Position numbers and translations under genes: made by a program
The notes under the pieces: model-generated
What the model saw: the letters and a program-made list of their open reading frames with translations, nothing else
Databases searched by the model: none
What the model was told of the DNA's origin: nothing
Shown here: in pieces, positions 1 through 64,000 of the stretch
How positions within the stretch are numbered: position 1 is the first letter of the stretch
Layout of the letters: every line of letters begins with the position of its first letter
DNA from: Octopus sinensis
Taxonomy: Eukaryota
Assembly: GCF_006345805.1 (NCBI RefSeq)
Contig: NC_043001.1
Coordinates: 104,532,001-104,596,000 of the forward strand
Length of the DNA stretch: 64,000 bases
Direction: 5' to 3'

Positions 1-444
1 TTACTTATTCTATTAAATGTGAAAGGATGAAAGGCAAAGTCAACCTGGGATGAAATTAGAACTCACAATGTAAAGATGGATGAAATTCCACTAAGCTATA
101 TGCCAGCTGCGCTAAAAGTTCTGGCAGCTCACCACCTTATATATATATCATCATCATCGTCATTTAACGTCTGTTTTCCATGCTAGCATGGGTTGGACGG
201 TTCGACCGGGGTCTGGGAAACCAGGAGGCTGCACCAGGCTTCAGTCTGATCTGGCAGTGTTTCTACAGTTGGATGCCCTTCCTAATGCCAACCACCCCTT
301 GAGTGTAGTGGGTTCTTTTCACATGCCATATATATATATATATATATATGTATGTATATCAATATATTGTGATCACATTTATACAACACAATCTACCTAT
401 TTCAATAAACTAAAGATTAAACAAAATGTAATAAAAATATTTAC

Positions 445-506
445 TTAGTTTCTTCTTTGTCAAGAAGTGTATGACAGTACAGGTCCTTTGAAAGTTCTCC
501 ACAACC
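445..506 (-). CDS. e24, long type-C exon (62 nt): [20 protein letters not shown](K/N)
   Basis: gaatatttatag|GGTTGTGGA...GAAACTAA|gtaaat. Confidence 0.85.
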
Positions 507-3500
507 CTATAAATATTCAAAATGATAGCATATGTTTAGACTTTATAATAAAATAAATGATTTAACATCAGTAGTTCTATTTTACCATGTAAATGACTCT
601 TCAATCAAACTGGATATTGCCTCACTTCCTGAAGTAATTGGTTGTTTTGCTTCTCTACATCCACAGAATGTATACTAATTTACAGATGCTTAATTTGAAT
701 GAATGAGCAAATGCAGATTTGGTCTAAATGCATGAAAGTGAGGGAATTACCAATAAGGTCACCCAAGACCAATCTTTTAAATATTTTGGTGGAAAACAAG
801 AGAAATCTCAGTCATGACAAATCTAGTTAGAAACACATCATAAAGAACAGGTGACTTAGATGAAACTGCACCTTGTTACATACTGTGATGTCACAAGTAG
901 GCTAATGATATCGTTTACCTTATTTCTTATATGAATTAAGAGTCTTCAGAAAAACCTTCATAGATGACAGAATGTTGAAGGTATTAGAATGGACAAGGGA
1001 TCAAATCTAAGTCCATGCAAAATACCTTTCTAAGAGCTTGCTGCTACTAAATTTCATACACAACATTTGGCTGGACACCCAGGTTAGGGGTTGAGTATTG
1101 AGATTGATCCTGGAATCACATGCTTGCAAAGTAAACTACTTAAATGCATATCAATGCTTGTGCCTGCTTTGCAGGTGTAAGTGGATGGCTGTATTTTAAA
1201 TGGGTGTGGCCATAGATGGGTAGGGAAGATGTTCAATTTGCAACCACATGATTCCTGATTTAATCCCAATACCCAGCACCTTGGACAAGTGTTTTCTACC
1301 ACAGTTATTGTTTGACCAATTCCTTGTGAATAAAATTTGGTAGATGGAAACTGTGTAGAAGACCAGCTGTTGCTTGTACATTGAAGCCTCTGACTACAGC
1401 ACAATGTTATCTAAGGAAAAGACAAAGGCCAATACAGCTTCACAGTAGTGTTACCACAAGCATGGCTGTGAGAAGGGAAAAAGCATGATGAGATACCACA
1501 AGGCATCCAGTCAGGTGTTTTAACAATCCTGGACTGCTACTATTATTATCAATTTCAAAAAGTGAAAGGTAAAATTAACTTCACTGATATTTGAACTCAG
1601 AAGGTAGACAACAAAGACAAATACTGCAAAGCCTTCTACCCGATGCTTGAATCTCTCTGCCAATATACTGCATTGTAAATAAATCGTATCAACTAACCTG
1701 AGAGTCTTCGAAGTGTTTTCTTGCAAGTCTCCTGCAAAAGAAACAAACACATGTTCATCACATCATCACAATCATCATCATTACTTCTACATCAATTCAC
1801 AAAAGGAACCATTGCAGAACTGTTATTTTATGTTTGTACATTTTATTATTTAAATCTAAATCTAGAATTCATTTGAATAGGTTTAATCTCTGATTATCAC
1901 CAGGCATCATATTTGTGGATGTCAGTACAGTATGAAACTGGAATGTATTTAGCTTCCAAAAGATTTCTCTGTCAGAAAAAGCAGCCATGGTGAGTTGATG
2001 TCAGTTTTAGGTTTATCTTAACTGGCTTCTTAACAAGAGCATGACTCTTGCTAATAGGTAAAGCATCTTGGTTTTCCAAAATGGACAAAGGAACAAATAA
2101 TATTACAAAGTATTATAAATGCTTCAAATTTTCATTAAGCTTGAAACTCATGTTCATTCATTCAAATTAAGCTTCATTCAATTATTCTGGCAAAAGACTT
2201 TTGTCTTTGAATAACAAGTAATTCTTCATTATCTCACTTCTATATTGCTCACTGGCCAGTCCTTGGTCAGTTTTGGTAGCATATCAGGCAATTTAAGAAG
2301 TGGTTGCAAACCCTTTGATTTAACCCTTCCCCAATTATAGAGACAGAGACACTGTGGATGTGCCCTAAGATATTTTACACAGCACAATGACACAGTGAAG
2401 AAGTTAAGAAAGTTCAATTCATTTCTTTTGTTCTTGACTACAGTTCATTATTTCAATGTGAACTGGAGAAAGAAATGATTCTGAATTGAAAATTCTCCCC
2501 TTATTCTGTTCCTCCCCTGTCTCTGTTCTGTGGGTGTATGGAATAGGTTTGAGCCTTTTGTTTTTCATTTAAATACATACAAACAAAAATAGTGCATTAA
2601 AAGTGGCATAACAAGGACTTTCTGAAGTTGAAATACTGAACATATATATTTAATTATGTCTCTTACTATTTCCTATATTTACACATCTTTATATTGTTAT
2701 CATATTTATACATCACAGTCTCCTCATAATTAAAGATAAAAATTAAATTTAAGCAGAATGTTATAAAATTACTTACCTGACATCTTCACCGTCAAAATCT
2801 TTGGCATAGTTATCAATTTCTTTTTTGAATTCTTTATATTCCTAAAAAAGTTTACAATAAAGACAATAAATGCAATGATTTAACATTAATAGTTCTATTT
2901 TGGATTGATTTCGACTCTTCAATGAAACAAAACATTACCTGACTCACAGAAACACTTAAACAAAAAAAAACAACTAAATCATCATCATCATCATCATCGT
3001 CATTTAACGTCCGTTCTCCATGCTAGCATGGGTTGGACCCATCTTTTCTCTATATATGCTAAATTCCAGTAAAGAGCTGAAATCATTCACTGATGGGGGA
3101 TATTACCTAACTTGAGAAGTGATGCACTAAAGGGATGTAACATAATACTACAAGGCATTTCATCTTGCACTGTCAACTGATTTTGATATTCCCTTCTTAA
3201 AAGAAGATTCTATGCAGTCACTAAAAGATAGCAACAAAATCTCCCTTAGATCTTGAAAAAAAAAAGAAAAAGACAAAAAGAAAGGCATGACTGCATGGTA
3301 AGAAATTGGTTTCCTAACCACATGACTCTAGGTTCAGTCCTACTGTGTGCAACTTTGGGCAAGTGTCTTCTACTATAGCCTTGGGCCAATCAAAATCTTG
3401 TGAGTTTGTGAGTAGATTTAGTTACAGAGACTGAAAGAAGACTGCTACACACACCCACACACACACACACACACACGAGTGTGTGTGCATCTTTGTTTGT

Positions 3501-5364
3501 CCTGAACCATTGCATGACAACCAGTGTTGGTGTGTTTATGCACCAATAACCTAGCAGTCCACCAAAAGTGATCAACAGAATAAGTACCAATCTTAAAAAC
3601 AATAGGTACAGGGGTTGAGTCATTCCACTAAAAATTATGAAAGGTGGTACCCCAGCATGGCCACAGTCTAGCAACTGAAACAAGATGAAAGATATATTGG
3701 ATAATGCTGTATCAAGATACACAGTGAGTTCATTAGCTTCTATTTCAAAGGAGGAATGGGTACTTCTCCAACCAGCTACAAACACTACTGCTGCCTATCA
3801 GCTAAATTGCTGTATGTTGTGTTATCAGACATGAAAAGATGGAAAGCTATGTTGACCTCCGCACAATTTTGAATACAGAAATTCAAGAAAAGTGTTAAGC
3901 TGTCATTTGATTGCTCAGCTAAATCTTCATCAACTATCATCTTTAAAATGTCTTAAACACGTTTGTTAGAAGGGGCAGGTAAGTTTCCATGATATTTTGG
4001 TAGCCCTGTCTCAGACTTGTAAGGATTTCCATGTATGTTGTTCAACCTCAACATCTGAAGGAAAAAAAATGTATGGAGAGGGAACTGCTGATTTCATCCA
4101 AATGCATGAAGGTGAGAGAATTCATACTAAAAGCACCCAAGAAGCAGATGGTGGTGTTAAAGTGAGTGGTATGTAAGACCTGTAGCCAATTTTCTGATTA
4201 AACAAAGGACTTTGATCAAAACCAAACAGCTGGTCATCTTATGTCCATATGAGGAAAATAACGACCTATTGGAAATCATCATCATCATCATCATCATAGT
4301 TTTAATATACACATTTCATAGCTTACATGGGTCTGGCAAAATTCATTCACATAGTATTTTTACAGTGTAAGGATTTAATGTGTGTCCTTGGTCTTTAGAC
4401 TCTGATGGAAAGACAACTGGAGCTAAACAACAAAAACTGTAATAGTAACAGCAATAGCCACAATAGTCACAATCAATGGTGCTGCAGCTACATCCACAAT
4501 GTTTACATGCATTTTAAAAGAGGAATACTCTCAACAATTCAACTGCAAAAGCAAAGAAAAATCATAAATCTTAAAATGACTGTTAAGGGCTCTGGCTCGA
4601 TGAGATAAAACATATGAGAGATAACAAGTCTGTGGTTAGGATGCTTTTCTGTTTCAACTCACATTAACGGAGGATCTACCAACTTATTTCCAACAGCTAC
4701 ACAAACTCAATATGCTGTCTTTTACTAAAATAAATAAATAGTGAGAACTCACTTTTGTATATCCACAATGTTTTCTTGCTAGAGCCCTGCAAAAGAAATA
4801 AAAGGACACACATCATCATCATGATCTTCATCATTTTTATGTCTTGAGACAAAGATGAACATCATAAGAATATAACTTTTATATAATTTCAGGAGAGGGC
4901 TAAGTCAATTACATTGACCCCACTGCTCAATTTTTATTTATTCTATCGAACGTGAAAGGATGAAAGTCAACTGCAATAGAATTTGAACTCAGGATTGGGG
5001 AGTGAGAGGTAAGCATAGTGCATCATCATTTAACATCATCATTATTTAACATCTGCCTTCCATGCTTGTATGGGTAGGACGGTTCACTAGGAACCATCCA
5101 GACAGAGATTTGCACCAGACTTCTATGACTATTTTGGCAGAATTTTTACAGCTGGACGCCCTTCCTAACACTAACCACTCAGCAGAGTGAACTTAATGCA
5201 TTTCATGTGGCCAAGCACAAGTGAGGTCAGTTTTGGCTTGGTTTTTACAGCTGGATACCCTTCCAAATGCCAATAACAGAATTTGAACTCAAAATGTAAA
5301 GACAGATCGAAATGCTACTAAGCATTATGCCTGTTGTGCTAATGATTCTATCAGCTAAACACCT

Positions 5365-5396
<32 letters not shown>

Positions 5397-8300
5397 TATA
5401 TCATTATATTGTAATCACATTTATACAAAACAGTCTCCTCATTTCAATGAAGCAAAAATCCAATTTAAATAAAATTTAATAAAAATATTTACTTAGCTTC
5501 TTCTTTGTCAACATATTGGTTATTGTCCAGTTCAGTGCAAAGATTTTTGTAACCCTATAAATATTCAAAATGAAAGCACATGTTTAGACTTTATAATAAA
5601 CTGAATGATTTAACATCTGCAGTTCTATTTTACCATGTAACTCACTCTTCAATCAAACTGGATATTGCCTGCCTTCCTGAAGCAATTGGTTGTTTTGCTT
5701 CTCTACATCCACAGCAACATCAAATTTCAGATATTTTAGGAACATTGGAATAATTCCAGAACATATTCTTTCAACCAACTTAGGACTGTAGGAAAATTAA
5801 AGTAATCATTTCTAAACAATGCACAAGATCACACATTTTGTAGGAGTCTAATTATTTGCAACACAGAGCTTGACTAATAAAGGAATGTGGTCTACTAATT
5901 AGGGTTTTAACTTCACAATTATAAAATAATGGCTTTGCTTCCTGGACCAAGAGGTACATTATGCCCCTGAGTAAAACAGTTCAGTATATTTCCCTCTAAT
6001 CTACTTAGCTGACAATATGCAACAGCTGAGTGATGCTGGAGCCCTCTCTCAATCCAGCTATCATGTCCTCACTTTTGGGTGAAAGGTAGGATGGTTGAGG
6101 AGTTGTTTGTATCGAATTGTCACTGCATAGACACATAAAACACTTAGTGGAAGTATGGTTTCATGATACCAGATTATATTATTTTGTGTGAGATAGCTAC
6201 GGAGTTATTTTTGTGGATTATTTTTCTAAATACTTGACTAATATTTTCTGAAATCAGAAAAGATGCAAGACAAAATTGACAAATGTGAGATTCAAAATCA
6301 GGCAATAATCCTCCACTTCATGAAAAGAAGTTCCAAAATACTCCTTACATCTCGAATAAGAGAGAAAAAAGTTGAGAGATTTGGATATACTGGATCTTAC
6401 ATTATCCAGATATAGTATTTGGGTAAGGAAAGAAGACAAAATGGTATCACTTTCAACAACATTGCTCATTCAGAACTGACCTGGAATTAAGCCTTTCAGA
6501 CTGAATGCACCCATATCCAGCCTGAATATTCTAACTGTTTAATATTCACACCAGCCTCATCTAACTTCTCATACCTTCCCTACAATGTCATTTTTAAAAT
6601 AAATAATCACACAATTAAAACTACAAGATAATGAATGATTAATTCAAAACAATGTGAATAAATAAGGAGCACCTTTGACACAAGTATTTGAATGTTAAAG
6701 GGGTAAACAAGAATAACAAAAATAAAATTAAATACGAGTCCAATAGAAGAAACAAAGACTTTCTCTTTCATTAGTTTCAATATCAAAGCTGCAGTTGTTA
6801 CTTCTACCAACACAACTTCAACAACTTTCCTTGTGTTATCAAGCTTCAATAAATGGGATGATACACTGAACTCACTTGCATTTCAATTCAGAAATTTCAA
6901 ACATTAAACTAGTATATGAAAATCTTGTATACCGTCAAGTCTCTTCCTCTTAATGCTGCACCAAATTACCAATATTGAAAACAGGTTTAGAAATTCAAAA
7001 CAAAGTAGAGAATCAAAATATGTTTGGAGAAGAAAATAAATCTAATCTCTATTTCTTAACAGAAAAGGGCCATCACAGAAGGCTGCATATAATCGTTTCA
7101 TTTGCTTAATTATAGCAACTAAATTGTCATCAACTATTATCTTTCAAATGGCATCAGCTTATATTAAGTTCCTCGACTTCAGACAATGATCTACTAGAAA
7201 GACAAAACTTTTATATTTTTTATAGGTTTGTCAGATGAGGCAAGTTACGATTTGGGTCATTTTGGTAGCCCTGCCTCAGACTTGTAAGAATTTCAGTGTA
7301 TGATGTTCAACCTGAATAACGGAAGGTAAAAAATAATCGGTGGAGAGGAACTGCTGATTTGGTCCAAATGCATGAAAGTGAGGGAATTACCAATAAGGTC
7401 ACCCAAGAACCAATCTTTTAAATATTTTGGTGGAAAACAAGAGAAATCTCAATCATGACATCTCTAGTTAGAAACACATCAGAAAGAACAGGTGACTTAG
7501 ATGAAACTGCACCTTGTTACATACTGTGATGTCAAAGGTAGGTTAATGATCTCATTTACCTTATTTATTTCTTAAATGAATTAAGAGTCTTTAGAAAAAC
7601 CTTCATAGATGACAGAATGTTGAAGATTATTCAGTCAAATGCAATGGCTGTTTATCCATAATGCAGATCCAATGTCATTAGTAGTACTGCTGCTGCTGCT
7701 ACTGATGCCAGCAACAGCAGCACTATATTAACCACAAGAATACTGCAATGACAACATACCTTGTTGTTAGTGTTATCTGTAGTTATCTGTAGTTGCTGCT
7801 CAATTTCAGACAGTATTAAGAGATTATCTGCTAAATTAATCCAAACATGACATGAATTGAGGTACATGAAGGGAAAATGCAGAATAAATAAATAAATAAA
7901 AAAAACACCTGCACTGGATTTGATCGTTTGACATAAGAGCATGTAATCCAATAGTTTTGTCCCACAACAATCACATTTCTACAGGTGTATCCACTTTGGT
8001 AGTTGATAATTAAATAACACCAGATTTATTAACAAATCAGTTCTTTTTAGCTCTGTTGTAATTCTTTAGCCCCAGGTTAGTCCAGATCCAGCAGACCTAT
8101 TATCCAAAAGAATGTTTCTTATGACTAAACCCAATAAGGACACTTATGCAGGGCCTCCATCACTGGTAGGAAAAGGGGCGGATGAATCCATCACTTGTTT
8201 GGTATCATCAGACCATATACCTCGAGTGAATGCTTACTACAGAAGGAATTCCACTGAATGCATCATAGGAACAGCTGATGGTATTAGAATGGAAAACAGA

Positions 8301-11300
8301 TCAAATTTAAAACCGAAGAACAAGTAAGGTCCATACAAAAGAGATTTCGAAGAGCTTGCTGCTGCCAAATTTCATACACAGCATTTGGTATGACCCCAGG
8401 TTAAAGTAGAAGACTAGGTGTTGCATGTACAATGAAGCCTCCCAATGCACAGCACCTTGGACAAGTGTTTTCTACCATAGTAATTGTTTGACCAATTCCT
8501 TGTGAATAAAATTTGGTAGATGGAAACTGTATAGAAAACCAGCTGTTGTTTGTACATTGAAGCCTCTGTCTACAGCACAATGTTATCTAAGGAAAAGACA
8601 AAGGCCAATACAGCTTCACAGTAGTGTCACCACAAGCATGGCTGTGAGAAGGGAAAGAGCATGATGAGATACCACAAGGCATCCAGTCAGGTGTTTTAAC
8701 AATCCTGGACTGCTACTATTATTATCAATTTCAAAAAGTAAAAGGTAAAATTAATTTCACTGATATTTGAACTCAGAATGTAGAAAACCAAGACAAATAC
8801 TGCAAAGCCTTCTATCCGATGCTTGAATCTCTCTGCCAATATACTGCACAGTAAATAAATCATATCAACTAACCTCATGCTTTTTAAAGTGTTTCTCTAC
8901 CAGCGTTCCTGCAAAAGAAACAAACATATTTTCATCACATCATTGCAATCATCATTACTTCTACACCAGCTCACAAAAAGAACCATTACAGAACTGTTAT
9001 TTTATATTTGTACATTTTATTATTTTAATCTAAATTTAGAATTCATTTGAATAGGTTTAATCTCTGATTATCCCCAGGCATCATATTTATGGATGTCTGT
9101 AGAGTATGAAACTGGAATGTATTTAGTGTACTAAGATTTCTCTGTCAGAAAAAGCAGCCATGGTGAGTCGATGTCAGTTTTAGGTTTATCATTATTCCTT
9201 AACTTTGTCCCACCTTGCTCCTCCTTGCCTGGCTGACTGACGTAGTCAACTACCTCCTCTATAGTAAGACAACTATATCTGTCTCTCTGTCATACACTAA
9301 ACTCTTGCCAGGCTCCCAGCCATATCCCTCGATTCTGCTCCTTCACTCAACTAAGAGCCCTTTGTCTTGCAAGTCACTTGACAACTCCACTGGTCTTGTT
9401 GTCATGTGAGATCACATGTGCCACTGCCATGTAGGAAGTTCCTATGCACTGCCACATAAAATACGCTGAGTACATTCAGTAAAGTAACTGACACTGGGAA
9501 GTGCTCCCAGCAGCATAGACCATGCCGAAAACAAATGGAGCCTGCTGTGGCCCTCCAGCTTGCCAGTTCCTATCAAACTATCCAATCCATACCATTAAAT
9601 GATGATGGTTGTACATGATGTTGATGATGGTGGTGGTGTTAAAGGTCTTTACTTGTAAGTAAAAAAATGTTTTACTTTTTATAATTGAATCAGGGCAAAA
9701 TGAAGACAGACCTGGTTGAGAGGACAATCATTTTAACTGACAGATCTTGCAGATTTAAACAGGATTATTATATGTAATGGTATATATCTTTACATGACTT
9801 TGTAGTGCAGAAGATTTTAAAGACATAATTTCTTATACATTATTTGTTATTTGTATTAAAATTTCAGATTTGTTTTCAATTTCAGCTTCATAAGAATGAG
9901 ACACTTTCATCAAAAAGCAATCAAGATTGGCAGATGATTTTATCCAAAGTTTGAGGTCATCATCATCATCATTAAACATTTGTATTTCATGCTAGCATAG
10001 GTTGGACTGTTTGACTGGAACTGGCAAGGTGGGGAGCTGCAACAGGCTCCAGTCCTCTGCTTTGGTGAGGTTTTTATGGCTGAATGCACTTCGTAATGCC
10101 ATCCACTTTACTGAGTGCACTGGGTGCTTTTGAAATGGCACCAGCAGAGATACATCTTACATGGCACCAGGAAAGGGGAATTTTAATTTTAATCAGAGTT
10201 TAAAACCTTTATTCTTCAATTCATTTCTATATGAACTGGGGAAAGAAATGATCTTGAACTGAAAATTCCCCCCCTTATTCTGTTCTCCCCTGTCTCTGTT
10301 CTGTAGGTGTATGGAATAGGTTTGAGCCTTTTGTTTTGCAGTTAAATACATACAAACAAAAATAGTGTATTAAAAGTTGCGCAACCGGGACTTACTGAAG
10401 TTGAAATACTGAACATAGATATTTCATGTTGTCTCATATCAACAATGTCATGGCTTCTCTTATTATTTCTTACATTTATAGTTCTTACATCGTTATCATA
10501 TTTATACATCACAGTCTCCTTATAATTCAAACTCAAAATGAAACTTAAGCAGAATATTATACAATCACTTACTTTGCCGCTTCTTGTCCAAATTGTTTCC
10601 AATATTCATTCACATCCTTTTCAAACTTTTTATATTCCTAGAAAAGTTTATAACAAAAGCATTTGTTGTAACTTAATAATAAAAGTAATGATTTGACATA
10701 AATATTTCTATCAAGATGAATAAAGAGTAAGCAACGTTTTGAACCATGAAGAATTTGTACTGGATTTTTTGCAGTTTTGAATTTTTTAAAACCATTTTTT
10801 AGCAATTATCTCATTAATACAGACATAGATTTGCCAAATGGATCAATAAATTAATATTGATATTTTTTTACTGTTGTTACAATCATCTGAAAGAGAAATG
10901 TCAATATGTGATATTTGAGCAATTTTGTTATTCAACTTCAAAAAAGGAGTTAAAGCAGCAGAAACTGCTTGCAATATCAATGAAACATTTGGTGAGGAAA
11001 TGACCAGTGAGTGGTCAGCTCGAAAGTGGTTTAAATAATTTCGCAGCAGAGACCTGAACCTTGAAGATCGCAAGCATCGTGGATGCCCATCTGTCATTGA
11101 TGACGGTCATTGAGAAAGATACCGATAAATCTACTCAAGAAACGGCAAAAGAACTTCAAGTTAGCCAGAAAACTGCCTGCAACCATTTGCATGCAATTGG
11201 AAAATAAAAAATTTTGACAAAGGGGTACGACATGATTTGAATGAAAATGCACAGACCAATCCATTTCTTGACCATATTGCAACTTGCAATGAAAAGTGGA

Positions 11301-14300
11301 TTCTGTACAATAATAAAAAACAATCTTCACAGTGGTTGGACCAAAATGAAGCACCAAAAACCTTCTCTAAACCCGAGCTCTTCAAAAGGAAGGTTATGGT
11401 GACTGTTTAATGGTGTACTGCTGGACTCATCCACTATAACTTCATAAAACAGGGAAAAAACATTACTGTAGGAACATATTGTCATGAAATTGCCAAAATG
11501 AATGAAAAACTGCCACTGCTCCAGCTGAATCAGGTGATCAGAAGCTGGCCAATCAGAAGAGGGCAATGCTTGACCACATGTTTCACTAATGACACTCCAT
11601 AAGTTGAGAGAACTTGGCTACGAAGTTTTTCCATACCCAGCTTATTCCCCATACCTTTTTCCTACTGACTACCACTTTTTCAAACACCTTCAAGGTTTCC
11701 TTCAAGAGAAGGAGTACAAAAATTAAACAGATGCTGAAAGTTCGCTCAAAAAAGTTCATCGGCTCCAGAACTCCAGATTTTTATGTTACCAGAACAAACA
11801 AACTTGTAACTCGTTGGCTAAAATGTGTTGATTGTAATAGTACTTTGATGAATAAAATTTCTGCACTGTTGAGATATATTATGAAGAGTTTCATATTTCA
11901 AAACGCTTCTTACTTTTCAACTCTGCTTGATATTTTGGACTGGTTTCGACTCTTCAATGAAATGAAACATTACCTGACTCAGAGAAACACTACAGAAAAA
12001 AAACAACTAAATCTTTTCTCTATATATGCTAAATTCCAGTAAAGAGCTGAAATCATTGACTGATGGGGGATATTGCCTACCTTGAGAAGTGATGCACAAA
12101 AGGGATGTAGCATAATACTACAAGGCATTTCTTCTTGCACAGTCAACTGATTTTGATACTTCTTTCTTAAAAAATATTCTACGCAGTCACTAAAAGATAG
12201 TAACAAAATCTCTCTTAAATCTTGCAAAAAAACTAAAAGGTGTGGCTGTGTGGTAAGTCTATTAGTTTACATTTGAAAGGAGGAATGGGTATTTCTCCTA
12301 CCAACCACAAACTCTACCTCTGCCTATCACCTGAAATGTTATTTCTTGTTTTATGAAAAGATGAAAAAGCTATGTTGACATCAGCACGATTCTGAAATTC
12401 AGATATTCAAGAAAGGTGTTATGTTATTTGATGGCTCAGCTAAATCTTCATCAATTATCAGCATCATCATTATCACTTAAAGTCTATTTTCCATGCTGGT
12501 ATGGGTTGGACAGTCTGACAGGAGCTGACCAGGCTCCATTCCTCTATTTTTGAATGGTTTCTACAGCTGGATGTGCTTGCTAACACAAACCACTTTATAG
12601 AGTGTACTGGATGCTTTTACACAGCACCACCATGGGTGTGTATACATGCCACTAGATTTGGTGGATTTTGTATGGCACCAGCCCCCATGAGTCTCCAAGA
12701 TTATGAATGCTCAGCTAGAAAAGGATGCTGCAAGTATGCCTGTATGTAAGGACAGCTACACCTCTACTTAGCCTGACGTGTCATGTCAAGCACAGCAAAC
12801 CACCAGGAGTCCCAAATTCTGTCCTGTCACTCCCTCTGTGAGACCCCCCCCCATCTGAAGATTCTCTCTCACCACTTCATCCTACATCTTCCTGGGTCTA
12901 CTCCTTCTACTTTAAAAGTGTTTAAAATAAGTTTTTCAGAAGAGGTGAGTTAATTTGATAGCGCTGTTTGTTGCTTGACCTCAACATCTGAAGAAAAAAA
13001 AATGGTTGGAGAGGGAACTGTTGATTTGGTCTAAATGCATGAAAGTGAGAGAATTCGCACAAAAGTCACCCAAGAAGTAGATAGGGGTGGTAAACTGGGT
13101 GGCATGTAAAATGTGTTCCCAGTTTCCTGATAAACAATGGATTTGATCAAAACCCAACAGCTGGTCAATGAAGGAAAACATAGTTTTAACATCCACATTT
13201 TATAGCTTTCATGGGTTTGGCAGAATTCATTAATGTAGTATTTTTATAGTGTAAGGATTTAATGTGTTTCTTTGGTCTTTAGACTTCATGGAAAAACAAT
13301 TGGAGCTAAACAACAATATCTGTAATAGTAACAACAATAGCCACAAAAAAACAATCAGAGCCTCTGCTGGTGCTAATGCTGCTGTTGCTGCAACTAGTTG
13401 TGGCGGTGCTGCTGCTACCACACTTTGTCTCCATGCATTTTATAAAAGGAATACCCACAACAATTCACCTTCACAAGCAAAACATTGCTAAATCTAAAAA
13501 TTGTCCATAAGGGCTCTGGTTTTATGTGATAAAACAGATGAGAGATAAGTCTGTGGTTAGGATGCTTGTCTCTTTCTACTCACATTAACAGAGGATCTAC
13601 TAACTTATTTCCAACAGCTACACAAACTCAATATGCTGTCTTTTACTAAAATAAATAAATAGTGAGAACTCACTTTTGTATATCCATAATATTTTCTTGC
13701 CACATCCCTGCAAAAGAAATAAAGGGACATACATCATCTTGACTATCATCATTAACATCATCATCATCATCATTTATATATATCTAGACAAAGAAAAACA
13801 TCATAAGATTATAATATTTTGTACAACTTCATCTTGAGACATGAATTCTCTCTTAATATTGGAACCTACATTTGGACTTCATTTCAGTTGGTACTTATTT
13901 AATCAACCCTGAAACGAAGGAAGGCAAAGGTGAGATGAAAACTCAGAACGTGAAGATGGACAAAATGCCGCTAAGCACTTTGCCTGACATAGTAACGATT
14001 CTGCCAGCTCACCACCATAGCAAACACAGAAATATTGAACTGATGTCACTACTGGCCTTACTAATTCCATTATTGGTAAGACGTATATGTCCTGATTCTT
14101 TCATTCTCATGAGTTTCCCACTTTAGAATTATGGAATCTTCATTCTATAGCATTATGTTAATTCATTTCTCACTCCATATGTATTAAAATGCTTATTCTA
14201 TCATTAAGGCTTTTCAATATTCTTCCATCCCAAACTTTAGAACCTCGCAGTGTTTCATGTACAAGGCCCTCCATAAATGCATGGCATGTTATAAATGCAG

Positions 14301-17300
14301 TTTTAATGTTCCAAATGAAACAATGCAGATGGAGATGCATAAAAAAACATTTTCATCTCAAAAGATGAAGTTAATAATCTGAAAAACTTATAATCACATC
14401 TGCAATAACTCATCTCAAACATTTACATATTTAAGAAACATTATTCTCAAATTAAAAATACAGCCTTTCTCATTTACAAAACAAACAGCCAAAGAAACAA
14501 AGAAATATAGAAAACATGTTACTGTGAATTTGTTTAGTTCTGTAGAGTGTTAGAGTAATGAAGAATGAGGCCAGACTGGAGTTTATATTCTAGTGGTCCT
14601 TGTGGTGTAAATGGACACCATACAGATTAATGAACCAAAGCTACATAGAAATCATAAGAGGATCACACCCTCAACATGTCTGAGGTGTAGAATAACACTT
14701 GGGGCATTTGCTTGCTCATTTTCATATGCATAACAATTTGTCTCTTTGTTAAATATTATCAATTAAGCACCAAAGATAACCTTTGCAGCATGTAGAGTCC
14801 ACTGACTTTGGCTGTTGTTGTACATCATAACAACGTATTCCCAAAGATGATCATGTCTCTGAAGACTGGTCCTTAGGATTCACTTTAGTCATATTCCTGA
14901 CAATAGCATCTGGCTACACCAGCATTCTAGGCATGACTTTTGAATTGGCAAAGAAGAAAAGAGATTAAATGGGTTTTTTTTTTGTTAGAACATAAAGTAT
15001 AGCAATTGAGAAGTGAAAACCATTTTCACTAACCAGCTTTGGCTATTTAAACTCTTTGGCATTTAAAAGGGTTATATCCGGCCCAAATGTTCCACCTACT
15101 TTATGTTCAAAATAGCCACATCTGTCTTAACCTTCATAAAAGAGGATCACACCCTCAACAGGTCTGAAGTGTAGAATCCCACTTGGGTCATTTGCTTGCT
15201 CATTTCAATATGCATAACAATTTGTCTCCTCATAAAATATAACCTTTGCAGCATGTAGAGTCCACTGAATTTGGCTGTTGTTGTACATCATTATAACGTA
15301 TTCTCAAAGATGGTCATGTCTCTGAAGACTGGTCCTTAGGATTCACTTTAGCCATATTCCTGACAATAGCATAAGGCTACACTATGACTTTTTGTAATGA
15401 GAGAATCCTGAACAAATGATGGTAGGTGGACTAATTGATTGCAATAAGTAAGAACTGAGTGAACTGTCAGGGTGTTGTTGATGGTGTTGGTTCAACTGTA
15501 TTTGTTTACTGTGTTAGTTTGATATGCGTTAGTTTAACAGTCCATAGATACTGAGTATCATACCCACTTTTGAGTAGTATGGAGTGTATTCTATGTTAAC
15601 ATGTATTTCTATGTTATTTTTAGATATGTTAATATAATATATATATCTTATTTTTAGATAACCACAACCACCTATTTATTCTGTGTAATACCATTTTACA
15701 CCGGATGTGTATACTCACATCATAACGTTTTTGACAATGAACTATCCGAAGCTCATGCGGGACTGATTTTTACTTGAATATGGAAGGTTTACTAGTTATG
15801 ACAATTCAATTACAGAAACAACAGCAGCAGTCGTTAGAATTTCAGAAGCAACAGCAACTGTTAGTACAACTGATACAGAAGAAAACAGAAAATACATTTA
15901 GTTCATTCACCCCTGATACTGTCACAAACTCAATAGAAGATTTCACATATATATCAGAGGAGGACACTACCCTCTCTGCTTACTTTAGAAGGTATGCAGA
16001 AATTTTTAGAGAAGAATGCTGCAACTGGCAAGACAAGAAAAAAACTCAACTTTTGTTGAGAAAGTTGGCACCAGCCAAGTATGAGATATACTACAATTAC
16101 ATATTACCAAAGAAACCAGTTGAAGTCTGTTTTAAAGAAATGGTGAATATTCTATCAAAGATTTTCAGCAAGAAAAAAGCTCTTTATTTAATATGCACTG
16201 ACAATGCATGAATATTTAAAAAAAAAAAAGGATGATGATTTTATTATATATACTGGAATTATTAATAAGGTATGTGAGAGATTTAAAATTAATGAACTAA
16301 AACCAGATATGTTTAAATACTTGAGAACTACACTACAGATTCGACTGTCCTTCTAAAGATTGAAAATGCTTCAAGTGTGGTATAAGATAGGTCATAAAAA
16401 ATCACACTGGTTCAACAAGAAAAATCATGTAAACAGCTTATTAGTGACAAGAAATACAAATGAAACTCATAGGAAATTTGTGTATGCAAAAATTAATAAT
16501 ACAAATGTAAAACTATAGTTAGATACAGGTAGTGACATTAATTAATGAAAACACATGGAAAACAATTGGCACACCTACACTACAGAAAACCTCAAAGATT
16601 GCATGTGGAGTCTCGGAGATTAAATTAATTTTTACAGGTGAAATTATCTGTAATGTTACATTTTGCAGTAAGACTATAAAAGTGAAAGCTTATGTGTTAA
16701 AAAATACAAGCAACCTTTTTGGAACTGTTTGACTTATGAGGTTTACCCATAAATAATTTTTGTAAAAATGTAATGAGGTTGTGTGCCAGTTCAAATACAG
16801 AGTCATAAAATTTAAAAAAAGAAGAGGAAAGGTTGTTCCCTGATGTTTTTTTTAGATGAAATGGGTTGGTGCAATAAATTTAAAGCAAAATTTCATGTAA
16901 AAGAAAATTCATTACCAGTATTTAAACCTAAACATAATGTACTGTTTGCAGCATTGGAACAAGTAGATAAGGAATTAGACAGACTGGAGAAAATGGGAGT
17001 GATTGAAAAGGTCAACTACTCAGATTGGGTGTCCCTAACAGTGTATGTAAACAAGAAGAACAATGAAATTTGTGTATGTGCAGATTTCTTGATGAGACTA
17101 AATGAATGTTCAAGACAGTATAACTACTCATTACCTAGCCCAGAAGAAAACTAAATGGTGGTAAATTATTCTCAAAATTAGATCTTTCTCATTCTTACTT
17201 ACAAATACAACTGGAACATGAATGTACCAAACTTCTCACATTAAATACCCATAAAGGTCTATACAAATTTAACTGGCTCCTGTTTAGCATAAAAGTTGCT

Positions 17301-20300
17301 CTAGCTATATTCCAACAAGTGATTGATGCGATGCTAGTAGAGTGTGACTTTGGGATGACCCACCTGGACAATATATTGATTAAAAGTGAATCTTGGGATC
17401 AGCATGTTGAGCATGTGAAATGTGTTTTTGAAAAAGTAAAAGATTATGGTTTCAAAATGGGTGAGGAGAGATGCAAATTTTCTTGCCTAAAATTAAGAAC
17501 TTAGGACAAATTATTGATAAAAATTTGTCAAGGGCAGATATGATGAAAAATATGCCCCCTTCAACAAATATATCTACCTTAGAAGATTTTTGGGGGACTT
17601 GCAAACTATTATCAGCTTTATATAACAAATATGCACAAGGTAGGAGCTCCACTAGATAATTTACTAAAAAAGTTGTAAAGTAGAATTGTTCTGAAAATTG
17701 TCAGAAGGTGTTTGAAGAAATTAAAAAGATATTGATGTCAGATTTGTTTTTAGCACATTTTTATCCTGCATTGGAAATTGTATTAGCTTCAGATGCCAGT
17801 GGGTATGGTATTGGAGCAGTAATTCTACATAAATACGAGGATGGGTAACATGAAGACCGTGGGCAATGCCACATGTTCTTTACTACAAGCAGAGGAAATT
17901 TACAGCCAAATCAAAAAAGAGTTCTAGTGATTATTTTCGCTGTAAAAAAATTTCAAAGACTTTTAACACAGTAAAAACTTTCATCTACAGACTGATCATC
18001 ATCCATTATTATCTACATATGGGTTGAAGAAAAGAATCCCAACCCTTACTGCTAGTAGGTTGCAATGCTGGGGTGTTATATTACTAAATTATGATTTTAA
18101 GATGGGGTTTATACCATCTAAGAAATTAGGGTACGCTGATTGGTTTGTTAAGATTGATACCAAAAATTACTTAACCACATGATTGCAGCATTGCATGCAG
18201 GAAAAGAAATTAAAAATGTTTTATGTAATGTTGTATGAGAATTACCAGATACTTTAGAAGAAATCAAACTAAAAGCAGAGAATGATGAATTTATTTAAAA
18301 AATTACAAGAACTCTGAATGCTGAAAAAAGAAATAAAATTATGCACTTAGCAGAATGCAACATGAATTTGAACCTGCTCTCAATTTGTGACAATGTGCTA
18401 ATGTATACACAAAGTGTGGTAGTGCTGGTCACACTATAAAAACAAATACTAAAGGAATTTCACATTGGTCATTTGGGGATTTCAAGAATGAAATCATTGA
18501 TGAGAATCTATGTGTACTGGTCAAGAATGGACTGAGAGATTGGAGAATCACTGAAAGCATACAGAGGCTGTGCTCTAGCTGCAAAATCACCTACCACAAA
18601 ATGGCAACTGTGGCCAAAAACAGATATTCCATGGTCCAGACTGCATGTTGATTTCACAGATCCACTTAACGATTCACATTACCTTGTTGTGATAGACAGT
18701 TTTTCTAAGTGGCCTGAAGTACATAAATGTAAGAAATCAACATCCTCAGTTACAGTAAGCTTTTTACACAAATTGTTTGTTTCTTGATACAATTGTATGT
18801 GATAATGGAACTGAGTTTACTGCAGTTGAGTTCAAAAAATTCTGTAAAATGTCCTCTATCAAACGTGACCAGTCTGCCATATCATCTTGTTGTGATAGAC
18901 AGACAAGCAGAGCATTTTGTCGATACATTTAAGAGGGCTTTAAAGAAAGTGATTAACAAAATAATGGATGACCTAGTACTTCAACAGTTTTTAAGGGTAT
19001 ATCAGGTGACATCAGATCCCGATGCCTCTCTAGAATGTCACCTGTAGAATTAATGTTCACTAGGAAAATTAGATCAGTGTTCAACAAATTCTTACTGAGT
19101 GAAAAAAAAAAAAAGAGAAATATTGGACAACAAATATAATACAAAATTTTTCAAAATTAGTGACAAAGTTTTCTTTAAAATGTATAAAAACAGTAAAGAA
19201 ATGTGGGAAGACAGGGTGATTGCTAATCAGATTGCGAAAGTGTTATTTTTGATAAAAGGTCACAACTACAAACATAAGTGACATATAAATCAATTAAAAA
19301 GAAAATTCACTGAGGAAACGGTCACAAGAAACGAAATTCCAGTGGAAATCTTTCGTGATACATTTAATGAACCAGCACCTACACAAATTGTGGAAGCTAC
19401 ATGTTCAAGTATAAGGAAAAGAAAACGAACAGATGTACTTGAAACAGACCCTAAATGCAAAAGATATTAAGCTCTGAGCAGAACTAAATTCTCAAAATGG
19501 GAAGATGTTAAGGGAGAATCCTCAACATCCCCACATGACTGAAGGCGGACTAACCAATAACAATAAATAAGAACTGAGTGAACTATCAGGATGTAGTTGA
19601 CAGTGTTAGTTTGACGTGTGTTGGTTTAACAGTCCATAGTTGAAAAATGAATACTGAGTATCATACCTACTTTTGAGCAGTATGGAGTGCAATTTGTGTT
19701 ATCATATATTTCTGCAATAAGATATTTTTAGATAACCACAACTATTTATTTCATGCAAAACCACTCTACAAGGAGGGGAGCTGGCAGAAACATTAGCAAA
19801 CTGTGCGAAATGCTTAGGGGTATTTTGTCTGTCTTTACGTTCTGAGTTCAAATTCTGCCAAGGTTGACTTTGCCTTTCATCAATAAATCAAGTACCAGTT
19901 GCGTACTGGAGTTGATCTAATCGACTGGCCCACCCCAACCCCAAAAGTTTCAGGCCTTGTACCTAGAGTAGAAAAGAATACCCTTTTACACCAGATGTGT
20001 ATACTCATGTCAGACACTTTTGGGTTTGCAGATAAAAAAGAGGGTGTTTTTTAGTTAGAACATGAAGAAAATATTGTAATTGAGAGATGAAAACCATTTT
20101 AACTAACCAGTTCTGGTTTTTTAACTCTTTGGTATTTAAAGCAGTTATATCCAGTCCCAATGTTCCACCTGCTTTATGTTGAAAACAACCGCAGCTGGCC
20201 TCTCACACCTACCCTACAATCTCATTGTACAAATAAACAATCATCTCACGAAATTCTCAATGCTACAAGATAAACCATGATCAATTCAAAATGATGTGAA

Positions 20301-23300
20301 TAAAGAAGCTTGCATTTCCCAGAGTAATCTCATTGCTAAACGGTTGATCATTGTATATTTTTGTAGTATTATATTTAATGATGCATATTTTTATATCCTT
20401 GTAGAGTGTATTATTTTCAAAATACAACTCATTAGAATTTAAAGATAAGGATCAGTCCTCAGCCCCTTCTTGTTCATCATACTCTTCCAGGTAATATCAG
20501 TGGAATTTAAGTCGATCAGGCCCTGGGAGTTCCTCTATGTTGATGATCTTGTCTTAATAGCAGAAGCATTGCCAGAACTTGACAAAAAAAATTCAGGTAT
20601 GAAAGCAAGGTTTGCAATCAAAAAACCTAAGAGTTAATTTAGCATAAACTAAAGTCTGAGTAAGTAGGAAAGCAGACAAATCACATATTCTTTCAGGTAG
20701 ATGGACCTGCTTGATATATAGAAAAGGCATAGGTAGAAACTCCTTAAAGTGTACCTGCTGCAAGCCATGGACACATAAGAGGTATGGCTATATCAGAAGA
20801 TGGTTAACAGACAAAAAAGTCTTTGTGTATGGCAGATGTATAAGTACAATAAGCACTAGAACTGTACAGAAAATGGATTCCATTAAATGCCAAAGGAGGA
20901 GGGGGTACCCAGAAGTAGTTGATTGTTTTCATTATCTAGGTGATAGAGTCAGTAGTGGAGGTGGGTGCTCCAAGAGCATAGCTGCTAGAATATGCTGGGC
21001 AAAGTTAAGAGAGCTTCTATCTTTGTTGGTAACTAAGGACCTCTGCCTCAGAGTGAAAGGCAGATTGTATGATGCCTGTGTGCAAACAGCCATGCAACAC
21101 AGCAGTGAAACATAGACTGTCACTGAAGAGGACATGTGAAGGCTTAAAAGAAATGAAGCCATTATACTTTGCTGGATGTGCAATGCATGTGTGCATGCAT
21201 GACAGTGTAAGAGTCTTGAAAGTAAAATTGGGCAGAAGAGGCATCAGATGTGGTGTGCAAGATAGACAATTGCACTAGTATAATCATGTTATGTGTACAG
21301 ATGAAGACAGCTGCATAAAGAAGTGCAAATCTCTAACTGTGGAGAAACCCTTGGAATATGTAAACCCAGGAACACAAGGCACGAGATGGTGAAGCATGAT
21401 CTTCAAATGCTGGGTCTCACAGAAGCAATGACCTTTGGCAAGACCTTTGGCAATTTGCTGTGCTTCAGAAGGCTTCACAGTTGTGGCCAGAACTAGTGAC
21501 ATGTAAAAACACCCATGCAAATGACACATAAAAGCACCTATGTCCTTGGTCTACCCCTAAGTCTCTTGCCAATCGGCATGGTTAGAAGAATGCATCTTGT
21601 GATTCTTTCTTGCAATATGCTAATCTAGTACCAGATACGAAACGGTTCAAGACACAGAAGTAGAAGTTCAACCTAGAGAGACTCCCTGCTCTCTAAGCTA
21701 TGCATCCTGTCAAGTAACATTACTCTAGAAACCTTTTCATACACTGTGGCATGAAAAGAGGCAGCAGAGACAGTAAAAACCTCCAATGCTAAGTCATAGG
21801 AGGACTCTGGGGTTAATCTGGACTCTGATTTCAGGTTGACCAATAAAGTATTCTGGCAGAATATCTCCTCACTTTATAACAAGAAGCCCTCTTCCACCGT
21901 TGACGTTAAGAATTCAGCTGGAATTCTTCCCTCAAAAAAAGAAAAGTATTCTTTGGGTTGGAAGAGAATACATAAAGGATCTTCTCTATCTGATCCGTAT
22001 AAGATCTTCTGGTTGACATGAGGTACATCTAGGGCCAAAGGCTAACCTCACAGAGATAATTAAAGCACTCAAGTGTGCCAAGGCAGCTGAAGTGGATGAA
22101 ATTTCACCTGAGATGTTAAGAAAATTAAAAAGAGAAGATATTCTCTGGTTGATTTGTGTATAGCAGGTGGCTTGGACTTCTGAAAAGACACCAAAACAAT
22201 GGCAATTTGAGGTGATGATCTCAATTTTGAAAAAGGGAGAGAAAACTGAAGGAAACAAATGTTTGGACTAGGAATTCCTTGCTTTGTATATATATTATTC
22301 CTTGTTTCTGTTCTGGGTTGTTAAATGACAAGGACTTATTCAAATTGAATACTGAAATTAAATAAATTTAGTTATTTCTCACATCAACATTGTCATGGAT
22401 ACTTTTACTATTTTCTACATATACCTTTATACTGGTTTCAAAGTTTGGCACAAGGCCAGCAACTTTCTGAGAAGGCTACATCAATTACAATGATCCCAGT
22501 GCTCAACTGTTACTTATCCTATCAAACATGAAAGGATGAAAGGCAAAGTCAACCTTCGCTGAAATTTGAACTCAGAATGTAAAAATGGATGAAATGCGAC
22601 TAAGCACTATGATTCTCCCAGTTCTTCATCTTACATATATCTTTATATTGTTATTACATTTATACATCACAATCTCCTCCTTTCCTTTTACAGTAAAAAT
22701 CCAATTTAAACAATATGTAATTTAAATATTTACATAGTTCTTTCTTTCTGTACCTCTCGAGGACTGAACAGCTGAATGAAAAACATGTCATAATCCTGCA
22801 AATATTCAAAATGAAAGCATATATTTAGACTTTATAATAAACTGAATGTTTTAACATATGCAGTTCTATTTTACCATGTAATTGACTCTTCAATCAAACT
22901 GGATATTGCCTCACTTCCTGAAGCAATTGGTTGTTTTGGTTCTCTACATCCACAGCAACATCAAATTTCTAAAGGAATAATAAAATTAAATACGAGTCCA
23001 ATACAAGAAACAAACAAAGACTTTCTCTTTCATTAGTTTCAATATCAAAGCTGCAGTGGGTACTTTTACCTCCACAAATTCAACAACTTTCCTTGTGTTA
23101 TCAAGCTTCAGTAAATTGTAAACATTAAACTAGTATATCAAAATCTTGTATACCATCAAGTCTCTTCCTCTTAATGCTGTACCAAATTACCAATATTCGA
23201 AAGAGGTTTAGAATTCCAAAACAAAGTAGAGAAGCAAAATAAGTTTGGAGAAGAGAATAAATATAATTTCTATTTCTTAATAGAAAAAGGCCCTCACAGA

Positions 23301-26300
23301 AGGCAGCATATAATCATATCATTTGTTCAATTAAAGCAACTAAATTGTTATCAACTATCATCTTTGAAATGGCATCACCTAGTATTAAGTTCCTCAATTT
23401 CAGACAATGATCCAAAAGAAAGTCAATACTTTTATGATTTTTTTATAGGTTTGTCAGATGAGGCAAGTTAGTTTCCATATTTTGGTAGCTCTGCCTCAGA
23501 CTTGTAACAATTTCAGTGTATGATGTTCAACCTGAATATGTGAATGTAAACAATAATTGGAGAAGAGGAACTGCTATAAATTTCTTATATGAATAGTCTG
23601 ATGAAACAGTGTCCCTGACACCCTTGTTTCAGACAACAGAACGCTGTTGCAATGTATTTGTTTATCCATAAGCATATAAGTTTCCATGATATTTTCACAA
23701 CCTTGTAAATTTTGAGTTGTAAGAATCTCAGTGTAAGATGTTCAACCTGAGTATCTGAAGTTAAAAAATAATCGGTGGAGAGGAACTGCTGATTTGGTCC
23801 GAATGCATGAAAGTGAGGGAATTCTCAATAAGGTCACCCAAGAACCAATCTTTTAATATTTTGGTAGAAAACAAGAGAAACCTCAGCCATGACATCTCTA
23901 GTTAGAAACACATCAGAAAGAACAGGTGACTTAGATGAAACTGCACCTTGTTATATACCGTAATATTACATGTACGCTAATGATATTGTTTTCCTTATTT
24001 CTCATCTATAATATAATATAAGATGGAACGTGTGTGCATGCATATGTGACTGACCGTTAGGTTGATCCCACATAAAATCAATACATTTCATCCGATTTCG
24101 TTCACTTATGTTCCACAGATGATTCTACACTCCTTAAATTTTTCTCTTATGGAGTAATATGGAGTAATGGGGCATCTAGGGTCAGAAGGTCAGAAAACCC
24201 TGTTACGGTGACTATTGTGGACAAGGGAGATAGCTCTTTGTGAAGTAATGGTCAGAAACTGATTGTCTCCCTTACACTGAAAGGTGTGTGTGTGTGTGTC
24301 GCCTCATTCTCAGAGAAATATCCTACAATATCCACAAACTCAAACAGTACATTGCAGACAATGAGATTCTTCTCAATTCTAATCAAACTGACATGTACAA
24401 TTTTGTCCTCAGAAACATGTACACACACACTGGTAAAAGCATCTTCTTAGATGCACCCGGTGAAACTGGAAAAACATTCCTTCTGAATCTTCTTGTTGTG
24501 AAGTTGCGGCATAATAGTGACCTTGCTATTGCTGTTGCCTCCTCAGGAACAGCACATTCTGCCTTCAAATTGCCTTTCAATGTAGCACATCAAGAAAACC
24601 CAATGTGCCACATAATGCATTCCTTGGACAAAGCAACAGTTTTTAAAATATGCAAACTCATTGTTTGGGATGAAACAAATATGTCCCATAAATGTTTCCT
24701 ACAAGCACTTCATACCACAATGAGAGACCTTAGATCAAACAACAACATCCTTGGAGGTGTGACTCTATATCTTGCAAGAGATTTTCGACAAACTCTACCT
24801 ATCATTATACTCAAAGGAACACCTGCTGATGAACTTAATGCTTGCCTTAAAAAAAACCCTCCTTTGGATGCATGTTCAATCGAAACAACTCGTCATCAAC
24901 CTGAGATCACTCCTACAGACTGGTCAGCCGACATTCCACAACAAAATACAAGGTCAGTTGCTGAAAGTTGTTGGATTGGACCTTCGAACATTGTACTTTT
25001 CACATGGACAGTTCTATGTCAGTTGATCCAGAGTTGGCCATCCAGACAACTTATTCATCTATGCTCCTGAAGGAAAAACAAAGAATGACACCAACAAAGC
25101 AGCCCTACAGTAGCTATTCACCTACTACATTCTTCACATCTATGCTAAACTGTAGCCATTAGCAATCAGACTTTCTGCAAGCATTTCATTGATATTTTAC
25201 TTCATATCCCTAATTGTTGTTAACAGTACATTGCCTTCAATGACCCTTCTAACCTCAAGCATGCTGTTCAATCATAAGCATGCTCTGACATTTATTTCTG
25301 TACATGCCATTATCCTATTTGTGTGTTTGATATAAATGTTTGTTTTTTTCTTTATCATACATGACTTTCATTGAAAAAAAGTTTCAATACAATTGTGTCA
25401 GGTATTACAAGAAAAATAAGTACATGATACAAAATGCTTCAAGTAAGATATAGGGTGCTTAATGCCTACTGCAATTGCGATCTCATTTCATGGATTTTCA
25501 TTTATTATTAACTGCCAAATTTGTATTCAAAAAAATCTGTTTATTACCTAAGTTTCTTAATACCATGTCATAAGCTGCTAATGAAAATGGTAATTATACA
25601 TTATACACTTATCAACTTGAAACTACTTCTAACTGTGAGCTAATTCAACTTAAACATAACTCTGTCTCTTTATATGTACACTGGCTGACATACTTGGTAA
25701 TTCCCAGGAAAGTGGGGCTTATCCCTTGGTTTCGTTCTCATAATTGTTTCGCTAATTCAATAACAACAATACAAAGTATGTAGCCCTTAAAATGGTTTTT
25801 GTGCATTTACAGAGAATACTAAACTGTCTTACAAAGGATCTTGTTTTTAGGAATTCTCAATAAGTTATGAATACCTAACTTGTGAAATCAGTTACATAAT
25901 AACATGAAATTAAGTTACCCAGTAGTAAGAATTCAAATAAAGAGCTTTAATGCATTCTCAGAGTATATAGAACATAGGAAGAAATACTAAGGTATGTATA
26001 CTAAAATCGTGAAGCATGTTATGTAATAACAGGTTTATTGAATATGAGATAATAACAATTCAAAGTACATAACTCTGAAATGGGCTGTTTCCTCAGGGGT
26101 GCTAGTGTTGATATATTCATGAATAAGTCACTAACTGAAATAAGTGGATCTATTGTTTCGGAAAATACTATTTACTTGTTTAAGAGTTGTACTGGATAAA
26201 TTGCGAAAATAACTCTAACAGTTCAAATACTAAGAAATAAGCATACTCAATTTGATTTATACCAAATAATTTAAGAAAATGAATTGGTTATTTCCCTTGG

Positions 26301-29300
26301 CTTTTAAAATAAAATATATTAGATATATATAAGGATCCCTTCCAGGAGCCCTCCTATCAATTTTTTCAACAATCTGAGTATGACATGTGGTTTCCAGATA
26401 TGAGTTCTACTCTTGAGTCAAGTTTCATCAGAAGTGATAAAACGATGTAGGAGGAGTTAGCTAACAACTCCACAGACAAAATTTCCCACATATGTAGTAG
26501 ACATATAAAGAGACAGAGTTAAAGAGACTTATAAGCTGATAATATATAGAATGGTATTCAGCTTCCTCATCAAAATTTTCAATTTTCAAGCGGTGACAGA
26601 TGCTTTGAAATTTCATCAAATGCCACTCTTTACACTGTCTTTACATTTGTCTGAGAGAAGCTGAGGATATGCAATGGAGGAAAAAAACTGTTGTAGAGGG
26701 TAGAACAGATTTACAAACAAAAATAATAAAGAACCAATCAATAGAACTACTATGAATTATAAGTCTTTTGTGAAACCTTCATAGATGACAGAATGTTGAA
26801 GGTTTTTGCAGGTTTATTTTTAACCCTTTAGCAGATTATTTAGTCAAATGTAATGTGTATTTATCCATAATGTCTTGAATTAATTATGCATTATCTTGTA
26901 GATTTGGGATTTCAATGATGTTGTAAATTGATGAAACCCAAACTACTGGTCATGTTTATCCCCACATGAGTGCAAATGAGAACTTGTAGATTAGATGTTA
27001 CTACTACTACCACCACTGCCACCACCACCAGCACTGCTATTGCCACCACCACTACTACTACCACCATGATATTTATCAGAGGACTACTACAATATCAATT
27101 TACACTGTTGCAATTTTTATTTGTAGTTAGGTTGCTGACTAATTTAAGACAACATGAAGAGATTATCTGTTAAATTCATTCCAACACTGACATGAATTGA
27201 GGTACAGGAAGGGCAAACTCTGAATAAATAAATAAATAAATAAAAAACACCTACACTGGATTTGATCCTATGAACTAAGAGCATGTAATCCAATATTTCA
27301 TTCCCACAACCACCCCATTTCTACAGGTGTATCTATTTCATCAGTTTATAATTAAATAATACCAGATTTACTAAGAGTCCAGTTCTCTTGTAATTGTTTA
27401 GTCCCATTCAGTCCTGATCTTCCAATATACTGCACTGTAAATGAATCATATCAACTAACCTCACGGCCTTTGAAGGATTCCTCCACAAGTTTCCTGCAAA
27501 AGAAACAAACATATTTCAACACATCATTGCAATCATCATTACTTCTACATCAGCTCACAAAAAGAACCATTACAGAACTACTATTTTGTGTTTGTAAAGT
27601 TTTTTATTCTAATCAAAATCTACGATACATTTGAATAGGTTTAATTGCTGATTATCACCAGGCATCATATTTGTGGATGTCTGTATAGTATCAAACTGGA
27701 ATGTATTTAGCTTCCTAAATACATTCCGTGCTGGTGGCACGTGAAAAGCACCAACCAATCATGGCCATTGCCAGCCACCACTGGCCCCTGTGCCAGTGGC
27801 ACATAAAAAGCACCCACTACACTCATGGAGTGGTTGGTGTTAGGAAGGGCATCCAGCTGTAGAAACACTGCCAGATAAGACTGGAACCTGGTGCAGCCTT
27901 CTGGCTTCCCAGACCCCGGTCAAATCGTCCAACCCATGCTAGCATGGAAAACGGACATTAAACGATGATGATGATATATATATACATACACTCACACATG
28001 TATCCCTAATTCCTTAACCCCTATCCACACACATACAAAGGCACTACTATCCATAATTCAAAGCTCACAGACACACATACACAAAATAAACATGACTGCC
28101 CACATATGCACACAAACAAAATAACCATAAACCTCCATATGCATACACAAATACACACACAAACTTTACACTATCCACAAACATGACAGTGTCCAGACTT
28201 ACACAAACACTTCTGACCATAATTCTAAACACACACACAAATATATAATTGCCCACATTTATACACACAAATATGGTTGCCCACATTTACACAGACACAC
28301 ATACACATTTCAGCTTATGTGTGTACGCATACACATGCACAACGCCAGGACACCATTCCTTTGCTCTCCAGAATGAAACACACCTCTTCAGACAAACAGA
28401 TAAAAGGAAGATACAGGTAGTAAGACAGACAGGCATGCCAAGATCTAGGCTAAAACAAAGTCTTCAGAGACAAAAACCCAGAGAACTGTAGGGGGAAGAG
28501 AGATGGAGGGAGAGGGAGAGAGACAGAAGGAGAAGAGGGAAGAGAGATTTAATGATGGTAGCCTATGTTTTTGAACAAATATGACATGGATTTGCCATAG
28601 TGTATCCTGCATATGGTCTCAACCAACATCATACTGACGTCGACTGTCTTGATCTTGTAACACTGTAGTATCTGGATGTCATGGGGTACTGTGTTGGTTA
28701 CAACGACCTCAACTATAGAAGATTCTTCAATAAGTTTGGAAGCATCAGAGGATGAATGCCATGTGTGGCCATGACATATATATTGTAAGTACCTCTGTTC
28801 TTCAAAGACTCAGCTATTTTCATAAATGGTCTCACTTCATCCACCATATTGTCCACAATAATGGCGATTTGGCTTCCTACATCACCAACCATATTTAGAA
28901 GAGTTTTTTCTTAGGTTTGTAGCATTGGCAAGTACTTCAGTTCATAGATCAGCCAGTTGTGATCCTGGCCAGGAAGGAGGGTGAGTTGCAGCCATCCTCA
29001 CTGTTAGCATCTTTCACCTCACCATGGATTGCAGCAATGTCCAGACCTAGGCGCCTTGCATATGATATGACACACTTCACTGAGTTTGCATTGTGGGAGA
29101 CAATGACAGCATTGTGGTAGTCTGGGATTGATTCTATGATGTACTGAATGAGGAAAGGTGATACCCTTAAGCTGTCTAGAGGAACATTGAAGAAACCTTG
29201 AATTTCCTTCTGGTGTAGATCCATAGAGATGATGTGCGTAAGCCCTGATCTTGACAACATGGTAACCAAAAGCTTACAAGCAATGGATCCTCGCTTCCTC

Positions 29301-32300
29301 ATCTTACTTTGTTGTGAGTATGGCAGGTAGGGTAAGACCCTGACTATGTTCCAAACACAACTCATCTTACAGGTGCAAAAGATAATCATTAGTTCCCATA
29401 TGTTGTTGTTGACCTCCTTTGTTGTTGTCTGAATGATGTAGTTGCCTTTGACTTGGACTGATTCTTTGATTTCAACATTGGTTTCTCTATCACTTTTGTG
29501 ATAAGCCCTCATGTCTCCCAGCTTGATACCGAGATGATCTGCTATAAGCTGAGCCAATCCAGATGTGAATTCCCTGCCAGAATCATCACGGGTCCTTTTT
29601 GGCCAAGAGAGCCCAGGTTGGAGGGCCGCGATACCACAACCCTTTGGCATGCCATTACATCAACAACAATGGTACGTTTTTGTCCTCTATCTTCTCCCTA
29701 TACAACAGGGTAATCTTTGCAGAGATGGTCGTGTCTGGAAGCAAGCTAAATATATATATATATATATATATATAGTTAATATCTATTTAATAAAGAGACA
29801 TGATCATGTTAAAGAGAAAAAGGCAAAAAGACTCTGACATTGATATTTTTATTGTCATTCCTTAATTGCATACCACTGTTTCTCCTTCCTTGGCCTACAG
29901 AGATAGCCAATTATTTTCTCTATAGCAGGACAGTGATCTTTGTCCCTCAGTCATGCACTAACTTCTTCTTGATTACAAGTAAGTTTACTGCCATTAATTC
30001 TCACCATTAATAGGGAAAAACTATATTATTGAAAAAAAAAAAAAAGTGAATTGATGACAGTGAACTTTCCTTGCAGTGAATCGATGATGGTGAACTTACT
30101 AGACATGCTGCTTTCTAGGCAATAGCCACTGCTCTCGGATTCACTATGTCTCTCAACTAAGTGGTCTTTCTCTTCCAAATTACTTGGCAATCCCACTGGT
30201 AACTGTGCCATGTAAAAAGCACTTTTGCTGGTGCCATGTAAAAAGCTGCCTTGCTGGTGCCACATAAGAAGAAACCAGTACATTCTGTAAAGTAGTTAGC
30301 ACTGGGAAGGGCTTCCTGCTGTAGAAACCAAGCTAAAACAGATGGCCGGAACCTGCTGCAGTCTTCTTGCTTGCCAGTTCATGCCATCATGTAAAATGGA
30401 TATATGATGATGATGATTACCATAACACTAAACACTGAATGTTAGGATTTGCTTTTTCTACATTTCTGACAACAGCACCTATTAATACTACACTGGACAT
30501 TTTTAAAGAATTCTTAAAAGTTGTAGCTAAACAAATTTTTTTTTTACTTTTTATAATCAAACCTGAGCAAAATGAAGATAGAACAGGCTGAGATGACAAT
30601 CATGTTAACTGACAGATCTTGGAGATTTAAACAGGATTATTATCTTTGCATGGCTTTGTAGCTCATAAAGGTATCAGTTCTTATTCATTAATTGTTATTA
30701 GTACTAAATTAAAAATTTTTTTTAGGCTTCAACTTCATAAAAATGAGATATTTCCATCAAAAAGGAATCAAGATTGGAGCCTTCTATCAAAAGATTGATG
30801 CTGTCATCATTGTCATTATTGTTAGTAATCCTCATCATTTAACATCTGATTTTTCATGCTAGCATGGTTTAGGCAGTCTGACTGGAGCTGGCAAAGTGGA
30901 GAGCTGTAATAGGCTCCAGTCATCTGCTTTAACTAGGCTTCTATGGCTGGGTGCCCTTCCTAATACCAACCACTTTACAGAGTGCAGTGAGTGCTTTTAT
31001 TTGGTACCAGTACAGGTGCTTTTCATGTGGCTCCAGGAAAGGTGAATTTTAATTTTAATCAGAGTTTAAAATGTTTATTCTTCAATTCATTTCTTTTGTT
31101 CTTGAGAATTGTTGATCATTTCAACGTGAACTGAGGAAAGAATTGATCCTGAACTGAAAATTCTCCCCTTATTCTGTTTCTCCCCTGTCTCTGTTCTGTG
31201 TGTGTAATGAATAAGCTTGAGCCTTTTGTCAAGTTAAATACATATAAACAAAAATAGTGTATTAAAAGTTGCATAACTAAGACTTACTGAACATATAGAT
31301 TTTGTGCTATCTCATATCAACAATGTCATGGATGCTCTTATTTATACATCCTGGCATCCTTATCATATTTATATGCATCACAGTCACATAATTAAAGATA
31401 AGAATCAAACTTAAACTGAATGTTATAAAATTACATACCTGGCATCTATGCTTTTAATACTGTATGGATGTTTCTTGATTTCCCTCTTAAAATGTTCATA
31501 TTCCTAGAAGAGTTTACAATAAAAGTATATGTTGTAACTTTATAATAAAAGCAATGATTTGACATTAATAGTTCTATTTTTGACTGGTTTCGACTCTTCA
31601 ATAAAACAAAACATTACCTGACTCACAGAAACACTTAAGCAAAAAAAAAAAATCCTTTTCTCTACACATCCTAACTTCCAGTAAAGAGCTGAAATTATTG
31701 TTTGATGGGAGATATTACCTAACTTGAGAAGTGATGCAGTAAAGGGATGTGACATAATACTACAAGGCATTTCATCTTGTACTGTCAACTGATTTTGATA
31801 TTCCTTTCTTAACAGAAGGTTCTATGCAGTTACTAAAAGATAGCAGCAAATATCTCCCTGAAATCTTGCAGAAAAAAGGCAAGGCTGTGTGGTAAGAAGT
31901 CTGTTTCCCAACCACATAGTTGCAGGTTCAGTTCCACAACATGTAACCACAGGCAAGTATCTTCTACTATAAGTGGAGGCACATAGCCTAGTGGTTAGAG
32001 CAGCAGACTCGTGGTCGAGGGATCAAGGGTTTGAATCTCAGATCAGACAATGTGTGTGTTTATGAGCAAAACACCTAAGCTCCAAGCGGCTCTGGCAGAA
32101 GGTAATGGCGAATCTTCTGCTGACTCTTTCGCCCCAACTTTCTCTCACTCTTTCCTACTGCATCTTGCATCTCACCTGCGATGGACTGGCGTTCCGTCCA
32201 GGTGGGGAACCTATACGCCAAGAAACTGGGAAACCGGCCCTTATGAGCCAGGCATGGCTCGAGAAGGAACAAACAACAAAGTCTTCTACTATAGCTTTGG

Positions 32301-32368
32301 GCTGACCAAAGTCTTGAAAATGGATTTGGTTACAGAGACTGAAAGAAGCCTGCCACAAACACACACAC

Positions 32369-32399
<31 letters not shown>

Positions 32400-35300
32400 C
32401 ATATTTGTTTGTCCTGAACCACTGCATGACAACCAATGTTGGTGTGTTTATGCCCCCATAACCTAGTAGTTCACCAAAAATGATCAACAGAATAAGTACC
32501 AATCTTAAAAACAATAGGTACAGGGGTTGAGACATTCCACTAAAAATTCTGAAAGGTAGTACCCCAGCATGGCCACAGTCTAGCAACTGAAATAGTAACA
32601 GTTATAGCCACAAATCACAATCAATGCTGCTGCTACTGTCTCCACAATTTTAAAAGAGGAGCACCTTCAACAATACACCTTCAAAAGCAAAACATTACTA
32701 AATCTAAAAACGACTGTTAAGGTCTCTGGTTTGTGATATAACATATGAGAGATAACAAGTCTATGGTTATGATGCTTGTCTGTTTCAACTCACATTAACT
32801 GAAGATCTACTAACTTATTTCCAACAGCTACACAAACTCAATATGCTGCCTGATACAAAATAAATAAGTAGTGAGAACGAACCGTGTAATCTCGAAAATG
32901 TTTCCTTGCTAGTTTACTACAAAAGAAATAAAAGAACACACATCATCATGACTGTCATCATCAACATAATTATCATCATCATGAAGTAACATTTTCAACA
33001 ATAATTTCATCTTTAGATGGCGTTTTTAAAAAAAATATTTGAACCTAGATTTAAACTGCATTTCATTTACCTTTGTCTGTGAACCTCATTAGGAGTTTTA
33101 TTCTCAGCTACGTGCATAGTATCAGACTTTTAATATTTATCTCTCTGCAAAAACAGAAATATTACTTTCAAATTTTGGCACCAGGCCTGCAATTTTGAGG
33201 GAGTGAATAAGTCAATAATATCGACCATGTAATCAACTAGTACTTAGTTTATTGAAAACATGAAGGCCAAAGGTGACCTTGGTGAGATATAAACTCAGAA
33301 CGTGAAGATGGACAAAATGCCGCTAAGCATTTTACCTGGTATAGTAATGATTCTGCCAGCTCACCACCATAGCAAACACAGAAATATTGAACTGATGTCA
33401 CTACTGGCCTTACTAATTCCATTATTGGTAAGACGTATATGTCCTGATTCTTTCATTCTCATGAGTTTCCCACTTTGGAATTACGGAATCTTCATTCTAT
33501 AGCATTATATTAATTCATTTCTCACTCCATATGTATTAAAATGTTTCTTCTATCATTAAGGCTTTTCAATATTCTTCCATCCCAACCTTTAGAACCTTGC
33601 AGTGTTTCATGTACAAGGCCCTCCATAAATGCATGGCATGTTATAAATGCAGTTTTAATGTTCCAAATGAAACAATGCAGATGGAGATGCATAAAAAAAC
33701 ATTTTCATCTCAAAAGATGAAGTTAATAATCTGAAAAACTTATAATCACATCTGCAATAACTCATCTCAAACATTTACATATTTAAGAAACATTATTCTC
33801 AAATTAAAAATACACCCCTTTCTCATTTACAAAACAAACAGCCAAAGAAACAAAGAAATACAGAAAACATGTTACTGTGAATTTGTTTAGTTCTGTAGAG
33901 TGTTAGAGTAATGAAGAATGAGGGCAGATTGGAGTTTATATTCTAGTGGTCCTTGTGGTGTAAATGGACACCATACAGATTAATGAACCAAAGCTACATA
34001 GAAATCATAAAAGAGGATCACACCCTCAACAGGTCTGAGGTGTAGAATAACACTTGGGGCATTTGCTTGCTCATTTTCATATGCATAACAATTTGTCTCC
34101 TCATAAAATATTATCAATTAAGCACCAAAGATAACCTTTGCAGCATGTAGAGTCCACTGACTTTGGCTGTTGTTGTACATCATAACAACGTATTCCCAAA
34201 GATGATTGTCTCTGAAGACTGGTCCTTAGGATTCACTTTAACCATGAACCATTCAAAATGATGTGAATAAAGAAGCTTTACATTTGCCAGAGTAATCTCA
34301 TTGCTAAACGGTTAATCAGTGTATATTTTTGTAGTATTATCATATTTAATGATGCATATTTTTATGTCCTTTTAGACTGTATTATTTTCAAAATACAACT
34401 CATAAGAATTTAACGATATAATTTCTCATAGATTATTTTAAACACATTTGTATTAAGCTTAATATCTTAAATTTCAAACTGAGAAAGCTGAGATATATCC
34501 AGGAAATACAGGAAAACATTGATTGAATCCATCAAACGATTGAGTTTGAATTTCAAATGTAGCTTAAAATAGTATTTGTTTGTTCTTCTGCTCTCAACAC
34601 TTCTTGATGATAGCAATCTGTGAAAATATCTCAATTTTAAATTTCAAACTGAAAAAAAAAAGAGAAAAATAAATTCATTCATTCACCTACCGTCATACCC
34701 ACCCACTATTTGTTGTCAGGTTAGAGTATCACATCTATAGGGTCTAATCAGAAGTGACCATCACTAGACTGCCTGACTGGATTTCCAAGAATGACCAACT
34801 GAGACAATATTTTACTCCAACAATTGGCTTGGCTTGAAGAGTCCATCTAGTGATTCTTTCCTGCAACATTCTAATCCAGTACCAGAGATGAAACTGTTCA
34901 ATGGGCAGAAGTAGAAGTTTGCCCTGGAGAGAATCCCTAGCCTCCAAGCTATGTAGAGTAACATTACTCTAGAGACCTTTTGGTACACTGTGGCATAAAA
35001 AGAGGCAGCAGGGAGAGTAAAAACCCCCCAAGGCTAAGTCATAGGAGGACTCTGAGGTTAAGCTGGACTCTGATTTTAGATTGATCAATATAGGATTCTG
35101 GCAGAATATCTTCTCACTTTATAACAAGAAGCCCTCTTCCACCATTGACGTTATGAATTCAGCTGGAATTCTTCTCTCTAAAAAGAAAAGCATTCTTTGG
35201 GCTTGAAGAGAATACGCTGAGAATCTCAATCTCATTAGGACAAAATCTTCTGGTTGACATGAGGTACATATAGGGCCAAAGACTGACCTCACAGAGGCTA

Positions 35301-38300
35301 GAGTCACGGAGGTGATTAAAGCACTCAAGTGTGCCAAGGCAGCTGAAGTGGATGAAATTTCACCTGAGATGTTAAGAAAATTAAAAAGAGAAGATATTCT
35401 CTGGTTGATTTGTGTATAGCAGGTGGCATGGACTTCTGAAAGGACACCAAAACAATGGCAGTCTGGGGTGATGATCCCAATTTTGAAAAAGGGAGAGAAA
35501 ACTGAAGGAAACAAATGTTTGGACTAGGAATTCCTTGCTTTGTATATGTGTTATTCCTTGTTTCTGTTCAGGGTTGTTACATGACAAGGACTTATTCAAA
35601 TTGAAATACTGAATATAAATATATTTAGTTATTTCTCACATCAACTTTGTCATGGATATTTTCTACAAATACCTTTATACTGGTTTCAAAGTTTGGCACA
35701 AGGCCAGCAACTTTGGAGCAAACTAGATCAATTACAATGACCCCAGTGCTAAATTTTACCTTATTCTATCAAACATGAAAAGATGAAAGGCAAAGTCAAC
35801 CTCAACAGAACTAAACTCAGGCAGTAAAGATAGATGAAATGCCACTAAGAATTATGCCCGTTGTACTAACAACTTTGCCAGCTCACCACTTTATATATAT
35901 ATATCATTATATCGTTATCACATTTATACATGACAATTACATTATCATCATTTAACATCCTTATTTCAATAAAGTAGAAATCCAATTTAAACAAAATGTA
36001 ATGAAAAATATTTACATAGCTTTTTCTTTGTCAAAAGATGGAAGATCAAGTAGTTCCTTCAAAAGTCCTTGAAAATCCTATAAATATTCAAAATGAAAGA
36101 ATATGTTTAGACTTTATAATAAAATTAATGATTTAACATTTGTAGTTCTATTTTACCATGTAACTGACTCTTCAATAAAACTGGATATTGCCTCACTTCC
36201 TGAAGCAATTGGGTGTTTTGCTTCTCTACATCCACAGCAACATCAACTTTCAGATATTTCAGGAACATTGGAATAATTCCAGAACATATACTTTCAACCA
36301 ACTTTGTACTGTAGGAAAATTAAAGTAATCATTTCTAAACACTGCACAAGATCACACATTTTGTAGGAGTCTAGTTATTTGCAACACAGAGCTTGACTAA
36401 TAAAGGAATGTGGTTTACTAATTAGGGCTTTAACTTCACCATTATAAAGTAATGGCTTTGCTTCCTGGACCAAGAGGCACATTATGCCCCTGAGTAAAAC
36501 AGTTCAGTATTATTTTCTTCCAGTCTATTTAGCTGACAATAAGCAACAGCAAGTACAGGGGTTTATCATTGGCTAGGTATTTCTCCTGCAGCTGCCTTAC
36601 CAGGAATATAGCATCAGTGGTACTTTTCCCAGGTACGAACCCAAACTGCATCTCATCTAAACTAACTCTCTCTCTAATTAGTTGGGCTATGACCCTCAAA
36701 TACCTCAAGCCTTTGGTTCTCACGGCGCAGAACATTGGCAAATTTTTTCTTAACTGCTTCCCCTCTGGCTAAATAGACCTGTCTCTTAGCTTCTCTTTTG
36801 GCAGTCTGATACAATTCCCTGCTACCACCATTCTTCCAGTGCTTCCAAGCCTGTCTCTTTTGTCTAATAGCCCTGTCTACAGCATTGTTCCACCACCACG
36901 TTATTTTGGGTCGAGAGGGGACTTTGCATCAACCACAGATCTGGTTAGTGGCCCTCAGCAGGTTGTCCCTTAAAAACCTCCAGTTGTCTTCTACACCATG
37001 TGAAGCTATATCCCTTTCTACTTTGTCAAAGGCTTCAAGTAATATGTCCTTAAATCTCTGTCCATTTGCAGGATCTTTAAGCTTCCAGATCCTTCTTCTC
37101 CATGTTGATCATCTTCTGGCTGGCCTCTTAGTCCTGATCCTAAAGTCACTAACTACCAGTCTATGTTGTGGAGTACATTCTGTGAAGAAAGAAGACAAAA
37201 TGGTAACAGCTTCAACAACGTTGCACATTCAGAACTGACCTGGAATTAACCACATTGCATTTAATGTGTCCATATTTGGCCTAAATATTCTACCTGTTTC
37301 ATATTCACACCAGCTACATTTGGCTTCACAAACCTACTCTACAATGACATTCTGCTAGAATGACAGCTGCTAAATTAATCCCAACACAGTAGGCACATTG
37401 TCCAATGGCAACTTTCCAGGTGCAATCCCATGGTCATTCATAACAGGAAGGGTAAACTTTGAATAAAAAGGTAAAAAAAGAAAAAGGTAAAAAAAAGAAA
37501 ACCTGCACTGAATTTGAGCCTAAGACTTATGAACTTGTAACCAAATACCTTATGCCCACAACCACTTCATTTCTACAGGGCATCTACTTTGGCAATTTAT
37601 AATTAAATAATACCAGATTTACAAGCAATTCAGTTATTTTTAGTTCTCTTGTAATTGTTTAGCCCGAGGTCAGTCCTGATCTGCCAATATACTGCACTGT
37701 AAATAAATCATATCGACTAACCTTACGGCCTTTGAAGAATTCCTCTGCAACTTTCCTGCAAGAGAAACAAATAGACACATATTTTCAGCACATCATCACA
37801 ATCATCTTCATTACTTCTACATCAATTCACAAAAGGAACCATTGCAGAACTGTTATTTTATGTTTGTACATTTTATTACTTAAATATAAATTTAGAATTC
37901 ATTTGAATAGGTTTAATCTCTGATTATCACCAGGCATCATATTTGTGGATGTCTGTACAGTATGAAACTGGAATGTATTTAGCTTCCAAAGATTTCTCTG
38001 TCAGCAAAAGCAGCCATGGTGAGTCGATGTCAGTTTTAGGTTTATCTTAATTGGCTTCTTAACAAGAGCATGACTCTTGCTAATAGGTAAAGCATCTTGG
38101 TTTTCCAAAAGGAACAAATGAATAAATAATAACACAAAGTATTATAAATGCTTCAAATTTACATTAAGCTTGAAACTCATGTTCATTCAATCAAATTAAG
38201 CTTCATTCAATTATTCTGGCAAAAGACTTTTGTCTTTCAATAACAAGTAATTCTTCATTATCTCCATTCTGTACTGCTCACTGGCCAGTCCTTGGTCAGT

Positions 38301-41300
38301 TTTGGTAGCATATCAGGCATGTTAAGAAGAGGTTACAAACCCTTTGATTTATCCCTTCCCCAATTATAGAGACAAAGACACTGTGGATGTGCCCTAAGAT
38401 ATTTTACACAGTACAATGACACTAATGCAAAGAAAGTTAGAGTGTTAAGAATTTATCCCTGGATTTGATTGGTAATTTATTTATCAGACCCAGGAGGATA
38501 GAAGGTAATGTTGACTTCTGTGGGATTTGAACTCATAGCAAAGCGTGCTAGAAAGAGAAGTACAACACTTTCAATCTGACACTCTTATGATCCTGTCAAT
38601 TTCCACCAAACAAATACTTAGTAACTTTTTAACAGTCCTCTAAGCAAACATAGTTTAATAGCCACTGGAGTATGTGATAAATATTTTGGTATAAAACAAG
38701 AGAAACCTCAGTCATAATGCTGACTTACATGGAACTGCACCTTGTTACCACATTGTGATATCACAGATTGGTTAATGATACTTTTCGTCTTTCTTTATTT
38801 GAATCATATGTCTTTTCACCCTTTAGTGTTGAAACTGGCTAAAACCAGCCAACGTTAAATCCCCTTTATTTGTTCAAACCAACCAAATCTGACCGTATCC
38901 AACTGCTCTACGAAACTGCTAAAAAATGAACAAATCATGTTGCTGAATTCTCGTAGCTTTTAGATAATGTGCAATGAAGCCTTTCCCATTTTTATTCAAG
39001 TATAAATACTGTGAAATTGTTTAAATCACATAGTTTTTTCAATATTTGAAGAGAAGTCTGTAATTTGTTTTTAATGAAATGGCATCAGTAAGTAGCAATT
39101 CTGACTTTGAAGGTTTTACTCTTGACGATATAGAAAATATAATGAAAACAAGAGTATTTTGTCTTCGGATGAATCTGATATTGATATTAGTGAATAGTCA
39201 TCGGATGAGGAAGATCTTGAGAACGAATGTGATAAAAATGAAAGTGATGAAAATGATATCATAAACATGGCAGCATGGTCAAAGATTACAACACCAATCA
39301 CTATTCCTGATTTCACAAAAAAACACTGGTCCACAACATAATTTACCTCATGATGCTCAACCATTGGACTATCTATTTTTATTTTTATTCAGAAAGTTTT
39401 TTTGAAACTGTTATGGAGGAAACAAACAAATATGCACAACATATAATTTCTATTCGCGAAGGAAACGATCCATTATGGCAGCCAACTTAAACTGTGGAAA
39501 TGAGAACATTTTTCACAATCAATATTATGTTTGGTGTTAAACAGCTTTCTTGACTGTGAAACTACAGGAGTCCTGATATAAGGTATGCTGATCTATATAT
39601 GTCAAGCATAATGTTGAAGACACGGCATTCAAAAATATCTCAGTATTTACATTCAATTAATTCTGCTAATGACCCCAACAAAAACAACCTAAAATATGAT
39701 CCCCTGTACAAAGTATGTCCTGTAATTGATTGCAAGTTACTTGGCAACCCTACTGGTGCTAGTGCCAAGTAAAAGTATCTGTATCAATGCCACATAAGGG
39801 CACTTGTGCCGTTGTCAGATTAGAAACCTCTATGCTGCTGCCACATAAAAAGCAACAAGAACACTCTGTAAAGTAGTTGGCATTAGGAAGGGCTTCCAGC
39901 TGTAGAAATAAAACCAAAACTGATTGGAGCCTATCTGTCTTCCATGCTGGCATGGGTTGCCCAATCTGAAGGAACTAGCAAGATGGAGAGCTGTAACAGG
40001 CTCCAGTCATCTGCTTCAGCAAGGTTTCTATGGACAGATGCCCTTCCTAATGCCAACCACTTTACAAAGTGTACTGAGTGCTTTTATATGTGACACCAAC
40101 ACAAGTTCTTGACAATTGTTCAATTCATTTCAATGTGAACTGGGGAAAGAAATTATCTTGGACTGAAAATTCCCCTCTTATTCTGTTTCTCTTCTGTGGG
40201 TGTATGGAATAGGTTTGAGCCTTTTGTCTTGCAGTTAAATACATACAAACAAAAATAGTGTATTAAAAGTTGCGCAACCAGGACTTACTGAAGTTGAAAT
40301 ACTGAACATAGATATTATGTGTTGCCTCATGAAAGCAGTGTCATGACTCTTGTTACTATTTCCTACATTTATATTTCCTTATAGCGTTATCATATTTATA
40401 CATCACAATCTCCTCATAATTCAAAGTCAAAATCAAACTTAAACAGAGTGTTATAAAATTACATACTTGATGTCTTCAGCTGACATATTGTCTGGTTGTT
40501 CATTGAGTTTCTTTTCAAAAGCTTTATAATCCTAGAAGAGTTTACAATAAAAGCATTTGTTGTAACTTTATAATAAAATGCAATGACTTAACATTAATAG
40601 TTCTATTTTGGACTGGTTAATGAAACAAAACATTATCTCACTTACATGTACACCTTAAAAAAAAAAAACCTGATTTTTTTCTCTATACATGCTAACTAAG
40701 AATAAAGACACAGTTCTATATTTAAGAGATGAGGAATTATGTACGTTATCTACACTTGACGGATATTTGTCCTCATCTTGTTTGTAGTTAACACATTTCG
40801 GCTGATATACCCTCCAGCCTTCATAAGGTGTCTTGGAGAAATTTTGAACCTGGGTTCTCATTCCTAAGGTATTTTTCGTCGTTGTTGTTGTTGTTGTTAT
40901 TGTTGTTGTTATTATTATTATTATTATTCAGGTCACTGCCTGGAATCGAACTCAGAATCTTGGGGTTAGTAGTCCATGCTCTTAAACACTATGCCCACAG
41001 GCATATGGCGTAGTGGCTAAGAGCGCGGGCTACTAACCCCAAGATTCCAAGTTCGATTCCAGGCAGTGACCTGAACAACAACAACAATAACAAGATTGAA
41101 AAATACCTTAGGAATGAGAACCCAGGTTTCAAATTTCCACAAGACACCTGATGAAGGCTGAAGTGTATATCAGCTGAAACGTGTTAACAACCAACAAGAT
41201 GAGGACAAATATCTGTCAATTGTAAATAATGTAAATTAGAATAAAGAGCTGAAGTCATTGACTGATGGGGGATATTACCTAAGTTGAGAAGTGATGCACA

Positions 41301-44300
41301 AAAGGGAAGTGACATAATACTACAATGCATTTCATCTTGCACTGTCAACTGATTTTGATATTCCCCTTCTTAAAAGAAGATTCTATGTAGTCACTAAAAG
41401 ATAGCAACAAAATCTCCCTTAAATCTTGCAAAAAAACTAAAGGGTGTGGCTGTGTGGTAAGTCTATTAGTTTACATTTGAAAGGAGGAATGGGTATTTCT
41501 CCTACCAACCACAAACTCTACCTCTGCCTATCACCTGAAATGTTATTTCTTGTCCTATGAAAAGATAGAAAGCTATGTTGACCTCAGCAGAATTTTGAAT
41601 ACAGACATTCAAGAAAGGTGTTATGCTGTCATTTGATCTGCTCAGCTACATCTTCGTCAACTATCATCATCATTCAATGTCTGTTTTCCATGCCGGCATG
41701 GGTTGGACTGTCTGACAGGAGCTGACTAGGCTCCATGTCTACTTTTACATTGTTTCTATAGCTTGATGTCCTTCCTATTGCCAACCACTTTACAGAGTGT
41801 ACTGGATGCTTTTATGCATAACCAGCATGGGTGTGTATACATGGCATTTGACTGGGTGGATTTTATGTGGCTCCAGCACCCATGAGCCTCCAAAATTACG
41901 AATGTTCAGCTAGAGAAAGATACAATGGACATGCCTGTATGCAAGGCCGACCACACTTCTACTTAGCTTGACGTGTCTTTTCAAGCACAGCAAACCACCA
42001 GGAGTCCCAGACCCTATCCTGTCACTCTCTCTGTGAGACCTAGCATCTAAAGATCCTCTCTCACCACTTCATCCCACATCCGCCTGGGTCTACCCCTTCC
42101 ACTTTAAAAGTGTTTTAAATAACTTTTTCGGGGGGGGGCAGGTTAGTTTCCATTTTAATTTGATAGCACTATTTTCTGTGTGACTTCAACACCTGAAGGA
42201 AAAAAACAAATGGATTGAGAGGAAACTGTTGATTTGATCCAAATGCATGAAGGGGAGAGAATTCATACAAAAGGCACCCAAGAAGCAGATGGTGGTTTTA
42301 AACTGGGTGACATGTAAAGCCTTTACCCAGTTTTCTAATAAAACAAAGGACTTTGATCAAAACCAAACAGCTGGTCATCTTATGTTCATATGAATGAAAA
42401 TATAGTTTTAACATCCACATTTTACAGCTTTCATGGGTTTGCAGAATTCATTCATGTAGATGTTTGTTACAGTGAAAGGATTTAATGTATTTCTTTGGTC
42501 TTTAGACTCCCATGGAAAAACAATTGGAGCTAAACAACAATATCTGTAATACTAACAGCAATAACCACAAAAATCACAATCGACGCTGCTGCTGCTACTG
42601 CAGCTAACCCCACTATTTTAAAAAAGGAAGACCTCCAGCAATTCACCTTCAAAAGCAAAACAATACTAAATCTAAAAAGGACTATTAAGGTCTCTGGCTT
42701 GATGAAATAAAACAGATGAGAGATAACAAGTCTGTGGTTAGGGTGCTTGTCTGTTTCAATTCACATTAACAGAGGATCTAACTTATTTCTAGTAGCTACA
42801 CAAACTCAATATGCTACCTTCTACATAAATAAAAAGTAAGGACTAACCTTGTGCATTTCAAAATATTCTTGTGCTAGTTTCCTACAAAAGGAATAAAGAA
42901 ATACAAATCATCATTACCATCGTCATTGTCACCACCACCACCATCACTGCCAACAACAACAACAACGCTGCCACCACTGACATCATCACCATCATCATTT
43001 AGTGTCTACTTTTCATGCTGACATGGATTAGACAGTATGACTGGAGCTGGTAAACCAGCAAGTTGCACTGGGTTCCAGTCAGATTTGGCAAGGTTTCTAC
43101 AGCCGGATGCCCTTCCTAATGCCAAGAGTGTAAAGGGTGTCTTTAATATGCCACTGGCATGGGTGCTGTTATGTGCTACCAGCACAGGTGCACTTCTGTG
43201 ACAGTTATGTGGCACTAGCATCAGCCATGACTACAACTTTACTTCGCTTGACGAGTCTTCTAAAGCATGGCATATCGCCAATGGTCTTGTTCACTTGTCA
43301 CCTCAACAATTAATTTCATCTTTAGAATGGATTTTTCTTCTTTTTAATATTGGAACCTACATTAGGACTTCATTTCAATTAGTTTCATCTCTGAATCTCA
43401 TTAGGAGTTTTATTCTTGGCTTAATGCATGGTACCAGATCATTAATATTATAGCAAATATTTACAAATATTTGCTTCAAATTTTTGCACAGGGCCTGCAA
43501 TGACAACTGGTACTTATTTTATCAACCCTGAAAAGAAGGAAGGCAAAGGTGACTTTGGTGAGATATAAACTCAGAATCTGAAGATGGACAAAATGCCACT
43601 AAGCATTTTGCCTGGCATAGTAACGATTCTGCCAGCTCACCACCATAGCAAACACAGAAATATTGAACTGAAGTCACTACTTGCCTTACTAATTACATTA
43701 TTGGTAAGACGTATATTTCCTGATTCTTTGATTCTCATGAGTTTCCACTTTGGAATTACGAAATCTTCATTCTATAGCATTATATTAATTCATTTCTCAC
43801 TCCATATGTATTAAAATGTTTATTCTGTCATTAAGGCTTTTCAGTATTCTTCCACCCCAACCTTTAGAACTTCACAGTGTTTCATATGCAAGGCCCTCCA
43901 TAAATGCATGGCATGTTATAAATGCTAATGATTTTGCCAGCTTGCCACCCAATATGAACCCTTATATTGTTATCATATTTACACACCACAATCTCCTCAT
44001 TTCATTAACAATAAAAATTGAAGTTAAACAAAATGTAATAAAAATATTTACTTAGTTTTTTGTGTGTCGAGATATGGAGGATAGAGAAGTTCGTTCAAAA
44101 AATCTTCATAGTCCTATAAATATTCAAAATGAAAGCATATGTTTAGACTTTTATAATAAATTGAATGATTTAATATCTGCAGTTCTATTTTACCATGTAA
44201 TTGACTCTTCAATAAAACTGGATATTGCCTCACTTCCTGAAGTAATTGGTTGTTTTGCTTCTCTACATCCACAGCAACATCAAACTTCAGATATTTCAGG

Positions 44301-47300
44301 AACATTGGAATAATTCCAGAACATATACTTTCAACCAACTTTGTACTGTAGGAAAATTAAAGTAATCATTTCTAAACAATGCACAAAATCACACATTTTG
44401 TAGGGGTCTAATTATTTGCAACACAGAGCTTGACTAATAAAGGAATGTGGTTTACTAATTAGGGTTTTAACTTCACAATTATAAAGTAATGGCTTTGCTT
44501 CCTGGACCAAGAGGTACATTATGCTCCTGAGTAAAACGGTTCAGTAAATTTCCCTCTAATCTACTTAGCTGACAATATGCAACAGCTGAGTGATGCTGGA
44601 GCCCTCTCTCACTCCAGCTATCATGTCCTTACTGTTGGGTGAAAGGTAGGATGGTTGAGGAGTTGTTTGTATTGAATTGTCACTGCATAGACACATAAAT
44701 GACATATTGAAAATACAGTTTCAGGTTATATTATTTTGTGTGAGATAGCTCTGTTTTGTTTTGGTTATTTTTTCTTTTTTTTTTTTTGTTAGTCACTTTT
44801 CTAAATACTTGTCTAAAAGGTTGCATGAGTAAGAAGCTTATGTTGTAACTAAATGGTTTTACACACAATCTAATTGCCCCACAAATTGGGCAAGTGTCTA
44901 CCATGACAGTTATGAACTGACTAATATTTTGTGAGTTGAATTTAATAAATGGAAATTGTGCAGAATATCACTGTATGCTGTTACCTTCACACGTATTTAT
45001 TTGTGTTATAGAGAAAAATTGAAAAACTGGTGCTTTTTGAATAAAGTACGCAGCCACAGCTGTTTCATTCTCTTCACAATCACAAATAAAGTGAAACGGT
45101 CTATAGTGACTGACTGGTTATAAACAAATAAACATGAACCCCATATATAAAAATATAAATGAATCTGTATGTCTTGCAAGACAATGGAGGTGTGTGACTG
45201 AACATAGTATTTTTTATGGCAGACCAGATGTTGCCTATGCATACAATCCTCTACATCACCATACTAACAGTGAAGCCAGGGAAAATGTGAAGACTAATAC
45301 AACTTGGTTTCAGTATCATCAGATGTTTCTGTCAGTAGGAAAAAAAAACAACAAAAACAAACCAGAAAACCCTCATCTGAAGTTTGACAACCTTTGTAAT
45401 CCATTGCTCTCGGTTAGAACTACTATTATCAAACAAGAAAGAATGAAAATTAAAAGTCAATTTTAAATGTTTGGAACTAAAACAAATACTGCAAGGCATT
45501 CTCTCTGACACCCAAACTAATTGGTCAATATAATGTCATAGAAATATATAAATAAATAAAAAGTAATAACTAACCTTTGAAAAGCAATTTTCTGCTAGTT
45601 CCCTACAAAAGCAAAAAAATTTTCATGAAAGAGCACCATTATAGATTCATATACGTATTAAAAAAGTTTCCATGTGTCTTAAACTAGCCATGTTGATGGC
45701 ACTTGCAAACCTGCAGACATTATCGAGAACTAGTAATGCTCCTTGGTAAAAATGCTATGTCAAAGATTACAGGTACTTTTCAAATATCACTGGGTTAAAA
45801 GTTCTCAAGAACAGAGCACTTAGTTTGTTGCCATTGGTATCCAGAGATTCCTTGAAGAATGTCATCAATTTACCCTGCAACTAGTTCGTTAGTTCTCTAT
45901 AAATTACCAATGTAAAAATTCCACCAGTTGCATTATTCAACAGGTGGGTGGCTGTGAGCATTTGACAACATTCCTGATGCCAGAACTGCAGCATTGTCCA
46001 AGAGATGAGCTGTGAAAAGGTTTGCTTGACAAAAGGCATCAAAGCTTGCACAATGCAAGTGAATCTCTGTAAATGTTTTGGTCTCAGCACACATCAACAG
46101 CCATTGGATGTTGGGAACTTGCACAGAGATGTCAGCAGCAGATAAATTACCTGACACAGTAAACATTCCTTCATGATAAAGCAAATAAGGGTATGCAAGA
46201 ATTGCACAGTAAAATATTTTGTATAACATTTACTTGTGTGGCATTATTAGTGAATGAACAAAAAATATTTACATTAAAAATTATAGAGTTCTATAAATGC
46301 TTCAAATTCTCTTTAATTACATTAGAAATTCTTATGTAATTAGTGAACATTAACTCAAGTCAATCAACAAAATAGTAATTGAATAAAGAATGATTCTGCA
46401 TTATATCTCCTCTTCAACTGAAAATTACCTCCTTTCTGATTTTTATTCATTGTTTTGGTTTTTCCATTCGAGTGACTTGCTTGGACCACCGTAACTCTTC
46501 AACACCAGATGTTGTGATTGAACAATGAGGCATAAACATCTGGTCTGTTCTAGTCCCATTGGTCTTTCTATAGCTGAAATATTTCAGCTGTGTAAACCAT
46601 GACAACAGATGATACTAATAGTTCACTAACCGAATTGGTTGATTTTGGCCATTGACAGTTTGCTATCTGTTCATCCATTCAACATCTAGTCATAGTTGCC
46701 ATTAATTCAATAAGCTCATCTGCCGAAATAGTTCACATCCATGATTTTAACATACCATAGCTTGTGTGGTTACATACTACTTCTCCTCTTGCTGGGACTC
46801 CGCCAGGTGCTACAGATCCAGATCAGAGTAGACTTGGAAACAATAATGGCTAAGAGGGGGTTTCACACTCCTCATAACCTTGAAACTTCTGAACCAGAGT
46901 TCCACAATTTGACACAGTTTATAGTTGAACCCAAGATTTTTAGTTAAATAAATAAATTTTAAAATGGTGTAAGAAAAAGTTGCATAACTAGGACTTACTG
47001 AAGTGGAAATACTGAATATACATTTCATTATCTCTCACATCAACATTGTCGTGACCTCTCTTAGTATTTTCTACATATACATCCTAATATTGTTATCACA
47101 TCTATACATCACAGTTTTCTCATATAATTAAAAGCAAAAATTAAATTTAAGAAAGATGTTATAAAATAACTTACAAAGCTTTTGCAAAATCAATCCAGTC
47201 TGGAAACCATTTCAGTTCTTTTTCAAACTTAAACATACCCTAGAAAAGTTTGTAATAAAAGCATTTGTTGTAACTCTATAATAAAAGTAATGAGTTGACA

Positions 47301-50300
47301 TTAATAGTTCTATTTTCGATTGCTTTGGACTATTCAATGAAAGTAAACATTATCTGACTTACAGAAACACTTCAGTTGTTTTGCTTCTTGATGCCCATAA
47401 TAACACCAAGTGTGGCATGTAAGATTCAAAAGAAGACAGGGAAGGAATACAAAAATAATTCCAGAATGTATTGTTTCAAACAAATCTATGGTTTACTAAA
47501 ACTAAAATGATTTCTAACATTAACTGGCACTCTGCTGGTTACAATAATGTTCCAGTTGATCAGGCCAATGGAACAGCCTGCTCATGAAATTAATATGCAA
47601 GTGGCTGAGCACTCCACAGATACATGTAACCTTAACATAGTTTTCAGAGAAATTCAGCATGACATAGAACATGACGAGGTTAGCCCTTTAAAATTCAGGT
47701 ACAACTCACTATTGCCAGCTGAGTGAACTAGAGCAATGTGAAATAAAGTGTCTTGCTCAAGGACATGATGTGCTACTGGGAATCAAACTCATGACCTTAT
47801 GATCACGAGCTGAATACCCTAACAACTAAGCCATGCACCTTCACTATTTCTGACATAGGTGTCTAACTACAAACTTTGCCGGTGTGATGTAGTCTATGCA
47901 TTTTAAGAAGGGGAGAAGAAAATGTTGTTATTGCTGAGAGAGAAATACAGTGAGATAGCAAGAGTGTGTGTGAAAGATAGATAGACAGGTAGAGTTGTCA
48001 ACATAGTAACTAACAAGTTTTGATTAAAATGCAGGAATTTTAAATACAAGTCATTCAAAGAAATCAACACAAACTTAAAAGCAAACAAAACTTTCACTAT
48101 ATAAAAATATCGATAGTTATTCTTTTGATTGCTTGTGTGTGTGTGAAAGACAAATAGAGAGGTAGAGTGTTGTTACCATAATAACTAACAAGACTTTCCC
48201 TATATATAAGTTTACTATTAAAGGGTGGTGCATGCATGATTAACAAATATTTTCACTGGCTGCATAGTAATGTGTAAAGACCTAGTATTTTACAAACCTT
48301 GGAAGGATGAAAGGGATAACTGACCCCCATAGCATTTGAAATCAGACTTTAAAGGGAAAAGGGATGTAAATGGTCTGCAAGTAAACAATGACATCCGAAA
48401 TAATAAAATTGAATAGGACTCATTAAAGAAACGATGAAAATCTTTCTCTTTGATTAACTTCAACCAAGAAATCAGTTTCTCTTTCATTTAACAAAGTCAA
48501 CAGCCATAGCAATAATAGACGCAAAAAGCAGAAGATGATTGCTGCTGTGGTTACATCTGTCATAACTAGTTGTACTGTTAATATTTACCTTCCCTCCAAA
48601 CAAATATCTGGTAAACTTAAAACAAATGTTAAGGGCTCTGGCTGGATGAGATAAAATAGATGAGAGATAATTAATCTGTGGATAGGATACTTGTCTGTTT
48701 CAACTCACATTAACAGAGGATTTACTAACTTATTTCCAACAGCTACACAAACTCAATATGTTACCTTGTACATAAATAAAAAGTAAAGACTAACCGAGGG
48801 GTGTGTTTTAAAACATTGTTTTGCTGTTTTCCTGCAAAAGAAATAAAGAAACACATCATCATCATCATCATATTTACATCTTTAGACAAAAATAAACATC
48901 ATAAGATTATAACATTTTGTACAATTGATTTCATTTTTAGACATGAACTCTTTTTTAATATTTGAACCTAGATTTGAACTTCATTTCAATTACTTTAATC
49001 TCAGAACTTCATTAGGAGTTTTATTCTTGGCTATTAATATTTATCTCTCAGCAAAGACAGAAATACTGGTTTCAAATTTTGACACAAGGCCTGCAATTTC
49101 GGGGGAGGGGTAAGTCAATTACATCAACTCTATTGATCAACTGGTACTTATTTTATTGACCTTGAATGGATGAAAGGCAAAGTTAACCTTGGCAGAATTT
49201 CTACTCAGGAAGCGAAGATGGACAAAATGCCGCAGAGTACTTTGCCTGGCATAGTAACAATTCTGCCAGCTCACCACCATAGCAAACACAGAAATATTGA
49301 ACTGAAGTCACTACTGGCCTTACTAATTACATTATTGGTAAGACGTATATGTCCTGATTCTTTGATTCTCATGAGTTTCCCACTTTGGAATTACGAAATC
49401 TTCATTCTATAGCATTATATTAATTCATTTCTCACTCCATATGTATTAAAATATTTCTTCTATCATTAAGGCTTTTCAATATTCTTCCATCCCAACCTTT
49501 AGAATCTCGCAGTGTTTCATGTACAAGGCCTTCCATAAATGCATGGCATGTTATAAATGCAGTTTTAATGTTCCAACTGCAACAATGCAGATGGAGATGC
49601 ATAAAAAATATTTTCATCTCAAAAGATGAAGTTAATAATCTGAAAAACTTATAATCACATCTGCAATAACTCATCTCAAACATTTACATATTTAAGAAAC
49701 ATTATTCTCAAATTAAAAATACAGCCTTTCTCATTTACAAAACAAACAAAGGAACAAAGAAATAAACAAAACATGTTATTGTGAATTTGTTTAGTTCAGT
49801 AGAATTTTAGAGTTAAGTAAGAATGAGGCCAGACTGGCGCTTATCTTCTGATGGTCCTTGTGGCATAAAATGAGTCCAGCTCAATAGATGGTCTACAATT
49901 CGTTGTATATAATTTAAAGTCATTTTATTTGATAATTTTGATGCAATAGTATTTAAACTAATACTCTTTGGTTTAATGACACACTTTAACTATTGTGTTG
50001 GTTTGATATGTTTTGTTACGCTTATGCTACTGAGTTCAAGGAAGTATTTTGCAAATGATGGTGATTTTCATATCTCTTAGTGAATATAACCCACTCCTAC
50101 AGCTCGTCCTTTTGCTTTGATTCTGTTATTGCTCTACTCAAATCTTTCAGAGTAAAGATGTCTTCATTAATAGGTCAAGGCGGCAAGCAGGCAGAATTGT
50201 TATCACGCTTGACAGAATGCTTAGCAGTATTTTGCCCGTTGCTATGTTCTGTGTTCAAATTCCACTGAGGTCAATAAATTAAGTACCAGTGAAACACTTG

Positions 50301-52172
50301 GGTCACTGTATAATCAGTACTCGTAATAAAGTATGATTTTACATTGGAAGCACATCGTTATCTAAAAGAATTTCTATCCATTACTCAACATTTAGGGATA
50401 GAAATAAACGTAATAGTACCGGTCTCAGCAAACTGATTTGGGATCTAAAAGACCACAATGAACAATTTCATTTAGAATGGTTGATTCTCTCAATCTTGAT
50501 ACCTTGTGACAAAGGCAAGGAATTCTGTCTTCTCTGCAATTCTGAGCTATTTTTCATTATTTTTTCTAAAAATCCCCTAGTAAACACGGATATAAAGCGA
50601 GCATACAGATGTAAACATTGGCAAAAACACACTTTTAGTGCATATAAGTAGTCTCTATCATTATATATAATTTAAACTTTAATTTCCTTTATATTTAACA
50701 TTCACTATTAATATCCCTACCCTTTCTGTAAGCTACTTATGATGTTATATCATATAACGTTTTTTTAAACAATATTAATAGTGTTCAGTTAATCACTGTA
50801 CAAATCCATCCTTTTTTGCTAAAATGTCTTATTGACAAGTTTCGTTTTTTTCTCACTTTCCTGAAGAGAAGATTGCATTGTTTATACCATTTATTCTTTT
50901 GAATAGTATAAGTGGAATTTTCAAAACATATGTCGAAAATAAAAATATTTCCTTTACACCTGCGTTAAACTCCATTTATTTATTCATATGTATATATATA
51001 TAGATATATATACATATATCTATATATATATAATAATGCATGCATGCATACATACATACATACGTCATTCTAAAAATAAACAATCAAGTCATTGAAACAT
51101 TAAAGTTATGAGATAAAGCATAATTAATTCAAAACAATGTGAATAAATAAGCATTACATTTGACAGGGTAATCTGAATGTTGAAGGGTTAAACAAGAAGT
51201 TATAAGATTACTTACAAAACTTCAGCTTTTGGAATGTATGAACGACCGAACAGTTCATTAAGAAAATTTTCATACTCCTATAAATATTCAAAATGAAAGC
51301 ATGTATATAGACTTTATAAGAAAATTCATGATTTAACATCTGCGGTTCTATTTTACCATGTAAATGACTCTTCAATCAAACTGGATATTGCCTCACTTCC
51401 TGAAGCAATTGGTTGTTTTGCTTCTCTACATCTACAGTAGCATCAAATTTCAGATATTTCAGGAACATTGGAATAATTCTAGAACAAATTCTTTCAACCA
51501 ACTTTGTACTGTAGGAAAATTAAAGTAATCATTTCTAAACACTGCACAAGATCACACATTTTGTAGGAGCCTAGTTATTTGTCCACAAAACTCAACTAAT
51601 AAAGGAATGTGGGTTTAAAACTCACCATTATAAAGTAATGGGTTTGGTTCCTGGACCAACAGATAAATTATGCCCCTGAATAAAACAGTTCAGTATTATT
51701 TTCTTCCAGTCTATTTAGCTGACAATAATCAACAGCTGAGTGGTGCTGGAGCCCTCTCTCAATCCAACTATCATGTCCTCACTGTTGGGTGAAAGGTAGG
51801 ATGGTTGAGAAATTATTTGTATTGAATTGTCACTGCATAGACCCGTAAAACACTTAGTGTAGTGAAAGCATAGTTTCATGTTACCAGGTCATATTGTGAT
51901 AGCTATAGAGTTATTTTTGTGGATTATTTTTCTAAATACTTGACTAATAATATTTTCTCAAGCCTGGAAAGGTGAAAAAGAAAATTGACAAATATGACAT
52001 TAGCAGTCAAGAGTACAATTGGTTGTAAGAAAATACAATGTTGCTTATAAGGCAGTGATGTTCATTTCAAACCATCAGATGATGTGAAGACAAGGCTACA
52101 CACAAACACACACACACAAGTACACACACACACACACACACACGCACACACACACACACATGCACACACACA

Positions 52173-52220
<48 letters not shown>

Positions 52221-53121
52221 TGCAATGAGATTCTTTCAGTTTCCATCTACCTGATCCACTCACAAGACTTTGATTGGCTAGGGGCTATAGTAGAAGACAC
52301 TTGACCAAGGTGCAGCACAGAGAGACTGAACTTAAAACCACATGGATGGGAAGCAAGCTTCTGAACCTCACATCCATATCTTTGCCATATGTACTAAAAA
52401 TGCACTCAAATTTTCTGCTACCAAATTTCAAACATAAAATTTGATTTGATCCCAGGTTAATGTAGAAATAATTACCTTAGGGATTGAGTATCGAGATAGA
52501 ACCTGGAATCACGTGATTGCTAAGTTAACTTCTTAAATGCATATAAATGCTTGTGCTTGCTTTGTGGGTGTAAATGTGGATGGCTTTATTATAAATGGGT
52601 GGGGTGGGTAGAATGTTCAATTTGAAATCACATGATTCCTCATTCAATCCCATAGCACAGCTCCTTGGACAAGTCTTTTCTACCACAGTTATCGTTTGAC
52701 CAAGATCAGAATCAGTAAAGTCCATGCAAAAGAGCTTTCAAAGAGCTTGCTGCTACCAAATTTCATACTAAAATTTCGTTTGACCCCAGGTTTAGGTAGA
52801 AATATTTACTTTAGGGGTTGTGCATTGGGATAGAACCTGGAATCACATGATTGCAAAGTAAACATATTAAATGTATGTCCTCTCTGTGGGTGTGAAAGTG
52901 GATGGCTGTATTTTAAATGGATATGGCCATGGTTGTGTGGATAAGATGTTCAATTTGAAACCACATGATTCCTGATTCAATTCCAATGCACAGCACCTTG
53001 GACAAGTGTTTTCTACCACAGTAATGATTTGACCAAGTCCTTCTGAGTAGAATCAAGTAGATGCCTGCAAGCTCATCAAACACACACACATGCATACATA
53101 TACACACACACACACATACAT

Positions 53122-53157
<36 letters not shown>

Positions 53158-56100
53158 GATGAACTTCTTTCAGTTTCCATCAAACCAAATCCTTTCATAA
53201 GGCATTGACTGGCCTGAAGCTATAGTAAAAGACACTTGTTCAAAGTGCCATGCAATGGGACTGAACCAAGAACCATGTGGTTGGGAAACAAGCTTCTTAC
53301 CACACAACCACACCTGAACCTACTGGAAATGGTTTTCATGAAAGGCCAGCTGGTGCATCTGCATAGAAGTGTCCACCTGGCCATACCACCAGTGTTGTCT
53401 ATGATAAAGGTATGGGCTGATACAACTTAGGAGTTCTGCTACAAGAGACAAGTAATAAGAACTAATGCTAAGCTTCTAATGTGATGCTTTGACAATCTTT
53501 GTAATCCATTCTCCTGGGATGGTACTACTATTTTCAAACAAAAAAGAATGAAAATTAAAGTCATTTTTAAATGTTTAGAACTAAAACAAATACTGCAAGG
53601 CATTCTCTCAGATGCTCAAACTAATTGGTCAATATAATGTCATAGAAATATATAAATAGATAAATAAATGAATAAATAATTAGATAAATAAATAAAGAGT
53701 ATCAACTAACCGGTAGATCTTTAAAACGCTCCACTAATATCCTGCAAAAGAAAAGAAACATACATCTTCATTGCCCCATCATCAATATCATGAAAAAGAA
53801 TTATTATAGTTTTATATACGTATTAAAAAAGTTTCCATGTGTCTTAAACAAGCCATGTTGATGGCACTTGCAAACCTGCAGACATTATCGAGAACTAGTA
53901 ATGCTCCTTGGTAAAAATGCTATGTCAAAGATTACTGGTACTTTTCAAATATCACTGGGCTAAAAGTTCTCAAGAACAGAGCACTTAGTTTGTTGCCATT
54001 GGTATCCAGAGATTCTTTGAAGAATGTCATCAATTTACCCTGCTACTAGTTCGTTAGTTCTCTATAAATTACCAATGTAAAAATTCCACCAGTTGCCTTA
54101 TTCAACAGGTGGGTGGCTGTGAGCATTTGACAACATTCCTGATGCCAGAACTGCAGCATTGTCCAAGAGATGAGCTGTGAAAAGGTTTGCTTGACAAAAG
54201 GCATCAAAGCTTGCACAATGCAAGTGAATCTCTGTAAATGTTTTGGTCTCAGCACACATCAACAGCCACTGGATGTTGGGAACTTGCATGGAGGATGTCA
54301 GCAGCAGATAAATTACCTGACACAGAAAACATTCCTTCATGATAAAGCAAATAAGGGTATGCAAGAACTGCACAGTAAAATATTTTGTATTAGCAGTATA
54401 GCCCGGCACTGCTTGGGATTAAGTTAGGATTATTAAGCTAATCAAGTGCTTTGTTTCAAACCAAACTGAGTAACACTGACGTCAAATTTGAGTGTAATCT
54501 GTTAAAATTGGTAAATGTTTGGCCTGAAAATAGAGTGCAGACAATTTGATTGGGAAATCCATAAGGAATCGTTTTATCGATTTTTCCATACATCGATTGT
54601 TTTTTTTTTTTTGGTGGTGGATTGGAGTAACTTAGGAAAACTCATCAACAGCCTTAACAAAAAAATAAGGGGCCTGGCCCTTCTAGCTTAACTCTATGAA
54701 CAACTTGGCCAAGCACTAATATCAGCTGAGTGAGCATTGTTGTTGGAAAAGTCAGCATTGTCCAATAAAGAAGAGGAAGAGTCCATGAGTCATGCTGCCA
54801 TAATTTGAGAATATGCCTGGCCAATGCTTCCGTATCACCTGTTTATAACCATATTGGCTGTAGTGATGACCTGTTCTTCTTTCTACTTCACTATAGACAA
54901 CATTGCATGTTCTGCCCTGTGGAGCATACACAAAAGAGTGTTTCTACTCCCTACACAAGAGCAGGCCACATAAAGTTGCCCATGTGAAAAGCACAGCTCT
55001 CCCAAATTGATGACCACCACCAATAGTGTTTAGCCTTGGGATTTGTTGATGGACATGGCAATCTGCAGATGTTAAACGGTATGTCTGACCCCATGGGACA
55101 AAGGTGCATCCTTGAAATGAAAACATTTCTCCTCCTCCCATACCCTGTAACAATGGTGGCCTCAATAAAGTGGGGTGTCAGGGACTTGACTAGCAAGCAG
55201 GTCCCATTGCACTGTTTAGGCGGATAAAGCATGTACGCTTTATTTCATTTTAGTTTTATTGAATGATTGTGTAAAATTTTCTAAATAGGATATATTGTAA
55301 GTCTACACACACATACACACATGCACACACAAACACACACTTGCTGTTGTTGTGATGCATGTACTCTTTATCCCATTTGAGTTGTTGTTTTGAGTGGCAG
55401 GAGATAAGTTTCAGCGAACTTGAATAGCATGTTCTGAACTCGTTTCTAATTTTGAAATGCCACATATCAAAAAATGCTTTGAATCACATAGGAAGAAAAA
55501 TGGCTACAGCATGAAGTCATCGATTTGCTTCGATCGCCAAGAAAGCAAAAGTACATACAGAGAATTTCATAAACAGAAATAAGTAAATTGTGGCTGAAAA
55601 TAGCAGTCAAATAAAGAATTTAAATATTAAAACAAACAGAAATTAAGGAACGAAATATGCTAGTTGCTAATTACATCATTTTGATGTAATTAGATTTTGA
55701 AATGTTCCAATAGAAAATACCCATATTTTTAATTGACCACATGTAGGTCATGTGGTATCCAGAATGTGATATGAACTAGAGTACCACGCAACTCTCAGGT
55801 AGGATGTGGGTATCTAACACTACCTATCTGATCCTTGCCTCACATATAATACAATGTTAAAATATTATGCTGCTCATGTCAAAATTAATTAAGATATTGT
55901 ATTGGGACCCTAGTGGAGGCACATAGCCTAGTGGTTAGAGCAGCAGACTTGTGGTTGAGGGATCACAGGTTCAAATCTCAGACCAGGTAATGTATGTGTT
56001 TATGACAAAACACCTAAGCTCCATGTAGCTCTGGCAGAAGGTAATGGCAAACTTCTGCTGACTCATTTGCCACAACTTCCTCTCACTCTTTGCTCCTGCA

Positions 56101-59100
56101 TCTAAAAGCTCACCAGCGACGGATCGATATCCCATCCTAGTGGGGAATCTATACACCAATGAAACCAGGAAACTGACCCTTATAAGCCAGGCATGGCTCG
56201 AAAAGGAGCAAACAACAACAATTGAGACCCTATGATGTTGGCTCAGGAGCCAACATGTTAATCAAAAAAATGAGCGTGTAACAAACCCAGCACTTTATCT
56301 AGTAAATGAGCATGGCTGAGACTCTTCACAGTTGAGGATTTTATTGAAGATATTTATTCTTTGGACAAAAAGTGACCCCTATGCAGTCAGTGAGTGTGAT
56401 TTGGACAATCAAACTGGTGAAAGTAATGAGGAAAAAGTGATTCAGTTGAACAAATATTGTTGTTGAAAGATAAGGAGATTATTGTTACTCTCCTAAATTT
56501 TTCATAATTCTGTCCATTAGTTTGCCTGCAATCATTACACTTGAACTGTTTATGCAATTATCTATATTTTGCTTAGGAACCCAAGTGGAGAGTAAAGTTA
56601 GACATAGGGGCACAAGTCTGAGAGGGTTAAACAAGATATTATAGAATTACTTACTCGGTTTCAGCTTTTTCAAAACTCTTTGGAGAGTCCTCTAGCATCT
56701 TTTGAAGACTTCTATATTTCTAGAAAAGTTTACAATAAAAGTATTTGTTGTAACTTTATAATAAAAATAATGATTAGACATTAATAGTTCTATCTTTGTA
56801 TTGCTTTGGACTGTTCAATGAAAGTAAACATTATCTGACTTGCAGAAACAATTCAGTTCTTTTACTTTTTGATGTCCATAGTAACATCAAGTGTGACAAG
56901 TATGATTCAGAAGGAATATAAAAATAATTCCAGAACATATTGTTTCAAACAATTCTACAGTTTACTAAAGCTGAAATAATAATTTCTAACAGGTATATTA
57001 TATTGGCAAATTTTGTAGGTGTGACATAGTCTACATATTTGTTTCCAGTATGTGACTAGTACTTATTTTATCATCCTTGGTGGGATAAAAGGTAAAACTG
57101 ACTTCTGTAGGATTTGAAGGGCTAGTATTTATCAGGTCATCCCATAAGTTCTGTCCGAATGTTGAATAAAGAAAACAAGTGATCAAATGTTATATTTAAT
57201 TGAAATTTAATCATCAATGTACTTTTCCTGATTATCTATGACTTCCATCTATTTACAAGCTTTTTAATCCCATCAATGTAAAACTCATTTGGTTTCAAAG
57301 TAAAGAACTCTGAAATGTCAGTTTCAACCTCCTCCTGGCTTGTGAAAGTTATGTCCCCCAAATAATTCTGTAAACTATGAAACAAGTGGTAGTCTGAAGG
57401 AGCAAAGTCGGGAGAATAAGGTGGATGAGGAATTTTTTCCCAACCAAGCTCTTCGATCTTCTGTGATGTGATTTTTGCAGTGTGGGGTTGCACATTGTCC
57501 TCATGAAACATCACTCCTTTTCGATTCACTAAAGCGGGTCTTTTTTTACTCAAAGCTTGGTTCAAATGCTCTAATTGCTGACGGTAGACTTGAGCATTGA
57601 TTGTTGCATTAGGTGGTAACAATTCAAAGTGAATTACTCCTTTGCAATCCCACCAGATAGAGAGAAGAACCTTTATCCCATAAAGTTCCCTTCTCGGTTG
57701 TGGTTGAGCTTTTTCCCTATTACCAAGCCACTGTTTACGACATTTAACATTTCGATAGAAGATCCATTTTTCATCACCAGTTACAAGTCTATCTAAAAAG
57801 GGTGAAATAAGTTCGAGAGAATGGAGAGAAGAGCAGATGTCAACTCAGGATTTGTGGTTGCTTTCGGACAATTCATGAGGCACCCATTTTCCAAGTTTAA
57901 GAGCCTTTCCAAGTTGTTGAAGATGACAATGAACAGTTGTATGGTTTGAACTAAGCTTTATTGCCAATTCTACAACTGATAATCCAGGATTTTTTTCAAG
58001 TAGTGCCTCAAGGAGCTTATCATGAAACTCAACTGGACGTCCTGTTCAATCTTCATCTTCCAGGCTGAAATCTCCACTTCTGAATTTTGTGAGCCATCTT
58101 TTGTAAGTTCTTTCATTCAAGCATTCTTTCCCATAAACTGAGTGTTATGTTTCGAGTCGCTTCGGCTGCAGAGTTTCCTTTTTTGTACTCATAAAGCATT
58201 ATGTGCCTCAAATGCTATTTGCATACTTCCATGTTAGAAAAGGTTTTAATCAAAGAAATTTTAAGTCTATTATTCTGTAATTAGTTTAAATGTACACAAA
58301 TGCAAAAAAATAATTTTTAATTCCATCAAACATTCTAAAATACTATTAAATTTCATTCAGTTTTAAAAACGCTAAAATCGGACAGAACTTAAGGGTTGAC
58401 CCGATAGCTTCTGGCTTCCTGAGAAAGAACAAATGAGCCATAAATACTTCTATGGTTAAGATGCTTGTTTATTTCAGATAACATTACCAGAGTATCATTC
58501 ATTCTTTTATTCATCTATTTCTTCATGCTATTATGGCTTGGATGGAAGGTAACACTGGCAGAATTTTTATAGCCAGATGGTCTTCAAATCACCAAACTTT
58601 ACCTGTTTTATAAAGTGAGTGATTTATCATTCTAGATGAATTTAAAGTGCACAGCTAGCAGATGATTTTTCATCATCATCATCGTTTAATATCTGTTTTT
58701 CCAGGCTAGCATGGGTTGGACAGTTTAACTGAGATCTAGAAAGTCAGCAGCTGCACCAAGCACCAATCTGATTTAGCAATGTTTCTATAGCTGGATGCCC
58801 TTCCTAACTCCAACCACTCCAAGAGTATAAGGGGTGCTTTTTTACATGCCACCAGCACAGGAGCCAGTCAGGTGGCCCTGACAGGAAATATCACAAAGCA
58901 TATCAGTAGCAGCCCAGCTATAAACAATAATATCACTATATATAGCCATAGCTCAGCATAGTTTCAAAGTATTTACACACACACACACCTTTATAAATAC
59001 AGGGTGGGCCAAGTCATGCACAAAATAAATTCAATATGCTCTGGAATTGTCAGACATACTTCAATTTTTCTAAATTAAGATAAAATAAACAAAATGATGA

Positions 59101-59464
59101 TTAAAACTTACATACATGCACATGATGAACAAAATTAATATTAATACTAATAATCTAATATAGATAAAATGTCAAATGTTTTGGTGTGTGACTTTTGGCC
59201 TACCCTGTATATGCACATATATGAGAGGTTCTTTCAATTTCCATTTATTTAATTGTCGGAAAAAGCACTGATTCTGTCATGGCCATCTTGGAAAACACTT
59301 GCTCAAGATACTACACAGTGGGACTGAAACTGAAATCACATGGTTGAGAAACAAATTTCCTAACTGCACATTCTCGGCTGGGCTTGTGTATTCTTACAAA
59401 TAAAAAAATAAATAAACAGTATGAACTAACCTCGATATCTCCAAAGTACTCTCTTGCTAATTTT
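445..59464 (-). CDS. Internal part of a multi-micro-exon gene (24 exons, e1-e24 in transcription order) encoding a tandem ~32-33 aa / ~65 aa helical-repeat protein; unrecognised, PAH-like by inference
   Basis: 24 segments bounded by minus-strand AG/GT sites with pyrimidine-rich acceptors. Phases alternate strictly 0->2 and 2->0. The spliced frame is open through e1-e18 (873 nt) and through e20-e24. Peptide: [291 protein letters not shown] [e19, +1] [85 protein letters not shown]. Confidence 0.88.
1698..1731 (-). CDS. e23, short exon (34 nt): [11 protein letters not shown]
   Basis: cttttgcag|GAGACTTGC...TCTCAG|gttagt. Confidence 0.87.
2777..2841 (-). CDS. e22, long type-A exon (65 nt): [21 protein letters not shown](R)
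   Basis: aaacttttttag|GAATATAAA...GATGTCAG|gtaagt. Confidence 0.87.
3290..3690 (+). repeat. tRNA-headed SINE with internal (CA)n/(GT)n
   Basis: ggtaagaa...ggttcagtcc...gggcaagtgtcttctactatagcc; homologous copy at 31880-32590; related reverse copies at 52080-52360, 53050-53310 and 59240-59370. Confidence 0.65.
4753..4786 (-). CDS. e21, short exon (34 nt): [11 protein letters not shown]
   Basis: cttttgcag|GGCTCTAGC...ACAAAA|gtgagt. Confidence 0.87.
5493..5554 (-). CDS. e20, long type-C exon (62 nt): [20 protein letters not shown](K)
   Basis: gaatatttatag|GGTTACAAA...GAAGCTAA|gtaaat. Confidence 0.87.
8874..8908 (-). CDS. e19, short exon with one extra base (35 nt); ancestral frame ~[11 protein letters not shown]; the incoming frame hits TAA
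   Basis: cttttgcag|GAACGCTGGTAGAGAAACACTTTAAAAAGCATGAG|gttagt; one base longer than its paralogues e11, e15 and e23. Confidence 0.7.
10573..10637 (-). CDS. e18, long type-A exon (65 nt): [21 protein letters not shown](K)
   Basis: aaacttttctag|GAATATAAA...GCGGCAAA|gtaagt. Confidence 0.85.
10711..11930 (+). mobile_element. Mariner (Tc1/mariner) DNA transposon, near full length, decayed
   Basis: TA on both sides; imperfect TIRs (tcaag...agtaagcaacgttttgaa vs tcaag...agtaagaagcgttttgaa); interrupted transposase with [14 protein letters not shown] and [22 protein letters not shown] motifs. Confidence 0.92.
13674..13707 (-). CDS. e17, short exon (34 nt): [11 protein letters not shown]
   Basis: cttttgcag|GGATGTGGC...ACAAAA|gtgagt. 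Confidence 0.88.
15393..20016 (+). mobile_element. Ty3/Gypsy LTR retrotransposon, full length, heavily decayed
   Basis: LTRs at about 15393-15727 and 19506-20016; 5-bp TSD ctttt on both sides; purine tract before the 3' LTR; gag-like ORF 15774-16211; RT ([19 protein letters not shown]), RNase H ([13 protein letters not shown]) and integrase ([25 protein letters not shown]) remnants with many stops and frameshifts. Confidence 0.92.
19771..19976 (+). repeat. Short interspersed (SINE-like) repeat nested in the 3' LTR of the Gypsy element
   Basis: Interrupts the alignment of the 3' LTR to the 5' LTR. The motif gagttcaaattctgcc..ggttgactttgcctttcatc..aagtaccagttg recurs in reverse orientation at about 1-130, 13890-14010, 22440-22630, 33170-33380, 35690-35890, 43490-43640 and 49070-49280. 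Confidence 0.7.
20390..21540 (+). mobile_element. RTE-clade LINE, 3' RT fragment, decayed
   Basis: [22 protein letters not shown] (YADD equivalent); ORF 20711-21115 with FHYLGD and [13 protein letters not shown]. Confidence 0.85.
21560..22262 (+). mobile_element. RTE LINE fragment (linker to start of RT), copy 1
   Basis: Plus-strand [48 protein letters not shown]; near-identical copy at 34735-35520. Confidence 0.8.
22734..22795 (-). CDS. e16, long type-C exon (62 nt): [20 protein letters not shown](M)
   Basis: gaatatttgcag|GATTATGAC...AGAACTAT|gtaaat. Confidence 0.85.
24005..25250 (+). mobile_element. Helitron fragment (PIF1-type helicase), internally deleted
   Basis: ORF 24288-25070: [13 protein letters not shown] (motif I), IAVASSG, LIVWDE, DFRQTLP; out of frame [23 protein letters not shown]; 5' TC start after A (a|tctataatat). 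Confidence 0.88.
27460..27493 (-). CDS. e15, short exon (34 nt): [11 protein letters not shown]
   Basis: cttttgcag|GAAACTTGT...CGTGAG|gttagt. Confidence 0.88.
27722..27975 (+). repeat. Abundant short repeat matching the RTE 3' tail with a (GAT)n end (SINE or truncated LINE). Further copies at about 147-325, 5030-5270, 9410-9620, 9955-10170, 12460-12660, 30190-30420, 30830-31030, 39770-40100, 41660-41830, 42990-43260, 58670-58880 and 61620-61923
   Basis: Shared motif ggcgttaggaagggcatccagctgtagaaac...cccatgctagcatggaaaa.ggacgttaaacgatgatgat in either orientation. Confidence 0.8.
28549..29580 (-). pseudogene. PRPSAP: Processed pseudogene of phosphoribosyl pyrophosphate synthase-associated protein (PRPSAP1/2-like)
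   Basis: ORF 28949-29650 has [17 protein letters not shown] and [22 protein letters not shown]; it continues after a frameshift and stop as [20 protein letters not shown], then [28 protein letters not shown]-stop; no introns. Confidence 0.92.
31439..31503 (-). CDS. e14, long type-A exon (65 nt): [21 protein letters not shown](R)
   Basis: aaactcttctag|GAATATGAA...GATGCCAG|gtatgt. Confidence 0.88.
31973..32281 (+). repeat. tRNA-headed SINE nested in another SINE
   Basis: Head ggcacatagcctagtggttagagcag (A-box) and B-box-like gggtttgaatctc; (AAC)n tail; flanked by the direct repeat tcttctactata; second copy at 55913-56220. Confidence 0.8.
32883..32916 (-). CDS. e13, short exon (34 nt): [11 protein letters not shown]
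   Basis: cttttgtag|TAAACTAGC...TACACG|gttcgt (atypical donor context). Confidence 0.78.
34735..35520 (+). mobile_element. RTE LINE fragment, copy 2 (co-duplicated with the gene module)
   Basis: Antisense ORF 35119-35514 nearly matches 21986-22258; identical junction with host sequence (gaaggaaacaaatgtttggactaggaattcc). Confidence 0.8.
36016..36077 (-). CDS. e12, long type-C exon (62 nt): [20 protein letters not shown](I)
   Basis: gaatatttatag|GATTTTCAA...AAAGCTAT|gtaaat. Confidence 0.88.
36535..37160 (-). mobile_element. RTE LINE fragment (5' part of RT)
   Basis: ORF 36529-36741: [48 protein letters not shown]. Confidence 0.85.
37722..37755 (-). CDS. e11, short exon (34 nt): [11 protein letters not shown]
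   Basis: tttctcttgcag|GAAAGTTGC...CGTAAG|gttagt. Confidence 0.88.
39079..39730 (+). mobile_element. piggyBac-like transposase fragment, decayed
   Basis: Acidic N-terminus (SDFEGF..SSDEED), then [23 protein letters not shown] and [13 protein letters not shown], as in piggyBac/PGBD transposases; stops and frameshifts. Confidence 0.72.
40467..40531 (-). CDS. e10, long type-A exon (65 nt): [21 protein letters not shown](K)
   Basis: aaactcttctag|GATTATAAA...GACATCAA|gtatgt. Confidence 0.88.
40709..41237. repeat. Head-to-head inverted pair of tRNA-derived SINEs (~250-bp arms)
   Basis: Right arm ggcgtagtggctaagagcgcgggctactaaccccaagattccaagttcgattcc... is the reverse complement of the left arm; the whole unit is flanked by the direct repeat agaataaaga (40699-40708 and 41238-41247). 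Confidence 0.85.
42848..42881 (-). CDS. e9, short exon (34 nt): [11 protein letters not shown]
   Basis: cttttgtag|GAAACTAGC...CACAAG|gttagt. Confidence 0.88.
44052..44113 (-). CDS. e8, long type-C exon (62 nt): [20 protein letters not shown](K)
   Basis: gaatatttatag|GACTATGAA...AAAACTAA|gtaaat. Confidence 0.88.
45575..45602 (-). CDS. e7, short exon (28 nt): ELAENCFSK
   Basis: cttttgtag|GGAACTAGC...TCAAAG|gttagt; length 3n+1. Confidence 0.82.
47175..47239 (-). CDS. e6, long type-A exon (65 nt): [21 protein letters not shown](L)
   Basis: aaacttttctag|GGTATGTTT...AAAGCTTT|gtaagt. Confidence 0.85.
47520..47842 (-). repeat. tRNA-headed SINE
   Basis: Minus strand gtgcatggcttagttgttagggtattcagctc...gagtttgattccc...ccttgagcaagacactt. 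Confidence 0.65.
48795..48831 (-). CDS. e5, short exon (37 nt): [12 protein letters not shown]
   Basis: cttttgcag|GAAAACAGC...CCCTCG|gttagt; length 3n+1. Confidence 0.85.
51216..51277 (-). CDS. e4, long type-C exon (62 nt): [20 protein letters not shown](L)
   Basis: gaatatttatag|GAGTATGAA...GAAGTTTT|gtaagt. Confidence 0.88.
52099..52220. repeat. (CA)n microsatellite. Other SSRs: (AT)n 327-360 and 5368-5401, (ACT/ACC)n 27000-27066, (GT)n 32370-32399, (CA)n 53080-53155
   Basis: Directly visible tandem dinucleotide and trinucleotide runs. Confidence 0.95.
53711..53741 (-). CDS. e3, short exon (31 nt): [10 protein letters not shown]
   Basis: cttttgcag|GATATTAGTG...CTACCG|gttagt; length 3n+1. 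Confidence 0.85.
54390..55240 (-). mobile_element. Helitron 3' fragment (helicase C-terminus plus 3' terminus)
   Basis: ORF 54951-55232 [32 protein letters not shown], then MSINKSQG and [14 protein letters not shown]; ends ...gcagtgccgggctatactgCTAA|T (CTRR end before T); absent from the paralogous intron at about 46220. Confidence 0.85.
55913..56220 (+). repeat. tRNA-headed SINE (same family as 31973-32281)
   Basis: Same head and (AAC)n tail; flanking direct repeat attg(g/a)gacccta. Confidence 0.8.
56655..56719 (-). CDS. e2, long type-A exon (65 nt): [21 protein letters not shown](E)
   Basis: aaacttttctag|AAATATAGA...GAAACCGA|gtaagt; open frame. Confidence 0.85.
57132..58404 (-). mobile_element. 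Mariner DNA transposon, full length with frameshifts, D,D34D
   Basis: TA on both sides; 27-bp TIRs with 3 mismatches (tcaggtcatcccataagttctgtccga); [24 protein letters not shown] and [13 protein letters not shown], with 34 residues between the last two catalytic Asp. Confidence 0.95.
59431..59464 (-). CDS. e1, short exon (34 nt, phase 2->0): [11 protein letters not shown]
   Basis: atttattttgcag|AAAATTAGCAAG...GATATCGAG|gttagt. Confidence 0.85.
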
Positions 59465-60084
59465 CTGCAAAATAAATAGAGACATGCAACTTTTTTTTAC
59501 ATCTTCAGACAGAGAAACATTATAAGATTATAGCTTTTTCTACAATTTATTTCTTCTTTTTCTTCTTTACCACCATCACTATCACCACCGCCAATAACAA
59601 CAAAAACCATCATTATTTAACATCCATTTTCTCTTAGACATGGATTTTTTTTAAATATTCAAATTTAGATTTCTACTTTATTTTAAGTAATTTCATGACT
59701 GACCCTCATTAGGGGTTTCACTCTTGGCTATGTACATAGTACCAAATTATTAATACTTATCTCTCAGCAATGACAGAAATATTTGGTTTCAAATTTTTGC
59801 ACAAGCCAGCAATTTTGAGAGAGTGGGTAAGCTGATGTTACTGACCCCAGTGATCAACTAGTACTTATATTTTGTTCATTTCCATCTTTTTCAGTTTCAT
59901 ATGTTACATTGGCATAGCAATATTTGTCTTCTTGTGAAATAAATATTGTTATCATAAAACCACTCAAGATAACTTTGCTGTATTTGAAGTTCATGTATTC
60001 AGACTGTTGTTGTTTAACCCTAGGACAGCCCAGATAAAGCAGACCATTGATCCAAGATATTCTAGCCATAAGCAACACTACCAT

Positions 60085-61620
60085 CATCGGCATCATCATC
60101 ATCATCCAATGTCCATTTTCCATGCTAGCATGGGTTGGAGAGTTTGACCAGAGCTGGCAAGCCAGACAGCTGCACCAAGTTCCATTCTGCTTCAGTATGG
60201 TTCCTATGTCTGGATGCCCTTCTAACATCAACCACTTTACGTTGTGTGTGGGGTGCTTTTTACATGGTGCTGACACAAGCGCTTTTATGTGGCACTGACA
60301 TGAGTGCTTTGTATGTGACACTGGCACAGGATGCTTGCAGGCCAATTCTCTTCACCAGGGGATGTGGCCTTAATACTTCTGCTGTGGAGTACAGATCTTC
60401 TTGAGCATACCAAGGCACCAGGTATTTCGGTCCTTTGTCATCTTATCTGAAAGGTTTAGTGCCTTGAGGTTGTCCTTCAGTACTTCATCCCATGTCTTCC
60501 CCATGTTCCATCCACTTTGAGAGACAGGCATTTCTTTAAAGAGCTGTCAGCATCCATCTGCATCAGATGATCAAACCAGTGCAGTCTTCCCTTTTGCACA
60601 CTGCATCTAATTCTTCTTATGCCCAACTTTTCTTTCATTACACTAGCACTCTGTTGCATATGTACACTTACATTACATATCCAGTGAAGCATATTTGCCT
60701 CATTCATCTCTAGCCTTCACATGTTTTCTGCATTCAGGGCTCACAACTCACTACCATGTAGAATTGCTGTCCATACACATGCTTCATACAATCTTCTTTT
60801 CACTCGGAGAGAGAAATCTTTGGTAGCCAGCAGAGCTAAAAGCTTTCTGAATTTTCTCCATCCTAGTCTTATTCTAGCTATTACACTCTCTGTACATCCT
60901 ACGTCACTATCAATTTTATCCCTTTGGTAGCAGAAATCATCCACTACCCCTAATGACATGCCAGGGCATTTGAGAAAGTCAATTTCCCATGTATCAGTAG
61001 TTTTTATGGCTTCGGTGCATATTCCACATACAAACACTATTTTTTCTCTGATAACCTCCCTATTACTCCACTGCACCTCATGTGTCCATAGCTAACACCG
61101 AGTACACCAAATGGAATTCTTGCCTACACCTTCCCTATAAATCGAGCATGGTCACCTACCTGAAGGGAGTAGGGTCCTGTTTGTTTTCTAGCTTATGAAG
61201 ACCTTAGTCTTTGCTAAGTTAACCATAAGGTTCTTAGATTCCAGGTTTTACTTTCAACACTGGGAATTTCTTTTCTAGCCTTGATAAAGAATCTGCTGTG
61301 AGGGCAAGATCATCAGCATAATAGATCCCAGGAGTTGCTGGTCTTGAATTCCTCTGTTATAACCTGGAGGACAATGATGAAAAGGAGGAGACTGAGGACT
61401 GAGACTTGATGAATGTCTATCTGTACACCAAATTCTTTGTACTTGTGGTTAACACTGATCTTGCTCACAATGTCTCTGTATATGGCCTATACAGCTTTTA
61501 CAAACAACTTGTCTACCCCTAACCTCCTCAGAGCCCATCATATCACACAGTGAGTTACTCTATTGAAGGCTTTCTCTAGATCAATAAATACCAAGTACAA
61601 TGGTTTATTCTTAGCTATAG
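60085..61620 (-). mobile_element. RTE LINE, 5'-truncated (RT, 3' UTR and (GAT)n tail)
   Basis: YLVFIDLEKAFNR, LSPLLFII, LYADDLAL; ORF 60741-61076; the 3' UTR ends ccatgctagcatggaaaatggacattggatgatgatg. Confidence 0.88.
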
Positions 61621-61924
61621 TGACACCTGACTGGCTCAAGTGTGGTTGATGCCAGTGCCACCTGATTGGCTCCCATGCTGGTGGCACGTAAAAACCATCA
61701 TTCAAGCATGGTCAACACCAGTACCACCTGACTGGCCCCTGTGCCAGTGGCACACTAAAAGCACCCACTAGACTCTCAGAATAGTTAGTGTTAGGAGGGG
61801 CATCAAGCTGTAGAAGCCTTGCCAGATCGGATTGGAGCCTGGTGCAGCCTCCTGGCTTGCCAGTCCTCAGTCAAACCGTCAAACCCATGCCATCATGGAA
61901 AGTGGACGTTAAACGATGATGATG

Positions 61925-62810
61925 TGGTGGTATCAAAAAGTTCCCAGACTAGTTATGTTTAATAAAAAATAACTTATTTACTTAAGTTTTAACATCACCG
62001 CCTTCAAAATAGTCACCTTGTGCAGCAGTAACTAGTTCTAGTTTTCTTGCCATTTTTGGAATCTAGCCTGGAAGTCGTTTTCCATAAGCTAGTCAAAGAC
62101 CTTCTGCAATTCCCTCTTGATCTCAAAACCCAATTCTTGTCACCAGTGATAATACTGACAAAAAGGATGGGTCACCAGCAGTGTGCTGATGGATAGCTCA
62201 ACAGACTTCAACATGATGTTCTTTCTGTTCAGTGGTCAGCAGACAAGGGGACAAACTTTGCAGAGACATGCCACATGTTCAATCCAGATGTTAGGATTGC
62301 CTGCATGGATCCAAACAACAGACCAACAACATTGGCAATGTTGTTGATTGTCGTTCCGTGATCCTTGTGCACAAGCTGATGAATTTTCTCCATATTTCCA
62401 GGGATGACACTTGTGGCAGGTCTTCCAGATTGCTCATTATCTTCCAAGAATGTTCTTTCACTTTTGAAGCACCTGTACCACTAAAAACATTGTGTACGAC
62501 CCACTGTTTAATTGCTGTAAGCTTGCCAAAGCATGCACAATGTGTCAGTAGGAGACTTCCCAAGTTTAACACAAAATTTCATTTTGCCTCATTGTTCCAA
62601 CTTCCAATCGATGACAAAATCACAGACTACAGCATACAAGTGATCACAAAAACACAATCTCACAACTTTCAAACTAAACACAGAAACATCACTTGGCATA
62701 CTCCCTTATGAAGGTCACAGCTAACCCTCACTATGCACACAACTGTGTGCTGCCATCTACTGGTGCACTACAGAACTTGTCTGTGAACTTCTTGCAGTTG
62801 CCTTACTATG
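61925..62810 (-). mobile_element. Mariner element, internally deleted
   Basis: ORF 62229-62447 EDNEQSGRPATS..IANVVG..GS..IL..LNM.HVSAKFVP (transposase helix-turn-helix region); TIR-like ends gtatcaaaaagttcccagacta / aagaagttcacagacaa. Confidence 0.8.
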
Positions 62811-63083
62811 CAAATAGTATCAGTAGTGTTTCTCTGCAGGATGAAGCCAAACGGCCATATTATTCAATGTATTCCTTCTGTAGAATATTTCAAGTAAGCA
62901 GATTAACTTGCAGAAACTTTATTTGTGATTCCTTTTTAAAATTTATTCCTTTTTAAGATAATAAGTTATGAATGTATAGAGAATCTTTTGTTGCTTGATT
63001 GCACAATAGGTAATTCATAAGTGTCATATAAATTACTTGTAGGCATGTGGTATTTTGTTACGCAATCATAATATACTATAAAG

Positions 63084-63791
63084 CAGTGGCGGCTTGAAGA
63101 TAAAATTAGTGAGGGTGTTGCTTCAGAAAATTTTTAGCCCTTGTTTTGATACTGTGTAAAAGGAAACAAACATATAAAAAAAAAATTTATATGTAAACCT
63201 GATTGGTTTGTATTTTAGCCACTGCTGGGTAGTGTGTTCAATTTGCTCACTGCACATCACCATGAATTCCCCCTTGTTTTTCAAAAATCCCTGCTAAATC
63301 ACAAAATAAGGGAGGAAAATCTACCCTATTTTTCAAATCCTGGAAACAACACTGAAGCTGGAAGCAGGATAATAATCTAATTCTACACTTTATCACATTC
63401 AAGAATAGAAACATGTTTTTAAGCACAACACACACGGAATTAAAAAGAAACACTACCTTTCACCAGCACACCAGAGTCAGAGCTGCGTGAACAACAGTGC
63501 TCTCTCTTCCTAGAGTGCAGCTTCGTATCTCGGACAAGTGGGCATGCACACAACAACCAAACACCACGTCGCTGGAACTGAGAGGTGCACAGTTCTATTC
63601 AAGGATTTTTTTATTTTATTTTCATAAACTAGGGGATGGCAACTGACATTAAGCTTAAGGATTATATAATGTACAAGTATAAAGAAAAAATTAAGGGAAA
63701 AAAGGACTCATTATATTGAATGATATTGATAATATTGAGTGGAAATAGGGGTTGCTGCAGTTCCACAGTACCTATACACGAGCCGCCACTG
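63084..63791. mobile_element. Non-autonomous hAT-type element (MITE)
   Basis: Perfect 11-bp TIR cagtggcggct / agccgccactg; perfect 8-bp TSD ctataaag (63076-63083 and 63792-63799); no transposase ORF. Confidence 0.88.
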
Positions 63792-64000
63792 CTATAAAGT
63801 ATATTAAATGTTTTATGAGTCAACGCCATGTTCTACTGTATTAGTAGTGCTTTTACATTATTTTGTTAAGGTTATTTCAACAGAAATTAAAGCCAACACT
63901 GATTTTTGCTCTGTGTTTTGCAAAAAATCAGCGCTGGCTATAATTTCTATAGAAATAACCTTAACAAAATAAGTGTTATAATCTAGATTTATCATTTGAT

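Follow-up and report, generated by a model that had tools for sequence, protein, structure and literature searches.

An array of paired micro-exons in Octopus sinensis assigned to the uncharacterised gene LOC115212235

Nebulin is composed of helical modules of ~35 aa arranged in super-repeats of seven modules, and the PEVK part of titin is likewise encoded by a giant gene that arose by duplication of exon modules. Proteins with UBA-like domains form a second point of reference, examples being p47/NSFL1C, FAF1 and DCN1. With the spider silk genes Nephila Flag and Argiope MaSp2, the repeated introns are near-identical within a gene and the exons change faster, according to the account of this work in a later paper (Hayashi and Lewis 2000, cited in PMC3563967). 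The coding sequence of the schistosome MEGs consists mostly of very short exons with introns of kilobase length between them (PMC10526429, PMC4350168); these exons are individually symmetrical, and the products are small, secreted and largely disordered.

The octopus gene described here resembles each of these systems in part. In common with nebulin and titin PEVK, it has short helical modules, a super-repeat and tandem duplication of exon blocks, but it lacks sequence similarity to them (no Pfam nebulin match), its module is split over two exons (phases 0->2 and 2->0), its super-repeat comprises two modules, and no result obtained with the gene points to actin binding or a ruler function. As in the silk genes, the introns of a tandem exon-intron array resemble one another more closely than the exons do, a pattern that fits concerted evolution of the modules; silk exons, however, are long, low-complexity sequences in which slippage readily occurs, whereas those of the octopus are 28-65 nt long, complex and individually conserved between species. 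The N-terminus of the LOC115212235 product shares UBA-like modules with the UBA-like proteins, but its repeats have no profile similarity to them. With the MEGs, the gene shares a coding sequence held in very short exons with kilobase introns. A schistosome-type MEG was nonetheless rejected as its identity: none of the octopus exon lengths (65, 62, 34, 31, 37 and 28 nt) is a multiple of 3, and the frame is kept by pairs alone. The octopus protein also differs from MEG products in being large (1,935 aa), predicted to be helical and devoid of an evident signal peptide by eye, and it has no homology to MEGs.

Gene identity and exon architecture

A preliminary description of the window (the whole 64,000-nt stretch of O. 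sinensis DNA analysed) proposed a real spliced gene of 24 minus-strand exons, alternating strictly in length and phase and bearing a single lesion. All 24 were recovered on the minus strand over positions 445-59464 (Table 1), each with an AG acceptor and a GT donor (48/48 canonical dinucleotides). Long exons (65 or 62 nt, phase 0->2) are in strict alternation with short exons (28-37 nt, phase 2->0), and each long and short pair is a multiple of 3 (93-99 nt), the sole exception being the pair with the 35-nt exon. When joined, the exons comprise 1,165 nt, or ~388 codons, which are read in one frame until the 35-nt exon and in the next frame after it; arithmetic from base composition places the probability of this many stop-free codons arising by chance in such 36% GC DNA at roughly 1e-12. 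The long exons are of two types, A (65 nt) and C (62 nt), and these alternate to generate a four-exon super-repeat of ~65 aa, just as had been described.

The spliced peptide of the window proved identical to residues 384-771 of XP_036358878.1, as established by exact string match (384-674 and 675-771); the single junction residue at the lesion exon is not derivable from the genomic frame. This 1,935-aa Octopus sinensis protein (UniRef100_A0A7E6EU62) is recorded as "uncharacterized protein LOC115212235", and we place at about 90% the probability that the exon chain is a 59-kb internal part of LOC115212235, a protein-coding gene read from the minus strand of the window. Consistent with the earlier proposal that the gene runs past both window ends, no exons for residues 1-383 or 772-1935 were found within the window; these residues are encoded elsewhere in a gene range of ~310 kb, and the window holds 24 of its roughly 68 repeat-encoding micro-exons. 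The 23 predicted junctions rest on the gene models of four genome projects together with sequence logic, and the protein records are all computational predictions.

Orthologs were identified in O. vulgaris ('hypothetical predicted protein', 2,076 aa), O. bimaculoides (XP_014782120.1, LOC106877687; 673 aa, partial) and Argonauta hians (GAB1598819/21/22/23, fragments); relatives were found in octopods alone. The Argonauta models stem from a separate assembly and submitter and carry GAB accessions rather than RefSeq ones. The gene had been called hidden, and this does not hold: models are present in RefSeq, UniProt and two other genome projects, all labelled uncharacterised or hypothetical. LOC115212235 is already catalogued, yet unstudied, and its database records are devoid of a name, function or repeat definition.

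Table 1. Exons of the array within the window, listed in the direction of the gene.
Feature	Coordinates	Strand	Length (nt)	Details
Short exon	59431..59464	-	34	phase 2->0, 11 aa; first exon of the gene within the window, residue ~384
Long exon, type A	56655..56719	-	65	phase 0->2, 21 aa
Short exon	53711..53741	-	31	
Long exon, type C	51216..51277	-	62	20 aa
Short exon	48795..48831	-	37	
Long exon, type A	47175..47239	-	65	
Short exon	45575..45602	-	28	shortest of all; encodes ELAENCFSK
Long exon, type C	44052..44113	-	62	
Short exon	42848..42881	-	34	
Long exon, type A	40467..40531	-	65	
Short exon	37722..37755	-	34	
Long exon, type C	36016..36077	-	62	
Short exon	32883..32916	-	34	donor GTTCGT
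Long exon, type A	31439..31503	-	65	
Short exon	27460..27493	-	34	
Long exon, type C	22734..22795	-	62	followed by the longest intron, 9.0 kb
Short exon	13674..13707	-	34	donor GTGAGT
Long exon, type A	10573..10637	-	65	last exon present in O. bimaculoides model XP_014782120.1
Short exon with lesion	8874..8908	-	35	35 nt instead of 34; frame shift +1; GAACGCTGG...
Long exon, type C	5493..5554	-	62	
Short exon	4753..4786	-	34	donor GTGAGT
Long exon, type A	2777..2841	-	65	
Short exon	1698..1731	-	34	
Long exon, type C	445..506	-	62	last exon of the window, residue ~771; gene goes on past coordinate 1

The 9.0-kb intron that follows exon 22734..22795 contains transposon-derived ORFs.

The repeat and its protein context

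The repeat unit is 32-33 aa long and is encoded by two exons. The long exon specifies the Y..F..EL stretch, continues through a stretch containing Pro and ends with the opening residues of the stretch that comes next; the short exon (~34 nt) specifies the remainder of the repeat (KLAxKxF...). The motif initially given for the unit, [DEG]Y..F..EL-loop-D..EAKKLA.KHF, is close to the consensus over all repeats but not identical with it, the latter reading xxYxxFxKxxxxxPxxFxxxxAxKLAExxFKxxEGYxxLxxELxxxxxIDKExxxxLAxxYFG. Iteration of an HMM gave 35 hits in total and placed ~33 full units between residues 395 and 1446; the repeats contain 14% Lys and 12% Glu and have a GRAVY of -1.0. No Pfam family matched the repeats (best 16.1 bits against a cut-off of 29.3, to an unrelated family), and the models for TPR, HEAT, ARM, Sel1, ankyrin, nebulin and spectrin were not listed even at E <= 10; a profile search of the PDB with the repeats also matched no structure (best E 0.018, judged spurious). 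For the repeats, AlphaFold2 predicted alternating helices, each 10-12 residues long, at a pLDDT of 55-75, both models being of low confidence overall (pLDDT 47 and 38). Foldseek returned no match for the repeats, and its sole plausible matches were small UBA and UBA-like domains.

The only Pfam calls in the full-length proteins were within residues 1-370, which lie outside the window. There, the N-termini scored 33.8-43.2 bits with UBA_4 (PF14555; cut-off 21.8) and 29.3-38.4 bits with UBA_8 (PF22566; cut-off 26); four UBA-like modules are seen by eye in the first ~370 residues, two or three of which are scored by Pfam. The N-terminus itself, MGFNKALVVKRF..., has no hydrophobic leader by eye. 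Derivation of the repeats from UBA-like helices was considered and rejected, as an hhalign comparison of 47 repeat units with 10 N-terminal UBA-like segments gave a probability of 0.4% (E = 0.14). Identity as a p47/UBX adaptor (UBA-SEP-UBX) was likewise rejected: neither SEP nor UBX was detected in the C-terminal 210 aa, which match no Pfam family at E <= 10 and have no relevant PDB match.

Our best guess, offered tentatively, is that the protein may be a cytosolic helical scaffold or adaptor. The four N-terminal UBA-like modules would then bind ubiquitin, ubiquitin-like or partner proteins, and the central ~1,070 aa, envisaged as an all-helical rod or solenoid of ~33 helix-loop-helix repeats, would serve as a spacer or a multivalent binding surface. 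Beyond the rod or solenoid, this arrangement would be completed by a small C-terminal region of unrecognised fold and a tail of 275 aa with a high content of Ala, Glu and Lys.

Duplication and divergence of the modules

Growth by duplication of whole exon modules, as the preliminary description had suggested, is evident from the window itself: 57% of it, most intron sequence included, aligns to other modules in direct orientation, which shows that the array arose through tandem duplication of whole exon-intron modules. Between paralogous modules in Octopus, introns are 80-94% identical and exons only 50-70%, with synonymous sites of the exons diverged as well; comparison of the flanks with the exons gave 77-95% and 50-60%, respectively. 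A flank identity of at least 80% was observed with 26 Octopus or Argonauta pairs in a test of ±250 nt, and in many such pairs the exons were significantly more diverged (Fisher p down to ~5e-8). With exons 1731-1698 and 8908-8874, flanks of ~750 bp are 92-100% identical and the exons differ at 13-14 of 34 positions. It would thus appear that introns have been homogenised between neighbouring Octopus modules while selection keeps each repeat distinct. The longer intron stretches were probably homogenised by gene conversion, and those conversions that would overwrite an exon may have been removed by selection. Awkward for a pure gene-conversion model is that the conversion tracts end exactly at the exon borders, on both sides.

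The same excess of exon divergence might instead reflect recent duplication of modules followed by an accelerated, positively selected diversification of the exons, as for variable binding surfaces, with no homogenisation of introns. Such a course would accommodate flanks up to 94% identical over ~750 bp around an exon that differs at more than a third of its positions, a change in identity that falls exactly at the splice sites, and the observation that, between the sister species O. sinensis and O. vulgaris, the repeats show a rate of divergence 4-5 times that of the terminal regions. We consider it unlikely, however, because in the pairs with the most similar flanks synonymous sites are as diverged as non-synonymous ones (exon pS 0.45, pN 0.39; flank p 0.06-0.17), which is not predicted by selection on amino acids. 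Moreover, the window exons correspond one-to-one to the O. bimaculoides protein and the A and C unit types are already present in Argonauta, so the exons are old. Flank similarity was also found to be patchy in one module pair, amounting to 94% around short exons and 67% around type-A exons, which resembles local conversion. Homogenisation of the introns around exons that are kept distinct is thus the preferred reading.

The lesion within the array is one extra base in exon 8908-8874 relative to what the RefSeq protein model implies. The dinucleotide before position 2 of this exon is GG rather than AG, and hence the RefSeq model requires that a base be dropped or that a non-canonical acceptor be used. 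The lesion is probably not disabling because it is read through in two proteins, that of O. sinensis in RefSeq (...AAKTLVEKHF...) and its O. vulgaris ortholog (...AAKKLVEKHF...; ...QEAAKKLVEKHF...), the latter without a frameshift; most likely it is an indel of the assembly, or else a change that is private or polymorphic, rather than a sign of gene loss. Were the frameshift real, the array, at least from this exon on, could be a decaying, non-functional remnant, with the protein ending after exon 10637-10573 as in the O. bimaculoides model. The frame is indeed broken by the 35-nt exon, XP_014782120.1 stops exactly at ...GQAEAK, the equivalent of the end of exon 10637-10573, reading on into the intron from there gives AAg taa, an immediate stop, and paralog dN/dS is near 1. 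Yet a remnant is very improbable. In the five exons beyond the lesion the splice sites are still perfect AG/GT, the lengths are correct and the frame stays open. The models of both O. sinensis and O. vulgaris carry ~21 more repeats, then a conserved C-terminal region, in which the two species are 99.5% identical, and finally the tail; no frameshift is present at this exon in O. vulgaris.

Conservation among octopods and splice-site classes

When 1.84 billion representative proteins were scanned exhaustively with HMMER, matches came solely from Octopus and Argonauta, in agreement with the proposal of a lineage-specific protein; the guess of a cephalopod source was likewise correct. The repeat is common to all the octopod orthologs, the order of units is common to the Octopus species, and the exon architecture is shared with Argonauta. 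In the latter, long exons of 65, 62, 68 and 77 nt and short exons of 34, 55 and 109 nt have phases equal to those of Octopus; the two-exon module (0->2 long, 2->0 short) accounts for 24/24 exons in each genus, and the Argonauta splice dinucleotides are canonical at 48/48. A hydrophobic pattern of Y, F, L, P, A, L, F is kept across the genera, and second codon positions are more conserved than first and third positions in the 65- and 34-nt exons. Amino acid identity amounts to 75% for orthologous units and to ~30% for paralogous units; between paralogous exons, dN/dS is about 0.5-2, suggesting that constraint on individual residues is weak. The octopod proteins that combine UBA-like modules with helical repeats are defined here, provisionally, as a family. 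That the exons are chance or transposon-derived periodicity in repetitive non-coding DNA, and the proteins over-predictions copied between pipelines, could draw on the internal repetitiveness of 57% of the window and on the computational origin of every available protein record, but it is scarcely credible against 388 stop-free codons in 36% GC DNA, canonical dinucleotides at every site in both genera, exon lengths and phases identical in the two, the conservation of second codon positions and of the hydrophobic pattern, and the independent assembly and submitter of the Argonauta models.

Donors are class-specific in both genera, with GTA... at long exons and GTYAGT at short exons; the pyrimidine at position +3 of the short-exon donor is found in 12/12 cases in Argonauta compared with 10/12 in Octopus. 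The two genera also share conserved, class-specific sequence over the initial ~20-40 nt of their introns, and the Argonauta intron flanks fit the Octopus consensus of the same class better than that of the other class (Wilcoxon p = 0.0005 and 0.0015). UGCAG, which holds the UGC motif of SRRM3/4 (eMIC)-dependent microexons, precedes 9/12 short exons in Octopus but only 3/12 in Argonauta. The exon sizes, the phases and the two splice-site classes predate the split of Octopus and Argonauta.

The conserved intron ends may represent the cis-signals by which the spliceosome defines such small exons, including those with weak GTYAGT donors. A more speculative extension, which we regard as quite improbable in its entirety, is a dedicated micro-exon splicing system in which two classes of intron-end elements and the weak GTYAGT donor would link every long exon with the short exon paired to it, whole repeats would be skipped in a regulated manner, and homogenisation of introns with escape of the exons would keep the ~33 repeats distinct. 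Through this coupling of long and short partners, the pair (93-99 nt) would become the frame-neutral unit. If true, skipping of whole repeats would permit one gene to give rise to a family of scaffold proteins with differing sets of repeats.

Exon chain and identity of the gene

With a GC content of 35.7% and a CpG observed/expected ratio of 0.20, the window looks like eukaryotic DNA; the ratio points to heavy CpG depletion over its whole length. The literal motifs EAKKLA and A.KLA were absent in a motif search of the window, and looser motifs matched the minus strand beside canonical splice sites. Twelve long-exon and 11 short-exon sites in strict alternation were located by blastn using the first exons and their flanks as queries, and the twelfth short exon (28 nt, 45602-45575) was recovered by a splice-site-bounded search. 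An AG acceptor and a GT donor border each of the 24 exons. Long exons are of 65 or 62 nt and run from phase 0 to 2, and short exons are of 28-37 nt and run from phase 2 to 0. The long exons switch regularly between type A, 65 nt with the acceptor ...ttctag, and type C, 62 nt with the acceptor ...tttatag. Once spliced (1,165 nt), one frame is open up to the short exon 8908-8874 and the next frame from there to the end; with a length of 35 nt in place of 34, this exon causes a one-base frame shift. The motif, blastn and splice-site searches thus confirmed every particular of the preliminary description, namely 24 exons, their alternation, their phases and a single lesion.

Of 5.8 billion proteins, a word-indexed search with the spliced peptide returned one, XP_014782120.1 (uncharacterized LOC106877687, Octopus bimaculoides, 673 aa), and the window exons map one-to-one onto its residues 384-673. 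An exhaustive HMMER search with this protein against 1.84 billion representative proteins gave six matches only. XP_036358878.1 (uncharacterized LOC115212235, Octopus sinensis, 1,935 aa) ranked first; Argonauta hians contributed four partial "hypothetical proteins" that are adjacent to one another, and the sixth match was a 75-aa fragment. As the window peptide lies exactly inside XP_036358878.1 (residues 384-674 and 675-771), the window is part of LOC115212235, which spans ~310 kb in GCA_006345805.1. No exon was found for residues below 384 in 59465-64000, nor for residues above 771 in 1-444; the gene runs on past both borders of the window, as had been proposed. An O. vulgaris ortholog of 2,076 aa was added by a further search, and no relatives outside the octopods were found in the searches of 5.8 billion proteins and of 1.84 billion representative proteins. 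The profile of 15 super-repeats gave no matches in the 5.8-billion-protein set and missed its own source protein too, so that this empty search carries no weight as evidence of absence. Nothing was found in the literature on the locus and accession numbers, and no RNA family was detected in the window with Rfam. LOC115212235 is annotated, unnamed and unstudied; with the model already in RefSeq and UniProt, little is added here as gene discovery. We rate its product as a helical tandem-repeat protein confined to one lineage and built from duplicated exon modules.

Across exon 8908-8874, the RefSeq O. sinensis protein reads through as ...QEAAKTLVEKHF... and the O. vulgaris ortholog as ...QEAAKKLVEKHF..., and the five exons that follow are intact, so that an indel in the assembly or a private change is the likeliest source of the extra base. 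In O. bimaculoides, the model ends (...GQAEAK) exactly at the end of the long exon 10637-10573. Since read-through of the donor of this exon (10572-10565) gives AAg taa, an immediate stop, the model may be truncated or may represent a real short isoform. The same holds for all phase-2 long exons whose donor is GTAA; an intron retained at any point of the array would therefore end the protein cleanly. Two near-identical copies of one super-repeat were found in the O. vulgaris protein (P0008, residues 534-590 and 855-908). This super-repeat occurs once in O. sinensis (window exons 40531-36016), and the extra copy is due either to a difference in repeat number between the sister species or to an artefact of assembly.

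Protein anatomy and proposed function

The only Pfam matches in the protein are UBA-like domains (UBA_4, UBA_8) within the first ~370 residues, where four modules can be recognized by eye. A repeat HMM iterated from the window units found 35 matches in the O. sinensis protein, ~33 of them full units, over residues 395-1446, with the consensus xxYxxFxKxxxxxPxxFxxxxAxKLAExxFKxxEGYxxLxxELxxxxxIDKExxxxLAxxYFG for each 65-aa super-repeat. The repeats are followed by ~214 residues matching no Pfam family and then by a 275-aa tail composed of 46% Ala, 18% Glu and 12% Lys. Sequence searches of the repeat region against Pfam and PDB gave no match, and the profile of 15 super-repeats gave only weak matches in PDB that were judged spurious. 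The repeats are predicted to be helical: AlphaFold2 modeling of the O. bimaculoides protein from a 3-sequence alignment placed alternating helices of 10-12 residues through them (pLDDT 55-75). With pLDDT values of 47 overall for this model and of 38 for the still poorer single-sequence model of the Argonauta fragment, both can be used for secondary structure only. Foldseek detected no match in PDB at E ≤ 0.001 and nothing significant beyond small UBA domains.

Derivation of the repeats from the N-terminal UBA-like modules was unsupported (hhalign probability 0.4%). A p47 ancestry, considered on the basis of a putative SEP-like motif (LILYKNGVLFDGG...) in the C-terminal region, was dropped for want of Pfam or PDB support; no SEP or UBX domain was detected in that region with either database. 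By defining tests, the repeats do not belong with the TPR, HEAT, ankyrin or nebulin repeats, nor does the gene belong with the p47-type adaptors or the schistosome micro-exon genes (MEGs).

The protein is highly charged and has no obvious signal peptide. Its repeats diverge 4-5 times faster than its termini between the sister species O. sinensis and O. vulgaris (97.2-97.9% versus 99.5% identity). A role as a cytosolic scaffold or adaptor is the leading proposal, made at low confidence; such a protein would engage ubiquitin-like partners through its UBA-like modules and use its repeat array as a spacer or a multivalent surface.

Discordant relationships of exons and introns

Alignments to other modules, all in direct orientation, cover 57% of the window and up to 100% of some introns (median identity 82%), which shows that whole genomic modules were duplicated. 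Between modules, flank identity is 77-95% versus an exon identity of 50-60%. In the sharpest pair, exons 8908 and 1731, ~750 bp around the exons are 92-100% identical and 13-14 of the 34 exon positions differ. In many module pairs, the exons carry significantly more differences than the flanks (Fisher p down to ~5e-8); a few pairs lack this excess.

The pattern could be explained by recent duplication followed by positively selected diversification of the exons, and the sharp boundaries of identity at the splice sites are compatible with such a history. It does not fit the synonymous divergence, which in the pairs with similar flanks matches the non-synonymous (pS 0.45, pN 0.39, flank p 0.06-0.17). 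Moreover, orthologous units in O. sinensis and O. bimaculoides share 75% identity versus ~30% for paralogous units; the exons are therefore old and have been individually maintained. The similarity of the introns is younger and patchy; around one module pair, flank similarity is 94% at the short exons and 67% at the type-A exons. We read these observations as homogenization of introns among modules by gene conversion, in which conversions that overwrite an exon would be removed by selection. The peptides of short exons 8903-8874 and 4782-4756 (the latter LARKHCGYT) have identical counterparts in repeats well beyond the window (XP_036358878.1, residues 1121-1130 and 773-781, respectively), and the flanks of both exons are closest to those of other exons inside it; the relationships of exons and introns are thus discordant.

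Among known systems, nebulin- or titin-type modular genes resemble LOC115212235 in their mode of growth, schistosome micro-exon genes in exon size only, and silk genes in that their introns differ less than their exons. For the spider genes Flag and MaSp2, near-identical introns comparable to those of this array have been reported (PMC3563967).

Splice-site classes and other elements in introns

The comparison with Argonauta covers the DNA of one fragment (L001, 78 kb, 24 exons). Its exons share the Octopus design, with long exons of 65, 62, 68 or 77 nt, all of phase 0 to 2, and short exons, all of phase 2 to 0, that are 34 nt long in 10 of 12 cases and 55 or 109 nt in the others. Both genera together, all 24 long-exon donors read GTA.... 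In the short exons, the third donor base is a pyrimidine (+3; GTYAGT, i.e., GTTAGT or GTCAGT) in 12/12 Argonauta and 10/12 Octopus cases. GTYAGT is an uncommon, weak type of donor; Octopus examples lie at 59430-59425 and 1697-1692, and the two Octopus short exons with a GTGAGT donor are the two that end in AAA instead of G.

For long exons, the cross-genus intron match probability was 0.49-0.68 at -40..-11 and 0.54 at +7..+20, and for short exons it was 0.57 at +7..+20, versus 0.29-0.44 for cross-class controls and 0.27 for background. Argonauta flanks were closer to the Octopus consensus of their own class than to the opposite consensus (p = 0.0005 and 0.0015). The intron ends are conserved between the genera in a class-specific manner, and we infer that they carry candidate signals defining very small exons. 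Cross-genus likeness of the exons was only 0.44-0.49; within the 65- and 34-nt exons, conservation between Octopus and Argonauta is highest at second codon positions, as expected of coding sequence that keeps a hydrophobic pattern.

In Octopus and Argonauta alike, many short exons have GAT/ATG-rich runs (atgatgattgtgatgatgtgatgaa...) ahead of their polypyrimidine tract, ~20-60 nt upstream of the exon (e.g., 1790-1745 and 8960-8915; L001 28950-28994), and could represent a splicing element or a microsatellite carried with the module. Separately, the intron end cattttgaatatttatag, the 18 nt upstream of each type-C exon (e.g., 44131-44114), translates in frame to HFEYL*, similar to the ...KHFE... 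with which the short exons end, and tblastn ran into it several times. The likeness may be coincidental or may mark a former exon boundary.

The introns also hold other elements.

Elements other than exons located in the window
Feature	Position	Strand	Remarks
PRPP synthetase-associated protein-like ORF, 233 aa, intronless	28949-29650	-	intron between 31503-31439 and 27493-27460
PIF1-like helicase ORF, 260 aa	24288-25070	+	helicase domain E = 4e-32; inside 4.7-kb intron
Mariner-type transposase fragment	57236-57622	-	Transposase_1 / DDE_3
ORF with DUF7083	15774-16211	+	inside 9-kb intron
(AC)n microsatellite	52098-52217		60 units
(AC)n microsatellite	53080-53156		38 units

The best PDB match of the PRPP synthetase-associated protein-like ORF is PRPSAP2 (E = 7e-68, residues 43-242 of 379), with Pfam domains Pribosyltran_N and Pribosyl_synth. 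It lies on the same strand as the host gene and, because it is truncated and then runs into stops, is probably a processed pseudogene or retrocopy. The PIF1-like ORF is probably a fragment of a Helitron-type transposon. GC skew becomes positive across 16-24 kb of the window, suggesting that this part holds a large insertion.

For annotation, the gene is a cautionary case, with models in O. bimaculoides and Argonauta that are truncated or in fragments. The ~33-aa helical repeat, undescribed, octopod-restricted and accounting for more than half of the 1,935-aa protein, could be defined as a family. With exons that have diverged more than the introns, synonymous sites included, the array lends itself to the study of gene conversion versus selection within one gene. 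Finally, its ~68 exons of 28-65 nt with two fixed splice-site classes offer a clean natural example of micro-exon definition, and the class-specific intron ends, retained between Octopus and Argonauta, are concrete candidates for cis-elements that could be used in splicing experiments in this poorly known clade.
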